This document shows positions 1 to 64,000 of a stretch of DNA of 64,000 nt, piece by piece; within the stretch, counting starts at the first letter, position 1; every line of letters starts with the position of its first letter. The position numbers and the translations under genes were made by a program. The stretch lies in contig CAMBPQ010000004.1 in assembly GCA_945869735.1 (NCBI GenBank), forward strand, positions 5,219 to 69,218, written 5' to 3'. The notes beneath the pieces were generated by a model. That model was not told the DNA's origin, ran no database searches, and was given only the letters and a program-made list of their open reading frames with translations. Source of the stretch: Planctomicrobium piriforme (GTDB taxonomy: Bacteria > Planctomycetota > Planctomycetia > Pirellulales > UBA1268).

Positions 1-1413
1 GAGGCCGCCGTTCCGCGAGAAGCAGTCGACGATCCGCCGCCGCCAGTCGACGAGCGAGGCCGCGTCTTGGGGACTGTTCTTCCACGATACGACCTCGCGA
101 CGCCCCGTCCGCCAGGTGAAACTCGCGGCGTTTCGCGGCGTCAGAAAACAGGCGTCCGCCGGCGTGTGGTCCCGGGTCCAGTCGCAGATGTCGGCCCAGG
201 CAGTTGCTGCCATCTTGGAGTCGCTGCGTGGCGCGAGCCATGCACGGCCTGGCAGTGGCCAGTGGAGGCTCTGCACGGCAAGATCGGCAAGCAGGACCGC
301 CACCGTCAGGCCTCGGACAACGGCAGGCCGCGCGCCGATCACACGGCCGCATAGAGTCTCGTCCTCGAGGAGCGCGGCGACGGCCGTCGCCAGCGCAAAG
401 GGCACCGCCACGTCGGCGAGCCGGAACCAGTAGTAGCGGAGGAGCCCGTGCACCGCTGCCGGTGCCCATGGCTCGGCGGCAGCGATCACGTGGCCCGTGA
501 GCGAAAGGCCAATCGCAGCCAGCGTAAACGCGGCAATCCGGTCGCGTGCGGCCGACGCGGGAAGAAGCCTGTGCAGGAGCCACCACCAGGCGATCGCGAG
601 CACGTGCCGAGCCACCATGCCATCGGCGAAGGTCCGCGGCAGCAGGTGATGCGCGAGCCGCTCCACCACGTAGATCCGGGTCGCCTCCCCCCGCACATCA
701 GCCGCGACGCCGGCTGATAATCCGAGCGCGGGCACGACTCCCGCTGCAGCCAGCAACAGGCCCACGGCCACGAGGGCCGTGGCGACGCCGCGGGCTTCCG
801 GGGCAGCCGGCCGCCCCATCGCCAGCCACGTCGCGATGGTGGCGACGAGGGCCCAGCCGCCAACGATCGGATGAAACGCCGTGGCCACGCCACACAGGCA
901 GACGGCCCACGCGAACCGGCCGCGGGCGATCCCGCCGAGCCCCCCGAGCACGAAGGCCCACGCAAACACCTTCGCCTCGCAGCCGCCGATCACCCACTCT
1001 CCGGCCGCGGTCGTGTTGCGAAGCGCCAGCGCGAAGAGAGCCGCCGCCAAGACGCGGGCCCAGCCCGAGCACAGCAGCGGAACAATCGCTCGGCGAAAGC
1101 CGATTGCAAGCGCCGCCCAACCGATGATCCGCCCGATCCACGCCGTCGGTTCCAGCGGCAAGGCCGCAGCGATCGGCCCCATGAGGAGATAGAAGACACC
1201 GTGGGCGTCAGGCGTTTCCAGGAAAAAGTCGCCCTGCGCCCAGGTTGGATCGGCCGCGTGGCGGGCTTTCGTCAGGTAGACCGTTTCGTTGACGTCAGGC
1301 ACGGGCCATGCCCCGGCCGCGGCGAACACGAGCAGGATCAGCAGCCACTCGACCACGGTGCCGAGCCGAGCCGCCGCTTCACTACCGCCACTTTCGCCGC
1401 GCCATGTCCGCAT
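1..1413 (-). CDS. polytopic integral membrane protein (uncharacterised, possibly GT-C-like); 3' end lies beyond window start
   Basis: Absent from the supplied ORF track because it has no stop inside the window. Hand translation of the minus strand from ATG 1413-1411 (in-frame TAG immediately upstream) gives MRTWRGESGGSEAAARLGTVVEWLLILLVFAAAGAWPVPDVNETVYLTKARHAADPTWAQGDFFLETPDAHGVFYLLMGPIAAALPLEPTAWIGRIIGW... There is no stop for 471 codons down to position 1. It has repeated hydrophobic helices and G/C-rich third positions. The listed ORFs in 67-1419 are other frames. Confidence 0.75.
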   Translation of the reverse strand, partial: MRTWRGESGGSEAAARLGTVVEWLLILLVFAAAGAWPVPDVNETVYLTKARHAADPTWAQGDFFLETPDAHGVFYLLMGPIAAALPLEPTAWIGRIIGWAALAIGFRRAIVPLLCSGWARVLAAALFALALRNTTAAGEWVIGGCEAKVFAWAFVLGGLGGIARGRFAWAVCLCGVATAFHPIVGGWALVATIATWLAMGRPAAPEARGVATALVAVGLLLAAAGVVPALGLSAGVAADVRGEATRIYVVERLAHHLLPRTFADGMVARHVLAIAWWWLLHRLLPASAARDRIAAFTLAAIGLSLTGHVIAAAEPWAPAAVHGLLRYYWFRLADVAVPFALATAVAALLEDETLCGRVIGARPAVVRGLTVAVLLADLAVQSLHWPLPGRAWLAPRSDSKMAATAWADICDWTRDHTPADACFLTPRNAASFTWRTGRREVVSWKNSPQDAASLVDWRRRIVDCFSRNGGL

Positions 1414-1481
1414 CTATAACCTCGTCGACTCTCGGGTCGCACGGCGGCCTCTTCATCGCCGACCGCAGGATACATGATCCG

Positions 1482-2432
1482 ATGGCTACCCGTACCTCCG
1501 CCGAGCCTCGCCCTGCACCCGATGGCGCGGCGACGGCGGCCACCGGTGCCGCGCTCAGGCGCGGCATCGAAACCGAGACGCTCGGCATCGTGGGGGCCCC
1601 CTTCGCGCTCGCCGCGAAACTCGTTGAGTCGGCCGGCTTTGACGCGATCTACCTCTCGGGCGCGGCCTTCTCGGCCGGTACGCTAGGTGTGCCCGACATT
1701 GGGCTCTTTACGCGGGACCAACTCGTCGAGCAGACGCGAATCCTGGCCCGCGCCGTCACGATCCCCATTGTCGTCGACGCCGATACCGGCTTCGGCGGCC
1801 CGGACGAGGTCGCCACGACCGTGAGGTTGCTCGAGGAGGCCGGCGCCGCCGCGATCCAACTCGAGGACCAGCGGGGGGCCGACAAGCGGTGCGGCCATCT
1901 CGCCGGCAAGCAGGTGGTCGACCCTGCCGAGATGTGCGCGAAGATAGCCGCTGCCGTGGCCAGCCGCCGCGATCCCGACACCGTCATCATCGGTCGCTGC
2001 GACTCGCGGAGCGTGCACGGGTTCGATGACTGCGTCTCCCGTCTGCGGGCCTACCGCGATGCCGGCGCCGACTGGCTCTTTCCGGAGGCCCTCGCGTCAC
2101 GGGACGAGTTCGCCCGCGTCGGCCACCAGTTTGCCGGCTCCCTGCCCCTGCTTGCCAACATGACGGAGTTTGGCACGAGCCCGCTGATCTCGATCCCAGA
2201 CCTCGCCGATCTGGGATTCACGGCCGTGCTCTATCCCGTGACGCTCATGCGGCTGGCGATGAAGGCGATGGAAGCGGGCCTCGCGATCATCCTCGCGGAG
2301 GGATCCCAGGAGAGCCTGCTCGACCTGATGCAGACACGGGAGGAGCTCTACGGGCTCCTTGACTACGATCCCACGCATCCGGAACGCCACCGCTTCGCAC
2401 GACCCGTATCCCCGCAGGAGCCCACCTCATGA
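1482..2432 (+). CDS. prpB: methylisocitrate lyase / PEP-mutase-isocitrate-lyase superfamily enzyme
   Basis: ORF 1308-2432. Start moved to ATG 1482 (MATRTSAEP...) because the upstream part overlaps the divergent gene and promoter region. Family-typical stretches IVVDADTGFGG and AAIQLEDQ..KRCGH are present. The stop overlaps the next start (ATGA at 2429-2432). Confidence 0.85.
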   Translation: MATRTSAEPRPAPDGAATAATGAALRRGIETETLGIVGAPFALAAKLVESAGFDAIYLSGAAFSAGTLGVPDIGLFTRDQLVEQTRILARAVTIPIVVDADTGFGGPDEVATTVRLLEEAGAAAIQLEDQRGADKRCGHLAGKQVVDPAEMCAKIAAAVASRRDPDTVIIGRCDSRSVHGFDDCVSRLRAYRDAGADWLFPEALASRDEFARVGHQFAGSLPLLANMTEFGTSPLISIPDLADLGFTAVLYPVTLMRLAMKAMEAGLAIILAEGSQESLLDLMQTREELYGLLDYDPTHPERHRFARPVSPQEPTS

Positions 2433-3577
2433 CCGCTTCACTGGCCCAGCCCGCCGCCGACTTCGCCAAGGGTCTGGCGGGTGTGATCGCCGGCCAGACC
2501 CGCATCTGCTCGCTCGACGGCACGCTCCGCTACCGCGGCTACGACATCGACGCCTTGGCCGCTGCCGGGGATTTTGAGGAGGTGGCCTACCTGCTCCTGC
2601 ACGGCGAACTCCCCACCCGCGCGGAACTGGCAGCCTTCTGCGACCGAGTCTCCGCTGCCGCGAGCACGGTCGACGCCACCGTGATCGACGCCCTCGCCCG
2701 GCTGGCCGCGACGAGCCCGCACGCCTCAGTGATGGACGCGCTGCGAACCGGCGTCAGCATGCTCGGCCTCATCGAGCGGGACGACACGCCGGGCCCCCGA
2801 GCCGCGCTCCTTGACCAGGCAGAGCGACTTCTCGGCCAGACGCCCGCCATCCTCGCCGCCTGGATCGATCTCACGAGCGGCCGATCGCCACAACCGTGGC
2901 CGGCGGGCTCCATCGCCACGAGCCTGCTCGAACGGCTCACGGGCCGTGTCCCGTCCCCGGAACATGTGGCCCTCTTTGGCACCACGCTCGTGCTGTATGC
3001 CGAGCATGAGTTCAATGCCTCCACGTTCGCGGCACGCACGGTCGCCTCCACCGGCTCCGACATGCACTCCTGCGTTACGGCGGCGATCGGCGCCCTCAAG
3101 GGCCCGCTGCACGGCGGCGCCAACGAGAAGGTGCTCGAGGTGCTGGGCGAGATCGGCTCGGCCGACCGGGCCGACGCCTGGGTACACGAGCAGTTCGCCG
3201 CCAAGCGGGTGGTGATGGGCTTCGGCCACCGCGTCTACAAGGACGGAGACGTGCGGGCAAAACTGCTCGGCACGATGTGTCGTGACATGGTCCGGGGCAC
3301 TGCCGGCGAGAAGATCGAAGAACTGGCCGACCGGGTCGAGCGGATGATGCTCGAAAAGAAGTCGCTCAAGCCCAACCTCGATTGGCCGGCGGCCCGCGTC
3401 TATCACGCGCTCGGTCTGCCGGTGAAGACGTTCACACCGATCTTCGTGGTGGCACGGATGAGCGGCTGGACCGCCCACGTCATTGAGCAGATCAGCGACA
3501 ACCGGATCATCCGGCCGCTCTCGATCTATACGGGCCCACCGGCCCGCGACTACGTGCCCGTCGCGTCACGCGGATAG
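2429..3577 (+). CDS. prpC: citrate synthase / 2-methylcitrate synthase
   Basis: 382 aa. Contains the citrate-synthase signature GFGHRVYKDGDVRA and ends ..IIRPLSIYTGP. Translationally coupled to the prpB-like gene. Confidence 0.9.
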   Translation: MTASLAQPAADFAKGLAGVIAGQTRICSLDGTLRYRGYDIDALAAAGDFEEVAYLLLHGELPTRAELAAFCDRVSAAASTVDATVIDALARLAATSPHASVMDALRTGVSMLGLIERDDTPGPRAALLDQAERLLGQTPAILAAWIDLTSGRSPQPWPAGSIATSLLERLTGRVPSPEHVALFGTTLVLYAEHEFNASTFAARTVASTGSDMHSCVTAAIGALKGPLHGGANEKVLEVLGEIGSADRADAWVHEQFAAKRVVMGFGHRVYKDGDVRAKLLGTMCRDMVRGTAGEKIEELADRVERMMLEKKSLKPNLDWPAARVYHALGLPVKTFTPIFVVARMSGWTAHVIEQISDNRIIRPLSIYTGPPARDYVPVASRG

Positions 3578-3601
3578 CGTGTCTTTCTGCCGGCTACGTG
3601 A

Positions 3602-3792
3602 TGAGAGCGCATTCGGCTGTGGTGGATCGCCGGCTCGGGGGCGGCAAAAGTCTCGTCGCTGAGGGCCGCGGCGGCCCGACGCTCCTTGAGCGTTCGCCGA
3701 CCCCATCGCCTACCTCGTCCAAGATGCCATCTCGCAAGATGCCATCTCGCAAGATGCCATCTCGCCGCTCCACCGAAAGCGGTTGCGCTCTA
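3602..3792 (+). repeat. R1 MITE-like element, copy A (carries internal 3 x 15-bp expansion)
   Basis: TGAGAGCGCATTCGG..GTGGATCGCCGGCTCGGGGGCGGCAAAAGTCTCGTCGC...GAGCGTTCGCCGACCCC...CTCGCCGCTCCACCGAAAGCGGTTGCGCTCTA. Homologous to copies B-H. The last 3 nt (CTA, 3790-3792) are the stop codon of the minus-strand DUF1573 gene. Confidence 0.85.
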
Positions 3793-4836
3793 GCGCGGCA
3801 GGCTCGCTGACTGCCCTGCCGCCGCCGCCAGCGGTTCGACCTCTGCCTGCACCGTCACCACCGGCACAGCACCCTCCCCGAGATCGGTCGATATCTTGAG
3901 TTGCTGTTCGACTCGCCCCGCGAGGTCCCCGGCCTGAAACGTCACTGGCAGGATGTGGACCTTGGCCGGCGTGGTCCGCGGCTCACACGTGAGGCAGCCA
4001 TTTTCGCAGTCCACGCCCGTGATGCAGAAATCGCGGTTCGCACGCACGACGACATTCTTGGTCACCGTGCCACCGCACTTCACCGAACCGAGCGAGAGAA
4101 GTTGCGGGCTAACGGTCACCGCCGCCACCACGCGGCCTTCGACGTCCATGGGGATCTGCGTGGCCCGCGGATCACTGGTGACGAGAATGAGTTGGCCCTT
4201 CATGTAACCGGCCGGAGAGTCGGCCTTCAGCCGCAGCGTCAGATCGTAGGCGGTCTGCGAAGACGACCGCGTCGGCTTCGAGAGACTCACCTCGAAGTTC
4301 GGGTTGGCGCTGCGGACGTCGGTGATGTCCCACGGGGCACTCCCCACGCGAGTCACGCGGACCGACCGCTCCGCCCCCGCCCCGAGATCAACGTTGCCGA
4401 GATCGACAAACGGCGGTTCGAACGTGACGTCACCGCGGATGTTGCCGGCCACCCGTAGCTGAACCTCCGCGTAGAACGGCTTGTCGAACGTCACCGTGAG
4501 CGTCGCGCCGTGCTGACCGAGGAACGTCCGCGTGTTGAACTTCGCGACGATCTCCGCAGTCTCGTGAGTCTTGAGGTCGCTTTTTGTGACCTCTGGCGAC
4601 GTGCAGCCGCAACTCGTCCGCACGCCGACCACATGGAGATCTTCCTTGTACGCGTTGCGGAAGACGAAGCGGTATTCGGTCTTTGAGCCCTTGGCGACGG
4701 TGCCGAAGTTGTGACTCGTCACCGAGAACATCTTCTTGGCCCACTCCTGGGCCAAGAGCGGCTCAGCACTCGTGAAGAACACGCATGCCGCGACGCACGA
4801 CAACGTGCGACCAAGACTGAACGGTGAGCGGAACAT
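3790..4836 (-). CDS. secreted DUF1573 domain-containing protein
   Basis: C-terminal two thirds of ORF 3790-5370. DUF1573 hallmark FGTVAKGSKTEYRFVFRN..LHVVGVRTSCGCT. Start chosen at ATG 4836 (MFRSPFSLGRTLSCVAACVFFTSAEPLLAQE, signal-peptide-like); ATG 4911 is an alternative. Everything upstream overlaps the tmRNA gene on the other strand. Confidence 0.8.
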   Translation of the reverse strand: MFRSPFSLGRTLSCVAACVFFTSAEPLLAQEWAKKMFSVTSHNFGTVAKGSKTEYRFVFRNAYKEDLHVVGVRTSCGCTSPEVTKSDLKTHETAEIVAKFNTRTFLGQHGATLTVTFDKPFYAEVQLRVAGNIRGDVTFEPPFVDLGNVDLGAGAERSVRVTRVGSAPWDITDVRSANPNFEVSLSKPTRSSSQTAYDLTLRLKADSPAGYMKGQLILVTSDPRATQIPMDVEGRVVAAVTVSPQLLSLGSVKCGGTVTKNVVVRANRDFCITGVDCENGCLTCEPRTTPAKVHILPVTFQAGDLAGRVEQQLKISTDLGEGAVPVVTVQAEVEPLAAAAGQSASLPR

Positions 4837-4897
4837 AGCAGTGCCCACGCAAGGGAAGACGGCGGCCGAAAAACCGGCCCGCTTCGCCTGGAAGAAG

Positions 4898-4925
4898 AGT
4901 ATGGGTGACATGGGATGAGCGTCAA
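4898..4925 (-). promoter_or_regulatory. candidate sigma70-like promoter for the DUF1573 gene (TTGACG-16 nt-CATACT)
   Basis: The minus strand reads TTGACG (4925-4920), a 16-nt spacer, then CATACT (4903-4898). It sits in the only AT-richer patch upstream of ATG 4836. Pattern match only. Confidence 0.25.
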
Positions 4926-5170
4926 CTTTTGAGGATGAGAAAAACTTAATATGGTAGGCCTTTTCGGAGCCCATCGGCGGCCTGCTACCCTCCCAGTATT
5001 GACCCGCCCGAGTGTCTACTCGCCGCGGAAACGCGTTTTTTCTGCGGAAATGAAGGTAGCCGGGCCTCACGACCGATACATTCCTTGAGGTTTCTGGGGT
5101 AGAATGGGGACGTCTGAAGTCCGCGGCGGCCGCGTGGCCGTCGGAACCCCGGACAGGACACAACCCAAAC

Positions 5171-5525
5171 GGGGGCGTACTGGTTTCGACCGGATGGCAA
5201 GAGGCTCGGATTGCGTGTCGTGGTTGGTCGGCTGGCCACGTTAAAAGTCGACCAAGCTTCAATTGCCGAAGCTCAGTTTTCTCTGGCTGCTTAACTAAGC
5301 AACCCCGAGCGATGGCCCCAGTCGGAAGGGCCTCCCAATCGGTCGCCAAATCCGACTCGCCCCGTTTCACCGCCTAGTACAGGCGGGGCTAAAAAAGTTC
5401 CGGGCTGGCCTGTGACGCACCCTGTCGGCCGGGGACGCACAGGCGAGACTCAAGTTGACCGGACACACACGTAGACGTTCGTGCTGAAACATCACGGGAC
5501 AGGGGTTCGACTCCCCTCGCCTCCA
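5171..5525 (+). ncRNA. ssrA: tmRNA (transfer-messenger RNA)
   Basis: 5' GGGGGCGUACUGGUUUCGACCGG matches the canonical tmRNA 5' end. The acceptor stem GGGGGCG pairs with CGCCUCC (5518-5524), including the G3:U wobble. T-arm GGGGUUCGACUCCCC, discriminator A5525; CCA is not encoded. The internal tag frame GAC CAA GCU UCA AUU GCC GAA GCU CAG UUU UCU CUG GCU GCU UAA (5250-5294) gives DQASIAEAQFSLAA*. Confidence 0.9.
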
Positions 5526-5620
5526 CTTCACGCCCGCCGGGCCCTCGTGGCCCCGGCGGGCTGGACCTGATGGGCTCGCCATCTAGGCGAGCGATCATGC
5601 GTTCTGCCGAGACGCCGTCT

Positions 5621-5845
5621 CCCGTCAGGAAGCCCCAATCGCGAGCGCGGGGAATGCGGGTGAACTGAAGACTGCGACGCATTGGTTCGCCGGCGGTGAC
5701 ATGCTCGCCGCCGGGGGATTTTGCTACGGGATGCCCGCGTGGCCGACCGAGCATTGCTCGTGAGTCGCAAAGATTCCCCGGCGTCTGCGCGTGCCTCCGA
5801 CCGACTCCTCACGATCGGGAGCGTGCGCCTCCCGTCAGGAAGCGC
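5621..5845 (+). repeat. R3 repeat, copy 1 (bounded by R2-type half modules)
   Basis: Aligns by eye over ~225 bp with 37632-37860. The 45-nt core ATTGGTTCGCCGGCGGTGACATGCTCGCCGCCGGGGGATTTTGCT is identical in both. Starts with CCCGTCAGGAAGCCCCAATCGCGAGCGCGGGGAATGC and ends with a degenerate second copy, CCCGTCAGGAAGCGCAATGCC. Confidence 0.8.
5689..5724 (+). terminator. terminator-like hairpin inside R3 copy 1
   Basis: GCCGGCGG-tgacatgctcg-CCGCCGG followed by GGGATTTTGC, ~165 nt downstream of the tmRNA 3' end on the same strand. Confidence 0.3.
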
Positions 5846-5912
5846 AATGCCGTGAGCCACCCGACTGCCGGCTGGGGCTGTCGTGCGTTCGAACTTCAGT
5901 GATTCAGCTCCA

Positions 5913-7061
5913 TCAAACCGGGCTCCACCCCACCATGGGCTGCGGATGGATGACCGGCTTGCCCACGACCGCAATCCGGTGCCGCTCCGCGTCGATCGCG
6001 GCCCCTGAAAAGTGCTCGATCGCGAGGTCGAAACGAATGCTCGCTCCCGACGCGAGTGGCACCACCCGGCTCTGTGCTTCCTCGAAGGACCGGGCATTCG
6101 GGTAGTTGGTGCCTGGCTCCAAGCCGGTGACGTAGCCGTCGGCCAGCCCTCCCTGATTCTTCCAGAGTGTGAAGCACGGGAGCGTGTCGGTCCGCCATGA
6201 AAGGCTCGCGGCATTGCGGCCGTCGGGCCCCACGAGCAGGGCGGATGCCTGGCCTGCGGCGTCGGCCCGCAGTCGCGCGAAATGGACCTGCTCGCCGCGG
6301 CCCCCCTGCGGTGTGACGTAGCGGTTCCACGTGGGCACGTCGCCCGCGGCGGCAGCGTCACGAGGGGCCAGTTCCTCCACCGCCGCCACGACCTCGGCCC
6401 CGGGCCCCAGGAGCGGCGGCCCAAAGTTGACGTGATAGAGCATCTGCATCGTGGTCGGACGATCGGAGAGATTCTTCACGCTGTCGGTCCAACTCACCCG
6501 ATGCCGATCCGCGTGGATCGTGAGCGACGTCGTCATCCGCAGCGACTGGACGAGGAACCGCGTCTCGTCGACCGCACCAGTGAGCGTGATGGTGCCAGCG
6601 GACTCGTCAAGCGTGACGTCAAGGTGGTGCGCGGGGAGGTTGGCAATCCGGCCGTGCAGGCCATGCCGCACGCGGCCCGAGGCGTCGACGTCGGGGGCCC
6701 CGTTGCTCACGAGGCCGCACCGAACCACGAGCTCGTCGAAGCCTTCAAGCCAGCCGAGCCCCGACGCCTCGGCAAGCGGCACGAACCGCGGATGCACGGG
6801 ACCGTGCACGGGCGACTGCCAGCCGAGCTCCACCCCGTCCGCCACGATCTTCCAGATACCGAGACCGCGATCGGGCAGGACGAAGACCTTCGTGTCGCCC
6901 GCCACGAGTTCCACAAGTAACACGCCCTCCCGCAGGCCACCCGAGAGCCGTCGCGTGCGGACGGCCAACCGGCCGAGCGAGAAGTCGACCCGGTCCGCAG
7001 CCGGAAACGACGCCGCGCGATGCGGGGTGATGAGTTGCAGGGTCTGCGACGCCACGGGCAT
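5913..7061 (-). CDS. aldose-1-epimerase-like protein (DUF4432 family)
   Basis: 382-aa ORF. VLPDRGLGIWKI..GWQSPV and ..GLHGRIANLPA.. resemble the DUF4432/aldose-epimerase fold family. Good GC3 bias. Confidence 0.8.
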   Translation of the reverse strand: MPVASQTLQLITPHRAASFPAADRVDFSLGRLAVRTRRLSGGLREGVLLVELVAGDTKVFVLPDRGLGIWKIVADGVELGWQSPVHGPVHPRFVPLAEASGLGWLEGFDELVVRCGLVSNGAPDVDASGRVRHGLHGRIANLPAHHLDVTLDESAGTITLTGAVDETRFLVQSLRMTTSLTIHADRHRVSWTDSVKNLSDRPTTMQMLYHVNFGPPLLGPGAEVVAAVEELAPRDAAAAGDVPTWNRYVTPQGGRGEQVHFARLRADAAGQASALLVGPDGRNAASLSWRTDTLPCFTLWKNQGGLADGYVTGLEPGTNYPNARSFEEAQSRVVPLASGASIRFDLAIEHFSGAAIDAERHRIAVVGKPVIHPQPMVGWSPV

Positions 7062-7259
7062 CTCCTCAGAAAGGAAGCGCAGCCCGGGAGGCTGTCGCGG
7101 ACGTCGCGATAAGCAACCCCATGGGCAGAACCCGGGTCAGGATACCGTCCGGCCCCCGAGCCATGCAGATGGCTTGAAGACACCCGTGCGCGCGGTCACA
7201 GTGATCCTTTCCGGGCCGCGGTTCGCCGCAGCCTCCCCGTCGCCTCTTGAGCGATCCCA

Positions 7260-8204
7260 ATGAATGACCTGAAGATCTTCAGCGGGCCGGCCAACCCGGC
7301 CCTTACGCAGGACATCTGCCGCTATCTCAACCTGCCGATGGGCAAGATTTCGCTGGGGCGATTCCCCGACGGTGAGATCTCCTGCAAGATCGACGAGGAC
7401 GTCCGCGGCCGCGACGTGTTCATCGTTCAGTCGACCTGCCCGCCGGTCAACGAGCACATCATGGAACTGCTCGTGATGATCGACAGCTTCAAGCGGGCGA
7501 GTTCGTTCCGCATCACGGCGGTGATCCCCTACTTCGGCTACGCCCGCCAGGACCGTAAGGACGCCGGACGCGTGCCAATCACGGCCAAACTCGTGGCCAA
7601 CCTGATCACCCGCGCCGGGGCCGACCGGGTCTTAGCGATGGATCTGCACGCCGCCCAAATTCAGGGCTTCTTCGACGTGCCCGTGGATCACCTCTACGCC
7701 GCGCCCGTCCTCAACAATCATCTCCAGTCGCTCGACATCCCCCGGGAAGACATCGTCGTCGTAAGCGCCGACGAGGGTGGCATCAAGCGGGCCGTGGGCC
7801 ATGCCAACAGAATCGGCGCACCGCTGGCGATCATCGACAAACGGCGGCTCTCGGCCGACACGACCAAGAGCGCCAACATCATCGGCGCGAGTGTCGAGGG
7901 CAAGACGGCGATTCTGTTCGACGACATGATCAGCACGGCCGGATCGATTTGCGGCGCGGCTGACGTGGTGAGCAAGCACGGCGCCAAAGCGATCTACGCC
8001 GCCGCGACCCACGGTCTGCTCGTCGGCCCTGCGATCGAGCGTCTTAAGCAGGCCCCCTTCACCAAGATCATCATCACCGACTCGATCCCGCTCACCCCGG
8101 GCAAGATGCTCTCCAACATCACCGTGCTCTCGGTCGCCGGCCTCCTCGGCCAGGCGATCAAGCGGATCCACCGCAACGAGTCGGTGAGCATGATGTTTCA
8201 GTAG
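7260..8204 (+). CDS. prs: ribose-phosphate pyrophosphokinase
   Basis: 314 aa. MNDLKIFSG.ANP.L...I, ..YFGYARQDRK.., and the PRPP-binding loop ILFDDMISTAGS. Confidence 0.95.
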   Translation: MNDLKIFSGPANPALTQDICRYLNLPMGKISLGRFPDGEISCKIDEDVRGRDVFIVQSTCPPVNEHIMELLVMIDSFKRASSFRITAVIPYFGYARQDRKDAGRVPITAKLVANLITRAGADRVLAMDLHAAQIQGFFDVPVDHLYAAPVLNNHLQSLDIPREDIVVVSADEGGIKRAVGHANRIGAPLAIIDKRRLSADTTKSANIIGASVEGKTAILFDDMISTAGSICGAADVVSKHGAKAIYAAATHGLLVGPAIERLKQAPFTKIIITDSIPLTPGKMLSNITVLSVAGLLGQAIKRIHRNESVSMMFQ

Positions 8205-8211
8205 ACACGCC

Positions 8212-8296
8212 CTCCCGCCAGGAAGCCCCAAGCGCGAGCGCGGGGAATACGCCCACCACCCCAATCACGCCCCGGGCTCGCGGATGCCCCTGAGAA
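8212..8296 (+). repeat. R2 hairpin element, degenerate copy
   Basis: CCCGCCAGGAAGCCCCAAGCGCGAGCGCGGGGAATACGCCCACCACCCCAATCACGCC.. matches the R2 copies at 41457-41538 and 37843-37962. The right arm is eroded. Confidence 0.6.
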
Positions 8297-8403
8297 GACC
8301 GCCCTCCCCATGGCGTTTGCGGCTGGAAACGACTTGGCTTGCGGAAGCGGCGGTAGATGGCACACTTACGGGCTTCGCACACCGACCCCACTAGGTTTTT
8401 CCC

Positions 8404-9039
8404 ATGAGCGACACACTCGACGTTACCCTCCGCAAGGGCACTGGTTCCCGGGAGAGCCGCCGGCTCCGACGAAAGGGCTTGGTGCCCGCCATCCTCTATG
8501 GCCACGGCGAAAAGTGCGTCGACTTGGCTACCACGCGGGAAGCTGTTGTGGCCGCGGTTCGTCACGGAAGTCGCGTGGTGAACCTCACCGGAGCGGTGAA
8601 GACAGCCGCTCTCGTCCGCGAACTCCAGTGGGACACCTACGGCGTCGAACCGCTCCACATCGACTTTCTCCGCGTCAGTGCCTCCGACCGCATTCGCGTC
8701 AAGGTGCCAGTTCAGCTGAAGGGCGAGTGCCCCGGCCAGCGGGCAGGCGGCGTGCTGAGCCTCGTCCTTCACGAACTCGAACTCGAGTGCACCGCTGATC
8801 ACGTTCCGGAGTTGATCCACGTTAACGTCGGCCACCTCGAACTCAGCCATACGATCAAGGTGAAGGATCTGGAACTCCTCCACGGCGCCAAGGCCGTGGC
8901 CGAAGGCGATGACACGGTCGTGAGTTGCATGCTGCCCCTCAAGAAGGGCGAGGAGGCCACCGGGGGTGCCGTCGCCGAGCCCGAGATCATCGGCCGCAAG
9001 GCTGCGGAGGAAGGGGAGGCGGACGCGGGCAAGGAGTGA
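8404..9039 (+). CDS. rplY: 50S ribosomal protein L25 / general stress protein Ctc
   Basis: 211 aa. N-terminus L..R...G...SRRLRRKGLVPAILYGHG is typical of L25/Ctc. Conserved prs-rplY-pth neighbourhood. Confidence 0.9.
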   Translation: MSDTLDVTLRKGTGSRESRRLRRKGLVPAILYGHGEKCVDLATTREAVVAAVRHGSRVVNLTGAVKTAALVRELQWDTYGVEPLHIDFLRVSASDRIRVKVPVQLKGECPGQRAGGVLSLVLHELELECTADHVPELIHVNVGHLELSHTIKVKDLELLHGAKAVAEGDDTVVSCMLPLKKGEEATGGAVAEPEIIGRKAAEEGEADAGKE

Positions 9040-9086
9040 CTTGGCAGGGGGTGACTTGGCAGGGCGTGACGTGACCGCCGAGCGAG

Positions 9087-9677
9087 GTGTCCAAGGCTCC
9101 TGGAATCCGCAGGGCGACCGTGAAACTCCTTGTTGGCCTGGGCAATCCCGGACACGTCTACCAAGACACGCGGCACAACATTGGCTTCGAAGTGCTCGAA
9201 GTGCTTGCCAAAAGGGCAGGCTCGCCGACGAGACGTCCGCGGTTCCAGGCCGAGACGGCCCAGGCGACGATCCGCGGTACCCCCGTCCTACTGCTCTGGC
9301 CCCTCACGTGGATGAATCTCAGCGGTTCCAGCGTGCTAGCGGCTAGGGACTTCTACAAGATCCCGGATTCTGACATGATCGTGGTGTGTGACGACTTCAA
9401 CCTCCCGCTCGACACCATCCGGATTCGCCCGGCAGGATCGGCCGGTGGGCAAAACGGGTTGTCCGATGTGCTGACTCGGCTCGGAACGACAACCCTCCCG
9501 CGGTTGCGACTGGGGATCGGGCCAGTGCCGGCGGGTTGGAAGTCGGCCGACTTCGTCCTCGGTAAGTTTCCGAAGATGGATCGGGATCGTGTAGGAGTGG
9601 TGTTAGAGCGGGCGGCGGACGCCGCAGAAGAATGGGTCGCACTGGGTATCCAGGCGGCCATGAACAAATACAACTAA
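9087..9677 (+). CDS. pth: peptidyl-tRNA hydrolase
   Basis: VKLLVGLGNPGHVYQDTRHNIGF is the Pth N-terminal signature. The true start is probably the GTG at 9120 (VKLLVGLGNPG) rather than 9087. Confidence 0.9.
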   Translation: MSKAPGIRRATVKLLVGLGNPGHVYQDTRHNIGFEVLEVLAKRAGSPTRRPRFQAETAQATIRGTPVLLLWPLTWMNLSGSSVLAARDFYKIPDSDMIVVCDDFNLPLDTIRIRPAGSAGGQNGLSDVLTRLGTTTLPRLRLGIGPVPAGWKSADFVLGKFPKMDRDRVGVVLERAADAAEEWVALGIQAAMNKYN

Positions 9678-9743
9678 GCGCCCCACGGCGTTTGACGGAA
9701 TCTAGACTTCGAAACGAAACGCTTGAAGAGGAGCACGACGGTC

Positions 9744-10145
9744 ATGGCGGTGTACGAAGGCATGTTCATCTTGGATCCGGCGAAGTTCACCCGGGATCCT
9801 GGGGCTGCGGCCCAGCAGATTGCGGATCTGATCACACAGCACGGCGGCACCGTGCTCGCGGCGCGGCTGTGGGACGAGCGGAAGCTCGCCTACCCGATCA
9901 AGGGCCATAAGAAGGGCATCTACTGGCTGACCTACTTCACGGTTCCCGGCGGCAATCTGATCGCATTCGACCGGCAATGCGAAATCACCGACGAGATCCT
10001 TCGCAAACTCATTCTCAAGATTGACGACCGGATCGCCGACGCAATGGTGCAGCATGCCCTCGCAGGGGACGCGGCGCCCCGCCGCGTTGCAGCACCCACC
10101 GCAGCTTCAGCTGCCATCGCAGCAACTCCAGCCGCCGCGGAATAA
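9744..10145 (+). CDS. rpsF: 30S ribosomal protein S6
   Basis: ORF 9723-10145 with start moved to MAVYEGMFILDP (ATG 9744). S6-like ..WDERKLAYPIKGHKKGIY.. followed by an Ala-rich tail. Confidence 0.9.
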   Translation: MAVYEGMFILDPAKFTRDPGAAAQQIADLITQHGGTVLAARLWDERKLAYPIKGHKKGIYWLTYFTVPGGNLIAFDRQCEITDEILRKLILKIDDRIADAMVQHALAGDAAPRRVAAPTAASAAIAATPAAAE

Positions 10146-10249
10146 AGTTTGGAGTGGCGTTCATAGAACCGCTTGCAACCTTCGGCCGGAGGGGCTATCC
10201 TGCTCGGAGTTATACAGGCGTTCAGTAGTCACGCAGGAGACAGAAAATC

Positions 10250-10747
10250 ATGGCTAGTTTCAATAGGGTCGTGCTGCTCGGCAACGTGACCCGCGATCCG
10301 GAACTTCGCTACATCGCAAACGGCACGGCCGTCACCGATATCGGACTGGCAGTAAACGACCGCCGCAAGACGCCGTCGGGCGAGTGGGTTGAGGAAACGA
10401 CGTTCGTCGATGTCACACTTTGGGGCCGGACGGCCGAAGTCGCGGGCGAATACGTCACCAAGGGGGCGCCGCTCCTCATCGAAGGGCGACTCAAACTCGA
10501 CACGTGGGAAAAGGACGGCAAGAAGAACTCAAAGCTCCGCGTGGTCGGCGAGCGGATGCAACTCCTCGGCTCGAAGGGTGATGGTCCCCGTGGCGAGGGG
10601 CGGCCCTCCAAGGCCCGCGGAACTGGCGATCGTAGCGCCCCCCCTCAGGGCGGCGAAGACTTTGGCCAGCCCGAGGGTGATTATGATGCCCCGCAGGTTC
10701 AATCGGGCCATTCGGGCGTCGGCGCCGACGACGATATCCCGTTCTGA
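10250..10747 (+). CDS. ssb: single-stranded DNA-binding protein
   Basis: [21 protein letters not shown]...OB fold..., Gly-rich linker, and the acidic C-terminal tip DDDIPF. Confidence 0.95.
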
Positions 10748-10826
10748 TCCCACAGCCGATCACTGGCGGCCCACAGGCCATTTCCAAACGCTATCAATAA
10801 TCTCTGACCGTAGCAGGAGCTGAACC

Positions 10827-11360
10827 ATGCCCATGAAAGTTGCCCCTCTCATCGAAGCGACCGGCCGCCGCCTGCCCAAAGGCAAGCGGGGTGGCATCGA
10901 GTTGCTTCTTGTCCACAACGTCGAACACCTCGGCAAGCAGGGCGAGGTCATCGAAGTGAAGCGGGGCTATGCCTACAACTACCTGCTGCCTCAGGGGCTG
11001 GCGACGGTTGCCACCGAGCATCACAAACGCATGGTGGAGAAGCACCGTACCAAACTCGAAGAGATCGCCCGGGAGCGTCTCGCCGGCTTGCGAAGCGTCC
11101 TGCAAGAACTGATCCGCACCAGCGTCACGATCGAAGCCAACGCCAACGACGAGGGCCATCTCTATGGCTCCGTCGGCGCCGCGGAGATTTCGCGGTCGCT
11201 CAAGCAGCAGGATCTCATGGTCTCGGCCGAGCAGATCATCCTGCAGGGGCCCCTCAAGGAGGTCGGTCTCTACACGGTGAAGGTCAAGCTCGCGCCGGAG
11301 GTCGAAGGTGACCTCAAGGTGTGGGTGGTGCCAAGCAGCAGTGAAGCCGGCGCCAAATAA
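10827..11360 (+). CDS. rplI: 50S ribosomal protein L9
   Basis: ..IELLLVHNVEHLGKQGEVIEVKRGYAYNYLLPQGLA.. is the L9 N-domain. About 24 extra N-terminal residues suggest the start may be later (TTG near 10902). Confidence 0.9.
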   Translation: MPMKVAPLIEATGRRLPKGKRGGIELLLVHNVEHLGKQGEVIEVKRGYAYNYLLPQGLATVATEHHKRMVEKHRTKLEEIARERLAGLRSVLQELIRTSVTIEANANDEGHLYGSVGAAEISRSLKQQDLMVSAEQIILQGPLKEVGLYTVKVKLAPEVEGDLKVWVVPSSSEAGAK

Positions 11361-11462
11361 GACAACGCGGTAAGACAACGCTGCAAGAGAGCGCGATCGG
11401 GCAACCCGGCTTCGATTGCGTGTTGATGGTGACGTGGGCTTGCTGGGCACGGAGGCTCGACG

Positions 11463-12926
11463 ATGGCTGCATCCCGTGACGGAAGCCGCGCCGGCGGGGC
11501 TCGAGAGCGGCGGCAGCCCCGTCGTGAGCATGACGGCCCGGCGGCGGCCATGCTACTCGACACCCGTGAACGGCCGGCCAACGTCGACGCCGAGAAGGCT
11601 GTGCTCGGTAGCATCCTGCTGAAGCCCGATGTCTGCGACGACGTCGCGCTTATTCTGCGGCCCGAGGATTTTTCCGACGAGTCGCATCAACTGCTCTACA
11701 AGCACCTGCTGGATCTGCACGACTCGGGCAAGCGGATCGACGCCACAATCGTGGTGGAGCGGCTCCGCACGCAGGGCGATTTCGACAGAATCGGCGGGGC
11801 GGCGACTCTGGCGGACGTCGTGCAGGCGGTGCCCCATGCGGCGCATGCCACGCACTACGCCACGATCGTCCGTGACAAGGCTCTCCTGCGGTCGCTGATC
11901 GATGCCGGCACCGACATTCTCCGCGACGCCTACGACGCGTTTGACGAACCGCGGCAACTCCTGGCCCGGGCGGAAGAGAAGATCTTCTCAATCCTCGAAC
12001 GGAGAAGCTCGGCGGAGGCCAAGCCGATCCAGACGGTGCTCGAGGAGGTGATGGTGCGCATGGACGCGCGGATGAAGCACGAGCACACAATCGGTGGTGT
12101 GGAGACTGGCTTCTCCGACCTCGACGCGCTCTGCGGCGGCCTGCACAACTCCGAACTGGTGATTTTGGCGGCCCGGCCCAGCATGGGAAAGACGGCCCTC
12201 GCGATGAACATCGCGGAGCATGTGGCGATCAACCTGAAGCAGCCGGCGCTATTCGTGAGCCTTGAGATGGCGAGCCTCGAACTCGCCGACCGACTCCTCT
12301 GCTCATCGGCCCAAGTCAATGGCCACCGGCTTCGTAACGGCACGATCTCACAGGAAGACCGCCGCCGGCTGGTGCAGAAGTCGTCTGAAATCGGCACATC
12401 ACCGCTGTTCATCGATGATACCCCCAGTCGCACGCTTACAGAAATCGCCGCCGTCGCTCGCCGTCTGAAGCGTAAGCAAGGCCTGACACTGATCGTGATC
12501 GACTACCTGCAGCTCATCGAGCCCGACAATCCCCGCGATCCGCGGCAGGAGCAGGTGGCGCGGATCGCACGACGATTGAAGGCGATGTCACGCGAACTCG
12601 ACATCCCGGTGCTCTGTCTCGCCCAGCTCAACCGGCAGGCCGAGGTCTCCCGCGACAATCGGCCGCGGCTCAATCACCTCCGCGAATCGGGGGCCATCGA
12701 GCAGGATGCCGACTTGGTGATGTTCGTACACCGTGAGGAGTATTATCAGACCAACGATGAGGACCGGGAACGAGTGCGCGGCCAGGCGGAAATCATCATC
12801 GCCAAGCAGCGAAACGGCCCGATCGGCGACGTGAAGCTCCTCTGGCAGAACGACTTTACTCGGTTCGTGAACCTCGAACACCGTCCCCACGACGAGTTCG
12901 AACAGTTCAATTCTTCGGGCTTCTGA
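11463..12926 (+). CDS. dnaB: replicative DNA helicase DnaB
   Basis: NVDAEKAVLGSILL.. N-domain, Walker A ARPSMGKTALAMN, and ..IVIDYLQLI... ATG 11550 (MLLDTRERP..) is an alternative start. Confidence 0.95.
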   Translation: MAASRDGSRAGGARERRQPRREHDGPAAAMLLDTRERPANVDAEKAVLGSILLKPDVCDDVALILRPEDFSDESHQLLYKHLLDLHDSGKRIDATIVVERLRTQGDFDRIGGAATLADVVQAVPHAAHATHYATIVRDKALLRSLIDAGTDILRDAYDAFDEPRQLLARAEEKIFSILERRSSAEAKPIQTVLEEVMVRMDARMKHEHTIGGVETGFSDLDALCGGLHNSELVILAARPSMGKTALAMNIAEHVAINLKQPALFVSLEMASLELADRLLCSSAQVNGHRLRNGTISQEDRRRLVQKSSEIGTSPLFIDDTPSRTLTEIAAVARRLKRKQGLTLIVIDYLQLIEPDNPRDPRQEQVARIARRLKAMSRELDIPVLCLAQLNRQAEVSRDNRPRLNHLRESGAIEQDADLVMFVHREEYYQTNDEDRERVRGQAEIIIAKQRNGPIGDVKLLWQNDFTRFVNLEHRPHDEFEQFNSSGF

Positions 12927-13974
12927 CTTCTGGCCGATGGCTGGCGTCTGGCCGACGGCGGTCGGTGCCGGGCGTGACGTCGAGTCCGAGCCCGTCGTCG
13001 TCGCCACGTTCGAGCCGCTCCCATCCGATCGCGCCCATCGCAGCGTTGTCGGTGCAGAGTACCCGGGGGGGGATGAGAATCTGCAACCGCCGCCGGCAAC
13101 CGAGTGCCTCGAGCGATTCCCGCAGCAGCGTGTTGGCGGCCACGCCCCCTCCTACGATCACACTCCTGCATCCCGTGCGTTCCACGGCGAGTTCCACCTT
13201 CGCAAGGATCGAGTCGACAACGGCCTGCTGGAACGAGGCCGCGAGGTCGGCGCGTTTTTGACCCTGCGGCGGCGGCACGTCGTCGGGAGCACCAGGTGGC
13301 CTGACGAGGTAGCGAAGCGCCGTCTTCAGACCGCTGAAACTCATGTCGAGCCGGTTGCGGTCGTTGGCCAGAGGCCGCGGCAGGCGATGGGCCTTGGCGT
13401 TGCCCCCCGCGGCAGCGCGTTCGATCTCCGGGCCGCCCGGATAACCGAGGCCGAGCAGACTGGCAGCCTTGTCGAAGGCTTCTCCGGCGGCATCGTCGAT
13501 CGTACCGCCGAGCCGCTCGGCATCGAGCGCCGCGCGGACATGGAACAACGACGTGTGGCCGCCGCTGGCTACGAGGCCGACGCACGGATAGGTCAATGCG
13601 TCGCCGTGGGCGAGGCGGCAGGCGTAGAGATGGGCGAGGACGTGGTCGTAGCCGACGATTGGAATGCGGAGTGCCGCCGCGATCGCCTTGCCAGCCGACA
13701 GACCCACGAGCAGCGATCCGACGAGCCCCGGCCGCACGGCCACCGCCACCGCCTCCAGGTCGCGCTTCGAAATGCCTGCCCTCGACACGGCCTCGTCGAT
13801 CACGGGAATGATCCGCTCAACGTGCGCCCGCGACGCCAGTTCCGGTACGACTCCTCGCCAGCGAGCGTGGAGCTGCTCCTGCGAAGCGACCACGCTCGAA
13901 AGCACCTCGCGGCTCCGCGTGATCACGGCGGCCGCCGTCTCGTCACAGGTGGTCTCGATCGCCAGCAGCGGCAT
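12907..13974 (-). CDS. tsaD: tRNA N6-adenosine threonylcarbamoyltransferase
   Basis: ORF 12907-14142 trimmed to ATG 13974 (MPLLAIETTCDETAAAVI..). Contains ..ASGGHTSLF.. The discarded N-terminus is a translation of R1 copy B. Confidence 0.9.
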   Translation of the reverse strand: MPLLAIETTCDETAAAVITRSREVLSSVVASQEQLHARWRGVVPELASRAHVERIIPVIDEAVSRAGISKRDLEAVAVAVRPGLVGSLLVGLSAGKAIAAALRIPIVGYDHVLAHLYACRLAHGDALTYPCVGLVASGGHTSLFHVRAALDAERLGGTIDDAAGEAFDKAASLLGLGYPGGPEIERAAAGGNAKAHRLPRPLANDRNRLDMSFSGLKTALRYLVRPPGAPDDVPPPQGQKRADLAASFQQAVVDSILAKVELAVERTGCRSVIVGGGVAANTLLRESLEALGCRRRLQILIPPRVLCTDNAAMGAIGWERLERGDDDGLGLDVTPGTDRRRPDASHRPEVRSPKN

Positions 13975-13999
13975 GTACGGCACCTTCGGCTCCGGACTC

Positions 14000-14174
14000 G
14001 AGCGCATTCGACTTACGCGTGTCGCCAGCTCGGGGGCGGCAAAAGTCTCGTCGCCGGGGCGAGGATACGCCCAAGGCTCCTCGAGCGTTCGCCGACCCCC
14101 CTCGCCTACCTCCTCCAAGGTGCCATCTCGACGCTGCACCAAAGGAAGATGCGTTCGAAAGCGAGAGCGTTCTA
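14000..14174 (+). repeat. R1 MITE-like element, copy B
   Basis: GAGCGCATTCGACTTACGCGTGTCGCCAGCTCGGGGGCGGCAAAAGTCTCGTCGCCGGGGCGAGGATACGCCCAAGGCTCCTCGAGCGTTCGCCGACCCC...GAGAGCGTTCTA. The final CTA (14172-14174) is the stop codon of the upstream minus-strand gene. Confidence 0.85.
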
Positions 14175-15320
14175 GAAGTCATACCACATGCCGATGCCGG
14201 CACGATTTTGATTATAGAACGTGAACTCGTATTGCGGATCGGAACCATAGAGGTATTCGAACCCGATCCGGAAGAGCTTCTCGCTCCGCCGTCCCCGCCA
14301 TGCCCAGCCGGCCTGCGTACAGACGTTGCCGCCCCAGTCGAGTTCCTGACGCGACATGCCATTGATGGCCAGGAACGGCGCGCCGCGGGCGCCCGTCGGC
14401 CTGGCCTGAATGAGTTCCGTACCGAACTGAAACTCCCATGGCTGCGAACCGCCGGAGTTGAAGAAGGCCCAGCCGACCTCGCCGTAGAGGCGCATCCAAT
14501 CGAAGAGATAGTAGGAGTTGCCCCAGACGAGCACGTCGCGGACGTAATTCACCCGGGGGAAGTCGGGGTATTTGAGCATCACCTCGTCGCCGAGGTGCGC
14601 GCTGTTGTGGTAATAGGCGAGCTTCGTCTGCCATCGGCCCACGCCGTAGACGAGCGGCACGCCAAAGCGGTAGTCGGCAGACCGGAGATCGCGGTCATCC
14701 TGCGGATCGAGTCTTACGAACGCGGCGCCCTCGATCTGTACCTCGAACCCCTGAGGATGGAGGACGGTGTCGGATCCGTAGCGGAGAATCGATGCCCGGC
14801 CCCCGAGGGTCGTATCCCAGAGCCAGTCGTTACTGACCGACGGATCCAACGGATCGGGCGCGGAATCCTTGTACCAGACCGACCCGATCCGCGACTCCTT
14901 CGGTCCGGCCAGGTAGCTCGTGTAGATGAGGTTATTGGGAAGCAACTGCCACGACCACGGCCGTGCTGCCCAGAGGTCGTCGAAGCAATCTGGATAGGCC
15001 GCATGCGGAGGCGCACAGACGTCGGGGCAATACTCCCCCGGATCGTATTCGCCGTCGAGGAGCACCGGCCCCTGTGGTCTGGTGGGCGGCAGTTCATGGC
15101 TGGGCAGTAATTCGCTGGAACCGTAGAACCCGTCGGCGAGCTGTTCGGACTGGGGCAATGTCTCTACGGTGGCGGGCGAACTCTCCTGGGCCACCGCGGT
15201 GGCCCAGACCCCCATCGCGACGACGGCCATCGCCAGTCGCCGCACGCCATACAGCGGCGTACGACGCGAACGACGTTCGCGCGGCGGCGGCACCAACTTG
15301 AAAATAGGCGTGGTGGGCAT
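14172..15320 (-). CDS. putative outer-membrane beta-barrel protein (possibly DUF1207-like)
   Basis: C-terminal 382 aa of the fused ORF 14172-17312. Start at ATG 15320 (MPTTPIFKLVPPPRERRSRRTPLYGVRRLAMAVVAMGVWATAVAQE, signal peptide). Alternating aromatic/Gly-rich strands. Terminal ..GIGMWYDF with C-terminal Phe is typical of OM barrels. Confidence 0.7.
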   Translation of the reverse strand: MPTTPIFKLVPPPRERRSRRTPLYGVRRLAMAVVAMGVWATAVAQESSPATVETLPQSEQLADGFYGSSELLPSHELPPTRPQGPVLLDGEYDPGEYCPDVCAPPHAAYPDCFDDLWAARPWSWQLLPNNLIYTSYLAGPKESRIGSVWYKDSAPDPLDPSVSNDWLWDTTLGGRASILRYGSDTVLHPQGFEVQIEGAAFVRLDPQDDRDLRSADYRFGVPLVYGVGRWQTKLAYYHNSAHLGDEVMLKYPDFPRVNYVRDVLVWGNSYYLFDWMRLYGEVGWAFFNSGGSQPWEFQFGTELIQARPTGARGAPFLAINGMSRQELDWGGNVCTQAGWAWRGRRSEKLFRIGFEYLYGSDPQYEFTFYNQNRAGIGMWYDF

Positions 15321-15573
15321 GAACCGAGTTCGAATGATTGCTGGCAGGCCGTGACCTACGGCAGCCATGGCTTGCAGACGCGTGCGGCCGCGGCGACACT
15401 CTAGAGGCCGTGGCCACGGCTTCCACAGACTGATCGGCATGGAGGAGGTGATTTCGAAAGGGGAGTCTTTCTCGGTTTCTGCAAAAGGTCCTGGCGCGGT
15501 AAGCGGCACAGGATCGAGAAGCCAGCGGATTGCCGCCCCTGCCACGTCCTCCCGTCCTGCCATCACCACGTAC

Positions 15574-16083
15574 ATGCAGCCGATGACCCAGACTGACATC
15601 CCCGTATCGACGCAGCCGGGAAGCGACCCGGCGATCGCCGCCGCACTAGGTCGGATCCCCAGCGGTCTGTTCGTCATCGCCTGGCGCGAAGACGAAGCGG
15701 ACCGCAGCATGCTCGCCAGTTGGGTGATGCAGGCGGGCTTTGCGCCGCCACTGGTGAGCATCGCAGTAGCGGCATCTCGAGACCTGCTCGCCGCACTCGA
15801 TCGCAACGCACCCTTCGTCGTGAGCGTGCTCGGTGAATCGCAGCGCTCGCTGCTCGCCCGATTCGGCAAGCCTGCAGCCGATGCATTTGACGGGCTCGCC
15901 GTGCACCGTGCGGCTAGCGGCGTGGCCGCGTTGGCCGATGCGGCCGCATGGATGGAATGCAGGCCTGTCACGCGGGCAGCCCATGGCGACCATGTCGTCG
16001 TGCTGGCCGAAGTCGTCTCCGGGGCTGCGATGGACGGCCTGCAACCGCTGGTGCATGTGCGGAAAAACGGGCTGCGGTATTGA
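15574..16083 (+). CDS. flavin reductase family protein
   Basis: ORF 15367-16083 trimmed to ATG 15574 (MQPMTQTD..). ..IPSGLFVIAW..ASWVMQAGFAPPLVSIAV..HVVVLAEVV.. fits the flavin reductase-like FMN-binding domain. Confidence 0.8.
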   Translation: MQPMTQTDIPVSTQPGSDPAIAAALGRIPSGLFVIAWREDEADRSMLASWVMQAGFAPPLVSIAVAASRDLLAALDRNAPFVVSVLGESQRSLLARFGKPAADAFDGLAVHRAASGVAALADAAAWMECRPVTRAAHGDHVVVLAEVVSGAAMDGLQPLVHVRKNGLRY

Positions 16084-16154
16084 CTTCCTGAATCGGCTTT
16101 GGAAAGTAAATCGCTCGACGACATCCCAGACACCTCCGGGGAGATGGTGCAGCG

Positions 16155-17327
16155 ATGACTTTCACGATAGATCCTCTGGGCAGCCACATTCGACTCTCCC
16201 TCCCGGGCTGGCTGGCGACATGGGCCTGTGCCGTGGGCCTCTTGCTCGGCTGTTCTGCCGGGAAGCCGACCCCGGGGCCCAGCGCGGGAGGAGGATCGCC
16301 CGCCGCCGGCATCACGGTGGCCGCGAAGCGGTTTATCTTCATCACCAACGGCGACGACCCGTTTTGGGATGCACTGCTCAGTGGCCTCAAAGAGGGTGAG
16401 CAACGATTCGCCTGCGCCGCCGCGGGCATCACCGTGTCCCGTGACGTGAACAACGCGTCGGCCGAGGGCCAGATCGAGCGGCTCCGGCAATACGCCACCC
16501 AGGACGACGTCGCCGGCATCGCCATCAGCGTGATCCAGGCCGACAACCAATCGATCGTCAAGGAGATGAAGAAGCTTCAGGCGAAGGGCGTCAAGGTGAT
16601 CACGGTCGACGGCGACGTGAACCGAAGTACGTTTCGCGATGCCAGACCCTACTACATCGGCACCGACAACATCGTCGGCGGGCGGACCCTCGGCACCGCG
16701 ACGCTGGCGATGCTCGAGGCCAAGGGGCAAAAAGAGGGCGGCTACGTCCAGTTCGCCGGCTTCACCGACAACGACAATGCCCGCAACCGCATGGACGGCG
16801 TCAAGGCGTCGCTCGGGACGAACTACGTCGAGCGCGACCGCATGGCTGACGAGATGGACCTGCCCCGGGCCCGCGACAACGTCCGCAACGCCACGCAGAA
16901 CCATAAGGATCTGGTGGCGCTCGTCGGCATCTGGGCCTACAACGCGCCGGCGATCGCCGACGTCGTTACTGAGAGTGGGACCCGCGACAAGTACGTCGTC
17001 GCGACCTTCGACGCGGCCGACCTCGCGATCGGGCAAATGGAGAAGGGAGCCATCGACGTGATGGTCGTTCAGAATCCGTTCGAGATGGGCGTGCGGACCG
17101 TTCGGCTTCTCAAGGCAATGGTCGAGAACGACGAGGCGGTGATCAAGGAGATGTACCCGCGGGCCGGCCAGCCCGATGGCGACGTCCACACGACCGGCCT
17201 GCGGGTGGTGGTGCCAGACGCATCGTCGCCGGTGAAGCCGGGGCTCTTCGACTCGGATGTGGTTGAGTTCATGACGCTGCCTGATTTCAAGGCGTGGTTG
17301 GCGAAATACCATCTCACCAGTTCCTGA
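16155..17327 (+). CDS. sugar ABC transporter substrate-binding lipoprotein (ribose/LacI-type periplasmic binding fold)
   Basis: Lipobox LLLGC|SAG, then FIFITNGDDPFWDAL.. and ..VKVITVDGD.. typical of Peripla_BP_4-type binding proteins. Followed by the permease and ATPase genes. Confidence 0.85.
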   Translation: MTFTIDPLGSHIRLSLPGWLATWACAVGLLLGCSAGKPTPGPSAGGGSPAAGITVAAKRFIFITNGDDPFWDALLSGLKEGEQRFACAAAGITVSRDVNNASAEGQIERLRQYATQDDVAGIAISVIQADNQSIVKEMKKLQAKGVKVITVDGDVNRSTFRDARPYYIGTDNIVGGRTLGTATLAMLEAKGQKEGGYVQFAGFTDNDNARNRMDGVKASLGTNYVERDRMADEMDLPRARDNVRNATQNHKDLVALVGIWAYNAPAIADVVTESGTRDKYVVATFDAADLAIGQMEKGAIDVMVVQNPFEMGVRTVRLLKAMVENDEAVIKEMYPRAGQPDGDVHTTGLRVVVPDASSPVKPGLFDSDVVEFMTLPDFKAWLAKYHLTSS

Positions 17328-17329
17328 CC

Positions 17330-18564
17330 ATGAACCTCTCCGGCACCTCGGGCAGCGGCTGGCGGCTGCCCCGACACGAACTGGCCCTGCTCGGCGCGAT
17401 CGTGCTCGTGTTCGTGGGCACCGGGTGGCTCGACACCAATCACACCTACTTCGTGAACTGGTCCGAGAGCCGCGACATCATCCTGCGAAACACGTCGCTT
17501 CTGGGGATCATCGCCCTCGGGGCAGCCGTCGTGATCATCGCGGGGGGCATCGACCTCTCGGCCGGGTCGATGGTCGCATTCAGTGCGACGACCTGCGCCC
17601 TGCTCCTGGCCGTGTTTTCCGAAGTCGATGACAAGCGACTCGTCACGGTGCCCCCGCTCGGTATCGCGGTCGCCATCGGCGGTGCGATGCTCTCCGGTCT
17701 GCTCGTCGGCACCCTGCACACCTGGCTGATCACGTCGATTCGGCTGCCGCCTTTCGTCGCCACACTCGCCACGCTGGTGGGCCTGCGGAGCTTCGCCCGG
17801 GCGATGTGCCTGTTCGTGACCAAAGAGCGTTGGGGGAGCGAGTCGCAGCAGATCAACGTCAACACGCCCTTTTTTGCCTGGCTCAAGGAGCACAACGTCT
17901 GGATCTCGACGGGCACGTTCCTCGTGCTCGCGTTTGTCACCTGGCTGATCCTCTCGCGGACGGTGCTGGGTCGGCACCTCTACGCCCTCGGCGGCAACGA
18001 ACAGGCAGCCCGTCTGAGCGGCATCCGCACCGAAAACGTGAAGTGGTTTGCGTACTGCTTCGGCAGCCTGACGGCGGCCCTCGCGGGCATCTTCCTCATG
18101 GCCGACAGCAGCGTGGCGCAACCGGGCAACCTCGCCCGCGGCTACGAACTCAATGCCATCGCGGCCGCCGTGGTTGGGGGTTGCAGCCTGCAGGGGGGCA
18201 TCGGCACCGTGACCGGCACGGTGTTTGGAGCCCTCTTTCTCAGGCTGGTGATCGACGCTGTGTCCAAGCTGATCAAGGCCAGCGCCGATGTCTACGAGGG
18301 AATGATCGTGGGCATCATCGTCGCCCTCGCCGTCACCCTCACGCAGTTCGGCCAATTGGCGAAGGCGGGCCGTACGCTCTTTCCCGGCAGCCGCGGCCTT
18401 GCGGCCATTCCCACGATCGCCACATTCGCCGGCCTGCTGGCGATGATGGGGGCCGCCAATGTGGAGGCGTTTCGAGGGCGCACCGGCCTCCTCGGCGTCG
18501 TGGTCGGTGGCGGCGTGCTCCTGCTCCTGTCCGCCATCCGCTGGACGGAAGGCCGCAGCGTGTC

Positions 18565-18568
<4 letters not shown>
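17330..18568 (+). CDS. sugar ABC transporter permease (RbsC/BPD_transp_2 type)
   Basis: ORF 17294-18568 with start at ATG 17330 (MNLSGTSG..), 2 nt after the binding-protein stop. Multiple TM helices. ..GGIDLSAGS.. motif. Confidence 0.85.
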
Positions 18569-20069
<1,501 letters not shown>

Positions 20070-20085
<16 letters not shown>

Positions 20086-21104
20086 CGGGAGACGATAGCG
20101 CGGGCCTTGGCCTCTTCACGGGTGCCCGACACGATCGCGCGGCCGTCGGCAAAGACCGACAGCTGGATTCCCTCCTCCACCTCGGCCCGCACGATCCACC
20201 GGTTCGCGACGACGCTCCCCACGGCCGCAAGCCGCGCGGCGATCGCGGCCAGATCGACCGCGCCGCCGGCTGACGGCACCTGCACGGCGTCACGGCCGCA
20301 CAGCGGCGTCGGCCGGGCACCGAGCCGGCCCTCGAGCCACGGGTAGTCTCCGCCCCGACATGTGGGGCAGCCAACAGTGGCAAGTGACGACACATCGACC
20401 GTCCGCCAGATATTTTCCCAGAGATCGCAGACGAGCAGCCGGTTGCCGGCCTTGTCGCCAGAGCCGACGACGAGCTTCATCGCCTCCGCCGCCTCGACGG
20501 CACCGACCACCAGCGCCGCTGGGCCGATGATCCCCGCGGTGTCGCAGGTCGCGAGTGACCCCGGCGCCGGCGGCTCCGGGATGAGGCACCTGAGGCAGGC
20601 GGTGCGGCCGGGTACGACCGTCATCACCCGGCCCTCGGCCCCAATCGCGCCGCCATGCACCCAAGGCACGCCGTGCCGGCAGGCGAACTCATTGACCAGA
20701 AACCGGGCCTCGAAGTTGTCGGTCCCATCGACGATCACGTCGATACCGCCGAGCAGTTCGGCCACGTTCATCGCCATCAGATCAGCGACGATCGGCTCGA
20801 TCGAAACCTGCGAGTTGATCCTGCCGAGTTGCCTGGCGGCGGCGACCGCCTTCGGCAGGCCGGCGGCGACGTCAGCCTCATCGAAGAGCACCTGCCGCGG
20901 GAGATTCGATATTTCTGGAACATCCCGATCAATGAGCCGCAGAAACCCGACGCCAGCACGGGCCAGCGTCATCGCGACGACACTGCCGAGCGCGCCGCAG
21001 CCGACGACCGCGATTCGTGCGGCCAAGAGCTTCGCCTGGCCGTCCGGGCCAAGCGATGCGAAGCGTGTCTGGCGGGAGTAGCGGTCTGCGTCGACGTCAG
21101 GCAT
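20070..21104 (-). CDS. ThiF/MoeB/HesA-family adenylyltransferase (E1-like)
   Basis: ..RYSRQTRF.., Rossmann loop VVGCGALGS, two CxxC pairs (CLRC, CPTC), and a C-terminal extension ending ..VFADGRAIVSGT..IVSRYLGA. Confidence 0.85.
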
Positions 21105-21159
21105 CCCTTCATCCTACCCACCGCGCGGCGATGTCGTGCGCTCTCCGGAAAGCCCCCAG

Positions 21160-21280
21160 CGGTAACAGAGGAGGCAAGGGGGTCGGCGAACGCTCGAGAA
21201 GCCTCGGGCGTATCCTCCCCCCCGCGACGAGACTTTTGCCGCCCCCGAGCCGGCGAACCACCAGAGTCGAATCCGCTTTA
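21160..21280 (-). repeat. R1 MITE-like element, copy C (truncated at one end)
   Basis: GAGGAGGCAAGGGGGTCGGCGAACGCTCGAGAAGCCTCGGGCGTATCCTC..GACGAGACTTTTGCCGCCCCCGAGCCGGCGAACCACCAGAGTCGAATCCGCTTTA. The terminal TTA (21278-21280) is the TAA stop of the adjacent minus-strand gene. Confidence 0.8.
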
Positions 21281-22252
21281 GGATATTTGGCGAAGCGCGC
21301 CCACGAGATATCCGGCCCAGTCCCACGGCAGGTGGTCGACGCCCGCGGCCAGTCCCCAGGCGGCAAGGTCGCCCTGCAAGACATCGCATGCCGAGCGTCC
21401 TGTTGCCGGATCGCAGCCATCATGCCGCCATGCGACGAGCGGCACGGCACAAGCCGACCGCCAGGCTTCGTGAGGCACGCAGCCCGCGGCGAGCGTAACG
21501 GCGATGAAGTCGAGTGGCGTCTTCACCATGGGAGGCGGCTGGCTGCCGTCGACTGCCTGGCCGATCAGCATGGTTCCCTTTGTGCGCCGCAGTGTGGCAA
21601 GCCGCCCAGCGATGACCTCCGACGGAACGTCCGCGGCGACCAGCGCGAGCATCGCGGCGGGATGGCGGGCAAGCGCAGCGACCTTGGCGGTCATCAGGTC
21701 GGCGGCTCCGAGCAGTGGTATGAGGGCCACGCCCATCTCGTCGGCGCTCGCGAGGTCTTCTTCCAAGACGTTCACGAGCACAGCCCCAAGCGACGCGGCT
21801 TTGACCGCAGGGAGGTCGGGGCGACCGGCAGCGACCACGGCCCGCGGCGCCCACCGCCGCCCGTCGAGCCACAACGACCGACCGCGGACACCGAGACGCC
21901 GCAAGCCAATGAGGGTGTCGGTACGGCCCGCCGCCGAATCGCTCGGACCGGTGCTCGGACTGTCGACAGTGGCCTCGAGACGGTAGAGATTCGGCAGTTC
22001 GGGCGTCCAATACGCCGGTTCGGTGAGGATCGCCCGCGAGACCGGACCGACATCGGCACCGCCCGGCAGCGGCACGAGCCGGGACGTCGTGGGGAGCGTC
22101 GTGTCGCGTCCGCGCCGGGGACCGATGATCGTGCCGGTGATGCGAGCCGCCGACGTTCCCGATCCCACGAGCCGCACGAAGGCCTCGGCCCGCATGTCGT
22201 CACAGGGACCGAGTAAGACGCTGATCTCCGGAAAGATGGCCGTGGCGGTCAC
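21278..22252 (-). CDS. hypothetical protein with glycoside-hydrolase-family-2-like remnant
   Basis: 324 aa, GTG start. ..EPAYWTPELPNLYRLEATV..IGLRRLGVRGRSLWLDGRRW.. resembles the GH2 sugar-binding/Ig-to-barrel junction, but the remainder is too short for a full catalytic barrel. Its start overlaps the upstream stop (GTGA, 22249-22252). Confidence 0.65.
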   Translation of the reverse strand: MTATAIFPEISVLLGPCDDMRAEAFVRLVGSGTSAARITGTIIGPRRGRDTTLPTTSRLVPLPGGADVGPVSRAILTEPAYWTPELPNLYRLEATVDSPSTGPSDSAAGRTDTLIGLRRLGVRGRSLWLDGRRWAPRAVVAAGRPDLPAVKAASLGAVLVNVLEEDLASADEMGVALIPLLGAADLMTAKVAALARHPAAMLALVAADVPSEVIAGRLATLRRTKGTMLIGQAVDGSQPPPMVKTPLDFIAVTLAAGCVPHEAWRSACAVPLVAWRHDGCDPATGRSACDVLQGDLAAWGLAAGVDHLPWDWAGYLVGALRQIS

Positions 22253-23874
22253 GCGTTGGTCGCCTCGACGAAGCGTTCCTTGGCCATGTCGGAGAGCCGC
22301 TTCAGGTCGAGCTTGCCGGAGCCGAGCATCGGCAGTTCATCGATCTCGGCGAACGCATCGGCTCCGGGTATCCAGAGATTCGGCAGGCCGTGCTCAGTGA
22401 GCCGACGGACCACGTCCCTGGGATCGTGTGCGGTCGGCAGATGGAAGACGATGAGCCGCTCTCCCTTCGCACGATCTGGCACGGCCGTCACGACGGCGAG
22501 CAGGTCGCCCTCAGCGGCGCCGAGTTCGGCATTGACCGCCTCCTCCACCGAGAGGTGCGGCACCATCTCACCGCCGATCTTCGAGAAGCGGCTCTCGCGG
22601 CCAGTGATCGTGATGAATCCGTCGGTGTCGAGCCTGGCGATGTCACCGGTGCAATACCAGCCGTCCTTCACGACCTTGGCGGTGAGGTCGGGGCGGTCGA
22701 GATACCCCTGCATCACGTTCGGTCCGGCGATCCACAGGAGTCCCTCCTCGCCGACGGGGAGTTCCTTCGCGCCGTCGCGATCGGTGATGCGGGCCCGACT
22801 GCCGAGGATCGGTTTGCCGACAGTGCCCTCGCGGGAGTCGACAGGGCGGCCGGGCACATGCCGCGACACCGGCACGTTCGCCGCCACCAACGGTGACAGT
22901 TCCGTGGCGCCGTAGGCTTCACTGGGCCGAATGCCGAACTTCTTCTCGAAGGCGTCGCAGACCTCCTTCGGAAGTTTTTCGGCCGCCCCAAAGACGCACT
23001 CGAGCGACGAGAAATCCTCGGCGGGTGTTCGCCGCGCATAGATGCGAAGGAAGGTCGGCGTCGCCATCAGAATCGTGGCGTGATGTTCTCGTGCGAGCTT
23101 GCCGACGACCTGTGCATCGCGGGGATCGGCGTGATACGCCACGGCGGGCTCAAGCGTAAGCGGCGTCCAGAGCGTGGTGGTGTAGCCATAGGAATGAAAG
23201 AAGGGCAGCACGCCGAGGGCGACATCGCCCGGCGAGAGGTGCAGCAACTGGTCGATCGCGCGGACGTTCGACCCCACATTCTCCTGCGTGAGCACGACGC
23301 CCTTCGGGTCACCAGTCGAGCCCGACGTGAAGATGACGGTGAGCGGATCATCGGGGCGGATCCTGTCGAGTCCCAGCGACCTTTCGAGCATTCCGATGGG
23401 AAGCAGCGTCGCCTGCACAAACCCCAGACTCTTATCGAGTACCGTGGCCTGCTTCCGTAGTTCACCGGCGTCGAGCATCCGGCGACCCACATCGAGCTTC
23501 ACCCGGGAGAGAAAGACGGGGCTCGAGATCACGTGCGTGAGATGCGCCCGGTCCATGCACACGTCGAGAATCGATTGCGTCGACGTGTAGTTGAGGTTCA
23601 CGGCCACCCTTCCCGAGAGTGCAAGGGCCGCGTTGACGATCGCTGCCCCGACCGTGGGCGGCAGGAGCACACCGACCATCTTTTCGTCGGGGGCGAGGGC
23701 GCGGTCGAGAACCCGCTTCGCGACAAGCGTGCGCAGGAGGAGTTCGCGGCCGGTCACCCGCGTGCCGAGCGAATCGGCCATCTTCATCCGCCCGCCGGCG
23801 CTGCGGCACGCCCGCAGCATCTGCCGCTGCAGGACGATCGGGCTGCCTGCGGGGGCCACACCGTGGTCTGTCAT
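22249..23874 (-). CDS. AMP-dependent acyl-CoA/acyl-ACP synthetase
   Basis: ORF 22249-24150 trimmed to ATG 23874 ([10 protein letters not shown]..). AMP-binding motif [13 protein letters not shown], then ..[21 protein letters not shown].. Confidence 0.9.
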
Positions 23875-23899
23875 CGTCGCTCGCTCTCGCCGGGGACGG

Positions 23900-23943
23900 G
23901 TTTCATCAGGGCTCGTTGCCCGTTTCGTCAGGGCTATTAGAAT
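23900..23943 (+). promoter_or_regulatory. 22-bp-spaced direct repeats plus TAGAAT box in the divergent acyl-CoA synthetase/leuS intergenic region
   Basis: GTTTCATCAGGGCT (23900-23913) and GTTTCGTCAGGGCT (23922-23935), followed by TAGAAT (23938-23943). The same GGG.T..TAGAAT context occurs at 5096-5105 upstream of ssrA. Confidence 0.25.
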
Positions 23944-24062
23944 CGCGGCATGCCGGTGTGAACAGCCAAACGGCCCGCGAACGCCGGTCGCTTTGGCATC
24001 TCCCCCGACTCGGACGCCAGGTCGCCGTCCGGGCGCTCCGGCGGCCCTCGGACTCAAGCAGG

Positions 24063-26870
24063 ATGCCCCGGTACCAGCCCTCGCGGATCGAACCGAAATG
24101 GCAGGACTGGTGGGGGGCCCGCGGCACGTTCGCCTCGGCCCGCCTGCCAACGGGCCGCAAGGCCTACATCCTCGACATGTTCCCCTACCCGAGTGGTGAC
24201 GGGCTTCACGTCGGCCACCCCGAAGGCTACACCGCCACCGATATCGTTGCCCGGTTCGAGAGGATGCGGGGCACGAGTGTCATGCACCCCATGGGCTTCG
24301 ACGCCTTCGGCCTGCCTGCCGAGGAATACGCGATCCGCACCGGCACTCCGCCGCGGGAGAGCACCGAACGGAACATCGCCACGTTCACCCGCCAACTCAG
24401 GATGCTCGGCTTCAGCTACGACTGGGACCGGGTGCTGGCCACTACCGATCCCGGCTACGTCCGCTGGACGCAGTGGATCTTTCTCGTCCTATTCGACACC
24501 TGGTTCGACCCGGTAGAGGGCAAGGGCCGCCCGATCGCCGAGCTGCCGATTCCTCCGGAAGTTACCCGCGAGGGTGAGGCCGCCGTGGCGAGACACCGCG
24601 ACGCTCACCGACTCGCCTACCAGTCGGAGGCACCGGTGAACTGGTGCCCGGCGCTGGGCACCGTGCTGGCCAACGAGGAGGTGATCGGGGGTGTGAGCGA
24701 GCGGGGCGGCCATCCGGTGGTCCGCATTCCGCTCCGCCAGTGGATGCTGCGAATCACCGCCTACGCCGACCGGCTGGAGCGGGAACTTGAAGGGCTTGAT
24801 TGGCCGGCCAGCATCAAGAAACTCCAGTGCGACTGGATCGGCCGCAGCACGGGGGCTGAGGTCGATTTCCTCATCGTGCCGGCCGCTGCCACCGCCGACA
24901 TGAGCAACCTCGCCTTCGAGCGGTGGAAACGCGACCGGGCAGGAACGGGTTTCCCCGAAAACCTGGGAGACGATGTCCTGCGGGTCTACACGACGCGGCC
25001 CGACACGCTGTACGGCGTGACCTGCATGGTGGTGGCGCCCGAGCATCCGCTCGTTGACATCCTCACGTCCCCAGCCCAACGAAACGAGATCACGGCCTAT
25101 TGCGAGGTGGCCGCTCGTAAGAGCGACCTCGATCGCACTGACCTCGCCCGTGGCAAGACGGGCGTGTTCACAGGTTCTCATGTCCTTCATCCACTGACAG
25201 GCAAGTCGGTTCCGGTCTGGGTGGCCGACTACGTCTTGGCAACCTACGGCACTGGCGCGATCATGTCCGTGCCGGCCCACGACGATCGCGACAACGAGTT
25301 TGCCAGGACGTTCGGCCTCGAGGTCGTCACCGTCGTAGAACCGGCGGACGGCTCGGCCGTCGCCGCAGGCGAACTCTTTGCGGGCGACGGCCGCGGAGTC
25401 GCCTCGGGCCCCTACACCGGCCTCGCAACCCGCGATTTCATCGCCCGGGTTGCCGCCGACCTTGCGACCGCGGGCCTGGGCCGTCCGGCCGTCAACTACA
25501 AACTCCGCGACTGGCTCTTCAGCCGTCAACGGTTCTGGGGCGAGCCATTCCCGATCTTGCACGAGGTCGACGCAGACGGGAAACCGACCGGCGCGATCCG
25601 CGCGGTCGACGAGAGCGAACTACCCGTCAGCCTTCCGGAACTCACCGACTTCCGCCCTGGTGACACGCCCGACCCGCCGCTGTCGCGATCGGGCCCCGAG
25701 TGGCTGTATGTCGAGCGCGACGGCAAGCGATACAGGCGTGAGACCAACACCATGCCCCAGTGGGCGGGATCGTGCTGGTATTACCTGCGGTTTCTCGACC
25801 CGAAGAATGACGGCTGTTTTCTCGATCCGGAGATCGAACAGGCGTGGATGCCGGTCGACCTCTACATCGGTGGCGCCGAGCATGCCGTACTCCACCTGCT
25901 CTACAGCCGATTCTGGCACAAGGTGCTCCACGACCGCGGCCACGTCTCGTACCCGGAACCGTTCGGCAAACTCGTCAACCAGGGAATGATCCTCGGCGAG
26001 ATGGAGTTCACCGGCTACCGCAGCACCAAGGGGGGCTGGGTGTCGGCCGAACAGCGAACCGCCGACGACGTGTCTGCGAAGGTCCCTGCCGATCAGGTGG
26101 AGAAGCAGGGGGATTCCTTCGTGCTCCGCGACGCGTCAAAGATCCGTGTCGAAAGCCGGGCCTACAAGATGTCGAAGAGCCGCGGCAACGTGGTCAATCC
26201 CGACCAGGTGGTCCGTGACTTCGGCGCCGACTCGCTCCGCCTCTACGAGATGTTCATGGGACCGCTCGAGGCCACGAAGCCATGGAGCACGGCCGGCGTG
26301 AGCGGTGTGCGCGGGTTCCTCGACCGCTGCTGGCGGCTGGTGGTGGACGAGCGGGCCGACGACCTCTGCCTGGCGAGCCAGGTCTGTGACGACCCGCCGA
26401 CCGACGACCACCTTCGCGAAATCAACCGCACGATCGACAAGGTGACCCGCGATATCCAGTCGCTGTCGTTCAACACCGCGATCGCTCGGATGATGGAGTT
26501 CGTCAACTTCTGCACGCCGCTAGAGCGGCGACCGCGGGCGATCCTGGAGCCCTTCGTGAAGATCCTCGCGCCGTTCGCGCCCCATCTTGCCGAGGAACTC
26601 TGGGAACTACTCAGCAGGCCCGCACCGGTATCGCTCGCAGACTGGCCGCTCGTCGAGGAGAAATGGCTCAAGGACGACACGGTCGAGATCCCGGTTCAGA
26701 TCCAAGGCAAGCTCCGTGGCCGCGTGGTTATGCCGGCCGATGCCGACATCGAGGCCATGAAGGCCGCCGCGGCGGCTGACCCGAGGATCGCCGAGCAGCT
26801 CGCCGGGAGGGAGATCGTGAAGGTCGTCGCCGTCCCGGGCCGTCTCGTCAACTTCGTCGTTAAGGGATAG
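24063..26870 (+). CDS. leuS: leucine--tRNA ligase
   Basis: ORF 23916-26870 trimmed to ATG 24063 ([17 protein letters not shown]..). HIGH-type motif [10 protein letters not shown] and the KMSKS motif YKMSKSRGN. Confidence 0.95.
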
Positions 26871-26942
26871 CCGGCTTTCCCCACCGGCGGCGGTTCCGTA
26901 GCATGGGGCCTTCATCGTTCGTCGGCCCGTAAGGAGCATTCC

Positions 26943-28259
26943 ATGCCCGTGCAGCGTGTTCTCGCCCTGGTGCTCGGCGGTGGCCGCGGCACAAGGCTTT
27001 ATCCGCTCACCCGCGATCGCTCGAAGCCGGCGGTGCCGCTGGCTGGAAAATACCGCATCATCGACGTGCCGCTGTCGAACTGCATCAACAGCGGTGTGCA
27101 ACGGATCTACGTGCTCACGCAGTTCAACTCCGTGAGCCTCCACCGCCACATCCGTCGCACCTATACGTTCGACCCGTTCAGTGGCGGCTTCGTCGAGATC
27201 CTCGCAGCCCAGCAGACGCTCGATAACTCGGGTTGGTACCAGGGCACCGCCGACGCCGTGCGGCAGAACATTCGGTATCTCCAGCAGCCGGACATCAAAC
27301 ATGTGCTCATTCTCTCGGGCGACCAGCTCTACCGGATGAATTACGCCGACATGCTGGCGACTCACGTCGCTCACAACGCTGACGTCACGATCGCCGGCAT
27401 CCCTGTGCTGGACGAGGCCGCCTCGGGGCTCGGCCTGATGCGACTCAACAGCGTCGGCCGCGTGGAAGGTTTTCTTGAAAAGCCGCAAACGGCTGCCGAA
27501 CTCGACATGATGCGCACCGACCCGGCATGGATCGACAACCAGGGAATCCCCGCGAAGGGGCGGTCGCTCATGGCAAGCATGGGCATCTATCTCTTCAACC
27601 GCGACTGCCTGATCGACCTGCTGACCAAGACCGACTATCAGGACTTCGGCCGCGAGGTATTTCCCACCGCCATCCGGGCGAAGCATGTGCAACTCCATCC
27701 GTTCGACGGTTACTGGGAGGACATTGGTACGATCCGGTCCTACTTCCAGTGCAACCTCGATCTGGCTGGGATTGCACCCCCCTTCGACCTGGTGAACGCC
27801 GAGGCGCCGATCTATTCCCGGGGCCGGTTTCTGCCGCCGACCAGGATCGCCGGCGCGAGTATCCGCAACAGCCTCGTATCCGATGGGTGCGTTGTCGAAT
27901 CGGGGACCGTGATCGAGAACAGCGTGATCGGCCTGCGGTGCCGGATCGGCAGAAACGTCATCATCCGTGACTCCGTGATCCTTGGAAACGACTTCTACGA
28001 GACCGATGGCGTCCTCGCCGACGCGGCCGTCCGGGGCCTGCCACCACTCGGCATCGGTGACGATACGATCATCGCCGGTGCGATCATCGACAAGAACGTC
28101 CGCATCGGCAAGCGGGTGAGGATCGCCAACGAACACGGCTGGCAGAACACGGCCGACAGCGACCAATTCATGATCCGCGATGGCGTGGCCGTGGTTCCGA
28201 AGGACGGGCTTGTCCCGGACGGCTGGATTCCCGAGCCCGGCTCCGTGAAGCCCGGTTAG
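26943..28259 (+). CDS. glgC: glucose-1-phosphate adenylyltransferase (paralog 1)
   Basis: LVLGGGRGTRLYPLTRDRSKPAVPLAGKYRIIDVPLSNCINSG. AAGGAG Shine-Dalgarno sequence 7 nt upstream. The TAG stop (28257-28259) is the first 3 nt of R1 copy D. Confidence 0.95.
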   Translation: MPVQRVLALVLGGGRGTRLYPLTRDRSKPAVPLAGKYRIIDVPLSNCINSGVQRIYVLTQFNSVSLHRHIRRTYTFDPFSGGFVEILAAQQTLDNSGWYQGTADAVRQNIRYLQQPDIKHVLILSGDQLYRMNYADMLATHVAHNADVTIAGIPVLDEAASGLGLMRLNSVGRVEGFLEKPQTAAELDMMRTDPAWIDNQGIPAKGRSLMASMGIYLFNRDCLIDLLTKTDYQDFGREVFPTAIRAKHVQLHPFDGYWEDIGTIRSYFQCNLDLAGIAPPFDLVNAEAPIYSRGRFLPPTRIAGASIRNSLVSDGCVVESGTVIENSVIGLRCRIGRNVIIRDSVILGNDFYETDGVLADAAVRGLPPLGIGDDTIIAGAIIDKNVRIGKRVRIANEHGWQNTADSDQFMIRDGVAVVPKDGLVPDGWIPEPGSVKPG

Positions 28260-28416
28260 AGGGCATCCGACTTACGTGGATCGACGACTCGGGGTCGGCA
28301 AAAGTCCCGTCGCCGGGGCGAGGATACGCCCAAGGCTCCTCGAGCGTTCGCCGACCCCCTCGCCGACCCCTTCCAGAGTGCCCTCTCGGCGCTCCACCAA
28401 CGGCAGAGCCGCGCTA
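28257..28416 (+). repeat. R1 MITE-like element, copy D (fills the convergent intergenic gap stop-to-stop)
   Basis: TAGAGGGCATCCGACTTACGTGGATCGACGACTCGGGGTCGGCAAAAGTCCCGTCGCCGGGGCGAGGATACGCCCAAGGCTCCTCGAGCGTTCGCCGACCCC..GCGCTCCACCAACGGCAGAGCCGCGCTA. The first TAG is the glgC stop. The last CTA is the stop of minus-strand gene 28414-29055. Confidence 0.9.
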
Positions 28417-29055
28417 GCGAAGTTGGCGGGTCCGCCAGCCGGGCGTTTCCGCCAGCGAGGGGATTGCAGCCGGCTGCTGCGGATTGGCCTCAAGGGGCGC
28501 TTCCTCAACCTGGTCGGTAGGCGCGGCCGAGGCGGCGACCTCCTCCTCGACGTCGAGCGAGACGTCGTCAACTTCTGTGAGAACGATGCTCGACCCGTTA
28601 GCCGCCAGCGGGGCGGTAGCGACATCGTCGTCGTTTGTCTCCTCGCCGCGAACCATCAGGATGCTGACCGGTTCCCCCGCTCCGACGGCCTGATCGACGG
28701 CCTCATCGGCGGGCAGTGGATCGGCGAGCGTCGGCTCTCCGGTGCGGCGGGAAACCCGCTTCGCGACGGGCCCCAAATCACTCTTGGTGGTAGCCCGCTC
28801 GACGAGCGGTGGCCACGGGCACGGCACCGCATTCAGCGGCAGGATTCCGCCGCTTCGCGCACGAAACTCGTTTTGCGGCGCCGAACCGTTCGGCACTGCC
28901 CCGGAGTAGTCGTACGGATCGGGGCACATCGTGCATCCCGACAGCACCGCGACCACCGCCACGGCGGCGACGCGACCACTCACCGTCCCGGCGAAGCGGC
29001 CCAAGCGGTCCATACGATTCCGACGTCCTTCCCCGGAACGGGCCGGCCGGGTCAC
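28414..29055 (-). CDS. hypothetical lipoprotein with acidic C-terminal half
   Basis: Lipobox ..AAVAVVAVLSGC|TMC. ATG 29013 (MDRLGRFAG..) is an alternative start. No recognisable domain. Confidence 0.6.
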   Translation of the reverse strand: MTRPARSGEGRRNRMDRLGRFAGTVSGRVAAVAVVAVLSGCTMCPDPYDYSGAVPNGSAPQNEFRARSGGILPLNAVPCPWPPLVERATTKSDLGPVAKRVSRRTGEPTLADPLPADEAVDQAVGAGEPVSILMVRGEETNDDDVATAPLAANGSSIVLTEVDDVSLDVEEEVAASAAPTDQVEEAPLEANPQQPAAIPSLAETPGWRTRQLR

Positions 29056-29182
29056 CCCGGCCCACGCCCACCCTCGATCCGCGGCTGCTCACCACACCCC
29101 AGCGGCTGCTCCCCACCCCCACCACCCATACCAGTCATCGGATCGGCACGACCCGTTTCTTCAGCAAATCGCAGACGTCTCG

Positions 29183-29364
29183 TGAGAGCGCATCTGCCTT
29201 TGGTGGAGCGGCGAGATGGCACCTTGGAGGAGGGAGGCAAGGCGGTCGGCGAACGCTCGAGGAGCCATGGGCGGATCCTCGCCCCGGCGACAATCCGCAG
29301 GACCGCGCAGCGGCGACTTTTGCCGCCCCCGAACCGGCGATCCACAGAAGTCGAATGCACTCTA
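29183..29364 (-). repeat. R1 MITE-like element, copy E (with ~20-nt internal insertion)
   Basis: TGAGAGCGCATCTGCCTTTGGTGGAGCGGCGAGATGGCACCTTGGAGGAGGGAGGCAAGGCGGTCGGCGAACGCTCGAGGAGCC...GACTTTTGCCGCCCCCGAACCGGCGATCCACAGAAGTCGAATGCACTCTA. Confidence 0.85.
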
Positions 29365-29409
29365 CCGGTCGTCTCAGGAAGCCCAGCGGCGTGAACCGTG
29401 GGGACCGGA

Positions 29410-30138
29410 TCAGAGTTCGACGCCCATGTCGCTCATCATGACCTTCATGTCGTCCCAGACATCGCGTTTCGCAGCGGGGTTTTGCAGAAGATACGACGGG
29501 TGATAGGTGCAGATCACCTTCGCGGAACCATGGGCGAACCAACGCTTCCGCAGCTCACCGATCGGCTCTGCAGTTCCCAACAGGGCGTGGGAGGCGGAAG
29601 TCCCGAGGCAGCAGATGTACTCGGGCGCGATGATCTCGAGTTGCTGTTCGAAAAAGCGGCGACAGTTGGCCACTTCCCCGGGCAGCGGTGGGCGGTTGCC
29701 GGGTGGCCGGCACTTCAGCACGTTGAGAATATAGACGTCCTCACGCCGAAGTTTGCAGGCCTCGATGATCTTCGTGAGCAACTCGCCGGCCCGGCCCACG
29801 AACGGCTCGCCCGACGCATCCTCGTCAGCGCCGGGCGCCTCGCCGAAGAAGCAGATCCGGGCATCGGGAGGCCCCACGCCAAACACGGTGTGGGTGCGTG
29901 TGGCGGCAAGTTCCACACACTGCGTGCAGTCCGCCACCTGCTGGTTGAGGATTCGCAGTGACCGGATTCGATCCGTGTCGGCGTCGACTCCCGATGCAGC
30001 CGGTGGAAGGGCCGTGGACGTGGGTCCGGAAGCGGCCGAGCGGCCGCCACGGCGCGACGCCTTCGGCAGTTGCTTCACCCCGGCAGCCGCAAGGCTCTCT
30101 AGTCGCTGCTTCATCGCCCGGGCATCACGTGCTGACAT
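29410..30138 (-). CDS. uracil-DNA glycosylase, family 4
   Basis: [38 protein letters not shown] is the family-4 UDG signature region. Confidence 0.9.
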
Positions 30139-30194
30139 CGCTCGTCACCGTTGCTCCGGACAAGAAAGCCGGGCGGGGCCGATGTGGCCCGAGG

Positions 30195-31601
30195 TCATAA
30201 CGCCCGGCGATGCCGCTTCGGCCCACGGCCCTTGCCAAGGGACGAGGGCGGTCGCTTGGGCTGCTCCGCCGCGGGGGGCTCCTCGGTCGGGCTCGCCGCC
30301 GCCGCCGCCGCCGCCCGCTGGAAACCGCCTGTGGGCACGTGCTCTACCGGTGCTGGCTTCGGCCGGCGGTCAAAGGCCTCGAAGCCCTCGATCTCGTCAC
30401 GCTTGAGGAGCCGCTCGATCCGGATTTCGATCCGCGTGAGTTGCGGCCCCTCCTCGGGGCTTACGAACGTGAAGGCGATGCCCTCGCGGCCCATGCGGCC
30501 GGTGCGGCCAACGCGATGGACGTAGTCGTCACAGAACTCGGGGATGTCGTAGTTGACGATGTGCGAAACGCTCGACACGTCAATGCCCCGTCCAACCACG
30601 TCGGTGGCGACGAGGACCTTCACCGACCCCTCGCGAAACTGCTTCATCACGCGGTCACGGATGCTCTGGGAGAGGTCTCCGTGAATGCACGCCACGTCCT
30701 CGGCGTCGGAGCGAGTCTGCCGCGACCGCCTCCGCTGGAGTTTCTCGAAGATCTTGTCGGTACCGCGCTTCGTACGGCAGAAGACGATCACCTGCCGGGG
30801 CTGCTCACGGTCGAGTAACCGCTCCAGAAGGTCGAATTTTCGAGTCGGATCGACCGTAAAATATCGCTGCTCAATCGTCTCGACGGCAAGTTCGTTCACC
30901 GAGAAATCCATGATCTCGGGATCCCGCATGTACCGCGTGGCGAGCTTCTGCACCGGCGGCGGCACGGTGGCCGAGAGGAGGAGAGTCTGCCGACTCTCGG
31001 GGCAGCGGCGGAGGATCTTCTCGATGTCAGGGCGGAATCCGATGTCGAGCATCCGATCGGCCTCGTCGAGCGTGACGATCTCGATTGCTGAGAAGTTCAG
31101 CGTGCCCCGACTCATGTGGTCGAGCACGCGGCCCGGCGTGCCGACGATGACCGCCGGATTCTTGGCCAACTTGTCGATTTGCCCCTTGATAGGCTTGCCG
31201 CCGTAGACGGCGACGCAGTGGATCTTTGACCCGAACGCGAGCTTCTCAAACTCATCCTTCACCTGCACCGCAAGTTCGCGGGTGGGCACGAGCACGAGCG
31301 CCCGCGGTCCGCCGCCACGGCCGGGCTGGTGCATCCGTTCGAGAATCGGGAGCACAAACGACGCTGTTTTGCCTGTACCCGTGCGGGCCTGGCCAAGCAC
31401 GTCGATGCCCTTGATAGCCCGAGGGATCAGCCCCGCCTGCACGGGCGTGGGCGTGGTGTAGCCCGCCCGATCGACGGCAGCCAGCGTCTCCGCAGAGAGC
31501 CCCATCGTCCGAAAATCACCCGCCACCGGCGGAGCAGCGTCTCCGCCCATCGCTTCGGCCGGAACACCCGATTCCGCCGGGTGTCCTGCCCTGTTGTCCA
31601 T
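30195..31601 (-). CDS. DEAD-box ATP-dependent RNA helicase
   Basis: ORF 30195-31889 trimmed to ATG 31601 (MDNRAGHP..); ATG 31649 is possible. Q motif/[35 protein letters not shown], and a basic C-terminal tail. The discarded N-terminus is a translation of R1 copy F. Confidence 0.9.
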
Positions 31602-31850
31602 AAACACTCGTTGCCTCGTTGCTTCCTCGAAAACGTCGTCCGCATGCATCCGCAGGGCAGCGTTGCCCCGGTGCAGAAGCCCGCCGCAGACACGGCTGCA
31701 GGGCGGGAAAGCGGCTGGCGGCGTTTGAGAAAGCCGCCCCTTCAATGCCTGAAAAGTACCACGCGCAGGCAAACTCGGCAAACATGACGATCTCAGGCGG
31801 CGTGTTTGACCGACTTTTCCCGCGACTGGCCGCACGGGTTGCAGGGAGCC

Positions 31851-32010
31851 TAGAGCGCGTCCGCCTTTGGTGGAGCGGCGAGATGGCACATGGGAGAAGG
31901 GAGGCGAGGGGGTCGGCGAACGCTCGAGGAGCCTTGGGCGTATCCTCGCCCCGGTGACGAGACTTTTGCCGCCCCCGAAGCCGGCGATCCACGCACGTCG
32001 AATGCGCTCT
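31851..32010 (-). repeat. R1 MITE-like element, copy F
   Basis: TAGAGCGCGTCCGCCTTTGGTGGAGCGGCGAGATGGCACATGGGAGAAGGGAGGCGAGGGGGTCGGCGAACGCTCGAGGAGCCTTGGGCGTATCCTCGCCCCGGTGACGAGACTTTTGCCGCCCCCGAAGCCGGCGATCCACGCACGTCGAATGCGCTCT. Confidence 0.9.
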
Positions 32011-32047
32011 CACCGCGTCGGCGGGAGGGCCGACCTGCGACGCGGCA

Positions 32048-32941
32048 CTACCGATCGAAGATTTTCTTGATGGCCCAGAACGTCGCGGCGCGGCCGACGC
32101 GGGCGATCGATCGCGTGAGCGGGATGTGCTTCGGGCAGACAGCCACACAGTTCTGCGCGTTGCCGCAGACCTGAATGCCGCCCTTGGAGGTCAGGGCCTC
32201 CATCCGCTCATCGGCAATCATGCGGCCGGTGGGATGGGCGTTGAAGAGAACTGCCTGGCTGATGGCATGGGCGCCCACGAAGCCCGAGTCGTAGGCGGCC
32301 TTCCGCCGCGCATCGAAGTCAGCCTCGGATTCGTCGTCGCGCCGAATGACCTCGATCTTGGTGTACTGCGGGCAGGCCTCAAGGCAGCAGCCGCAGCTCA
32401 TGCACGTCGAGAGCGGATAGGCGTCTTCCTGCTCCTCGGGGGAGATACGCGGCCCTGGTCCAAGGTCATAAGAACCCTCGACTGGCACCCAGGCTTCGAC
32501 CTTCTCGAGGGCCCGGAACACCCGCCGCCGGTCGACGACGAGGTCGCGGACGACGGGGTACTTCGACATTGGCCGCAACTCGATCTCCTCACCATCCTCA
32601 ACCACGAGTTTGTCGACGAGCGCTGAGCAGGCCATCCGAGTGCGGCCGTTGATCAGCATCGTGCAGGAGCCGCAGACCTCCTCGAGGCAGTTGCAATCCC
32701 ACGTCACCGGGGCCACGCGCCGGCCGTCGAGCGACCGGGCACGGGCCGCGATCTTCTGCAGGACGCTGATCACGTTCATGTTCGGCTCGTAGGGAACCTC
32801 AAACCGCTCCCAGTAGCTTTCACCACCGGCGATGTCCTGCCGCAGCACGCGGACACGGACCATCCGACCCTCGGCTTCGTGATGGCCGTTCCCCGCGGCC
32901 ATCTCTTCGTGGCCTGCAGTCGCCTCGACTGTCCTGATCAT
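32048..32941 (-). CDS. sdhB: succinate dehydrogenase/fumarate reductase iron-sulfur subunit
   Basis: Cys clusters C..C..CGSCTMLINGRTRMAC, CMSCGCCLEACP and C.NAQNCVAVCP, matching the 2Fe-2S/4Fe-4S/3Fe-4S pattern. Confidence 0.95.
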   Translation of the reverse strand: MIRTVEATAGHEEMAAGNGHHEAEGRMVRVRVLRQDIAGGESYWERFEVPYEPNMNVISVLQKIAARARSLDGRRVAPVTWDCNCLEEVCGSCTMLINGRTRMACSALVDKLVVEDGEEIELRPMSKYPVVRDLVVDRRRVFRALEKVEAWVPVEGSYDLGPGPRISPEEQEDAYPLSTCMSCGCCLEACPQYTKIEVIRRDDESEADFDARRKAAYDSGFVGAHAISQAVLFNAHPTGRMIADERMEALTSKGGIQVCGNAQNCVAVCPKHIPLTRSIARVGRAATFWAIKKIFDR

Positions 32942-33005
32942 CGTATGACCTCCGACATGGTGCCGCGGGCCGTCGCCGCGCGGCGTGTGAATATCCCAAG
33001 CATCC

Positions 33006-35006
33006 TCACGTGCCAGCTCCTACGGTCCGTCCGCCTACCACCGGGGACTGCCCCGCCGCGGTCGCCTCCGCCTCCCGCTCCTTCCAGACCTCCTCGATCG
33101 TATCCCCTCCGACCAGCCCGTAGAGCCGGGGCCGCGGTGGAGTGAGCGACGTGTCGATGTCCTGATAGGAAATCTCCGGATTGCCGTCGGCATCGCATTT
33201 CGCGATCGAAGACTTCAGCCATTTCCGCGTGTTGGCTGCGAACGCGTCGCACCACTGCTCGGCCTCGCGGCGCTTGCTGACGGGATCGGTGGCTGCCAGG
33301 CCCGGCATGGCGAAGGCCGGCTTATAGTGGGCGCCGCGGCACTCATCCCGCATCAGGGCACCCTTGAGGATCAGCTTCGCCACGGGAAACATGTCGCCGA
33401 CGGCCTTGGTGAACACGACGTTTTGATTGGTCCAGTTGCCCGTATCCGAAACGGCACACCGCTTCCACCGCTCCGCCAACAGGCAGACCTCATCGTAGGC
33501 CGCGGACAACTGTTCGTTCCGGCGCACGACCGTCGCTACGCGGGTCATGATGTTGCCGAGTTGATGGTGGAGTTCGTAAGGATTCTCAACGCCTGACGTC
33601 CGGGCGAGTAGCTCCCGATGACGCTCGTCCTGCCGACGGATCTCAGCTTCGAATAGCCGCGATGAGTCGCCCACTGCCGACCCAGCATGGTTCGCAAGCG
33701 TCGGGGCGATGAACAGGCCGCTGAAGATACAGGAGAGGAGCGAGTTGGCGCCGAGACGGTTGGCACCGTGATACTGATAGTCGCACTCGCCGATCGCGAA
33801 CAGCCCAGGAATGTTGGTCTGCTGGTTGCGAGGTGACCCCTCCAGCATGCCCCCGGACGCGCTCTTCTCGTAGTCGACCCACAGGCCGCCCATCGAATAG
33901 TGAACGGCCGGGAAGATCTTCATTGGCATCGATCTCGGATCGACGCCCTGAAACTTCTCGTAGATCTCGAGGATGCCGCCAAGCTTGCGATCGAGCGTCT
34001 CGCGCGGAATATGGGTCAGGTCGAGATAGACGCAGAGCCGGTCCTTCTCCACCGACAATCCGTCGGTCGTACAGATATCGAAGATCTCGCGGGTCGCGAT
34101 ATCCCGAGGCACGAGGTTGCCGTACTTCGGATACCGCTCCTCGAGAAAATAAGAACGCTCGGCCTCCGGGATCTCCCGCGGATCGCGTGGGTCCTGCGGC
34201 TTCTTCGGCACCCAGACGCGGCCCCCCTCGCCACGGGCGCTCTCGCTCATGAGTCGCAGTTTGTCGGCGCCCGGAATCGCCGTGGGATGCACCTGGATAA
34301 ACTCGCCGTTGCCATACCACGCGCCGGCCCGATACGCACGACTCACGGCGCTGCCGTTGCAGACCATCGACATCGTCGACCGGCCGTAAATCAGGCCGTT
34401 GCCGCCCGTCGCGAGCACGACCGCGTCGGCCGGAAACGCGCGGAACTGCATCGTGACGAGATCTTGGCAGACCGCGCCGCGACAGCGGCCCGACTCATCG
34501 AGCACCGGCCCGAGGAAGTCCCAGAACTCCCACTTCTTGACCTTGCCATCGACTTCGTGGCGGCGAACCTGCTCGTCGAGCGCGTAGAGGAGTTGCTGGC
34601 CAGTTGTCGCCCCGGCAAAGGAAGTCCGCTTGTAGAGCGTGCCGCCGAACCGCCGCTGGTCGCGAAAACCCTCCGATGTGCGGTTGAATGGCACGCCGAG
34701 CCTGTCCATCAGGTCGATGATCCGAGGGCCCCAATCAGCCATTTCCTTGACCGGCGGTTGGTGCTGGAGGAAGTCACCGCCATAGACGGTGTCGTCGAAG
34801 TGCTTCCACTCGTTGTCGCCCTGCTGCCGCGTCAGGGCGTTGACGCTGTTGATTCCCCCTTGGGCGCAGACGCTGTGCGACCGCTTGACCGGCACAAGGC
34901 TGACAAGATCGACGCCGACGCCCAACTCCGCCAGCCGCATGGAAGCCGACAGACCCGCCAGACCACCACCGACCACGAGAACCCTGGGTTGTGCCATGGC
35001 CTCCAC
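33006..35006 (-). CDS. sdhA: succinate dehydrogenase/fumarate reductase flavoprotein subunit
   Basis: FAD loop VVGGGLAGLSAS, HSVCAQGGIN (covalent-FAD His region), and ..VHYSMGGLWVD.. Confidence 0.95.
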   Translation of the reverse strand: MEAMAQPRVLVVGGGLAGLSASMRLAELGVGVDLVSLVPVKRSHSVCAQGGINSVNALTRQQGDNEWKHFDDTVYGGDFLQHQPPVKEMADWGPRIIDLMDRLGVPFNRTSEGFRDQRRFGGTLYKRTSFAGATTGQQLLYALDEQVRRHEVDGKVKKWEFWDFLGPVLDESGRCRGAVCQDLVTMQFRAFPADAVVLATGGNGLIYGRSTMSMVCNGSAVSRAYRAGAWYGNGEFIQVHPTAIPGADKLRLMSESARGEGGRVWVPKKPQDPRDPREIPEAERSYFLEERYPKYGNLVPRDIATREIFDICTTDGLSVEKDRLCVYLDLTHIPRETLDRKLGGILEIYEKFQGVDPRSMPMKIFPAVHYSMGGLWVDYEKSASGGMLEGSPRNQQTNIPGLFAIGECDYQYHGANRLGANSLLSCIFSGLFIAPTLANHAGSAVGDSSRLFEAEIRRQDERHRELLARTSGVENPYELHHQLGNIMTRVATVVRRNEQLSAAYDEVCLLAERWKRCAVSDTGNWTNQNVVFTKAVGDMFPVAKLILKGALMRDECRGAHYKPAFAMPGLAATDPVSKRREAEQWCDAFAANTRKWLKSSIAKCDADGNPEISYQDIDTSLTPPRPRLYGLVGGDTIEEVWKEREAEATAAGQSPVVGGRTVGAGT

Positions 35007-35018
35007 CCTCCTGGAAAA

Positions 35019-35789
35019 TCACTTCGCCGAACTAGGAATCGCGACGGGCGGGTACGCTGCGCCCGGCACACTCAGTGTGTGCTTCTGCTTCTCCATCCAC
35101 GTTTCAACCTCGCGGGCCCTGCCGACATCGAGTGACCGCATGCCTCCCAAGGCACCGAGGCCGGCAGCAGCCAGCCCGACGCCAAAGACGATGCTGACTG
35201 CGTTGGCCCGACGCATCGCTGCCGGACTCGTCCAGAGACCCCACGTGATGCCCATCGTCCAGAGGCCGTTGGCGAAGTGGAATACGGTCGACAGGACACC
35301 AATCGTATAGAGGATCGCGACGGCTGTGGGCTGGAGCGCCTCAGCCGCCGAACTCGCTGCGTGGTGCGGGTCGAACCGGCCCCCGCCGAGCGGTAGCCCC
35401 AGCCAGTGCAACTGAATAATGTGCCAGACGATGAACGCGAACGCGATCATCCCCGTCGCCCGCTGCAGCGTATAGCGAACATTCCCCACGTAAGCATAGG
35501 ATCCAACGTTTGGCATACCATTGGCGATGATCACGAAGCCGACCGCCGCGTGGAACAGCATCGGCAGGAAGATGAAGGCCCACTCGATCGGGATGAGGAG
35601 CGGTCCCAGCGAATGAATCATGTCGACCCGCGACTGAAACGTCCGGCCATCATCGCCGGCCAGGATCGAAGAGTTGGTGAGCAGATGGACCACCAGAAAT
35701 GCACCGATCGGGATCAGACCTGCCAGCGAGAAGAGCCGGTAGATGAGAAACTGATGGCGATCCAGAAACGACGACGAAGACTGTCTCAC
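35019..35789 (-). CDS. sdhC: succinate dehydrogenase cytochrome b subunit (b558-type)
   Basis: ORF 35019-36026 trimmed to GTG 35789 (VRQSSSSFLDRHQFLIYRLFSLAGLIPIGAFLVVHLLTN..). Five hydrophobic helices with conserved His. Directly upstream of sdhA/B. Confidence 0.8.
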   Translation of the reverse strand: MRQSSSSFLDRHQFLIYRLFSLAGLIPIGAFLVVHLLTNSSILAGDDGRTFQSRVDMIHSLGPLLIPIEWAFIFLPMLFHAAVGFVIIANGMPNVGSYAYVGNVRYTLQRATGMIAFAFIVWHIIQLHWLGLPLGGGRFDPHHAASSAAEALQPTAVAILYTIGVLSTVFHFANGLWTMGITWGLWTSPAAMRRANAVSIVFGVGLAAAGLGALGGMRSLDVGRAREVETWMEKQKHTLSVPGAAYPPVAIPSSAK

Positions 35790-35989
35790 GATCGGCCTCG
35801 GAATGCGGCACTGCCGCGGTCGGGTGGGTTCGGGCCAGCCGGGGGGAGCGGCTATACAACGGCCTCGATGACCGTGGAAAGTATAGGTCTGGTCAGCCAC
35901 GCGACAACGCCGGCCCACGATTTGGCGGCGTGCACGAACGATTTTATACTGCAGAAGCAAGTATTCCTGTCGACGACGGAGGGTGGCTG

Positions 35990-37579
35990 GTGACGGAGTT
36001 CGAAGATGAATCAGCCGAGCCAGCATCGGCCCGTAATCGCGACCACGAGGTTGTCGATCACCTGCCCGACGGCGTGACCGTGCTCGAACCAGGGGCCGTG
36101 ATTGGCTGGGCCAACGAGCGGCTCACCCGCTGGTGCGGCATCGGTGATCTCCGGGGTCACGACTTTCTCCAAGCCCTAGCCGGCACGGCGGCGGAACACT
36201 GGCCAACTGAAGCGGCGTCGTTCCACGAGGCGCTGCTGGCAGGCAGGGCTGCGGAGGCGATCCTCAAGGCCTCCACCAGGTTCTACGCCGTTCATGCCTC
36301 GGGGGCCTTCTCGCCCGCCGATCTCTCCAGCGGCGTACGCACGGTCGTGACGGTTCGCGACGTCACCCGCACGATCCTCGAGCAGCAAAAGCGGGCGGCG
36401 ATCCACGCGGCCGGGCAGACGCTTGCCGATCTGTCCCCGGCCGAACTGGCCGACATGACAATCAACGAACGGATCGACCTGCTCAAGAGCAACATCATCC
36501 ACTACTCAAAGGACATCCTGCAGTTCGACGTGCTGGAGATCCGCCTCCTCGATCGGCAGACAGGCCGCCTCGAGCCCCTGCTTGCCGAGGGCATGCAGCC
36601 CGAGGCCGAGGCCAGAATCCTTTACGCTCGACGGGAGCACAACGGCGTCACGGGCTATGTCGCTGCGACCGGCCACGGCTATTGGTGTAGCGACACGACC
36701 AAGGACCAGCTCTATCTGGAGGGCTGCAAGGGGGCCAAAAGCTCGATCACGGTGCCTCTGATGCTGCACGATCAGGTGATCGGCACCTTCAACGTGGAGA
36801 GCCCGGAGCCCGGCGGATTCGACACGACCGACCTGCAGTTCCTGGAGATCTTCTCGCGGGACGTCGCGGCGGCGCTCAACACCCTCGAACTACTCGTGGC
36901 CGAAAAGGCCTCGACGGCCGCCGAAAGCATCGAGGCCATCCACGGCGCGGTAGCACTTCCGGTCGACGACATCCTCAACGACGCAGTCAGTGTGATGGAA
37001 CGCTACATCGGCCACGATGCCGACGTCGTCGACCGCCTGCAGCGGATCCTGAAGAATGCTCGTGACATCAAGCAGGTGATCCAGCGGGTCGGCGAAAAGA
37101 TGGCACCGTCGGCGGCGCACGCGCAGCGTCGCCAGGCCGAGAAACGCCGGAGCCTCGTGAGCCGCAGGATCTTGGTGGTTGATTCCGACGAGCAGGTTCG
37201 CGCGGCTGCCCACGCCCTGCTGGAGCGGTCGGGATGCACGGTGGAGACGGCCCGCGACGGCGCCGAGGCGGCCTCGATGGTGAGAGCCGGCAGCGGCGAT
37301 GCCTACGACGTCATCATTTCCGATATCCGCCTTCCCGATATGAGCGGGTATCAACTCCTGCTCCGGCTGCAGGAGATCATCGACCCGGTGCCGCTCGTGC
37401 TCATGACGGGTTTTGGCTACGACCCCGGCCACTCGATCGTGAAGGCCCGGCAGGCCGGGATCGATCTGGTGCTCTTCAAACCGTTCCGCGTCGACCAACT
37501 CCTCGACACCGTCGAAAAGGCAGTGCTCCGCAGGCAGGTCGCGCCCGTTGCCTCAACCGACCCCTCGGGCCCCACCTGA
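35990..37579 (+). CDS. PAS-like/GAF-domain response regulator (C-terminal receiver domain, no obvious output domain)
   Basis: ORF 35930-37579. Preferred start is GTG 35990, preceded by GGAGGG with a 6-nt spacer. GAF-like middle (..ITVPLMLHDQVIGTFNVES..). Receiver RILVVDSDEQ..VIISDIRLPDMSG..LMTGFG..KPF. Confidence 0.8.
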   Translation: MTEFEDESAEPASARNRDHEVVDHLPDGVTVLEPGAVIGWANERLTRWCGIGDLRGHDFLQALAGTAAEHWPTEAASFHEALLAGRAAEAILKASTRFYAVHASGAFSPADLSSGVRTVVTVRDVTRTILEQQKRAAIHAAGQTLADLSPAELADMTINERIDLLKSNIIHYSKDILQFDVLEIRLLDRQTGRLEPLLAEGMQPEAEARILYARREHNGVTGYVAATGHGYWCSDTTKDQLYLEGCKGAKSSITVPLMLHDQVIGTFNVESPEPGGFDTTDLQFLEIFSRDVAAALNTLELLVAEKASTAAESIEAIHGAVALPVDDILNDAVSVMERYIGHDADVVDRLQRILKNARDIKQVIQRVGEKMAPSAAHAQRRQAEKRRSLVSRRILVVDSDEQVRAAAHALLERSGCTVETARDGAEAASMVRAGSGDAYDVIISDIRLPDMSGYQLLLRLQEIIDPVPLVLMTGFGYDPGHSIVKARQAGIDLVLFKPFRVDQLLDTVEKAVLRRQVAPVASTDPSGPT

Positions 37580-37631
37580 TACGGCCCCACGTGACTGACG
37601 CCGCTGTGCTTCTTGGGGCCACACCCCCGCC

Positions 37632-37860
37632 AGGCAGCCCCAAGCGCGAGCGCGGGGAATGCAGGTCGTATCGAGACGGTGCCGGATTGGTTCGCCGGCG
37701 GTGACATGCTCGCCGCCGGGGGATTTTGCTCCAGGATGCTCGCTTGGCCGACTGGGCATCGCTCGTGAGTCGCAAACATTCCCCGACGTCTGCGCGTGCC
37801 TCCGACCGGCTCCTCACGATCAGAAGCCGGTGCCTCTCGCCAGGCAAACCCAATCGCATT
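37632..37860 (+). repeat. R3 repeat, copy 2
   Basis: Aligns with 5621-5845. Same orientation and same position relative to an upstream plus-strand gene end. Confidence 0.8.
37702..37737 (+). terminator. terminator-like hairpin inside R3 copy 2
   Basis: GCCGGCGG-tgacatgctcg-CCGCCGG then GGGATTTTGC, ~120 nt downstream of the response-regulator stop. Confidence 0.3.
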
Positions 37861-38027
37861 CGCGGGGAATGCGCGTGCCATCCCAATCCGCTCCCCGCCA
37901 GCATCACGGTCGTCACCCGCCTTCCCATCGCTTGCGCTCCGGGCTTCTTGAGGGCACGCTCATGCCGTGGAGCGACGTGACTTTTGCCGCCCTCGAGCCG
38001 GCGATCCACCAAAGCAGTACGCGCTCC
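37843..38027. repeat. R2 element (with insertion) fused to a deletion derivative of R1
   Basis: TCGCCAGGCAAACCCAATCGCATTCGCGGGGAATGC...CCCATCGCTTGCGCTCCGGGCTTCTTGAGGGC (R2), then ..GACTTTTGCCGCCCTCGAGCCGGCGATCCACCAAAGCAGTACGCGCTC. In the latter, the R1 left-TIR and right-TIR sequences are joined directly. Confidence 0.7.
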
Positions 38028-38140
38028 AGGCTGCCCCGTTTACCCCGATGACCGGGCCATGACGTGGTCTTGACCCGTCGCGGCGGACGCGGGTATTTCT
38101 CCCGGCTCACGGCTCGTTTCCCGCACAGGATTCTGTACCC

Positions 38141-41008
38141 ATGCCACGCCCCCGCATCCAGCCACATGCGCGCAAACCGATCCGTTGCACCGGGTTCGCG
38201 ACGGCCTATCGGCATCGCGTCGTCGCGGTAGCGGTCATGCTCGCATGCGGATCAGCTGCCCCGTTGGGATGGGCTGAGGAACTGCCAGCCCCGGCCCCCT
38301 CGACCACCGCCGACGAGGCGACCGCTCGCCGGGTGATCGAGGATGCCATCGATCGGGCCTCACAACCGCGAACGCTGCCTCCCCAAGGCTCCGCCTCCGC
38401 CTCCGCCCCCGGAATCGCCACATCGGACAACCTCCTGCTCGCGCGGCTCTCCGCCGAGGTGGCGGCGAAACAACTCGAGGCGAAGCGTCTGTCGCAGAAA
38501 TCACCGTCTGACGCCCTCGATCTCCTCGATGCCACGGCGAAGAGCCTCGACGGGCAACCGCTGCCGGAGGAGACCAAAACGCAGATGCTCCGCCGCATCG
38601 AGCGCACGCGGCGCGATATCGAGGAGGCGACGGGCAAGCGGCGTGCCGAACTCGCCCTCGACAAGCAAAACGCCCAGGTCGAGTCCCGGATCGACCGGGA
38701 CCGAGCCCAGCGGGTCGAGGTCGACCAGCGGATCTCCATGCTCATCGAGGAATACAACGCACTCGTCGACGAGCGACGATTTCCAGAGGCCGAGGCGATC
38801 GCGAAGAAGGCCGGGCAACTCGCGCCCGACAACGCCGTCGTGCGGCAGTTGCTCGCACAGAGTCGGATGATCCGCCGACTCGACGCCCAGAGGTCGATCG
38901 ACGGGGAACGTCAGGCAGGCTTCCTCGACGTGGCCGAGGACGTCGAGGGTTCGGCCACACCATTCGCAGGTTCCATCAAGTTTCCTGACACGAAGGACTG
39001 GCAGGACCTGACCAAGTCGCGGACGCAGCGACTCGCGGAGGGCCGGTCGCGGGCCAGTGCCATCGAGATCGCGATCCACAAGAAACTCGAGACGCCGGTG
39101 AAGCCATCTTACCGGGCCCAGCCGCTCTCGACGGTGATTGACGCCCTGGCCAGGCAGGCCGACGTGGCGATTCATCTCGACATGGTGGGCCTCGATCAGG
39201 AGGCAGTCCGCAGCGACACGCCCGTTACGCTCGCCCTCGACCAGTCGATCTCGCTGAAAAGCGCGCTCAAACTGCTCCTGGAGCCGCTTCATCTGGGCTA
39301 CGTCGTCAAAGACGAGGTGCTGAAGGTCACGAGCCCAAGGCTCGTGAAGGGGGATGTCTACGCGGTCACCTACCCGGTCGCCGACCTCGTGCTGCCGATC
39401 CCCAACTTCTCATCCGACGGTCTCGGCATCACCGGCGCGCTTCGCGACGGCTATTCCCAGATCGCCTTGCGAAACAACCTCGCCGTGCAGGTCGGTCCGC
39501 CGCCCTCGGGAATCAACGCCGGACCGGCCCACGCCGGTGGTCATGCGGCCCTCGACGGGGCCTCACTGGCGCAGTTGCAACTCGGCGGCGGCGGCCCGCC
39601 CGTGACCGGCTCGACGCCTTCCATCCCGTTCGGTCCGCCATCCGTCGGCGGCGGACAGCAGAACTTCCAGCCACTCATCGACCTGATTCAGAGCACCGTG
39701 GCCCAGGACTCGTGGGACACGACCGGCGGCCCCGGCGCGATCCGACCGTTCGAGACGAATCTCAGTCTTGTCGTCAGCCAGACGCAGGAGGTGCATGAGG
39801 AGATCGCCAACCTGCTCGAGCAGCTCCGCCGCCTGCAGGACCTGCAGGTCACGATCGAGGTCCGGTTCATCACGCTCGCCGACACCTTCTTCGAGCGGAT
39901 CGGTGTGGATTTCGACTTCAACATCCAGACCAATGTGAGCGACCCGCTCAACATGACGGCGATCCCGACGCAGGGCAACGGCTCCACATCACCGTTCAGC
40001 CAGGGCATCAACGCGGCGCCCGGCGGCCGGTCGCAGACCATTGGCCTCGACAACACGGGCAACCCCGGCGTGGCTCTCTACAACGCGGGCGGGGGTATCG
40101 GGCAGGGCGGAGGCATTGGGCAGGGCGGGGGTATCGGACAGGGCGCCAATACCGGCCAACCAGGCCGCAACTTTTATTCCATCCCGTTTCGACAAAACAG
40201 TTTCGGCAGTGCGACCGTGCCAAGCCTCCCGGGGCTCCCCGATCCGGCGACGAGCGCGGCCAACTTCGGGTTCGCGATTCTCTCCGATATCGAGGCCTAC
40301 TTCCTGATCCAGGCCGCGCAGGGCAACACGCGGTCGAACGTCATGCAGGCCCCCAAGGTCACGCTCTTCAACGGCCAGCAGGCGTTCGTTTCCGACACGC
40401 GGCAGCGGCCGTTCGTCACGGCAGTCATACCGGTCGTCGGAGACTTCTCCGCGGCCCAGCAGCCGGTGATCACCGTGCTCAATGAGGGCACCGCGGTTAA
40501 TGTCCAGGCAGTGGTCTCCAACGACCGGCGGTTCGTCCGGCTCACGCTCGTGCCGTTCTTCTCCCAGATCGGCCGTGTCGAGCAGTTCCAGTTCGAGGGC
40601 TCGCGGTCGACCAAATCCAAAACCAGCGACGAGAAGAGCGGCACTGATGTGAACGTGCCCGGGGCGAATGGACTCGTCGGCCTGACCAGCGGGGCCGCCG
40701 CGACTGGTGAACTCGAACTCCAGTCGAACGGCACCACCATCCAGCTGCCGGAGTTTCTGTTTACGACAGTCACGACGACCGTCAGTGTGCCCGACGGCGG
40801 CACGGTGCTGCTTGGCGGCATCAAGCGGCTCCGCGAAGGCCGCAACGAGTTTGGCGTGCCGATCCTTTCAAAGATCCCCTACATCAACCGGCTCTTCAAG
40901 AATGTCGGCATGGGACGCACCACCGACAGCCTGATGCTGATGGTCACACCGCGGATCATCATCCAGGAGGAAGAGGAGGAGAAAATCCTCGGCACGAGCA
41001 GGCCCTGA
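38141..41008 (+). CDS. secretin-family outer-membrane channel protein (GspD/PilQ-like, long coiled-coil N-terminus)
   Basis: 955 aa. Signal peptide ..VAVAVMLACGSAAPLGWA. STN/secretin-N-like ..PLSTVIDALARQADVAIHLD..ISLKSALKLLLEPLHLGYVVKDEVLKVTS. C-terminal secretin domain ..VMQAPKVTLFNGQQAFV....VSVPDGGTVLLGGI......GVPILSKIPYINRLFKN...LMLMVTPRII. Confidence 0.85.
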   Translation: MPRPRIQPHARKPIRCTGFATAYRHRVVAVAVMLACGSAAPLGWAEELPAPAPSTTADEATARRVIEDAIDRASQPRTLPPQGSASASAPGIATSDNLLLARLSAEVAAKQLEAKRLSQKSPSDALDLLDATAKSLDGQPLPEETKTQMLRRIERTRRDIEEATGKRRAELALDKQNAQVESRIDRDRAQRVEVDQRISMLIEEYNALVDERRFPEAEAIAKKAGQLAPDNAVVRQLLAQSRMIRRLDAQRSIDGERQAGFLDVAEDVEGSATPFAGSIKFPDTKDWQDLTKSRTQRLAEGRSRASAIEIAIHKKLETPVKPSYRAQPLSTVIDALARQADVAIHLDMVGLDQEAVRSDTPVTLALDQSISLKSALKLLLEPLHLGYVVKDEVLKVTSPRLVKGDVYAVTYPVADLVLPIPNFSSDGLGITGALRDGYSQIALRNNLAVQVGPPPSGINAGPAHAGGHAALDGASLAQLQLGGGGPPVTGSTPSIPFGPPSVGGGQQNFQPLIDLIQSTVAQDSWDTTGGPGAIRPFETNLSLVVSQTQEVHEEIANLLEQLRRLQDLQVTIEVRFITLADTFFERIGVDFDFNIQTNVSDPLNMTAIPTQGNGSTSPFSQGINAAPGGRSQTIGLDNTGNPGVALYNAGGGIGQGGGIGQGGGIGQGANTGQPGRNFYSIPFRQNSFGSATVPSLPGLPDPATSAANFGFAILSDIEAYFLIQAAQGNTRSNVMQAPKVTLFNGQQAFVSDTRQRPFVTAVIPVVGDFSAAQQPVITVLNEGTAVNVQAVVSNDRRFVRLTLVPFFSQIGRVEQFQFEGSRSTKSKTSDEKSGTDVNVPGANGLVGLTSGAAATGELELQSNGTTIQLPEFLFTTVTTTVSVPDGGTVLLGGIKRLREGRNEFGVPILSKIPYINRLFKNVGMGRTTDSLMLMVTPRIIIQEEEEEKILGTSRP

Positions 41009-41012
41009 ACCC

Positions 41013-41426
41013 ATGATGCGATTCAGCATGATCGCCGGAGCCGTGCTGGGAGCCGTGTCCGTGGCCGGAGGCGCCTTCGGGGCCCACGGGCTGAAGGACA
41101 CGCTCGATGCGACCGGCCAGGCTGCCAACTGGGAAACGGCCGCTCGCTACTGCATGTATCACGCGCTGGCCCTCCTCGCACTCGGCCAGCTCGCCGGTCG
41201 GCGACCAGTGGCCTCGTGGCCGTTCACGGCAGCTGCATGGTGTTTCCTGGGGGGCACGCTGATCTTCAGCGGCTGCCTGGCGGCCCTCGCACTCTCCGGC
41301 GTGAAAATCCTGGGCGCTATCGTGCCGATCGGCGGCGTGCTCTTGATCGCCGGCTGGCTGCTCATGGCCCTCGCGGCGGCGGCCGAACGCGAGAGTCCGC
41401 CGCACCCACGAAGCGAGCGGCTTTAG
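41013..41426 (+). CDS. DUF423 (YgdD/TMEM256-family) small membrane protein
   Basis: ..AGAVLGAVSVAGGAFGAHGLK....A.RYCMYHALALLALG.. is typical of DUF423. Starts 4 nt after the secretin stop. Its TAG stop is the first 3 nt of repeat copy G. Confidence 0.85.
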   Translation: MMRFSMIAGAVLGAVSVAGGAFGAHGLKDTLDATGQAANWETAARYCMYHALALLALGQLAGRRPVASWPFTAAAWCFLGGTLIFSGCLAALALSGVKILGAIVPIGGVLLIAGWLLMALAAAAERESPPHPRSERL

Positions 41427-41676
41427 AGCCCATTCGAGCTACGTGGATCGCCGGCTCCCGTCAGGAAGCCCCAAGCACGAGCGCGGGGAATACGGCCCGC
41501 CACCCCATCCCATCGCTTGCGTCCGGGCTTCCTGAGGGCCGCGGCGAGATGGCTCCTTGGAGGAGGGAGGCAAGGGGGTCGGCGAACGCTCGAGGAGCCT
41601 GGGGCGTATTCTCGCCCCGGCGACGAGACTTTTTCCGCCCCCGAGCCGGCGATCCACGTAAGCCGAGTGCGATCTA
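41424..41676. repeat. Composite element G: R1 left terminus + nested R2 + inverted R1 body, stop-to-stop between convergent genes
   Basis: 41424-41456 is TAGAGCCCATTCGAGCTACGTGGATCGCCGGCT. 41457-41538 is R2 (CCCGTCAGGAAGCCC...GGGCTTCCTGAGGG). 41539-41676 is the R1 body in reverse orientation, ending GCCGGCGATCCACGTAAGCCGAGTGCGATCTA. The outer 16 nt TACGTGGATCGCCGGC are a perfect inverted repeat. Confidence 0.85.
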
Positions 41677-42534
41677 GCGAGCGGCCTCGACCTCGGCCTG
41701 CGCGTCCCTCTGCTCGGCGGTGTTTTCGGACTCCGTAGCTCCCTGCTCCGCCTGCTGATCCTTCTGCTCCGCCACGTTCTCCCGCTCGGCCGCCAGCTGT
41801 TCTACCTGCTGATCGGCCTGCTCCGGTCGGTTCGCGGTATCAAACCCGTCAGCGGCGGGCTGGTCATCGCCCCCGTTCTCCCCCTTCGGCTCGGGCATTT
41901 CCTCCGCGGCCGGTGCGGCCTCCTCCGCGGGCACGGCGTCGGCCGCCGGTATACGCTCGGCATCGTTCCGCTCACCTTTGAATGGGTTTTCCTCATCGAC
42001 GACACGCTCGGTCGCCGGACGGCGCCGGCGGAGCACGTCGGGCTCCGCCCGTTCAACATCGAGGTAGCGCATCTGATTCCGACGGCGATCTTCCTGCAGT
42101 AACGCGACGCGGGCTCGTGTGCGATGGCGTTCAAGCTTGAGGCGGTCGCAGCCCTGGACCCGCTCCAGCGAGCGAGCCACGGGCCATAAACCCGTTCCCT
42201 CAGCCTCCTGTTGTGCCCCTGCGGCGAAGTCTGCTTCCGACTCGTCGAGCCTTCCCAGCTTCAGCGCGACGAGCCCGCGGAAGTAATAAGCGCGGGGATC
42301 AGCCGTTCCGGCCTCGATCACCTGCGACATGTCGTCGTAACTCCGCTGATAATCACTCGCGAAGTATGCATGCACGCCATCGCCGTACGTGGCCGCAAGA
42401 GACGTGCTCTCGATCGTCGGCACCGCCGCCGGCACCGGGCCTTGGCTATGAATGCCCGCCAACGCGAACACGGCCGTGGCCACGAAACGCCCTACGCTTT
42501 CCCCTCGGGATGCACCGACGTGAACGACTGCCAT
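41674..42534 (-). CDS. hypothetical secreted protein, TPR-like N-half and Glu/Gln-rich repetitive tail
   Basis: ORF 41674-42717 trimmed to ATG 42534 (MAVVHVGASRGESVGRFVATAVFALAGIHS..). ..PRAYYFRGLVALKLGRLDESEADF.. is TPR-like. The tail has ..AEQKDQQAEQGATESENTAEQRDAQAEVEAA. Confidence 0.65.
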   Translation of the reverse strand: MAVVHVGASRGESVGRFVATAVFALAGIHSQGPVPAAVPTIESTSLAATYGDGVHAYFASDYQRSYDDMSQVIEAGTADPRAYYFRGLVALKLGRLDESEADFAAGAQQEAEGTGLWPVARSLERVQGCDRLKLERHRTRARVALLQEDRRRNQMRYLDVERAEPDVLRRRRPATERVVDEENPFKGERNDAERIPAADAVPAEEAAPAAEEMPEPKGENGGDDQPAADGFDTANRPEQADQQVEQLAAERENVAEQKDQQAEQGATESENTAEQRDAQAEVEAAR

Positions 42535-42664
42535 GATCAACCCCTTCCGGCCAACGGACCCCATCCGGCACACGGCCGAGACGCCACTTCGGCTATCGAC
42601 TGATTGTACCTTCCCGACCGGGACCCACTCGTCCGTGCCGGCACAACCGCCACCACCCCACCGC

Positions 42665-43180
42665 TCACGACGGCCGCAGGGTTTCTCCGTCCCCGGCAAG
42701 CCCCCGGGCCGTCGCATGGCGTCGAAACGTCGCCTCGTCGAGAAAGACGGCCGACCGCACGAGTTGCATCATGAGCGGCTGGCCCGGCCAGCCGAAGCCG
42801 CCAAGCAGACGGTCGAGGTCGGACGCAGGGCAACTCCCCTTCAGGTCGACGAGGAGCACCCGGCCATCCTTCTCAAAGGCATTGCCGTCGACCTGCCACC
42901 AGGCATGGTTCCCGGCTTCCGTTGTGAGGTCACGGGAACTCGTCCACACGAAAGAGCCGTCGGGCTCGGCATACAGCCGCTCGAACCTCCCGAGCCGCTG
43001 CAGCGCGTCGTCAAATTCGATGGACATGGGCGTGGAGAGGGCTGCCTTGGGCACGGCGAGAGTCGGCCACGTGCCCCACGCGTCGGCCAGGGTGTCACCC
43101 GCGATCGCCTCGGCGGGCCGGACATGGAGCGTGATGTCGAAGGCATACAGCGGGGCGTGTTGCATCTCACCAGACATCAT
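42665..43180 (-). CDS. hypothetical protein (171 aa), translationally coupled to the upstream gene
   Basis: ORF 42665-43213 with start placed at ATG 43180, which overlaps the upstream stop (ATGA, 43177-43180). No recognisable motif. GC3-biased. Confidence 0.6.
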   Translation of the reverse strand: MMSGEMQHAPLYAFDITLHVRPAEAIAGDTLADAWGTWPTLAVPKAALSTPMSIEFDDALQRLGRFERLYAEPDGSFVWTSSRDLTTEAGNHAWWQVDGNAFEKDGRVLLVDLKGSCPASDLDRLLGGFGWPGQPLMMQLVRSAVFLDEATFRRHATARGLAGDGETLRPS

Positions 43181-44427
43181 GCCGCATCGACGACCGTGCC
43201 GCCATGGTCCCAACGCTGCATCGAAGAATCGATCGTGACCACCGGATCCTGCCGTTCTCCGGACACGATCACCTCTTCGCAGATCCCTGCGTCGCCGCGG
43301 TGCAGCGCCAGGACGACCGGACCCTGCCCGAATCGTCTGCTCACCGTCGCCCCAGCCGCGGACGGGCAGGCAGCTCCCTCCCAGGCGATCTGGCCTGGAT
43401 GGCCGATCAGCGACCGGTTTACGGTTTCATCACGGGCCCGCGGGCGGCCGGAAGCTGCCCACCCCGCGAGCCGGTGCACTCCCACCGGGATCACGACGTC
43501 GGCATCGGCCGACCGAAAGGCATGGTCAAACCATCCCGCGAGACAGTGCAGGGCGTCGAACTCCACCTCGCAAGAAGGCACGCACCGGCGCGCCTCGACA
43601 AGCCACCCCGCCACCGCACGTCGCCACGCCGATTCGATCGGCTCGATCTCCAGCAGAGCATGATGAGGCAGGTGTCGCCGCCACGCGCCCACAGCAAAAG
43701 GTATCTCTACGGCCGGGCATGCCACGATCGCCCGGAGCAGCGCGACCACGGGCCCGGCGACGGCACCCCGGCCGACGGAGGCGACGAACCGGGCGACCAG
43801 ATCGACCGCCACGCTCTCCGAGAGCGTCGGTGTCCGGCCACCAGACACCGTCGGGCTCTGCTCGTCAGAGCGGTGGCACGCCGGATCGAGGTCGTGACCG
43901 TGGCGGATCGAGACGTCGGCGTTTTCCCACCGTTCGCCCATCGCAAACTGCATCCGGGCAGCGAACCTCGCGAACTCGGCGAGCGCGAAGTCGCGGTCGC
44001 CGGCCAGTAGCGTCACTCGCACAGGCACGATGGCGTAGTCACTGCCAGGACGGCCTCGGCCATCGGCCATCGGCACCGCCAGACCCTGGCGGGCCCAGCG
44101 GGCCAGCGTCACCAACAGCCTGCGGGCGGATCGCACCGACCCGACGGCGACGCGGAGCCGCGCCTCGCGTGCCGACGCGCCACCGTGCCAGGGCCGTACT
44201 CTGCCGCACCACTCGGCCGACACCAGCCAGTCGAACGTGTCGCCAGCGACGACAAGGTCGAGGCCGTCGATGGGACGATACCCGCCGTCACGGCGAAACC
44301 CACCGCGGACCGCAGCACGGTGGATGGCCGACGGCAGCGTCGCCTGCCAGCCCGTAGAGGACCGTAGAGTAGCGGACCGAAGAAGTGTGCCATCCCCGAT
44401 GGCCCAGTTGGACGTGACAACGAGCAT
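43177..44427 (-). CDS. hypothetical protein with degenerate calcineurin-like metallophosphoesterase motifs
   Basis: 416 aa. MLVVTSNWAIGDG (compare SDxHxG), DLVVAGDTFDW (GDxxD), VTLLAGDRDF (compare GNHD/E), IRHGHDLD (GH). The metal-ligand positions in motifs I and III are substituted. Confidence 0.65.
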   Translation of the reverse strand: MLVVTSNWAIGDGTLLRSATLRSSTGWQATLPSAIHRAAVRGGFRRDGGYRPIDGLDLVVAGDTFDWLVSAEWCGRVRPWHGGASAREARLRVAVGSVRSARRLLVTLARWARQGLAVPMADGRGRPGSDYAIVPVRVTLLAGDRDFALAEFARFAARMQFAMGERWENADVSIRHGHDLDPACHRSDEQSPTVSGGRTPTLSESVAVDLVARFVASVGRGAVAGPVVALLRAIVACPAVEIPFAVGAWRRHLPHHALLEIEPIESAWRRAVAGWLVEARRCVPSCEVEFDALHCLAGWFDHAFRSADADVVIPVGVHRLAGWAASGRPRARDETVNRSLIGHPGQIAWEGAACPSAAGATVSRRFGQGPVVLALHRGDAGICEEVIVSGERQDPVVTIDSSMQRWDHGGTVVDAA

Positions 44428-44555
44428 GCCTGCCTCCGCAGGATGTCATCGTCCGGCCCTCCGTGCGACGTTCATCCGATACTCCCGCGCGCCGGATCAG
44501 CCGCGTAGACCGTGCGGGTCGGGGAGGCAGTGCCGGTTGCGAGGCGGGGGTCGAC

Positions 44556-45941
44556 TCAGGGCTCGAGAAAACTCGTCTGGCAGCTCCGCTCGACGGTGCC
44601 GTCGAGTTCCGCGCTCGACAGAATCGCGGAGGCACGGCCCGGCCCGCCGGCGGGAAGGCGGTAGGTGATCTCGAACGACCGCTGGCCCCCGGGGGGAATC
44701 GCCTGAATCGGATCGAACGAGACCCTCGAATCATCGATTCTTACTCGGGCCGCGGTCCGGTCCGAGTCGAGGCGGGCCTGGGCGGGGAGAAGAATGACGA
44801 GATCGAGGCGGCATGAGGGCTCCGTGCCACCGTTGGTCACGGTGCAGACAAGGGTGGTAGGGTCGCCGTGACGCACCGGATCGTCGAGATCGGCGAGCGA
44901 AAGCTTCAGGCCGGCCTCCGACGGGGTCCGCACCCGCGGGCGAGGCGTCGAGGAACTGATGAGGACGCACGACTCATCGGCGACCATCGCACCGCCCCCG
45001 AAGCCGCCGAGCACGGCGCGGACACACGATCGGGTGGCGGGCGAGTCGCGGTAGGCATCCGCGGGAGCCTTTGCCCGGAGGTTGATTTGCCGCTTGAGCT
45101 GGCCACCCGGCTCGAGCGCCGGCAGGTTCCACGACACCTTCGAGGCGACGAGGTTGTAGCCATCCGAGGCTTCGAGGGGTGTGAGGTGGTCGTCCCACGA
45201 GAACTCGAGCGTGGTCGGCGACGAGGCGCCGGCGCCCTTGTTCTTCACCGTGGCGACGTACGAGACAACGCCGTCCGAGAGAGTCTCGGCGGGGCCTTCG
45301 AGGTCGAGCTCGATCGCAGCGGTTGCAGGCACCGTGATCGTGCTGGCAGCCGTCGTAGGCGAGAGCGGGACCGGGACCGGGATCGGCGCGGCCACGGTCG
45401 CGGGCGTCGTGGCGGCAAGCGGCGGCGTCATTGCAAGCGGTGGAAACACCGCGGCGGCCGCAGGAGCGGCCAGAGGTGCGGGGGGCGCGGCGAGCGGCGG
45501 CGCTGGAGCGGTCGCCACGGGCTGCACTTCGACGCAATGGGTGGCACCACCGACGAAGACGTGCGACTGGTCGAGAATCTCGACGCGGTGGCACTGCCTG
45601 CCGGGTTCGTCGAGCAGGAAGTCGAGCGTGAGCCGCCGCGCCGTCCCCGGCATGAGGTCAATCGTGCCCTTCTGCTCGATCGGGCTCGCCGAGGCCTCGT
45701 GATGAAAGCCCTTGTCGAAGTAGTCGATGACGCGGAGTTTCTGGAGCGGCTTGCCTGAGCGGTTGACGAGCTCGACCTCGAACGAGGCCCGTTCACCGAC
45801 GCGGCCGACGAGCGGACCGGTCACGGACACGAGCACCGGATCCTCGCCCCGCGCCGCCGCGCCGACGAGGACGACCACCGCAGCCGCGACCACAGCACGT
45901 ACGCGAAGCCAACACCCCGTCATCGACATGCCTCCGGTCAT
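44556..45941 (-). CDS. secreted repeat protein (DUF11/CARDB-like Ig-fold repeats, Pro/Ala linker)
   Basis: ORF 44556-46706 trimmed to the ATG cluster 45941/45929/45923 (MTGGMSMTGCWLRVRAVVAAAVVVLVGAAARGEDP, signal peptide). Repeated modules of the type ..V.V.V.N.G..... Pro/Ala-rich linker between modules. Confidence 0.7.
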   Translation of the reverse strand: MTGGMSMTGCWLRVRAVVAAAVVVLVGAAARGEDPVLVSVTGPLVGRVGERASFEVELVNRSGKPLQKLRVIDYFDKGFHHEASASPIEQKGTIDLMPGTARRLTLDFLLDEPGRQCHRVEILDQSHVFVGGATHCVEVQPVATAPAPPLAAPPAPLAAPAAAAVFPPLAMTPPLAATTPATVAAPIPVPVPLSPTTAASTITVPATAAIELDLEGPAETLSDGVVSYVATVKNKGAGASSPTTLEFSWDDHLTPLEASDGYNLVASKVSWNLPALEPGGQLKRQINLRAKAPADAYRDSPATRSCVRAVLGGFGGGAMVADESCVLISSSTPRPRVRTPSEAGLKLSLADLDDPVRHGDPTTLVCTVTNGGTEPSCRLDLVILLPAQARLDSDRTAARVRIDDSRVSFDPIQAIPPGGQRSFEITYRLPAGGPGRASAILSSAELDGTVERSCQTSFLEP

Positions 45942-46329
45942 AAACCTCGAGAAACACCTGGAACTCTCGCCGGCAAGAGGGTACCACGCCGCGCCGGAGA
46001 GGGTGAACGCCGCGTTCGGGCCACGGCCGGGGCCATTTTTGGCCGGTTTTGCAGAGCGGGCGGCATCCGTCCGGGCCGTCGGCCCGCCGGTGTCGACCCA
46101 CCCGACCCGTGGAGCCTGGCGGACGTCTGGTTCAAAAACAGCTCGCCAGACCCGAGGCTCGATGATGAACAGACGGTGAGCGCGCTTGTGCTGCCTATGA
46201 CCTCGATCCCATTGAAAGCGGAGGTGAGGGGCTGCCCATGCCCCAGGAGCCGGGCTCGGCGGCCAGCGCAGGATAGGATGGCGAAGCGCAGCCGGCGTGC
46301 AGAGAGCGGAGGGCACGATGCCCGGAGCG

Positions 46330-46452
46330 AACGTCCGGCGATGGGGCATGGGCAGCCCCTCACCGGCACCAACGTCCGGCGATGGGGCATGGGCAGCCCC
46401 TCGCCGGCACCAACGTCCGGCGACGGGGCATGGGCAGCCCCTCACCGGCGCG
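46330..46452. repeat. 3 x 41-bp tandem hairpin repeat downstream of phoU
   Basis: The unit AACGTCCGGCGATGGGGCATGGGCAGCCCCTCACCGGCACC occurs at 46330, 46371 and 46412. Each unit folds as CCGGCGATGGGGC-loop-GCCCCTCACCGG. An inverted partial copy, GGTGAGGGGCTGCCCATGCCCCA, lies at 46223-46245. Confidence 0.85.
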
Positions 46453-46491
46453 TGAATCCATTGCCCGACGCCCCCACGTTCGTCGCGGTGG

Positions 46492-47151
46492 TCAGCTCTC
46501 GGCCCGATGCCGGACGATGTCGCCCTCGACCATGTAGACGACATCCTCGGCGATGTTCGTCGCCATGTCGGCGATCCGCTCGATGTGCTTGGAGACGGAG
46601 TTGATCCGGAGCAGGTTCTCAACGTTCTCGGGGTCGTTCTTGATGCCCTGGAGCACCCGCCGCTGGATCCGCTGCCGGGCCTCATCAACGATGTCGTCCT
46701 CCTCACGCACTTGCCGGGCTAGCGCAGGATCTCCCTTCACCACGGCATCGAGGCACTGGCGGACCATCTCCTGCGCCTGCGTGGCCATCGTGCGGATCTC
46801 CGGGGGCAGGTCGTACGGATTGCCCCCTTCCAACTGCGTCACCCGCTTGGCGATGTTCCTCGCGAGGTCGCCCATCCGTTCGAGATCGTTGTTGATCTTG
46901 AGTGCGGCCACCACAAACCGCAAGTCGGCAGCCACCGGCTGATAGAGGGCGAGGATCTTGAGGCACTCCTCTTCGACCTCCACCTCCATGCTGTCGATCT
47001 CCTCGTCGTTGGCCATCACCCGCTGGGCAAGAGGAAGATCGCGGTTGATCAACGCCGTGATCGACTTCGAGATCGCCTCCTCCACGAGGGTCCCGACACG
47101 CAGGATCCGCTCCCTGAGGTTCTCGAGTTGGCGTTCGATGTGTTTGGTCAT
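46492..47151 (-). CDS. phoU: phosphate signalling complex protein PhoU
   Basis: 219 aa, two PhoU repeats (..DEEIDSMEVEVEEECLKILALYQPVA.DLR.., ..ERIADMATNIAEDVVYMVEG..). Last gene of the pst operon. Confidence 0.95.
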   Translation of the reverse strand: MTKHIERQLENLRERILRVGTLVEEAISKSITALINRDLPLAQRVMANDEEIDSMEVEVEEECLKILALYQPVAADLRFVVAALKINNDLERMGDLARNIAKRVTQLEGGNPYDLPPEIRTMATQAQEMVRQCLDAVVKGDPALARQVREEDDIVDEARQRIQRRVLQGIKNDPENVENLLRINSVSKHIERIADMATNIAEDVVYMVEGDIVRHRAES

Positions 47152-47167
47152 GGGATTCCCGCGCGGG

Positions 47168-48088
47168 TCAGCCGAAGCGTCCGGTGACGTAGGCTTCCGT
47201 CTCGCGGAGGACGGGCTTGGTGAAGATGTCGGTGGTGGCGCCGTACTCGATCAACCGGCCGAGGTACATGAAGGCGGTGTAGTCGCTGCTCCGGCTGGCC
47301 TGCTGCATGTTGTGGGTCACGATCAGCACGGAATATCGGCCGCGGAGCTCCTGGATCAGGTCCTCCACTTTTCCGGTGGCGATCGGATCGAGCGCCGAAC
47401 AGGGCTCGTCAAGGAGGAGCACCTCGGGCTCGGCGGCGATGGCCCGGGCGATGCACAGCCGCTGCTGTTGGCCGCCCGAGAGCCCGAGGGCACTGTCCTG
47501 GAGCCGGTCTTTCACTTCGTCCCAGAGGGCTGCACCGCGGAGGCTCATCTCGCAGACCTCGTCGAGCACACCGCGGCTGGTTTCGCCGTCAATGCGGAGG
47601 GAGTAGACGACGTTTTCATAGATGCTCATCGGAAAAGGATTCGGCTTCTGGAAGACCATGCCCATCCGCTTCCGCAACTCGATCACGTCCATCCGGGGGT
47701 CGTAGATCGAATCACCGTTGAGTCGCATGTCACCAGTGATCCGCACGCTCTGCACCAGATCGTTAAGCCGATTCACGCTCCGCAGGAGCGTCGACTTGCC
47801 GCAGCCGCTGGGGCCGACGAGCGCCGTCACCTTGTTGAGCGGGATGGGCATCGTGATCCGATGGAGCGCCTGCTTCGTGCCATACCAGAGATTGAACCGG
47901 TCGATTTCCAAGACCGGCGGCTCCTTGAGCACGCCATCGTGCACCTCGGCCTCGACCTCGAGTCCCGCGGCGACGGCGATCAGACGATCCTGCGGAGGCT
48001 CTCCCGGACGGCTCACGGCCTCCGAAGCGATGTCCTGCCGCGCTCTGTCGACCGATTGCATGCTCGCCCCGCTTCCCATGAATCCCAT
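47168..48088 (-). CDS. pstB: phosphate ABC transporter ATP-binding protein
   Basis: Walker [10 protein letters not shown], signature [14 protein letters not shown], Walker [12 protein letters not shown]. The N-terminal ~45 aa extension means the start may be later (ATG 48061). Confidence 0.95.
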
Positions 48089-48132
48089 GAATCCCGCCGA
48101 TTACGGGACAGCTCAATCGTACACCACGCCCG

Positions 48133-49815
48133 TCAAAAGTGTTGCGAGACGAACCGCCGCCGCAGCCTCGACCGCAGCCAGATCGCGGTCACGTTGAGTA
48201 GGGCGATGATCGCCACCAGGAGGAACGTGATCGTAAACACCATCGGCCGAGCCGCCTGGCTGTTGGGGCTCTGAAAGCCCACGTCATAGATCAGGTAGGC
48301 GAGGTGCATGAACTCTCGTTCTGGGTGGACGAACGGAAACGTTCCGTCCACCGGCAGTTCGACCGCGAGTTTCTTTACGCCCACGAGCATCAGCGGCGCG
48401 ACCTCGCCCGCGCCGCGGGCCATCGCGAGGATCAGTCCCGTCATAATCCCGGGCAGGGCCCGCGGCAGGACGATGCGGCGGATCGTCTGCCACTTGCCGG
48501 CGCCGCACGCATACGATCCCTCCCGCATCGAGTTGGGCACCGCGGAAAGCGCCTCCTCGGTGGCCACGATCACGACCGGAAGCGTGAGCAACGCGAGCGT
48601 GAGCGATGCCCAGAGGAGCCCGCCTGTGCCAAACGTGGGCTGCCCGTCGGCCACGAGGCTCGCCTTGAAAAACACGTCGTCAATGCCGGCGCCGACCACG
48701 TAGCAGAAGAAGCCGAGCCCGAAGGCGCCATAGACGATGCTCGGCACGCCGGCCAGGTTGTTGATCGCCACCCGCACCGCCGTGGTGACCGGGCCGCGGC
48801 CGGCGTATTCGCGGAGATAGAGCGCCGCAAGCACGCCGAAAGGAGCCACGAAGATCGCCATGATGAGGGTCATCGTCACCGTGCCCCAGATCGCGGGAAA
48901 CACGCCGCCGGCGCTGTTGGCCTCACGGGGATCGTCACCGAGGAACTCCCCCCACCGCGAGAGATAGACGCCCAAGTTGCCGGCGAGCGAGAGCCTGTTG
49001 GGCTGCCAGGCGCGAACGATCCCGTCGAGCGGCACGGGCACGCTGGCGCCCGACGCCGTTTCGAACTCAACAACCCACCCCGCATTCTCCCCCCTGAGTT
49101 TTGCTGTTTCCTCGTCGAGGGTCTGCTCACGGCGTTCGATCTCCCCGGCCAGCTGCCGCTCACGGCGTTCGGCCTCGGACTGTCGCTGGCTGCCGGCACC
49201 AGCGTCGAGCCCCGCCTGCACCACCGCCAGCCGTGCGGCATGGCGTTGCCGCTGGAGTTCGCCGCGCTCGTGCTTGTCGATCCACACGGCGCGGAGCAGG
49301 CGACCGCGGGCGATGGGGTGCTCCCGCGCGAACGCCTCCCCGACATCGACGGACCCTTCGGCCACGACTCGATCGCCGTGCCGCAGCCGCCGGGGAATGC
49401 CGTGCAACCGCCCGGCGTCCAACCGCTCGACCACGGTCGCCCACTCGGGTTGCGAGATGTCGGCGATCAGAGTGTCGTCGATCCACTCGAAGTGGTTGCC
49501 GCTAGCGTCGAAGTCGCCGGTGCGGACAAGCCGCCGCCCCGGATGTCCGGCAATGGCCGCCGTGGTGGGCTCGAGAGGCTCCCGCTCGGTAACCTCGCCA
49601 AACACCCGCCGGCCGTCGGCGAGCGTGACGAGTTCCAGGGGCACCGGCCAGAAAGTGGCGAGCCCCCGCCACGCGATCAACGAGAGCAGCCCGACGATCA
49701 TCGCTATCGCCAGCGCCAGCGACGAGGCCGTGAGCCACACCCACGGCTCGCCGTGGGCGGTGAGGTTGGCGTGCCCGGACCGGGCGCGGCGGCGGGGAAG
49801 GCTTTCAGAGTTCAT
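48133..49815 (-). CDS. pstA: phosphate ABC transporter permease PstA (long form with extra N-terminal periplasmic segment)
   Basis: 560 aa. C-terminal ~280 aa form the permease core (..EALSAVPNSMREGSYACGAGKWQTIRRIVLP..). The N-terminus has one TM helix plus ~230 aa including a coiled-coil-like stretch. Overlaps the pstC stop by 11 nt. Confidence 0.9.
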   Translation of the reverse strand: MNSESLPRRRARSGHANLTAHGEPWVWLTASSLALAIAMIVGLLSLIAWRGLATFWPVPLELVTLADGRRVFGEVTEREPLEPTTAAIAGHPGRRLVRTGDFDASGNHFEWIDDTLIADISQPEWATVVERLDAGRLHGIPRRLRHGDRVVAEGSVDVGEAFAREHPIARGRLLRAVWIDKHERGELQRQRHAARLAVVQAGLDAGAGSQRQSEAERRERQLAGEIERREQTLDEETAKLRGENAGWVVEFETASGASVPVPLDGIVRAWQPNRLSLAGNLGVYLSRWGEFLGDDPREANSAGGVFPAIWGTVTMTLIMAIFVAPFGVLAALYLREYAGRGPVTTAVRVAINNLAGVPSIVYGAFGLGFFCYVVGAGIDDVFFKASLVADGQPTFGTGGLLWASLTLALLTLPVVIVATEEALSAVPNSMREGSYACGAGKWQTIRRIVLPRALPGIMTGLILAMARGAGEVAPLMLVGVKKLAVELPVDGTFPFVHPEREFMHLAYLIYDVGFQSPNSQAARPMVFTITFLLVAIIALLNVTAIWLRSRLRRRFVSQHF

Positions 49816-52504
49816 AAGCCCTCTTGCGAAACCGCTGCCGCACGAGTTCGGCTACCGTGTTGACAACGAACGTGATCGCGAACAGCGTCAGCGCTGCGAG
49901 AAACAGCACCCGATAATGGGCCGACCCACGGGCCGCCTCGGGAAGCTCCGTGGCGATCGCTGCCGAGAGCGTCTGAAAGCCGTTAAACAGGTTCCAGCTG
50001 ACCAGCGGCGTGTTGCCGGCCGCCATCAGCACGATCATCGTTTCGCCCACCGCGCGGCCGAGGCCGATCATCACGGCGGAGAACAGGCCGCTGGCCGCCG
50101 CCGGCACGATCACGCGAACCGCCGTCTGCCAGGGCGTTGCTCCGGCACCGAGCGACGCACTGCGGAGGTGTTCGGGGACGCTCGACAGTGCGTCGTCGGC
50201 GATCGTGAAGATCAGCGGGATGATCGCGAAACTCATGCCGATGGCGACGATCAGCGCGTTGCGTTGCACGTATGTCCCGAAGATGCCGCCACGGGTGTCG
50301 AGTCGCAGCGAGTCGAACAACACCGCGACCGCGACCGCGAACGCCACGGTCGCGACCACGCCACAGAGAAACACGAGGAGCGAGGCGGCGGCCGCTCGCC
50401 TGTGCGTCCAGCTGCCGCTGACCCGCCGGAGCCAGGGATTCACGAAGCGACCGACGAGCGCCGTGGCAGCGATCGCGGCCAGCGGCAGGCTGGCGAACAC
50501 CCAGCCCCCAAAGCCGCTGCCACCACGGCCATCGAGCCAACTGGTGACATTGCCGCCAAACAGGAATCGCTCGGCCGCCGGAGCCAACGTGCGCGACAGT
50601 GCGATCCCGACCGGCAGGGCCCCAAAGGCGACGACCGCGAGCCGCCAACCGGCATACCGGGTCCGCCACCCGGACGGCAGCAGCTGCCAGAGGTGGGCCG
50701 AGAGGAGGATCACGACGGGGACCAGAAAACAACCGGCCAGGAGCGGCATCAGCGACCGCTCGATCACAGGGGCGAACACCAGCCCGGCCATGAACCCGAG
50801 CACCACACTCGGCAGGCTCGCCATCATCTCGATCGTCGGCTTGATGCGGGCCTTCCACCGGGCGTGCATGAACTGACTGGCGTAGATCGCCGCGAGCAGG
50901 GCGATCGGCGTGGCAAACAGCATTGAGTAGAGCGTGGCCTTGAGGGTGCCGAAGATCAGGGGCACGAGACCAAACTTCGACTCAAACGCCTCGTGACCAG
51001 TCGTTTCCCACGCATGCGAGGCGCCGACGTAGTTTTCATACCAGACAGGCGCGAGCAGCGTGCGGGCTGAAATCTCGGGGTAGCCGGTGTCAATGGACCA
51101 GACGGCGAGGCTGCCGCGGCCGATGGCGAGCAGGCGGTTCTCGCGGGACGAGATGCAGAGCCGTGCGGCCAGGATCGACGGGCCCGCGTCGGCAGCCGCA
51201 CGTGCGACTGGCGGCTCGAGCACGTCTGATCCGGCGGTCGACTGCAGGAGGCGGACGCCCCGCGCGGCATCGGAAACCGCGAACAGCCGCGACCTGGGAG
51301 ACGCGGCGATGGCCGTGATGGCGACGGCCTCGTCGGCCCGCCGTGGTTCGAACGTGCGGGCAACGGCCATGCGGAGCCCGTCAGCGGCACCCTTGCCGAC
51401 GTCTGCCGCCTCGCCGCCTTCGGACACGCCGCGAGTGGCGAACATGATCCGCACCCGGCCGAGAGAATCCCCGACCGCGAGCGTCGCCCCGCCGAAGAGC
51501 CGCTCGACGACCGTCACCTCGGCGTCGCCCGGACCCGCATCGAACGACTCCATGAGCACGGGTGAGTCGATGTCGCGAATCAGATACCGGTGGGCCTCGC
51601 CACTCGTCGCGATCAGGAACAATTGGTCACCGAGCGCCGACGTGCGGATGAATCGGGCCTTGAACCCGACCGGCGGCTCGATCGACACACCCTTCGGCGT
51701 GCTCGTCATCTTTCCGGTGAGCATGTTGCGTTTCGAGGTCACGGCCTCGACACGGATGCGGCCGGTGTCGTCCACGGCGGCCACGAGCGGGCCACCGGCG
51801 AGCGACACCACGTCGATGTCGATGACGGGCCCACCGAGCGGTAGGGTAGGCGGCGGCCCAAGTTCCGTGATGAGCGACACGCGGGAAAATCGGTCGCCGG
51901 CCAACCGCACCACGAGCGAACCGTCAACCGTCACGGCCCCGCCCACCTGCTTCGGAAGTTGATCCGGTCGGAGTTCCTCGGCGGGTTGGTAGGCGGAGTC
52001 GAGGCCGATGCGGCCGGTGCGAAATGAGCCGTCTGCAAAGCCGACCGCGGCGAGCATGCCGCCGGGCGGCACGCGGACGGCCGAACTACCGGCGAGTCCG
52101 GTGTCGGATGCCGGCTTGTCGAGGAGCGTTTGGCCGTCGGCCAGCCCCACGACAGTGATGCCTCCGGCGACATCAGACTCGCCGTGCAGCAGCCAGGCCA
52201 CCGCCCCCGACTCATCGGCACCGAGGGCTGCGGTGCGACCGGAAGTCAGCGGCGAGACCAGGTCGAGCGATCCAAACGCACCCTTGAAGAGCGGGGCGGC
52301 AACGGCGATCAAAAACACGCCCACCGCGAGCACAGCTACGATGGTACCGATCCCGCCGAGCGTGATCACGGCGCGGGCGATCGAGTCGGAGGCCCTCACC
52401 CACGGATGGGTCGCGCGCCGCCGAGGCCGACCGGTAAATGTGGACTTGGCCTGCATGCGACCGAAGCGTGTGCGGTGTGCCCAACCCGGCCCGCGCTGGG
52501 CCAC
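49805..52504 (-). CDS. pstC: phosphate ABC transporter permease PstC (long form with ~500-aa N-terminal periplasmic domain)
   Basis: 899 aa. C-terminal ~330 aa form the PstC core (..DDALSSVPEHLRSASLGAGATPWQTAVRVIVPAA..). The N-terminus has one TM helix followed by a long soluble domain. ATG 52456 is an alternative start. Confidence 0.9.
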   Translation of the reverse strand: MAQRGPGWAHRTRFGRMQAKSTFTGRPRRRATHPWVRASDSIARAVITLGGIGTIVAVLAVGVFLIAVAAPLFKGAFGSLDLVSPLTSGRTAALGADESGAVAWLLHGESDVAGGITVVGLADGQTLLDKPASDTGLAGSSAVRVPPGGMLAAVGFADGSFRTGRIGLDSAYQPAEELRPDQLPKQVGGAVTVDGSLVVRLAGDRFSRVSLITELGPPPTLPLGGPVIDIDVVSLAGGPLVAAVDDTGRIRVEAVTSKRNMLTGKMTSTPKGVSIEPPVGFKARFIRTSALGDQLFLIATSGEAHRYLIRDIDSPVLMESFDAGPGDAEVTVVERLFGGATLAVGDSLGRVRIMFATRGVSEGGEAADVGKGAADGLRMAVARTFEPRRADEAVAITAIAASPRSRLFAVSDAARGVRLLQSTAGSDVLEPPVARAAADAGPSILAARLCISSRENRLLAIGRGSLAVWSIDTGYPEISARTLLAPVWYENYVGASHAWETTGHEAFESKFGLVPLIFGTLKATLYSMLFATPIALLAAIYASQFMHARWKARIKPTIEMMASLPSVVLGFMAGLVFAPVIERSLMPLLAGCFLVPVVILLSAHLWQLLPSGWRTRYAGWRLAVVAFGALPVGIALSRTLAPAAERFLFGGNVTSWLDGRGGSGFGGWVFASLPLAAIAATALVGRFVNPWLRRVSGSWTHRRAAAASLLVFLCGVVATVAFAVAVAVLFDSLRLDTRGGIFGTYVQRNALIVAIGMSFAIIPLIFTIADDALSSVPEHLRSASLGAGATPWQTAVRVIVPAAASGLFSAVMIGLGRAVGETMIVLMAAGNTPLVSWNLFNGFQTLSAAIATELPEAARGSAHYRVLFLAALTLFAITFVVNTVAELVRQRFRKRAYEL

Positions 52505-52514
52505 GTCGCCAGGA

Positions 52515-53486
52515 TCACTCGATTCCGACGTCCTTCATGGCCTGCTCGACGACCGCCGCCGGCAGCGGCAGATAGCCATCCTTCTTCACGTCGGCCTGCC
52601 CTGAGGCACTGAGCACGTAGCGAAGAAACTCCCGCCGCAGCGGATCGAGCGCCGCGGCAGGATTGCGGTTGACGCTGAGATAGAGGAACCGGGCGAGCGA
52701 ATAATCGCCTGAGTAGGCATTGGCCGCCACGGGCGCAACCACCGCCGAGTTAGATTTTGCGGCGAGGGGCACGGCCCTGACGTCGGCAGTCTTGTAGCCG
52801 ATGCCGCTGTAGCCGATGCCAAACTTGTCGCTCGCGATCGCCTGCACGACGGCCGAACTTCCCGGCTGCTCCTTCACAGTCGACTTAAAGTCACCCTTGA
52901 AGAGGGCGAACTCCTTGAAGTAGCCATAGGTGCCGCTCGTCGCATTGCGACCGTAGAGGCTGATCGGTTTGTCTTTCCATTCGCCCTCCAGCCCGAGGTC
53001 GCCCCACGTGCGGATGTCGGCGGCCGCACCGCCGTTGCGGTTTTTCGAAAAGATCGCGTCGACCTGTGGGAGCGTGAGTGACTTAAGCGGGTTGTCGCGG
53101 TGGACGAAAACGGCCAGCATGTCGAGCGCCACCGGCACGACGGTCGGCGGGTAGCCGTGCTTTGTCTTGAAGGCATCGATCTCGGCGGGCTTCCAGTCGC
53201 GGCTCATTGGGCCGAACGTGCAGGTGCCTTCGGCGAGCGCCGGCGGCGCCGAGGCCGATCCCTTGCCCTCGATGCCCTCGCGGACGCTCGGGTAAAACTT
53301 TTTAAATCCCTCCGCCCAGAGCGCGACGAGATTGTTCATCGTGTCGGAGCCGACGCACTTCAGCGACCCGGCCACTTCGCCTGCCGCCTTCTTGTACGCG
53401 GGCAACGCGGCGTCGATTTCCTGGGCCCACGCCCCCGGACACGCCAGCGCCACGACCGCGCCCACGACCATTGCCCCGCGCCGCAT
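52515..53486 (-). CDS. pstS: phosphate ABC transporter substrate-binding protein
   Basis: ORF 52515-53555. Preferred start ATG 53486 (MRRGAMVVGAVVALACPGAWAQE, signal peptide), or GTG 53501 7 nt after GGAGG. ..GSDTMNNLV..GYSGIGY.. fits the PstS/PBP fold. Confidence 0.9.
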   Translation of the reverse strand: MRRGAMVVGAVVALACPGAWAQEIDAALPAYKKAAGEVAGSLKCVGSDTMNNLVALWAEGFKKFYPSVREGIEGKGSASAPPALAEGTCTFGPMSRDWKPAEIDAFKTKHGYPPTVVPVALDMLAVFVHRDNPLKSLTLPQVDAIFSKNRNGGAAADIRTWGDLGLEGEWKDKPISLYGRNATSGTYGYFKEFALFKGDFKSTVKEQPGSSAVVQAIASDKFGIGYSGIGYKTADVRAVPLAAKSNSAVVAPVAANAYSGDYSLARFLYLSVNRNPAAALDPLRREFLRYVLSASGQADVKKDGYLPLPAAVVEQAMKDVGIE

Positions 53487-53578
53487 CAGTTGCTGAACCA
53501 CCACATCACCTCCGAATCCGACAGTTGTCCGCCCCACGGCCTCTGCCGTCGGCACGTCGAGTCAGTCTCTAACCACTG

Positions 53579-53610
53579 TTTATACAGCCGCATTGTGAGC
53601 CTTTTGTGAG
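53579..53610 (-). promoter_or_regulatory. Pho-box-like direct repeat plus -10 element upstream of pstS
   Basis: The minus strand reads CTCACAA-AAGG-CTCACAA (53610-53593), then 8 nt, then TATAAA (53584-53579). Two 7-bp direct repeats at 11-bp periodicity just upstream of a -10 box is the PhoB-promoter architecture. Confidence 0.45.
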
Positions 53611-53910
53611 TGGCCGCCAGACCCGGGGAAATCAGCGGTTCTTGAGGGTTTTTGAAAGTCGGCAACCACGACAAGCATCCCGTGTGGCTGCCCTACCGCT
53701 CACGCGGTGACGCTCCACTGATTCACAAAGCCCGAGGGCGTGAGCCATGAGGAACTTCCAGGAATGATGCAAGTCTCTCCTCAGAAAGCGTTTGCGTCTC
53801 GACCGATCGCTCAACAACGAGCATTCATCAGACGTTTTCGGAAGGCGTTTGGTAGACTTCTGATCTATGCTGGCCCCCAGAGGCCCGCCCCCCCCGCGCA
53901 TCACGCACCC

Positions 53911-54630
53911 GTGACCCACCAGGCAGCACAGGCCCTCGACCGGCTGACAACGACCCTCGCGGCCCACGGCCCGGTCGTGGTGCCCGCGCTCCTGCTCTGT
54001 GATTTCGGTCATCTGGCCCGTGAGGTTGAGCGGTTGGAGTCGGCGGGAGCCGCGGCTCTGCATCTCGACGTCATGGACGGTCGGTTCGTGCCCCAACTGA
54101 CGTACGGGCAGGTGGTGATCGAAGCAGTCCGTAAGGCATCACGCGTGCCGATCGAGACGCACCTCATGGTGGAGGAGCCGGAGCGGGTCATCGAGCACTA
54201 TGCGAAGCTCGGTTCGGACATCGTCACGATCCACATTGAAGCCTTGGACGATCCGCGGCGGGCGCTCGAAACACTGTCGTCGCTCGGCTGTAGGGCCCAC
54301 TTGGCGATCAGCCCCAACACGCCGGTCGAGCGGCTCGAACCGTATCTCGACGACTGCGACGGCGTGCTCGTGATGAGCGTGGAGCCCGGCTACGGCGGCC
54401 AGCGGTTCAATGAAGTCGCTCTCGAAAAACTCATCTGGCTCGCGGCGGCCCGCAGCCGACGAAATGCGTCGTTCCGTCTCGGAGTGGACGGCGGCATCTC
54501 AACCGAAACCATCGGCCTGGTGGCTGCGGCGGGGGCGGAACTGATCGTGGCGGGCAGCGCCGTGATCCGTTCGGCAGACTACGGCCGCGCGCTCACCGAA
54601 CTCGAAGCCCTCGCCCGCGCCGCGGCCTGA
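53911..54630 (+). CDS. rpe: ribulose-phosphate 3-epimerase
   Basis: ORF 53740-54630. ..LLLCDFGHLAREVERLESAGAAALHLDVMDGRFVPQLTYG.. and ..MSVEPGYGGQRF.. are Rpe signatures. A normal length suggests the GTG 53911 start; the start is uncertain. Confidence 0.85.
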   Translation: MTHQAAQALDRLTTTLAAHGPVVVPALLLCDFGHLAREVERLESAGAAALHLDVMDGRFVPQLTYGQVVIEAVRKASRVPIETHLMVEEPERVIEHYAKLGSDIVTIHIEALDDPRRALETLSSLGCRAHLAISPNTPVERLEPYLDDCDGVLVMSVEPGYGGQRFNEVALEKLIWLAAARSRRNASFRLGVDGGISTETIGLVAAAGAELIVAGSAVIRSADYGRALTELEALARAAA

Positions 54631-54659
54631 CATCCTTGACCCCGGAGACTTGTTAACCC

Positions 54660-55301
54660 GTGCCCGACCATCTGATCGTGATTCGTTCAGGCGCCACCGA
54701 CTACGACCTCCAGGAGAGGATCCGCGGGACGCTCGCCATGCCGCTCACGGCGGCAGGCATCGCAGCAGCCATGCGTGCCGGCGAACAGCTGGCGGCCGAG
54801 CCACCCCAGGCGATCTACGCCTCGACAGACGAGTGCGCCGCGGAAACTGGGCGTCTCGTCGGCCTCGCCTGCGGCATCAAGCCGCGGCAGGTGGCGAACC
54901 TGGGCAACCTTGACCTGGGCCTCTGGCAGGGCAAGCTCGTCGAAGAGATCCGCGAAAAGCAGCCCCGCCTCTATCGACAGTGGCAAGACAAACCGTGGTC
55001 AGTCGCGCCGCCTGAAGGCGAACTTTTGGAACAGGCCTGCGAGCGTGTCGAGGCCGCGGTCGAAAAACTCTTCAAGCGTCATCCGTCGGGCCGCATCGCC
55101 CTGGTCGTGCCGCAGCCGCTCGACGCGATCGTTTGTTGGCTCGTGTCAGGCCGCTCGATGGGCGACCTCTGGACTTTCGACCCAGAGCCCGACCTCGTCG
55201 ACGAACTGCCCGTCGCCGCCCAGTGGCAGTCATCGCGGCCCGGCGTGCCGCTGCCACCGGCGGCCGGCACCGTCTCCTCACACCCGTTTGTTTCCCGCTG
55301 A
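54660..55301 (+). CDS. histidine-phosphatase (PGAM) superfamily protein, catalytic His positions substituted
   Basis: GTG start. [12 protein letters not shown] where the family has RHGxT. ..[13 protein letters not shown].. where the family has V(S/T)HG. The overall layout otherwise matches (..[10 protein letters not shown].., ..LDLGLWQG..). Confidence 0.7.
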
Positions 55302-55404
55302 AAGCGGCGCAGCACCGCCCCCAGCCAACGCGATAAACTCATGGACGTCGGCAGGGTGGCCCTGCCGCCGTTTTATCCCCGTTCGCCTTCCGCCGGTCTT
55401 GAGC

Positions 55405-56331
55405 ATGGAACGCCGCCGCCCGTCAGCGACCGCCTCCGACGTAGCCGTGAAGACGGCCGCGCCGCAGACCGCGGCCCCACGACAGCCAGCGGCTGCCGAA
55501 CCCGCGGCCGCGAATGGCCGGGGCCCGCGGCCGAAGCGTGGCGTGCCTGAGGGGCTATGGCAGAAATGCGACGGCTGTGGGGCCACGATCTACCGTAAAG
55601 AGGCCGAGGAGCTCCTCAACGTCTGCCCGCAATGCGGGTTTCACTGGTACGTCTCGGCGGCAAAGCGGATGGAGCAGCTGCTCGACGCGGGGACGTTCGA
55701 GGAGTGCGATGCCGACCTCAGGCCCACCGACCCGCTCGGATTTCGCGACAAGAAGCCGTATGCCGAGCGGATTGTGTCGGAACAGAAACGGACCGGTCTC
55801 CGCGACGCCGCCCTCACGGGCACGGGCATGATCCGCGCCCGCCGTGTGGCCTGCGGCGTGACCGACTCGTCGTTCATCATGGGCAGCATGGGGAGCGTGG
55901 TGGGCGAACGGCTCACGCGGCTCGTCGAGCGGGCGACCGCCGGCAGGCTGCCGCTGATCATCATCAGCGCGTCGGGCGGTGGCGCTCGGATGCACGAGGG
56001 CATCCTGTCACTGATGCAGATGGCGAAGGTGTCGGCTGCTTTGGCCCGCTACTCCCAGGCGGGCGGCCTTTTCATTTCGGTGCTCACCAACCCGACTATG
56101 GGCGGAGTGGCGGCGAGTTTCGCGTCGCTCGGTGACCTCTGTTTCGCGGAGCCGAGGGCCCTGATCGGGTTCGCGGGCCCACGAACAATCAAGGCGACGA
56201 TCCGGGTGGAGCTTCCGAAGGGATTCCAGACGAGTGAGTTTCTCCTCGAGCACGGTTTCATCGACCGGATCGTGCCACGGAAAGATCTCAAGAGCGAAAT
56301 CGCGAGGGCGATTGACTTCTGTGGTGGCTGA
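55405..56331 (+). CDS. accD: acetyl-CoA carboxylase carboxyltransferase subunit beta
   Basis: ORF 54775-56331 trimmed to ATG 55405 (MERRRPS..). Zn ribbon [26 protein letters not shown], then ..SMGSVVGE....GGARMHEG.. Confidence 0.9.
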
Positions 56332-56357
56332 CCACGCAGTCGATTGCATACCGGCCG

Positions 56358-56723
56358 TCAGGCCGGGGTCATCGCGTCGATCTTGGCGGCGAGGATGAAA
56401 TCGTTTTCCGACAGCCCGCCAATGGCGTGCGTGTGAATCTCGATCCACACTCGGCGGTAGCCCTCGAGGTGCAGGTCGGGATGATGCTGCTCCCGCTCGG
56501 CGAGCGCCGCGATGTTATTCATCATCTTGATCGCGGACCGGAAGTCAGGCAGCGTCCAGTCGCGGCGGATTCGTGTGTCGTCATGCGTCAGGTGCCAGCC
56601 GGCGAGTCCCGCCACCTGGGCTTCCGCTTCCGCAGCCGAATACCTCGCCACGCCCCCCTCACAGGGAACGCATTTCTTTGCAACGAGTTGGGCGGAGCCC
56701 TGCGGCGGATTGGGAGCGCTCAT
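56358..56723 (-). CDS. 4a-hydroxytetrahydrobiopterin dehydratase (pterin-4-alpha-carbinolamine dehydratase)
   Basis: 121 aa. ..F..A......IA.LAEREQHHPDLHLEGYRRVWIEIHTHAIGGLSENDFILAAKID is the PCD signature region. Confidence 0.9.
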   Translation of the reverse strand: MSAPNPPQGSAQLVAKKCVPCEGGVARYSAAEAEAQVAGLAGWHLTHDDTRIRRDWTLPDFRSAIKMMNNIAALAEREQHHPDLHLEGYRRVWIEIHTHAIGGLSENDFILAAKIDAMTPA

Positions 56724-56729
56724 GGAGAG

Positions 56730-57941
56730 TTAGTATCGCCCCTCGAAGCCCGCAAATCCACCGTGAACAATCGTGCTCGATCCGGCCTCGATTCCCGAGA
56801 GTGACGTCGGCGACGTGATCACGGTGGGCCACTGGCCATCCGCCTGGGCGATATTCCCTACTCCCACGACACGGTAGCCCAGCCACAGGCTCCAGTGGTC
56901 TGTGACATCCCAAGCCACCGCCGTGTCAACCGACCCCAGCCACGAGAAGACGCCGAGCGTCGAATGCACCGTCGACGGTGAACCGTCAGCGGTGAAGGTG
57001 CCGTATGTCCCGTTCGTCCGCACGAGCGAACTTGTGTTGGTGATCGAGTTGCCGCCGACCATGAACTTGGGCACGATGTTGAGGCGGACCATCGGTAGAA
57101 TCCGCCAGTCGAATTTGGCCCCGACCTGAGCGCCGTAAATATTGTTGTTTGTGGCCACGTCGAAGTCGAGTCCGCCGAGCGACGAATCACCCGTGCCGTT
57201 TTGGAGCGTCAGCGCGTCGCCCACCTCGAAGAATCGGAAGCCGGCCAGCCACATCAGGTTGATGGCCCGCTCACGGGGCAGGAACTCGGGCCGATCCCAG
57301 AGCGAATACACCCAGTTGATCTCGATGTCGTTGACGACGTCGGAGCGGTTGATCTGCTGGGCCGTGGCACCGGTCAGAAACATTGCTGCGGGCATCCCCG
57401 CCACCGTCACGCCCGGCGCCTGCGGAATCGCGTTGATCGCGCCGGCGCTCGACGTCACGCCACTCGACGTCCCGATGTTGTAGACGCCCCAGTAGATGAG
57501 TTCGACGGCGTGCTGCTGCCGCATCCCGAACCAGCGGCCCAGATGCAGATCGACGCCACCGGGCCAGTTGGCGCCAGCATCGGCCGTCGTGAGTTGCGTG
57601 CCGCCGACTGGCTGCATCGTGGCGGCACCCGATGGCAGCGTCCGGGTCATCACAAGCCCGCTAGCGCCGGCGAACCATCGCGGCCAGGATTTCGCGAGGC
57701 CCGAGCCGACGCCCACGGGCAGCGCCGTGAACGTGTCACCATCGAGTGGGTCGGCGACGTACATCGGCGGCGCGACCATGTCTGTGCTGCCATCGGTCGC
57801 CATCGCCGCCGGCTCGACGGTAAGGCCTGGCGGTTGCGGCCATGCCGCCGGCCCGATCACCGCGTACGCCCCTGCCACGGCCGCCCAGAGGACGGGACGA
57901 ACTGTCACGCCGCGCCGTTTCAGGGTCTCAGGCTGTCGCAT
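56730..57941 (-). CDS. putative outer-membrane beta-barrel protein (BBP7-like)
   Basis: 403 aa. Signal peptide ..VRPVLWAAVAGAYAVIGPAAW. Alternating beta-strand pattern rich in G/N/W/Y. Ends ..GGFAGFEGRY. Confidence 0.65.
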   Translation of the reverse strand: MRQPETLKRRGVTVRPVLWAAVAGAYAVIGPAAWPQPPGLTVEPAAMATDGSTDMVAPPMYVADPLDGDTFTALPVGVGSGLAKSWPRWFAGASGLVMTRTLPSGAATMQPVGGTQLTTADAGANWPGGVDLHLGRWFGMRQQHAVELIYWGVYNIGTSSGVTSSAGAINAIPQAPGVTVAGMPAAMFLTGATAQQINRSDVVNDIEINWVYSLWDRPEFLPRERAINLMWLAGFRFFEVGDALTLQNGTGDSSLGGLDFDVATNNNIYGAQVGAKFDWRILPMVRLNIVPKFMVGGNSITNTSSLVRTNGTYGTFTADGSPSTVHSTLGVFSWLGSVDTAVAWDVTDHWSLWLGYRVVGVGNIAQADGQWPTVITSPTSLSGIEAGSSTIVHGGFAGFEGRY

Positions 57942-58065
57942 GGCACCGCCAAAAGAGAACGAGCGTCTCCGTCCCGTGCGCCGGGGGCTCGGGGAGGCGG
58001 AGAGTCAGATAAAGGCGTCCGACCGTCAATCCCTGTTTCCCGCACACCGTCGAATGACAACCGAC

Positions 58066-58225
58066 GAGAGCGCATCCGCTTTTGGTGGAGCGGCGAGATG
58101 GAACCTTGGAGGAGGGAGGCAAGGGGGTCGGCGAACGCTCGAGGAGCCTCAGGCGTATCCTCGCCCTGGCCACGAGACTTTTGCCGCCCCCGAGCCGGCG
58201 TTCCACGCAAGTTGGATGCGCTCTA
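58066..58225 (-). repeat. R1 MITE-like element, copy H (in divergent promoter region)
   Basis: GAGAGCGCATCCGCTTTTGGTGGAGCGGCGAGATGGAACCTTGGAGGAGGGAGGCAAGGGGGTCGGCGAACGCTCGAGGAGCCTCAGGCGTATCCTCGCCCTGGCCACGAGACTTTTGCCGCCCCCGAGCCGGCGTTCCACGCAAGTTGGATGCGCTCTA. Confidence 0.9.
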
Positions 58226-58295
58226 AACTCTCAGTCGCGGCGGGTTCTCGCCAGGCCCGCCCGTTCCCCCCAGACGTTCCGGCAAACGGCGCAGA

Positions 58296-59693
58296 ATGCG
58301 AAAGCGACGACCCCCACGACGTGCCGGCGCCGCCGACCGCGAGCGCGTGCTCGCGTGGCTCGATGGCCGCATCAACTACGAACGGGTGCCCGCGTCGGGC
58401 CGGCCGGCCGCGGCCTTCGGTCTCATTCGCATGCGACACCTGCTGGCCATGCTCGGTGATCCACACCTGCTCTACCCAGTCGCTCACGTGGCCGGGACCA
58501 AGGGCAAGGGTTCGACGGTGGCCATGCTCGCCGCCATCCTCGAGGAATCGGGGCATCGCGTGGGCCGATACATGTCGCCCCACGTGTACGCCATCGAGGA
58601 ACGGATCTCAATCGATCGCGACCCCATCTCCCCGACTGATCTCGTGGCAGTGTTCGAGGAAGTCATTCCTGCCGTCGAGGCCCTCGACCACACCGCACGC
58701 CGACGTGGCCGGGAGGGGCTGACGTGGTTTGAGGTGATCACCGCTGTCGCCATGCTGCACTTCGCCCGGAGTCAGGTCGACGTCGCCGTGCTCGAGACCG
58801 GTCTTGGTGGCCGACTCGACGCGACGAACGTGTCACACCCGCTCGTCACGGTCATCACGAGCATCAGCCTCGACCACATGAAACTACTCGGCCCCACGAT
58901 CACAAAAATCGCCGGCGAGAAAGCCGGAATCATCAAGCGTGGCTGTCCGGTGATCTCGGGAGTCATGCAGCCGACTGCCCGCCGAGTGATCGCCGACGTG
59001 GCCGCTCGTCGGCGGGCACCGCTTCTGCAACTCGGCCGCGACTTCGCCGTTCGGCACCATCCGCCAACGACCCCCGCCGAAGCCCTCCGCGGTTCGTCGT
59101 TCGACCTCACCCCGCCGGGCGGCGCTGCGGCGGAGTGCTACACACCTGCCATGCCGGGCCGGCACCAGACCGACAACGCGGCTCTCGCGGTGATCGCCGC
59201 CATGCAGCTCGACGCGCGGGGGATTCGCGTACCTCGGGAGGCCGTCGTCCGCGGCCTCGCGCGGGCACGGCTGCCGGCCCGCATCGAGACCGCGGCAGAG
59301 CGGCCCCTTGTGATCGTCGATGCGGCCCACAACGTGGCCTCCATGGAGTCGCTCATGGAGACGCTGCAGCCCGTGCTGGCTGCCCACCGGCGGCGGGCCC
59401 TTGTCTTCGCCGCCAGTAGCGACAAGCAGATCGAAAAGATGCTCGCCACCGCGACCGGGCTCTTCGAGTATGTCGTCGTCACCCGCTATCAACACAACCC
59501 ACGGTCTGCGACGCTCGACCGCCTGCGTGAAGCATGCCACCAGGCGCGGCTGCCCAAGCCGGAAGAGGAGGCGTCGCCCGCCGCCGCGTTGAAGATCGCC
59601 CGCTCACGCGTCGGGCCGAGGGGAATGATCGTCGTCGCGGGGAGTTTCTTCCTCGCCGCCGAGATCGGGATCAACCGCGGTGACCGGATCTGA
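58296..59693 (+). CDS. folC: bifunctional folylpolyglutamate synthase / dihydrofolate synthase
   Basis: P-loop VAGTKGKGST, then ..GLGGRLDATNV.. and ..ISLDHMKLLG.. Confidence 0.9.
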   Translation: MRKRRPPRRAGAADRERVLAWLDGRINYERVPASGRPAAAFGLIRMRHLLAMLGDPHLLYPVAHVAGTKGKGSTVAMLAAILEESGHRVGRYMSPHVYAIEERISIDRDPISPTDLVAVFEEVIPAVEALDHTARRRGREGLTWFEVITAVAMLHFARSQVDVAVLETGLGGRLDATNVSHPLVTVITSISLDHMKLLGPTITKIAGEKAGIIKRGCPVISGVMQPTARRVIADVAARRRAPLLQLGRDFAVRHHPPTTPAEALRGSSFDLTPPGGAAAECYTPAMPGRHQTDNAALAVIAAMQLDARGIRVPREAVVRGLARARLPARIETAAERPLVIVDAAHNVASMESLMETLQPVLAAHRRRALVFAASSDKQIEKMLATATGLFEYVVVTRYQHNPRSATLDRLREACHQARLPKPEEEASPAAALKIARSRVGPRGMIVVAGSFFLAAEIGINRGDRI

Positions 59694-61040
59694 CAGGCCG
59701 CTGAGCGCACGGGCAACAACCGGATCGATCTCACGAGGCAAGCCACGAGGTGCCGGCGGCAGACCACCGCCCACTGAAACCGGTCCGGCGGCGTCACGGA
59801 ACCTCCGCCAAGCATTGAGCCGCGCGATCGCCTCCGCGGAAGGCGCGACTTCGTAGCCGGTTTCAGGAGCCACGCCCCACGCATGACCATCATCGTCATC
59901 GCTGCGGCGGTGGATAGTGACGCGACTCGGCCGCAGGTACTCCGACGTGGTCAGCTTGAGAAGCCCCCGGTCATCGGACAACGGCAGAATCGCCTGCACG
60001 GTCCCCTTGCCGTACGTCCGGCTGCCGACGATCGTGGCCCGCCCCGAGTCCTGGAGGCACCCGGCGACGATCTCCGCCGCACTGGCGGTCAGGCCATCGA
60101 CGAGCACCATCACTGGAACACCCGGGAGGATGCCGCCGGGGCTCGCACGCCGCGTGTCGAGTGACGCGCCGTCCGCCGACGAGCCGCTGACTGGTCGACC
60201 GCGGGTGTGGACGATCACGCCTTCGTCTAGGAACTGGTCGCACACCTCCACGGCCGCCGAGAGCAGCCCCCCTGGATTTCCTCGCAGGTCGAGCACGAGC
60301 CCACGGATAGCCCCCGTGGCGGTGATCGCAGCGGCAGCGGCAGCAAGTTCTGCGGCCGTCCGCTCGCCGAACGTCGTCATTCGGACCATCGCGATTCCCG
60401 GAGCCCCCTCGATCATCCAATCCCAGCTGCCATCCGGGAGACGCCGATCGCCGAGCACGCTCTCCGTCTTGATCACCTCGCGGACGAGCGTGATGTCACG
60501 ACGGTCGACATCATCCCGGACCTCGGCTCCCGGATCGAGCGTCGGCGGCCAGCTGGCGGCAGGGCGTGCGATCCCAACAACCACTTTGTCCCCAACCGTG
60601 CCCCGCAGCCGTCCGACGATCTCGCGAAGCAGAACACCCGCGGTCGGCTCGCCATCGATCGTCTCGATTCGATCACCCGCCCAGATACCGGCACGCCACG
60701 CCGGCGAATCGACGACGGGCGAAGCCACGATCGGTTCGCGGGTCGCCTCGTCAATCGTAAGTTCGAGGCCCACACCGCCAAACTTCTGATCGAGCGCCGC
60801 TTCCAGTTCCACACGCCCGTCGCCGCGGACGTAGGCAGAATGCTCGTCAAGCTCTGACATCGCGGCATCCACCGCGGCATCGAGGAGCTGTTCGTGATCG
60901 ACGCGCTCGAGGTACGACGCGTCGATGAGGGAGAGCACTTCGCCGAAGCGACGGCCGGCCGCCGACTGCTCCCGGGCGGCATAGGCCGCGAGGCAGGTGA
61001 AGCAGATTACGACGAGGAGGAGGACGTTGCGATTGGGCAC
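59604..61040 (-). CDS. S41-family C-terminal processing peptidase
   Basis: N-terminal TM anchor, PDZ (..SPAWRAGIWAGDRIETIDGEP..), ..DLRGNPGGLL.., and catalytic region ..LTASAAEIVAGCLQD..GSRTYGKGTVQ. Confidence 0.9.
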   Translation of the reverse strand: MPNRNVLLLVVICFTCLAAYAAREQSAAGRRFGEVLSLIDASYLERVDHEQLLDAAVDAAMSELDEHSAYVRGDGRVELEAALDQKFGGVGLELTIDEATREPIVASPVVDSPAWRAGIWAGDRIETIDGEPTAGVLLREIVGRLRGTVGDKVVVGIARPAASWPPTLDPGAEVRDDVDRRDITLVREVIKTESVLGDRRLPDGSWDWMIEGAPGIAMVRMTTFGERTAAELAAAAAAITATGAIRGLVLDLRGNPGGLLSAAVEVCDQFLDEGVIVHTRGRPVSGSSADGASLDTRRASPGGILPGVPVMVLVDGLTASAAEIVAGCLQDSGRATIVGSRTYGKGTVQAILPLSDDRGLLKLTTSEYLRPSRVTIHRRSDDDDGHAWGVAPETGYEVAPSAEAIARLNAWRRFRDAAGPVSVGGGLPPAPRGLPREIDPVVARALSGLSDPVTAVDPDLGGEEETPRDDDHSPRPDA

Positions 61041-61052
61041 GGTGCGTCTGGT

Positions 61053-62357
61053 TCAGTGAACTCTGCGGATCATGGCTGCTGCGGGCTCGAAGGAACTGGA
61101 GTCCTCAAAACAAAAGCCCTTGGGGACGACGGTCACGCCTTCGGGTGAGACTGTCAAGCCCCGGGCGGCATCCTGCTCGGGATCGACACCGACCGTCAGC
61201 CCCGGCGGGATGCGGACGTCCTTGTCGACGATCGCCCGGTGAACCACGGCATGGCGGCCGATGTCGACACCATCGGAAAGAATGCTTTCGTCGATCCTCG
61301 CGAAACTGTTGACGCGCACGCCGGGCCCAATGATCGAGCGGCTCACCCGGCCACCCGAGATGATGGCACCGGGGCAGACGAGGCTATCGGTCGCCTCGCC
61401 CCTCCGGGCGGAGGGCCCTTCTTCCGCGAAGACAAACTTGGGGGGCGGGTAGGCGGGGTGATGGGTACGAATCGGCCAGTGTTCATCGTAGAGGTTGAGC
61501 TTCGGATCGACCTCGACGAGATCCATGTTGGCCTCGTAGTAGGCGTCGACGGTGCCCACGTCGCGCCAGTAGGCCTCTCGCTTACGGTTTTCGTCGCGGA
61601 AGGGAAAGACGTGCACGGCATGCGTGTGAACGATCCGGGGAAGCAGATCGTGGCCAAAGTCGTGGCGGCTCTGGCCGTCGCCGGCGTCGGCGCGGAGTTG
61701 TTCGAGAAGAAAATCGGAACTGAAGCAGTAGATACCCATCGAAGCGAGGCACATGCCGGGGCTGCCGGGCAGCGGCGGCGGATCTGCGACCTTCTCGTGA
61801 AACTGTCGCACTCGCGCTGAGCCATCGACTTCCATCGTGCCAAAATCGCCGGCCATCTCGCGGGCGACCGGGAGGCCGGCGATCGTCACGTCGGCACCGC
61901 TCTCCTCGTGCGCGTCGATCAGCGACTGGTAGTTCATCTTGTAGATGTGATCGCCGGCGAGCACGACCACCAGCCGTGGGGCCGCCATCTCCAGCGAATA
62001 GATGTTTTGGTAGACGGCGTCGGCAGTGCCGAGATACCAGTGGTCATCGACCCGCTGCTGCGGCGGGAGCACGTCGAGGAACTCGCCGAGGTCGCGGCAG
62101 AACAGCCGATGCCATCCCAGATTCAGGTGGCGGTCGAGGCTCCGGGCCTTGTACTGCGTGAGCACGAGCAGCCGCCGCAGACCGCTGTTGAGGCAGTTAG
62201 AGAGCGCGAAATCGATGATCCGGTAGGTGCCACCGAACGGCACAGCGGGCTTCGCGCGGTCGCGGGTGAGCGGGTCGAGACGTGCGCCTCGGCCGCCGGC
62301 CAACACCACGGCCACCACGTCTCGCATGCGGGTCAGATCGACGTCTCGCGAACGCAT
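61053..62357 (-). CDS. glgC: glucose-1-phosphate adenylyltransferase (paralog 2)
   Basis: VVLAGGRGARLDPLTRDRAKPAVPFGGTYRIIDFALSNCLNSG, ..YLGTADAVYQNI.., and a left-handed beta-helix C-terminus. Confidence 0.95.
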   Translation of the reverse strand: MRSRDVDLTRMRDVVAVVLAGGRGARLDPLTRDRAKPAVPFGGTYRIIDFALSNCLNSGLRRLLVLTQYKARSLDRHLNLGWHRLFCRDLGEFLDVLPPQQRVDDHWYLGTADAVYQNIYSLEMAAPRLVVVLAGDHIYKMNYQSLIDAHEESGADVTIAGLPVAREMAGDFGTMEVDGSARVRQFHEKVADPPPLPGSPGMCLASMGIYCFSSDFLLEQLRADAGDGQSRHDFGHDLLPRIVHTHAVHVFPFRDENRKREAYWRDVGTVDAYYEANMDLVEVDPKLNLYDEHWPIRTHHPAYPPPKFVFAEEGPSARRGEATDSLVCPGAIISGGRVSRSIIGPGVRVNSFARIDESILSDGVDIGRHAVVHRAIVDKDVRIPPGLTVGVDPEQDAARGLTVSPEGVTVVPKGFCFEDSSSFEPAAAMIRRVH

Positions 62358-62580
62358 CGAAGAGCCTGTACAGGAACCCGCCTCGGAACTCCATGACTAT
62401 ACGACCGCAGTCCAATCCTGGACGATTCGGGACAGTTTTCCGAGTTCCAGACAGCCTGGCGTCCCGTGCCTCGACCCGCGAGAATCAATGAAATCAGCGG
62501 TCTAAAGCGATCTGGCAGGTGAAACCGGCATTCCCTAGCATCCGCCGCCCGCGTGCCAGTTGTCCGACTGGGACGACCGT

Positions 62581-62608
62581 CGGTGCCAGCATCCGGATGC
62601 TGGCACCG
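62581..62608. promoter_or_regulatory. 28-bp perfect palindrome 21 nt upstream of the LysM-protein start
   Basis: CGGTGCCAGCATCC|GGATGCTGGCACCG is identical to its own reverse complement (checked base by base). It is followed by CCCCCTGAGGAAGCAGTGCC-ATG. Confidence 0.5.
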
Positions 62609-62628
62609 CCCCCTGAGGAAGCAGTGCC

Positions 62629-64000
62629 ATGGCCAGCCGCTCCAAGCATCCAAGCCGCTCGGATCGGGATTCCGACTCGATGGAGGCACTCAAGCCCCTC
62701 GTCGTCCTCGTGCTCTTCGGCACCATTCTCTATGGCGCGTATTCCGTGGTGCAGAAAGGTCCGTCGAGTACGACTGAGGATCCCGCCGCTCAGACATCCG
62801 GTGCGCCAGGCTTTTCACCTCCCGCGGTCGAACTGACGTCTGCGGCACCGGTGGCCTCGGTGCCTCCGGCCGCGACACCGTTCAGCACGCCGTCGGCGCC
62901 CGCGTTGAGCGACGCGACCGCGACCCCCGCATCGACACCAGCGGCCGCTCCGGCACCACCATCCGCAATCTCGGCGTTTCCGGCCGCGTCTTCAATGCCG
63001 CCGCTGAATGTGCCCCCCGCGCCCCCCATGCCGGCCCAACCACCTGCCGCCGCGCCACTCCAGACGGCGGCCATCGCTGCGGCTGCCGCGGGAGCCGGTG
63101 CGGCGCTTGGTGCCGCGGCAGCCGACGAACCGGCCAGGATGTCGCCGGCAGCCCCCACCTACCTCACCGCTGAATCGGCACCGCCGCCCTTGCAGGCTCC
63201 CCCAGGGGCGGTGACACCCGACGCTGTTGCTCCAGGCAACGCGATCGATCGTCCCGACAGGTTTGCGACGCTCTCGACAACGCCACCATTCACGCCGGCA
63301 GCCATGCCTCCGGACACGCTCACGCCGCCACCGTCCACCGCGCAAGTCTCATCGGCCGCCTTCGCGACGGCGTGGGCAGACGCCCATGAAAAACTCGGCG
63401 CTGGCCGCTACGCCGAAGCGCTCGCCGCGCTCTCCGTGTGGTACGACGATCCATCGCTCGGTCTCGAGGAGAGCCAGCGTCTCGAGGACCTGCTCGGCCA
63501 ACTCGCGGGGACCGTCGTCTATTCGCAGCAGGATCTGCTCCTCCCGCCGCACGTCGTCGCGGTCGGTGAGACGCTTCCGCTGATCGCCGCCCCGCTCGGC
63601 GTGTCGTGGCAACTCCTCGGCAAGATCAACGGCATCGTGGAACCGCAGCGGCTCACTGCGGGCGAACACGTGAAGGTCATCCGGGGCCCGTTCGACGCCG
63701 TGGTGAGCATCTCACGGCGGCGGCTGAGCCTCCAGCTCGGCGGCAACTACGCGGGGAGCTTTCCCGTGGTGGTCGGTCGCCAGTTCCAAGGCCGCGTAGG
63801 CGGCTCGATCCCGGTCGTCGACGTGCGTCGCGGCCCCGGCCGCGACGTGCAGGCCGTGGCGGCCACGAGCCCCGACCCATCGTCCACCAAGCCATCGATC
63901 CTACTGGGCGAGGGACTCGTCATCGAAGCCGCCGAGGATCCGGGCGTGGTCAGCGACAACTCACCGGCCACGAGTCTCGTCGTGTCAGTCCGCGATCTCG
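62629..64000 (+). CDS. membrane-anchored Pro/Ala-rich LysM domain protein; 3' end lies beyond window end
   Basis: Absent from the ORF track because it has no stop inside the window. Hand translation from ATG 62629 (in-frame TGA at 62614) gives MASRSKHPSRSDRDSDSMEALKPLVVLVLFGTILYGAYSVV.. (TM anchor). A long P/A/T-rich linker follows, then a LysM-like ..HVVAVGETLPLIAAPLGVSWQLLGKINGIVEPQRLTAGEHVKVI.. The frame is open to 64000. Confidence 0.8.
   Translation, partial: MASRSKHPSRSDRDSDSMEALKPLVVLVLFGTILYGAYSVVQKGPSSTTEDPAAQTSGAPGFSPPAVELTSAAPVASVPPAATPFSTPSAPALSDATATPASTPAAAPAPPSAISAFPAASSMPPLNVPPAPPMPAQPPAAAPLQTAAIAAAAAGAGAALGAAAADEPARMSPAAPTYLTAESAPPPLQAPPGAVTPDAVAPGNAIDRPDRFATLSTTPPFTPAAMPPDTLTPPPSTAQVSSAAFATAWADAHEKLGAGRYAEALAALSVWYDDPSLGLEESQRLEDLLGQLAGTVVYSQQDLLLPPHVVAVGETLPLIAAPLGVSWQLLGKINGIVEPQRLTAGEHVKVIRGPFDAVVSISRRRLSLQLGGNYAGSFPVVVGRQFQGRVGGSIPVVDVRRGPGRDVQAVAATSPDPSSTKPSILLGEGLVIEAAEDPGVVSDNSPATSLVVSVRDL

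Follow-up and report, generated by a model that had tools for sequence, protein, structure and literature searches.

What is the ~160-bp sequence, R1, that recurs between the genes of this locus, often ending on their stop codons? Judged from its sequence, R1 is very probably a non-autonomous DNA transposon, a bacterial MITE that targets TA. A role as RNA at gene ends and other routes of transposition have to be weighed against this reading.

The first-pass annotation described a ~160-bp repeat family in the window, the 64-kb stretch of DNA analysed here. A sensitive nhmmer scan of the window bears this out, with eight copies of R1, one fragment and no further ones. All are intergenic, as had been claimed, and the coordinates first given are correct to within a few bases; boundaries run from flanking dinucleotide to flanking dinucleotide (table 1). 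A 20-mer core was matched eight times in the window (0.06 expected) and reproduces the pattern reported before: exact in B and D on the plus strand and in C, F, G and H on the minus strand, with one mismatch in A and E. The second shared block was likewise recovered eight times (0 expected). The fragment was matched by it at 37979, and copy F escapes this search solely through a 1-nt insertion. The fragment forms one end of a larger composite (about 37625-38035), in which two cores of R2, a second small repeat, are found as well.

Table 1. R1 copies in the 64-kb window, their neighbours and the stop codons at their ends.
Copy	Position	Strand	Location	Form	Ends and stop codons
A	3603-3792	+	between citrate synthase stop (3575-77) and DUF1573 gene	3' spacer with 15-nt unit CAAGATGCCATCTCG, 3 tandem repeats	right-end C-TA (3790-92) is TAG stop of DUF1573 gene (-); left flank GA where TA expected
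B	13998-14174	+	between DUF1207 gene stop (-) and tsaD start (-)	duplicated terminal segment GAGCGTTC-TA-G, 14163-75	canonical end 14156-58; duplicated segment provides CTA, the DUF1207 stop (14172-74)
C	21167-21280	-	ThiF start at 21104	3' third missing; model positions 3-119 only	5'-end TA + A is TAA stop (21280-78) of 324-aa gene 21278-22252 (-)
D	28257-28416	+	exactly occupies gap between two convergent stops		GlgC TAG 28257-59; convergent 199-aa gene CTA 28414-16
E	29184-29366	-	43 nt downstream of UDG stop (29410-12); upstream of 199-aa gene	long form; 21-nt hairpin insert after GGCAAAAGTC	
F	31851-32011	-	between SdhB-like gene stop (32048-50; 37 nt away) and 5' region of DEAD-box helicase gene		
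G	41424-41676	-		253 bp; body is model positions 4-142; nested R2 module 41458-41538 ahead of 3' terminal repeat	34-nt inverted ends; both are stops: DUF423 TAG 41424-26, 286-aa TPR-like gene CTA 41674-76
H	58066-58227	-	between divergent genes: BBP7 porin-like (-), start at/before 57941; Mur ligase (+), start 58296		no stop codon; right flank TC, not TA
Fragment	37971-38030	-	between GAF/response-regulator gene stop (37579) and secretin gene start (38141)	model positions 4-63: 5' terminal repeat + beginning of core	

The terminal inverted repeats noted earlier are real. They are imperfect and ~27 bp long, GAGCGCAT...ATGCGCTC, and enclose a conserved, asymmetric core (~85 nt) that contains small hairpins, as well as a variable 3' spacer (~17 nt). 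In some copies the 27-bp repeats are nearly perfect (L097: duplex of -45 kcal/mol). The arms of a copy pair better with each other than with arms from other copies (-22.0 versus -19.6 kcal/mol, p=0.024). In the terminal-repeat helix 82.8% of cells are paired, versus about 40% with partners slid, and its inner part, helix 2, has both-sided changes in 7 of 13 pairs. Conservation is higher in the core than in the terminal repeats, whether loci are compared (80-86% versus 60%) or copies inside the window (91% versus 83%). R1 is non-coding, as indels between species break the reading frame. The recurrent pseudo-peptide, said to lie in at least seven open frames, was found in eight, and only three tiny database proteins match it. 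The predicted N-termini of tsaD and of the DEAD-box helicase are inflated, as had been proposed, since their longest frames enter copies B and F, respectively. The TsaD domain (Pfam) begins only at residue 79 of the longest frame; the longest helicase frame, which extends 40 nt into copy F, has 564 aa versus 467 aa in the public call.

Seven copy ends in the window are at the same time TAG or TAA stop codons, a coincidence that a mechanical check confirmed in every case first listed; the stop at copy B (14172-74) lies 16 nt past the canonical element end, in a short terminus duplication. The genes concerned are Pfam-supported for DUF1573 (3790), DUF1207 (14172) and GlgC (28259), and DUF423 was assigned to the gene with its stop at 41426. 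The stops at 21278, 28414 and 41674 are backed by public gene calls, that at 28414 additionally by a conserved C-terminus in a relative. No end of copies E, F and H coincides with a stop. An element is abutted by 6 of the 10 TAG stops of the window, 1 of the 4 TAA stops and none of the 25 TGA stops. Of the 121 ends that could be evaluated in other species, 29 (26 once 3 double counts are subtracted) coincide with the stop of a long ORF supported by GC3, against 2 of 121 in each control with frames shifted by 1 or 2 nt. Flanking genes point toward the element more often than away from it (93 versus 57, p=0.004). TA is scarce in the window (727 observed versus 1826 expected, 0.40x) and CTAG scarcer (25 versus 200, 0.13x); element ends account for 5 of the 25 CTAG sites. 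These depletions and the exclusive abutment of TAG and TAA agree with the earlier claim that TA survives mainly in the stops of GC-rich DNA.

The core is matched exactly in at least 46 species-level planctomycete MAGs, and nowhere in Rfam, plasmids or viral contigs. Presence at individual sites is lineage-specific. A comparison of orthologous sites, which the first-pass annotation had proposed, found copies D and F missing in syntenic relatives (~80% nucleotide identity). The spacer that holds copy D is without R1 in 18 of 18 GlgC relatives examined, and only 2-10 nt separate the two stops wherever that of the convergent gene can be recognised (L120, L121, L122, L126, L131). Copy F is absent in five syntenic relatives, and none of the closest relatives has R1 at these sites. 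Conversely, an element of L128 has the TAG stop of leuS as its left end, and the corresponding window site is empty (GGGA-TAG-CCGG). The same copies are present in 16 of 16 co-specific strain contigs, so there is no evidence of current activity; copy C is fixed and nearly identical across co-specific strains. Window copies are 83-91% identical to one another and their flanks have often decayed. Fixed in all strains sampled, diverged and with decayed flanks, they appear to be old. The statement that no transposase is present holds for the 40 window ORFs scanned against Pfam. None was found in about 2 Mb of related loci, nor was an autonomous element with R1 terminal repeats in the window or these loci.

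Is R1 instead primarily a structured RNA or a cis-acting 3'-UTR element (terminator, stabilising hairpin or small RNA) needed at many gene ends? A stop-proximal RNA structure had been held equally open. The enrichment of copies at gene 3' ends would fit, as would the breadth of core conservation and its excess over that of the arms. Optional hairpin inserts turn up repeatedly, in several species, at fixed positions, and compensatory changes are seen at apical hairpin pair 95/110 (GC to UA three times, to CG once), pair 99/106 (GC to CG three times) and pair 41/140 (GC to AU three times). However, orthologous sites in relatives are without copies, copy H lies between divergent promoters, MFE folding z-scores are only -0.9 and -1.4, and no Rfam family matches R1 even at E<=10. 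Copies are oriented at random with respect to the upstream gene (48:45), G-U and A-C mismatches (72 versus 87, p=0.27) show asymmetry on neither strand, and no site within the elements resembles a terminator or promoter; a directional RNA element thus finds no support. An RNA or 3'-UTR function is unlikely to be the main identity of R1.

The flanks point to TA as the target. In 68 non-redundant left ends from other species, random flank gives way at a sharp boundary to the consensus C (76%), T (88%), A (72%), G (85%), then AGCGCAT. Right ends mirror left ends, with C-TA-G on both sides of the element; in these species R1 is very regularly flanked by C-TA ... TA-G/A. Of 36 copies, 18 have TA at both ends; TA accounts for about 1% of the dinucleotides of these genomes. 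The first-pass annotation would have read a lack of TA flanks, or conserved orthologous positions, as evidence against a mobile element; TA flanks are present, and orthologous positions are not conserved. As C-TA-G is palindromic, the TA on each side could belong to the terminal repeat instead of having arisen by duplication. The outer bases differ independently between sides (C-TA-G...C-TA-A; T-TA-G...C-TA-G), which fits a 2-bp rather than a 4-bp duplication.

Two other routes of transposition are very unlikely. R1 could be an IS5-family derivative that duplicates the full four bases, CTAG or YTAA, the element proper then being AGCGCAT...ATGCGCT. Ends beginning with GAG are typical of some IS5 subgroups, and CTAG is the commonest flanking tetranucleotide (18 of 36 copies on the left, 21 of 36 on the right). 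Nonetheless, 7 of the 18 copies with TA at both ends have at least one non-CTAG side, and in six of these seven left and right are unequal (L077, L081, L085, L040, L070 and window copy D; equal only in L027). A 2-bp TA duplication covers all of them. The precedent is MITEPsy1 of Pseudomonas syringae, an IS5-family derived 100-nt MITE with 18-nt terminal repeats and, as in R1, a CTAG/YTAA target (PMC3189936). MITEPsy1 duplicates all four bases, whereas R1 flanks fit duplication of TA, and its parent (ISPsy2) has been identified; no parent was found for R1.

It is equally improbable that R1 moved as a single-stranded hairpin by means of a tyrosine (HUH) transposase (REPIN/RAYT-type or IS200/IS605-derived), inserting beside CTAG without duplication. 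The element as a whole does form one long, imperfect hairpin in which compensatory changes are seen; a left target tetranucleotide plus a right-end cleavage site would account just as well for CTAG on both sides; and head-to-head dimers occur in L128 and L142. Single-strand-inserting elements show strong strand bias, whereas the window copies are mixed (three plus, five minus) within 64 kb of monotonic cumulative GC skew, hence a single replichore. R1 ends in true ~27-bp inverted repeats, whereas IS200/IS605 elements have subterminal hairpins that are asymmetric; the bases just outside the left and the right TA vary symmetrically (C/T and G/A), as for a palindromic DDE target; and R1 is without the GTAG/CGTC head of REPs (PMC3733652).

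For a TA-targeting MITE, the following mechanism is proposed. A DDE transposase acting in trans would cut R1 and paste it into TA, duplicating the TA, with C-TA-G or C-TA-A as the preferred context. The enzyme would most likely be of the IS630/Tc1-mariner type; the alternative would be an IS5-family enzyme with 2-bp duplications. The first-pass annotation had proposed TA-target use by an IS630/Tc1-mariner-derived MITE. The TA-target reading is supported by the flanks, absence in relatives, TA rarity and stop usage; the transposase assignment is not established, no autonomous partner having been found. Since R1 starts with G and ends with C, each duplicated TA would read TAG toward the element, whichever strand is read. 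An element inserted at the TA of a TAG or TAA stop would thus leave the gene end intact, even where two convergent genes share one TA. In a genome of 66-70% GC, with a strong shortage of TA and hardly any CTAG, the targets that are tolerated would mostly be TAG/TAA stops and 3' intergenic DNA. Such silent insertion may explain why copies pile up at gene ends.

Comparable elements are known from other bacteria. Correia elements occur at a density similar to that of R1, roughly one per 7-8 kb. Bacterial MITEs usually measure <200 bp, carry inverted repeats at their termini and end in TA (PMC2229807). Like R1, the Correia elements (NEMIS) of Neisseria measure about 100-160 bp, have TA termini, exist in long and short forms set apart by an internal segment, lie near gene ends and form a long hairpin upon transcription (PMC2229807). 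Correia elements have well-conserved 26-bp terminal repeats and an IHF site, and their promoter and RNase III effects are documented; their sequence is not similar to that of R1. RUP, the repeat unit of pneumococcus (Streptococcus pneumoniae), shares with R1 small size (~107 bp), non-coding content, intergenic location, terminal inverted repeats and TA insertion; it is tied to IS630-Spn1 via TA targets and thought to be mobilised in trans by an IS630-family transposase (PMC2229807). A known insertion sequence of the same genome matches the terminal repeats of RUP; for R1 no partner was found. RUP is rich in AT and restricted to a single species; R1, at 66-70% GC, spans at least 46 species and, unlike RUP, has a core more conserved than its ends. 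ERIC/RU-1 of enterobacteria, like R1, is an imperfect palindrome (~127 bp) kept across genera, with extra sequence inserted at fixed internal sites, located in transcribed intergenic DNA near stops, and with TA ends (PMC2229807, PMC2759123). ERIC belongs to a different phylum and is not similar in sequence; R1 adds exact TAG regeneration. The cross-species conservation of ERIC has likewise long been debated.

As a family R1 is new; the kind of element it belongs to is well known. What appears unusual, from comparison of the copies, is mainly that its internal core has been kept across dozens of species. A core more conserved than the ends inverts the usual MITE pattern and may point to an additional function.

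R1 is an intergenic repeat of 160–190 bp, and alignment of the window copies gives a consensus of ~160 nt. Its 20-nt core occurs eight times in the window against 0.06 expected, and a second shared block also occurs eight times, against 0 expected. Both blocks had been picked out in the first-pass annotation, whose strands and mismatch pattern for the core repeat were reproduced exactly. Profile searches of the window, a maximally sensitive one included, return eight elements (copies A–H) and one fragment and none besides, a density of about one copy per 7 kb. Every window copy is intergenic and no transposase is present among the 40 window ORFs scanned, as had been claimed. The recurrent pseudo-peptide noted in at least seven ORFs is present in eight open frames, and the reported inflation of the tsaD and helicase ORFs is real. 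The open frame is broken between species by 1–2 nt indels. The only database matches to the pseudo-peptide are three tiny spurious proteins, so that the core is not a piece of a transposase. R1 is non-coding.

The anatomy of the element was first worked out on 35 full copies and their flanks, and afterwards on a 43-copy alignment. The boundary is sharp: random flank is followed by C-TA-GAGCGCAT at the left end, and the right end reads ATGCGCTC-TA-G/A. The left-flank profile, C(76%)-T-A-G, is mirrored at the right. The arms are imperfect terminal inverted repeats of ~27 bp, as the annotation had described them, and are near-perfect in some copies, for example at locus L097. Arms of one copy pair better together than with those of other copies, and they co-vary. 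The interior consists of an asymmetric core, an apical hairpin and a variable 3' spacer. The ~85-nt core runs CGCCGGCTCGGGGGCGGCAAAAGTC...GCTCCTCGAGCGTTCGCCGACCCCCTCGCC and includes the co-varying apical hairpin, where pairing is kept while the sequence changes, as well as optional extra hairpins. These optional inserts recur in several species at two fixed positions, one after GGCAAAAGTC, as in copy E, and one near the 3' arm, as in copy G, where the insert is a copy of R2. When 47 pairs are drawn by hand, 82.8% of cells are paired versus ~40% with slid partners; double changes are many in the arms, and the core hairpins have a few as well.

Several smaller features accompany the family. The core of R2, a second, smaller repeat, is CCCAAGCGCGAGCGCGGGGAATGC, with four matches in the window against 0 expected. 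One R2 copy is nested within copy G, and R1 copies from another MAG (L094, L028) carry the same insertion. Two R2 copies have a common further 3' extension of ~40 nt, and one follows the TAG stop (8204) of the PRPP synthetase gene. In two related metagenome contigs, head-to-head dimers of two 3'-truncated R1 copies lie upstream of glgC (L128:7722–8010 and L142:675–977). Their cores are ~95% identical, and they differ in having or lacking the optional hairpin of 22 nt at its usual position, a pattern suggestive of gene conversion or of an insert repeatedly gained and lost. In a third relative, a 37-nt core remnant just upstream of glgC, in the same spacer as these dimers (L147:9883–9919), is possibly a decayed orthologous copy.

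Coordinates of R1, R2 and associated features in the window
Feature	Position	Strand	Gene or detail	Gene support
R1 copy A	3603-3792			
R1 copy B	13998-14174			
R1 copy C	21167-21280			
R1 copy D	28257-28416	+		
R1 copy E	29184-29366	-		
R1 copy F	31851-32011			
R1 copy G	41424-41676			
R1 copy H	58066-58227			
R1 fragment	37971-38030			
R1-end stop codon	3790		DUF1573 gene	Pfam/public gene calls
R1-end stop codon	14172		DUF1207 gene; inside 16-nt duplicated terminal segment of copy B	
R1-end stop codon	21278			Pfam/public gene calls
R1-end stop codon	28259		GlgC	Pfam/public gene calls
R1-end stop codon	28414			Pfam/public gene calls
R1-end stop codon	41426		DUF423 gene	Pfam/public gene calls
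R1-end stop codon	41674			Pfam/public gene calls
R2 copy	5634-5657	+		
R2 copy	8227-8250	+		
R2 copy	37639-37662	+		
R2 copy	41470-41493	+		
R2, diverged copy	near 37849			
Tandem repeat, copy A	3720-3766		15-nt unit CAAGATGCCATCTCG x3, in 3' spacer	
Terminal duplication, copy B	14159-14175		16-nt duplication of own terminus	
tmRNA gene	5171-5528		one-piece, standard type; Rfam 155 bits; tag peptide AEAQFSLAA	

The window is ordinary chromosome of 63–70% G+C, with genes for ribosomal proteins, DnaB, succinate dehydrogenase, the Pst system, LeuRS, GlgC and a one-piece tmRNA. The longest DUF1573 ORF (3790–5370) overlaps the tmRNA gene, and its annotated start would therefore be too far upstream. 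All seven coincidences of an R1 end with a stop codon listed by the annotation hold, and the genes concerned are backed by Pfam or public gene calls. The nearest stop is 43 nt from copy E and 37 nt from copy F, and copy H lies between divergent gene starts. Among 39 window gene ends there are 25 TGA, 10 TAG and 4 TAA stops; six of the TAG stops adjoin R1, as does one TAA stop and no TGA stop. For other species, gene calls used conservative end-specific and flank-specific GC3 versions; the simple GC3-based finder miscalled several window genes and was set aside there. In those other species 29 of 121 evaluable R1 ends, or 26 without double counts, fall on the stop of a long ORF whose GC3 is of coding type, versus two of 121 in each of the control frames shifted by 1 or 2 nt. 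Flanking genes read towards the element more often than away from it (93 versus 57, p=0.004), and pairs of convergent genes are over-represented (15, with 26 tandem and 5 divergent pairs).

Regeneration of the stop codons follows from known TA/CTAG targeting. The first base of R1 is G and the last is C, and so on either strand a TA together with the end base gives TAG when read towards the element. A copy that lands in a stop codon is thus silent for the encoded protein. TA occurs at 0.40x of expectation in the window and CTAG at 0.13x (25 observed versus 200 expected), five of the 25 CTAG sites being R1 ends. Accumulation at stops would reflect silent insertion combined with the scarcity of TA elsewhere, the selection step being the presumed part of this scheme. 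The proposal that TA targets survive mainly at TAG and TAA stops is supported by these figures. Separately, GATC and TCGA are ~3x over-represented in the window, and where R1 flanks have decayed, TA has mostly become GA or TC, through T to G transversions and not through transitions.

Presence and absence at orthologous sites bear on mobility. A metagenome scan with GlgC yielded 80 orthologous loci at 58–90% amino-acid identity. Only two of them hold clear copies of R1, and partial matches in two others are weak; in none of the 80 is R1 found downstream of glgC. In relatives with a recognisable convergent stop, the GlgC stop and that stop are 2–10 nt apart. Locus L120, for example, reads TAA-CG-TCA, after which comes the same conserved coding sequence of the C-terminus. 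The two stops of the window are separated by 155 nt, which is exactly copy D. Removal of copy D and one TA would restore ggT-TA-Gcg, a target whose single TA would belong to two convergent stops, one reading TAG and the other, on the opposite strand, TAA. With the element inserted, TAG would be read on both strands, and the same reconstruction can be proposed for copy G. Copy F is missing in five syntenic relatives with alignable flanks. The reverse case is leuS, whose TAG stop is the left R1 end in L128 and is followed by an unrelated spacer in the window. The comparison of orthologous sites called for by the annotation thus shows D and F absent in syntenic relatives, and a leuS stop site that R1 occupies in L128 but not in the window. 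The window lineage is an uncultured lake planctomycete represented by at least 16 ENA metagenome contigs with the same gene order. The copy sets of 16 co-specific contigs are identical, without polymorphism. The window copies are 83–91% identical to each other; fixed within the species and only this similar, they are therefore old insertions.

Size, terminal repeats, dispersed copies and presence or absence at orthologous sites together support R1 as a new family of TA-flanked bacterial MITE, a known kind of element, in line with the original reading of a non-autonomous MITE. Of 36 copies, 18 have a TA at either end; inside the palindrome CTAG a duplicated TA would look the same as one that belongs to the terminal repeat. 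The outer flank bases vary independently between the two sides (C-TA-G with C-TA-A, T-TA-G with C-TA-G). Such variation would fit duplication of 2 bp, the TA, within a target of the form NTAN. The flank profile is consistent with the TA target of IS630/Tc1-mariner elements, with the TA possibly duplicated or part of the terminal repeat. The best guess is an IS630/Tc1-mariner-like transposase acting in trans, for which RUP and IS630-Spn1 provide the precedent (PMC2229807). No autonomous partner was found in the window, in ~2 Mb of related loci or in plasmid or viral collections. A search for inverted terminal-repeat pairs 0.4–6 kb apart, and for solo repeats outside elements, returned only MITE-sized pairs and chance hits.

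Other mechanisms account less well for the ends. The palindromic CTAG recalls the 4-bp CTAG/YTAA duplication of IS5-type elements, as in MITEPsy1 of the IS5 family. The R1 flanks argue against that kind: left and right tetranucleotides differ in six of the seven copies that deviate from CTAG. The true 27-bp terminal inverted repeats speak against single-strand mechanisms of the IS200/IS605 or REP/REPIN (RAYT) type, and R1 has no GTAG/CGTC head of the REP/REPIN kind. Strand-biased single-strand insertion does not fit the mixed orientations (3+/5-) on one replichore, with monotonic GC skew. Copies D and E form an inverted pair 1110 bp apart (28257–29366) around a conserved 199-aa gene of unknown function. 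The pair was dismissed as an autonomous partner, since all it brackets is a conserved host gene. Its composite-transposon-like layout looks coincidental from sequence comparison, because relatives have the 199-aa gene without either copy.

R1 is widespread among uncultured freshwater Planctomycetota. The profile has 158 matches at E<=1e-5 in the window and loci L007–L199. Species-representative genomes were scanned with a pattern of two invariant blocks, GGCAAAAGTC - 30–60 nt - GAGCGTTCGCCGA. Among the matches listed, R1 stands at more than 113 loci, drawn from at least 46 assemblies or species MAGs, and with one exception all of these are MAGs labelled Planctomycetota, Pirellulales or similar. 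The exception is a single contig of 70% G+C (L072) in a Chitinophagaceae bin, which is probably misbinned. Some MAGs are labelled 'Candidatus Kuenenia' (L012, L024, L026, L029, L035, L043–L045, L047 and others). Their R1 contigs have ~68% G+C and are syntenic with Pirellulales-type loci; these records and the Chitinophagaceae one look like mislabelling or misbinning. Thirty of 142 matches lie at locus ends, as expected because repeats break assemblies. BLAST found no R1 match in plasmids, the scan of viral contigs found none, and literature searches found no published description of the family.

A role as a stop-proximal RNA structure had been held equally open. Several observations weigh against its directional version. 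R1 has no preferred orientation with respect to the gene that reads into it (48:45). Non-Watson–Crick cells comprise 72 G-U versus 87 A-C and 252 other mismatches, with no G-U excess on either strand. Folding energies of single sequences are within 1–1.5 SD of shuffles, and with RNAalifold a set of diverse copies yields no helices beyond the invariant ones of the core. An intrinsic (Rho-independent) terminator is rejected on the same orientation balance and on a promoter/terminator scan that found no terminator-like site in D, E or F, where the longest T run is 4; promoter-like sites were likewise absent from the elements scanned. In the window the sole Rfam 15 match at gathering score is tmRNA, and at E<=10 nothing convincing falls on R1, the sole overlap being Mcr7 with a score of 10.5 bits where the threshold is 380. 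Coding, attC, dif/Xer and ribozyme readings were dropped on housekeeping flanks in both orientations, the lack of an AT-rich dif centre and the lack of an Rfam match.

The conserved core is the feature of R1 worth following up. Between loci it shows 80% identity in columns outside ascertainment, and 86% without the apical hairpin; the arms show 60% and the spacer 50%. The window copies, which were not pattern-selected, show the same order (core 91% versus arms 83% and spacer 74%), and the core hairpins also show a few compensatory changes. Judged from these alignments, conservation of the core above the terminal repeats is the reverse of the typical MITE. It resembles the long-standing puzzle of ERIC and Correia elements, here in a new phylum and over at least 46 species. 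It may reflect gene conversion between the copies, a function that does not depend on orientation (as a hairpin of RNA or DNA, or as a site bound by protein), or the two together. A tentative and rather doubtful proposal is that the ~85-nt core is a functional module under purifying selection at each copy, and that the TA-targeting MITE has carried it to the ends of hundreds of genes across dozens of planctomycete species from freshwater. Such a module could act in either orientation, as a structured RNA or as a protein-binding DNA site.

R1 is a clean natural case of a transposon whose end bases regenerate stop codons, which become safe landing sites. Stop-codon usage is shifted as a result, most TAG stops in the window (six of ten) being associated with the element. 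The family also inflates ORFs, yields a recurrent pseudo-peptide and breaks MAG assemblies, and a model of R1 would improve gene calls and binning for a large group of uncultured freshwater Planctomycetota. Copy numbers may suffice for a direct test of selection on the core. If the proposal of a functional module is true, R1 would be a mobile, domesticated 3'-end cassette and not junk DNA.

Follow-up and report, generated by a model that had tools for sequence, protein, structure and literature searches.

A repeat element lies between glgC and a convergent lipoprotein gene and fills the gap between them exactly, from one stop codon to the other. How does such a fit arise? The element (copy D of the repeat family R1) was analysed within the window, which is the whole stretch of 64,000 nucleotides under study, within the genome to which the window belongs and in congeneric genomes. 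The original prediction had offered two readings: either the insertion used one of the two stop codons as its TA target and regenerated it on the other side, or the element is retained by selection as a bidirectional 3' structure. Copy D is very probably a non-autonomous IS630-family MITE of ~156 nt that was inserted in the TA common to both stop codons, a stop being rebuilt on each side. The stop-to-stop fit is a normal by-product of the element's insertion preference and not a purpose-built terminator.

Structure of the intergenic region

The window's own genome (Planctomycetota, Pirellulales-type) comprises 3.17 Mb in 128 contigs, with 66.7% G+C, and is 95% complete. A family profile was built from four window copies and run on this genome with nhmmer. 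Copy D was matched over model positions 2-163 with 166 bits, and the 160 bases 28257-28416 align end to end with the consensus TA-GAGCGCAT...ATGCGCTC-TA. Its coordinates and both stop codons were confirmed in the ORF listing and the alignment (Table 1), which bears out the stop-to-stop fit first noticed in the letters of the sequence. The glgC stop is the TAG at 28257-28259, formed by the flanking TA and the element's first base (G). The lipoprotein gene also stops at TAG (CTA at 28414-28416 on the plus strand), formed by the last element base and the flanking TA. The element and the two flanking TA dinucleotides are the entire glgC/lipoprotein intergenic region.

The left terminal repeat of copy D occupies approximately 28259-28290 (GAGGGCATCCGACTTACGTGGATCG...), and the right terminal repeat approximately 28383-28414 (...CCACCAACGGCAGAGCCGCGC). 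The right repeat is degenerate, with a 3' end of GGCAGAGCCGCGCTA against GGCAGATGCGCTCTA in the consensus. The long ORFs that span copy D are spurious, being frames within a G+C-rich repeat. The lipoprotein gene product matched no Pfam family and the element matched no Rfam family.

Table 1. Coordinates of the genes, repeat copies and element ends in the window.
Feature	Position	Strand	Basis or remark
glgC, glucose-1-phosphate adenylyltransferase, 438 aa	26943..28259	+	ORF listing
Left copy of duplicated target TA	28257..28258		One TA only where other copies have a precise empty site; TA..TA around autonomous relatives
MITE copy D proper, 156 nt, IS630-type, consensus orientation	28259..28414	+	Repeat alignment
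Right copy of duplicated target TA	28415..28416		Single TA at precise empty sites of other copies
Lipoprotein gene, 213 aa, lipobox LSGC (VLSGC)	28414..29055	-	ORF listing
Second stop-to-stop case, composite of R1 element and R2-type repeat	41424..41676		Between 137-aa gene (TAG 41424-41426) and convergent 347-aa gene (CTA 41674-41676)
R1 copy	21145..21282	-	5' end gives TAA stop (21278-21280) of minus-strand gene 21278-22252
R1 copy, full length	13998..14158	+	Ends (CTC.. / ..GAA) do not coincide with a stop codon
R1 copy, full length, 21-nt internal insertion	29184..29364	-	Between start region of lipoprotein gene and next gene
R1 copy, full length	31850..32012	-	
R1 copy, full length	58066..58226	-	Best match to family model
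R2 sites	5619-5673, 8212-8266, 37624-37888, 41455-41538		
Element ends of GA/TC type	14000; 29186 and 32009		CTC-GAGCGC; TGA-GAGCGC

Family assignment

The profile gave 246 nhmmer matches genome-wide, 119 of them full length, and the window holds eight further copies or fragments besides copy D. The family consensus is TA-GAGCGCATTCGACTTnCGTGGATCGCCGGCTCGGGGGCGGCAAAAGTC...CGCTCCACCAAAGGCAGATGCGCTC-TA, typically with 156 nt between the flanking dinucleotides. Conservation ends three bases outside GAGCGC, with C (70%) or T at position -3, T (62%) or G at -2, and A (70%) or C at -1. R2 (core CTCCCGYCAGGAAGCCCCAAGCGCGAGCGCGGGGAATAC), a second repeat family, frequently lies within or beside an R1 element; conversely, one R1 copy (C38:1724-1879) sits within an R2.

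The R1 repeat has the defining features of an IS630-derived MITE. The family is small and non-coding, with many dispersed copies. IS630 targets CTAG and duplicates TA. Four congeneric genomes contain IS630-like elements of ~1.0 kb with the structure TA-GAGCGCGTCTGACATAGG...GCGCTC-TA, and the ends of the MITE (GAGCGCAT(T/C).. / ..GGCAGATGCGCTC) match the ends of these elements (GAGCGCGTCTGAC.. / ..GGGATGCGCTC). The sole full-length reading frame among them (G007, locus L206) encodes a 324-aa protein with matches to PF13358 (DDE_3, 108 bits) and PF01710 (HTH_Tnp_IS630, 24.9 bits, cut-off 21.3). The search of the window's own genome yielded IS630-type fragments only and no intact transposase. In a degenerate IS630-like element of this genome (C26:1008-1825) two fragments of the DDE_3 domain survive. 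The element starts on the left with GAGCGCGTTTGAG and terminates on the right exactly as the MITE does at its 3' end (CTCCACCAAAGGCAGATGCGGTC-TA). It appears to be a fossil remnant of the autonomous parent. Taken over a slightly longer interval (G000:C26:871-1825), the element has a DDE_3 domain with an internal deletion and frameshifts, contains an R2 insertion and directly adjoins an R1 copy.

The target duplication is a fixed TA only. Copy D has TA at both ends, as do the autonomous elements of the four congeners. For two copies with TA at both ends (chunks 12 and 24), the orthologous site in congener G023 was precisely empty and held a single TA. With TA left at only ~41% of all element ends, the duplication is directly visible for a minority of copies. 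Presence and absence of copies differ between congeners, an indirect sign that the family may be mobilised in trans. Two other kinds of duplication were tried and rejected. A variable duplication was sought in flanks of 2-8 nt at several offsets in 101 copies and gave no signal above shuffled pairs. Against a four-base CTAG duplication (IS5-like), the inner G/C is conserved at ~90% and the outer C/G at only ~70%; left and right outer bases also differ inside single copies (e.g. GTAG against CTAG).

A different origin was weighed at this point. GTAG-tagged REP elements, reportedly described by Di Nocera et al. in 2013, are said to be abundant G+C-rich hairpin repeats often found just after stop codons; they are reportedly 20-40-nt palindromes, linked to RAYT and without target duplication. 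R1 is likewise abundant, intergenic, G+C-rich and hairpin-forming, it often lies beside TAG, and an intact TA duplication is absent at most of its ends, all of which would suit a REP/BIME-like palindrome spread by a RAYT (Y1) transposase and not by a TA-duplicating transposon. However, with 156 nt and imperfect terminal inverted repeats of ~30 nt, R1 is far above REP size. Its ends, (TA)GAGCGC, agree with the termini of IS630-family elements in the genus that encode DDE_3 transposases, TA duplication is evident at the precise empty sites, and no match to PF01797 (Y1, RAYT) was found in the 95%-complete genome. An origin from a RAYT system is scarcely credible.

Association with stop codons

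Genes were counted with a heuristic ORF and codon-bias caller trained on long ORFs of this genome. At 147 of 323 anchored element ends an inward-reading gene ends nearby. The stop codon starts exactly at the flanking TA at 62 of the 323, and only four genes read into the element. In a three-frame control that is independent of gene selection, the long, codon-biased open frame abutting the element was the TAG frame in 74 of 79 cases, the remaining two frames accounting for 4 and 1. Applied to 61 ends from other Planctomycetia/Pirellulales genomes, this control gave 15 cases in the TAG frame and 0 and 2 in the others (15/17). Fourteen flush genes have an element-free ortholog in G023, and in 12 of these the ortholog's stop (TAG, TAA or TGA) begins at the identical base. 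These stops are therefore native and were not made by truncation. Four copies run from stop to stop, namely copy D, the composite in the window (Table 1), C3:45074-45258 and C82:502-661.

Target supply explains much of this association. TA is the rarest dinucleotide in the genome (1.08%), CTAG has an observed/expected ratio of 0.32, and stop codons account for ~1/4 of those CTAG sites that lie outside coding regions. The scarcity of TA, and of CTAG in particular, in a genome of 67% G+C is the reason why stop codons are hit often. A copy is present at 38 of 118 C-TAG stops (~32%) against 8 of 236 G-TAG stops, and ~12% of all TAG stops have been rebuilt by this one MITE family. Elements occupy 16.3% of convergent, 5.0% of tandem and 3.6% of divergent gaps. 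This ratio of 16 : 5 : 3.6 is approximately that expected from stop-codon targeting alone, since such gaps contain two, one and no stops, respectively.

The likely course of events at copy D can be set out from these data. An IS630-type DDE transposase would move the element in trans, inserting it at TA with a preference here for CTAG or YTAG and duplicating the TA. Since the first base of the element is G and its last is C, TA plus the terminal base reads TAG inward on either strand. Intragenic insertions would be purged by selection, and an insertion in the TA of a TAA or TAG stop would leave the protein unchanged. Before the insertion both genes most likely ended on one TA (GGT-TA-GCG), glgC with TAG and the lipoprotein gene with TAA, overlapping in TTAG. 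Insertion into this common TA would let each gene retain its stop at the original position and would make the element the whole intergenic region. Selection would now hold the two flanking TAs.

The locus in related genomes

The convergent glgC/lipoprotein pair is conserved through the genus. Across all 20 congeneric loci the position of the glgC stop shifts by no more than two codons, with an element or without one, and most glgC homologues among the matches listed have 437-439 aa. Lipoprotein C-termini read ...PGWRxRR or similar and vary by 0-2 residues among the closer congeners. These positions bear on the possibility that the stops at the element ends are non-native, i.e. that insertions inside or beyond coding regions truncated or extended the proteins and the fit is an artefact of the terminal TAG. 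Such a TAG ends every frame running into the element in the matching register, and the lipoprotein of this genome (…GWRTRQLR) extends two residues beyond the C-terminal end seen in several congeners (…GWRSRR). The C-terminus of an element-free congener, however, is equally long (…GWRPRQDR). Random intragenic insertion would give a ratio of ~2:1 in favour of read-ins, against the 4-5 read-ins and 62-74 stops at the first base that were counted. Together with the constant glgC end and the 12 of 14 element-free orthologs described above, this makes non-native stops very unlikely, and the C-terminal truncation that the original prediction had considered was not seen at this locus.

The orthologous loci, which the original prediction had proposed to compare, point to insertion in a shared TA. 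Overlapping stops, in the form CTAG, occur in three congeners (L015, L017, L018), and in three others (L007, L014, L010) the stops are 2-6 nt apart. This genome itself has three unoccupied pairs of overlapping convergent stops, twice as CTAG and once as TTAG. When the element and one TA were removed from the locus, the sequence CCCGGT-TA-GCGAAG was obtained, in which the plus strand gives GGT TAG and the minus strand CGC TAA, both proteins being unchanged. The model predicts a probable pre-insertion sequence of ...CCCGGTTAGCGAAG... with overlapping stops; among close relatives no clean empty site was found at this locus. The claim that the TA of a stop codon served as target and was regenerated on the opposite side is thereby supported, and it can be sharpened: one TA most likely belonged to both stops.

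The closest relative, G022 (~95% nucleotide identity), has the same insertion, with the rare GAGGGC start and flush with both stops. The insertion is therefore older than the split of the two genomes. The G022 copy (L002) is 333 nt long, with ~170 extra bases of an R2-type repeat inside and a different inner segment, which indicates that the interior of the element is not tightly constrained. Two further congeners, G009 (L006) and G003 (L008), have copies of opposite orientation at the glgC/lipoprotein junction, flush with a stop; that in G009 is a 75-nt, nearly palindromic short form. The opposite orientation suggests repeated independent insertion at one target. The nearest element-free congeners, G014 and G015, have spacers of 27 and 59 nt, and their stops do not overlap, which speaks against a shared TA. 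The G015 spacer (L005), measured from the glgC TAG to the lipoprotein CTA, begins with TAGcattcatgccggcgag and ends with gcggatgcactgctgttcCTA, and both resemble eroded element ends. The two spacers may be relics of an older copy, that of G015 a deletion relic.

Folding, orientation and the case for a 3' structure

The minus-strand RNA of copy D is predicted to form a single extended hairpin (-98.1 kcal/mol, z -4.2). In a set of 60 copies, each strand is on average a little more stable than shuffled sequences (mean z -1.8 and -2.6), and elements are threefold commoner in convergent than in tandem gaps. Each of these is what would be seen if copy D had been co-opted and were kept by selection as a bidirectional 3' structure, be it a terminator, a roadblock or an mRNA-stabilising hairpin. 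The plus-strand RNA of copy D, however, is not above shuffles (-73.8 kcal/mol, z -1.2). The earlier claim that the inverted ends can pair in transcripts from either strand is thus clearly borne out for the minus strand only. No terminator-like site was found within 28257-28416 on either strand, and there is no T run.

Orientation also speaks against such a role. In tandem gaps 16 copies have the same orientation as the genes and 20 the opposite, yet folding favours one strand in 57 of 60 copies. Both types of element end supply stops equally. At the locus itself the G022 copy carries its R2-type repeat and altered inner segment, and other congeners have no element or only short remnants. The distribution over convergent, tandem and divergent gaps is already roughly predicted by stop-codon targeting alone. 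The second reading of the original prediction, maintenance of copy D by selection as a bidirectional 3' structure, is therefore improbable given the missing T-tract, the unbiased orientation and the R2 repeat within the G022 copy. A structural side effect on transcript 3' ends would be possible; nothing indicates selection for such an effect.

Loss of the flanking TA

Approximately 41% of element ends still carry TA, and nearly all others carry GA or TC. The change from TA to GA or TC corresponds to T-to-G or A-to-C transversions; of the ends that do not serve as stop codons, most show it (137 transversions against 25 transitions). Three examples in the window are given in Table 1. TA at both ends is rarer than expected (8 copies observed, 16 expected), and in copies with one odd end the odd dinucleotide lies exactly at the place of the second TA (chunks 26 and 30). 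Among copies without TA at either end, the junctions in relatives were too diverged for the target to be read, with the exception of a copy inside an R2 repeat, for which the relative has CA.

Two simple causes were rejected. Decay with copy age would leave a correlation with similarity to the family model, and none was found (Spearman 0.06). A general mutation bias would apply to the whole genome, in which substitutions against the nearest relative are mostly transitions. The change is thus specific to the junction, because the genome's substitution spectrum is transition-rich. One idea is survivorship, in which copies with intact TAs are excised and lost and a mutated flank immobilises a copy. 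Another idea is avoidance of CTAG. Neither accounts for the base preference. A further reading is takeover of the family by the host, beyond tolerance at stop codons: copies in convergent gaps (16% of such gaps) would serve as bidirectional insulators or as hairpins that stabilise RNA, and the missing TA at one end of most copies would record selection that fixes useful copies by preventing their excision. We give this only a small chance.

Comparison with known systems

Copy D resembles IS630 (Shigella sonnei), ISY100 and the IS630/Tc1/mariner group in insertion at TA with duplication, in a CTAG-like preference and in repeats that start right after the TA. Unlike IS630 elements it has no transposase, is 156 nt long and has an inner sequence unrelated to a transposase gene. 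The ~120 full copies in a 3.2-Mb genome are far above the number usual for autonomous IS630 elements.

R1 works like RUP (repeat unit of pneumococcus) and other IS630-type MITEs. RUP is thought to be mobilised by IS630-Spn1; it is non-coding, inserts at TA, has ~100 mostly intergenic copies, and its ends resemble those of an IS630-family element of the host (Delihas, 2008; PMC2229807). Both are non-coding elements of roughly 100-160 nt with IS630-like ends and a TA target. They differ in that the RUP host is low in G+C and TA is common there, and RUP and R1 have no sequence similarity. Nearly half of the TA-bearing ends of R1 are stop codons of genes, and RUP is not so described in PMC2229807. 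The Correia elements (CREE/NEMIS) of Neisseria are TA-flanked MITEs of ~100-155 nt whose transcript ends pair and which adjoin genes (PMC2229807). Host, sequence and presumed transposase differ from those of R1. Correia elements also contain IHF sites and promoter elements and serve as targets of RNase III, features not seen in R1.

Text searches of the literature returned no description of the R1 family or of stop-codon targeting by MITEs, and a term search of a 2024 MITE review and a 2024 survey found no mention of it. The stop-codon habit of MITEs looks general, and under-described rather than new in kind. R1 provides a clean, quantified example of how target preference of a transposon and base composition together create apparent design. 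In a G+C-rich genome an element that seeks CTAG or TA lands on stop codons, rebuilds them and can replace a whole intergenic region while the proteins stay unchanged. Element ends should not be taken for terminators unless transcript data show them to be such. In practice, gene callers can extend ORFs into R1 repeats, and the repeats break assemblies.

Further observations on repeats

The DEAD-box helicase gene at 30195-31889 (minus strand) overlaps the R1 copy at 31850-32012, since its longest ORF runs 5' into this copy (MPSRRSTKGGRALG...). The added N-terminal stretch is probably spurious, produced by ORF calling across the G+C-rich repeat. An exact 21-nt core of the repeat is present in several records labelled Candidatus Kuenenia and in one labelled Chitinophagaceae (loci L104, L125, L131, L136 and others). 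These records point either to mislabelled or contaminated bins or to a wider spread of the family. At 46322-46449 the window has three 41-nt units in tandem (CCGG..AACGTCCGGCGATGGGGCATGGGCAGCCCCTCRCCGGC), with a diverged fourth unit at 51343; they are unrelated to R1.

Follow-up and report, generated by a model that had tools for sequence, protein, structure and literature searches.

How did the gap between two convergent genes come to hold pieces of two repeat families, with the same kind of end of one of them at both of its outer limits? The locus that raises this question lies in a 64,000-nt stretch of DNA (hereafter the window; C4:5219–69218) from a metagenome-assembled planctomycete genome (MAG; 3.17 Mb in 128 contigs, 95% complete, 67% G+C). 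Here, the spacer between a DUF423 gene and a convergent gene of 347 aa measures 253 bp, both stop codons counted (41424–41676). An initial annotation read this spacer as a single composite element—referred to below as G—in which a complete copy of one repeat, R2, is nested in a copy of another, R1. It proposed that G may represent the ancestral or active form of R1, or else a recombination product.

Profiles of both repeats were built genome-wide, and R1 matches were collected with nhmmer. Parsed with these profiles, the gap reads as (i) R1 161->128, inverted, (ii) R2 2–82, and (iii) R1 24–161. R2 thus has an R1 terminus on one side and an R1 body on the other, and the gap is indeed one composite (Table 1). 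The R1 part is identical to consensus positions 26–162 at 130 of 137 positions. The description of R2 as complete applies to its ends, both of which are canonical, but not to its interior: R2 measures 75 nt between TCAGG and CTTGA, 37 nt having been lost between GCCACCC direct repeats, while the modal length of complete copies is 112 nt (46 of 79 copies). Where the left arm meets R2, the two overlap in a 3-nt microhomology, CTC, which rises to 7 of 8 nt with the usual GCCTC flank of R2 included. Taking R2 out of G leaves a right-type arm next to left-type inner sequence, which corresponds to no known R1 sequence. Finally, the element runs from stop to stop, as annotated: the DUF423 stop TAG (41424–41426) takes its TA from the flank and its last base from the left arm, whose first G it is, and the stop of the convergent gene is likewise made up of TA and the first G of the right arm.

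Table 1. Positions of element G, its component parts and neighbouring genes in the window, and of the related insertion sequence in a congener.
Feature	Position	Strand	Remarks
DUF423 gene	41013..41426	+	PF04241, 1.1e-24, residues 20-108; ends CTT TAG
Left arm, inverted solo R1 right-hand terminus (consensus 161->128)	41424..41457	-	31/34 identical to terminus consensus
Left half of perfect 18-nt inverted repeat TACGTGGATCGCCGGCTC	41440..41457	.	partner 41643-41660
R2 hairpin repeat	41455..41539	+	canonical ends CTCCCG...GAGGGC; arms 41458-41471 and 41525-41538; 37-nt internal deletion
R1 (IS630-type MITE by its features), consensus position 26 to 161	41541..41676	+	own 25-nt left TIR missing
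Right arm, right-hand terminus of the resident R1	41643..41676	+	ends in TA (41675-41676)
Convergent 347-aa gene	41674..42717	-	weak TPR match; stop CTA 41674-41676, ends CGC TAG
Intact 1015-bp IS630-family IS, CTAG-bounded	L065 (G007:C61) 1083-2097		similar loci L066, L068, L069

A 10-nt direct repeat, AGCGAGCGGC, flanks G and was considered as a target duplication. This candidate was rejected: the two copies, which lie in the DUF423 tail and in the 3' end of the convergent gene, are both native and are also present in relatives. The C-terminal tail of DUF423 (...RSER) is common to this genome and to relative G063. At positions 41426–41431 the left arm reads GAGCCC where the family has GAGCGC, a rare C that is seen in 7 of 225 termini; GAGCCC is also native in G063 (L014), at the aligned position of the DUF423 tail. 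On the thin evidence of these 6 nt, the outermost bases of the left arm could be native DNA that was joined by microhomology.

The two arms of G (41424–41457 and 41643–41676) are 34 nt each and 82% complementary, with 28 of 34 positions matched. The perfect 16-nt inverted repeat that had been reported is real and in fact two bases longer, forming an 18-nt run (TACGTGGATCGCCGGCTC, 41440–41457/41643–41660). Within the window, the 16-mer matches without mismatch at these two places only, and at up to three mismatches it has 11 matches versus 1.8 expected; genome-wide, the exact 18-mer is present 15 times. Among 116 full R1 copies, arms match at a median of 19/34 and a maximum of 25/34 positions, with a longest perfect run of 13. 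The claim that G has a better TIR than canonical R1 therefore stands, and no better TIR exists in the genome. Six mismatches fall in the outermost 16 nt of the arms, however, so that next to the cleavage site the TIR shows no such advantage.

Genome-wide scoring typed 142 of 156 left termini as left and 227 of 230 right termini as right. By the same scoring, the left arm of G scores 26 when compared with the right-terminus consensus and 7 with the left-terminus one, and it is right-type at 5/5 diagnostic outer positions. Both outer ends are consequently of one type, as the initial annotation had it, the type found being the right-hand one. The R1 part of G keeps the left-type inner sequence GCGGCGAGATGG; G hence joins two different pieces and is not an in-register same-end element. 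Relative to the right-terminus consensus, each arm has three private changes, all of which fall in the outer 16 nt and none of which is shared (a typical R1 terminus departs from the consensus at 6/34 positions). Since all of these changes are unshared, the perfect 18-mer marks no more than the part of the family terminus that is best conserved. The pattern fits a pair of arms that would be independent descendants of the family terminus, rather than a recent copy of one arm. Some inner part may still have been copied from arm to arm, given that the exact 18-mer is carried by only ~6% of other termini.

R1 has a 162-bp consensus with CTAG at both boundaries and imperfect 25-nt TIRs. It is non-coding and dispersed, with 261 nhmmer matches (~137 of them full length) that amount to 1.1% of the genome. 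The outer 11 nt of R1, TAGAGCGC(A/G)TC, recur exactly at both ends of a congeneric 1015-bp IS630-family insertion sequence (IS), which encodes a 308-aa DDE_3-type transposase and is bounded by C-TA-GAGCGCGTC...GACGCGCTC-TA-G. Judged by these sequence features—shared TIRs, TA/CTAG ends, small size, lack of coding capacity and many copies—R1 is an IS630-type MITE, and the 1015-bp IS is likely to be its autonomous partner in the genus. The two ends of the autonomous IS are distinct from each other, and left-right forms dominate among the MITEs. When the left and right types of R1 are compared with the IRL and IRR of the IS, the scores differ by 1–3 matches only; in one G009 subfamily, the left arm resembles the end of the IS that lies downstream of its transposase gene.

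A degraded IS630-family transposase remnant (DDE_3, PF13358) directly follows an R1 copy at C26:1007–1830. A long repeat and an R2 module interrupt the remnant, at whose end lies an inverted R1 left-type terminus. In R1 copy A of the window (3604–3735, minus strand), a 15-nt unit, GCGAGATGGCATCTT, is present three times in tandem just inside the left arm. Mini R1 copies of ~65 bp, which consist of the left arm and the right arm alone, are found at C65:3233, C52:1256, C20:44447 and C98:5707; the joint in these copies, between GCGGCGAG and CCGGCGATCC, is an internal deletion at a short microhomology.

R1 ends read CTAG more often than any other tetranucleotide (93/370, 25%), and the remainder are mostly one-step mutants; the commonest of the non-CTAG ends are CGAG, CTCG and TGAG. 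With only 25% of ends still CTAG, mutation of the flanking TA is evidently frequent except where it is part of a stop codon. Of 370 R1 ends, 102 terminate an open frame of ≥100 codons, compared with 19% of random TAGs; among 125 canonical R1 copies, four lie stop-to-stop. R1 inserts at TA, preferably at CTAG, and its ends therefore often become TAG stop codons; stop-to-stop placement follows from this targeting in a 67% G+C genome, where stops are among the few TA sites available. The position of G between two stop codons is thus no special property of the element.

R2 is a hairpin repeat that is unrelated to R1. It is built on a 38-nt module, CCCGTCAGGAAGCCCCAAGCGCGAGCGCGGGGAATACG, which has ~406 matches genome-wide; complete copies form the hairpin, and R2 is also found as half copies and in arrays. 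Its 5' module is common to a longer (~270-nt) TIR-bounded repeat. No match to RAYT (Y1 transposase, PF01797) was obtained in this 95%-complete genome, while control genomes did match, and a classification of R2 as a REPIN was rejected because no RAYT was found.

The initial annotation also took G as proof that R1 and R2 interact. This is so in the sense of physical nesting or abutment only, which is common: genome-wide, there are 52 R1–R2 pairs that are ≤12 nt apart. Twenty-four of these 52 junctions belong to one amplified chimera, with an inverted R2 module at R1 position ~41. Fusions of R2 to a right-type terminus occur at C46:8946–9010 and C6:21277; their breakpoints are unlike those of G, and each lies at a short microhomology. 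Mosaics joined by microhomology are common in this genome, and G is one among many.

In the amplified chimera (~24 copies), the inverted R2 module stands in place of R1 positions 1–40, with GACGGGAGG joined to CAAGGGGG (examples at C46:24231, C41:13956, C8:11149, C10:64958, C14:24162 and C67:8475). Upstream of the chimeras lies a full R1 in some cases, and in others a ~190-nt repeat that also starts with the R2 module. Elsewhere in the window, at 37838–38028 (C4:43056–43246), a full R2 of the 112-nt type is followed, after ~16 nt, by an R1 fragment (consensus 103–161); the breakpoint of this abutment differs from that of G.

G itself is found once. Convergent right-type cores ≤450 bp apart form five pairs genome-wide, one of which is G and two of which (C24 and C36) are separate head-to-head copies; the junctions of G are absent from the other convergent core pairs across the genome. 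A BLAST-type search of 67 congeners returned no junction-spanning match to the left 157 bp of G, and the apparent partial spans in this genome are R2 array flanks. Nor was an R2-free fusion (a right-type arm with GCGGCGAGATGG within 8 nt) detected at ≤3 mismatches in 68 genomes; a looser pattern (2 mismatches) had given GC-rich noise only, after which the stricter pattern was used. Together, the lack of junction matches and of an R2-free fusion indicates that G has not been amplified, either with or without R2. As a mobile unit, G would be expected in more than one copy with these internal junctions at unrelated sites, and no second copy was found in this genome or in the 67 congeners.

Same-end (right-right) elements do occur elsewhere. 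A pattern search detected them in congeners G040 and G009, where they are ~158 bp long and have near-perfect, ~36-nt right-type TIRs. They are a minority of the left ends scored (~3/20 in G009 and 2/9 in G040), most copies in these genomes carrying a distinct left-type arm. Two of the same-end loci look orthologous between G009 and G040, and the inner left sequence of these copies is unlike that of G. In the present genome, the R1 copy at C6:6347–6509 has a left-type outer arm with a right-type inner patch substituted in register, while a mini copy at C70:4353 is made of two right-type arms. Symmetrised arms arise sporadically and repeatedly.

More than 25 congeners have the DUF423 gene next to the convergent gene. 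The spacer between the two genes is empty in five congeners, where it measures ~15 nt (TGA ... TCA). G has TA at both of its ends; empty sites are seen only in distant relatives, in which the stops are TGA and no TA is present, and in the close strain the site is filled. The spacer of G063 holds a full R1 of another subfamily, which ends at the same stop codon as the R1 of G. In G035, the nearest sampled species, the spacer is occupied by a 111-nt R2 and a different hairpin repeat, with a degenerate R1 right terminus at the same stop. Relatives recovered from metagenomes carry R1-type elements in the spacer in either orientation, and one locus (L125) has two adjacent elements with oppositely oriented cores. 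Mobile repeats have landed in this spacer again and again, and its occupancy by two head-to-head elements is seen.

The further hairpin family seen in these spacers has arms GGGGCTGCCCGTGCCCCG, with 26 arm matches in the present genome (G000). It lies in the DUF423 spacer at L013 2120–2251, L015 1288–1419 and L014 ~1945; by genome, it is present in the spacer of G035, G015 and, in part, G063, and is absent from that of G000 and G014. Because its presence here is lineage-specific (G015 versus the close relative G014), shared occupancy of the spacer is not proof of orthology.

A second strain carries the same composite. Metagenome contig Ga0049084_10020216 (L089) was recovered by a protein-based metagenome scan; a separate scan with the DUF423 tail as an exact pattern had returned nothing. 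The contig is 98.99% identical to window positions 40603–43269 over 2,662 bp, and the three parts of G and their junctions are unchanged in architecture. Between the two strains, G (253 bp) differs by 8 substitutions (3.2%) and by a 5-nt indel in the R2 loop, while the flanks (2,410 bp) differ by 14 substitutions (0.58%). Within G, the right arm shows no change and the left arm one, the interior having changed more. G is fixed in two strains and is diverging ~5x faster than its flanks, like unconstrained DNA. A mis-join or collapse of repeats might be suspected in a short-read, 128-contig MAG that is rich in 80–160-bp repeats, since de Bruijn assemblers can be confused by inverted repeats; such an artefact is hardly credible here. 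The same parts and junctions are present in a separate record that is 99% and not 100% identical, which largely rules out assembly error, the junction microhomology of only 3–8 nt is too short for a k-mer mis-join, and the two flanking genes are adjacent in more than 25 relatives.

We consider it probable that G is a single-copy mosaic that was assembled in place, by insertion, the joints being formed afterwards through illegitimate recombination or templated repair. That G arose by recombination or repair is the likeliest account, and this half of the initial proposal is favoured by its single copy, its apparently independent arms and the frequency of mosaics in this genome. The backbone is one R1 copy whose own 25-nt left terminus is gone, with R2, including both of its canonical ends, and a 34-nt inverted R1 right-hand terminus in its place. 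We infer both the order of events and the repair mechanism, and two routes can be put forward. Along the first, which we hold tentatively, R2 would have nested at position 25/26 of a single resident R1. The outer left arm would later have been re-copied from a right-type terminus during repair, with rejoining at a microhomology with the 5' end of R2 (CTC, or GCCGGCTC versus GCCGCCTC). This route needs few events and accounts for the exact ends of R2; its weak point is that 10 right-type inner bases would have been added, and not substituted in register as they are at C6:6347. Along the second route, which is possible though somewhat doubtful, a second R1 would have landed head-to-head with the first (as at L125, C24 and C36), and the resulting ~330-bp near-perfect palindrome would have been resolved by deletion around R2, leaving only the 34-nt arm of the second R1. 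Long perfect palindromes are unstable in bacteria. The deletion endpoints would have to be flush with R2, however, and the exact R2 ends are awkward for this route; they fit a true R2 insertion better than two arbitrary deletions. No intermediate states of the locus were found, and the sole close strain already carries the finished composite.

Other origins are less probable than assembly in place. A local inversion was rejected on logic, as it cannot remove the left-type terminus and at the same time supply another of the right type, and homologous recombination between inverted R1 copies was rejected because it regenerates normal copies. The initial annotation had named uniqueness combined with a local inversion or an assembly error as the finding that would overturn its reading; the arrangement is unique, but is neither a simple inversion nor an assembly error. 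A single transposition of a pre-formed composite would also leave TA at both outer ends, and is unlikely. The reading first offered for the locus, in which a same-end R1 variant, ancestral or more active, would have transposed here as a unit and been hit by R2 then or earlier, appears improbable to us as well. It would agree with the outer TAs, with the best TIR in the genome, with the intact R2 ends expected of a nested insertion, and with the existence of same-end copies, with ~36-nt near-perfect TIRs, of related R1 subfamilies in G009 and G040; furthermore, the mariner element Mos1 with two right ends was 26 times more active in vitro than its natural left-right form (PMC4505599). Yet G is single-copy here and across 67 congeners, and the expected R2-free form is absent from 68 genomes. 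The same-end copies of G009 and G040 are sporadic, not amplified, and have a different inner left sequence; the ends of the autonomous IS are not alike, and left-right MITEs dominate. G itself has six mismatches in its outermost 16 nt, retains the left-type inner GCGGCGAGATGG, contains a deleted R2 and diverges ~5x faster than its flanks. The idea of an ancestral or active form is not borne out. It is conceivable, though rather unlikely, that same-end copies are a recurrent product of arm-to-arm templated repair and make better transposase substrates, by analogy with the mariner constructs. G, C6:6347, C70:4353 and about three G009/G040 loci would then be independent instances, and recurrent symmetrisation would be a natural birth route for MITE subfamilies with long perfect TIRs.

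A selected function would not be exclusive of any of these origins. G is predicted to fold as a panhandle around the R2 and R1-core hairpins, with energies of -75.1 kcal/mol as DNA (z -4.45) and -147.5 kcal/mol as RNA (z -6.5), and the panhandle might act as a bidirectional terminator, an insulator or an RNA-stabilising structure between the convergent genes. Such a role would be in line with the strong fold, with the fixation of G in two strains, and with arms that show 0–1 changes while the interior changed more; the fold, however, is a trivial consequence of a make-up of inverted repeats. A terminator scan (GC-rich stem-loop plus T run) found no site in 41200–41900 on either strand, and an Rfam scan of 41000–42000 gave one sub-threshold miRNA match and no family. 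The high divergence of G, including the indel in the R2 loop, and the fact that relatives manage with an empty ~15-nt spacer also make a selected role very doubtful. Under the preferred reading of assembly in place, G is now a fixed, passively decaying spacer that supplies both stop codons, and is neither an ancestral nor a currently mobile form.

Comparison with known systems places G in familiar company. R1 resembles the IS630/Tc1-mariner MITEs of other bacteria (RUP of Streptococcus pneumoniae, Correia/NEMIS of Neisseria and Nezha of cyanobacteria) in being small, non-coding and high-copy, and in its imperfect TIRs, its TA/CTAG ends, its termini shared with an IS630-family IS and its sites at gene ends. 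G differs from these elements in having two right-type termini, no left one, and a foreign hairpin repeat inside; it is also single-copy, whereas the RUP, Correia/NEMIS and Nezha families are defined by many like copies. The ERIC/RU-type repeats of enterobacteria include variants with internal insertions, and TIMEs are mosaic non-autonomous elements. Like both of these, G is a short palindromic repeat with extra modules, composed of parts of different small elements. The longer variants of ERIC/RU and TIMEs are recurrent, however, while here the recurrent chimera is the one with R2 at R1 position 41, and the junctions of G are unique.

In having both ends of one type in a Tc1/mariner-type element, G also resembles the two-identical-end constructs of the Mos1 and Mboumar-9 mariners (PMC4505599). 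Those constructs, which show that end symmetry can alter the efficiency of transposition, are engineered and eukaryotic, and their activity was measured; nothing points to mobility of G, whose outermost bases are degenerate. R2, for its part, shares with REP/REPIN-BIME sequences an abundant ~38-nt module that is present singly, as hairpin-forming inverted doublets and in regularly spaced arrays, but the latter are mobilised by RAYTs (PMC2817692), and no Y1 (RAYT) transposase is detectable in this 95%-complete genome. With its 5' module shared with the ~270-nt TIR-bounded repeat, R2 looks more MITE-like than REP/REPIN-like.

G is therefore an unremarkable MITE copy, mosaic or nested, that was made locally, and a single example of an already known class. 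Alone it is of little importance; it documents how dense populations of a MITE and a hairpin repeat build chimeras in a small freshwater planctomycete genome, and it shows a TA-targeting MITE donating the stop codons of both of its convergent neighbours. Three by-products of the analysis may be of wider use: (i) a two-strain comparison in which the composite is real, fixed and decaying at a roughly neutral rate, (ii) the example of one short convergent spacer that has been struck repeatedly in related lineages, and (iii) a small natural set of same-end elements, which is usable for studying whether end symmetry has an effect on IS630-type transposition in bacteria.
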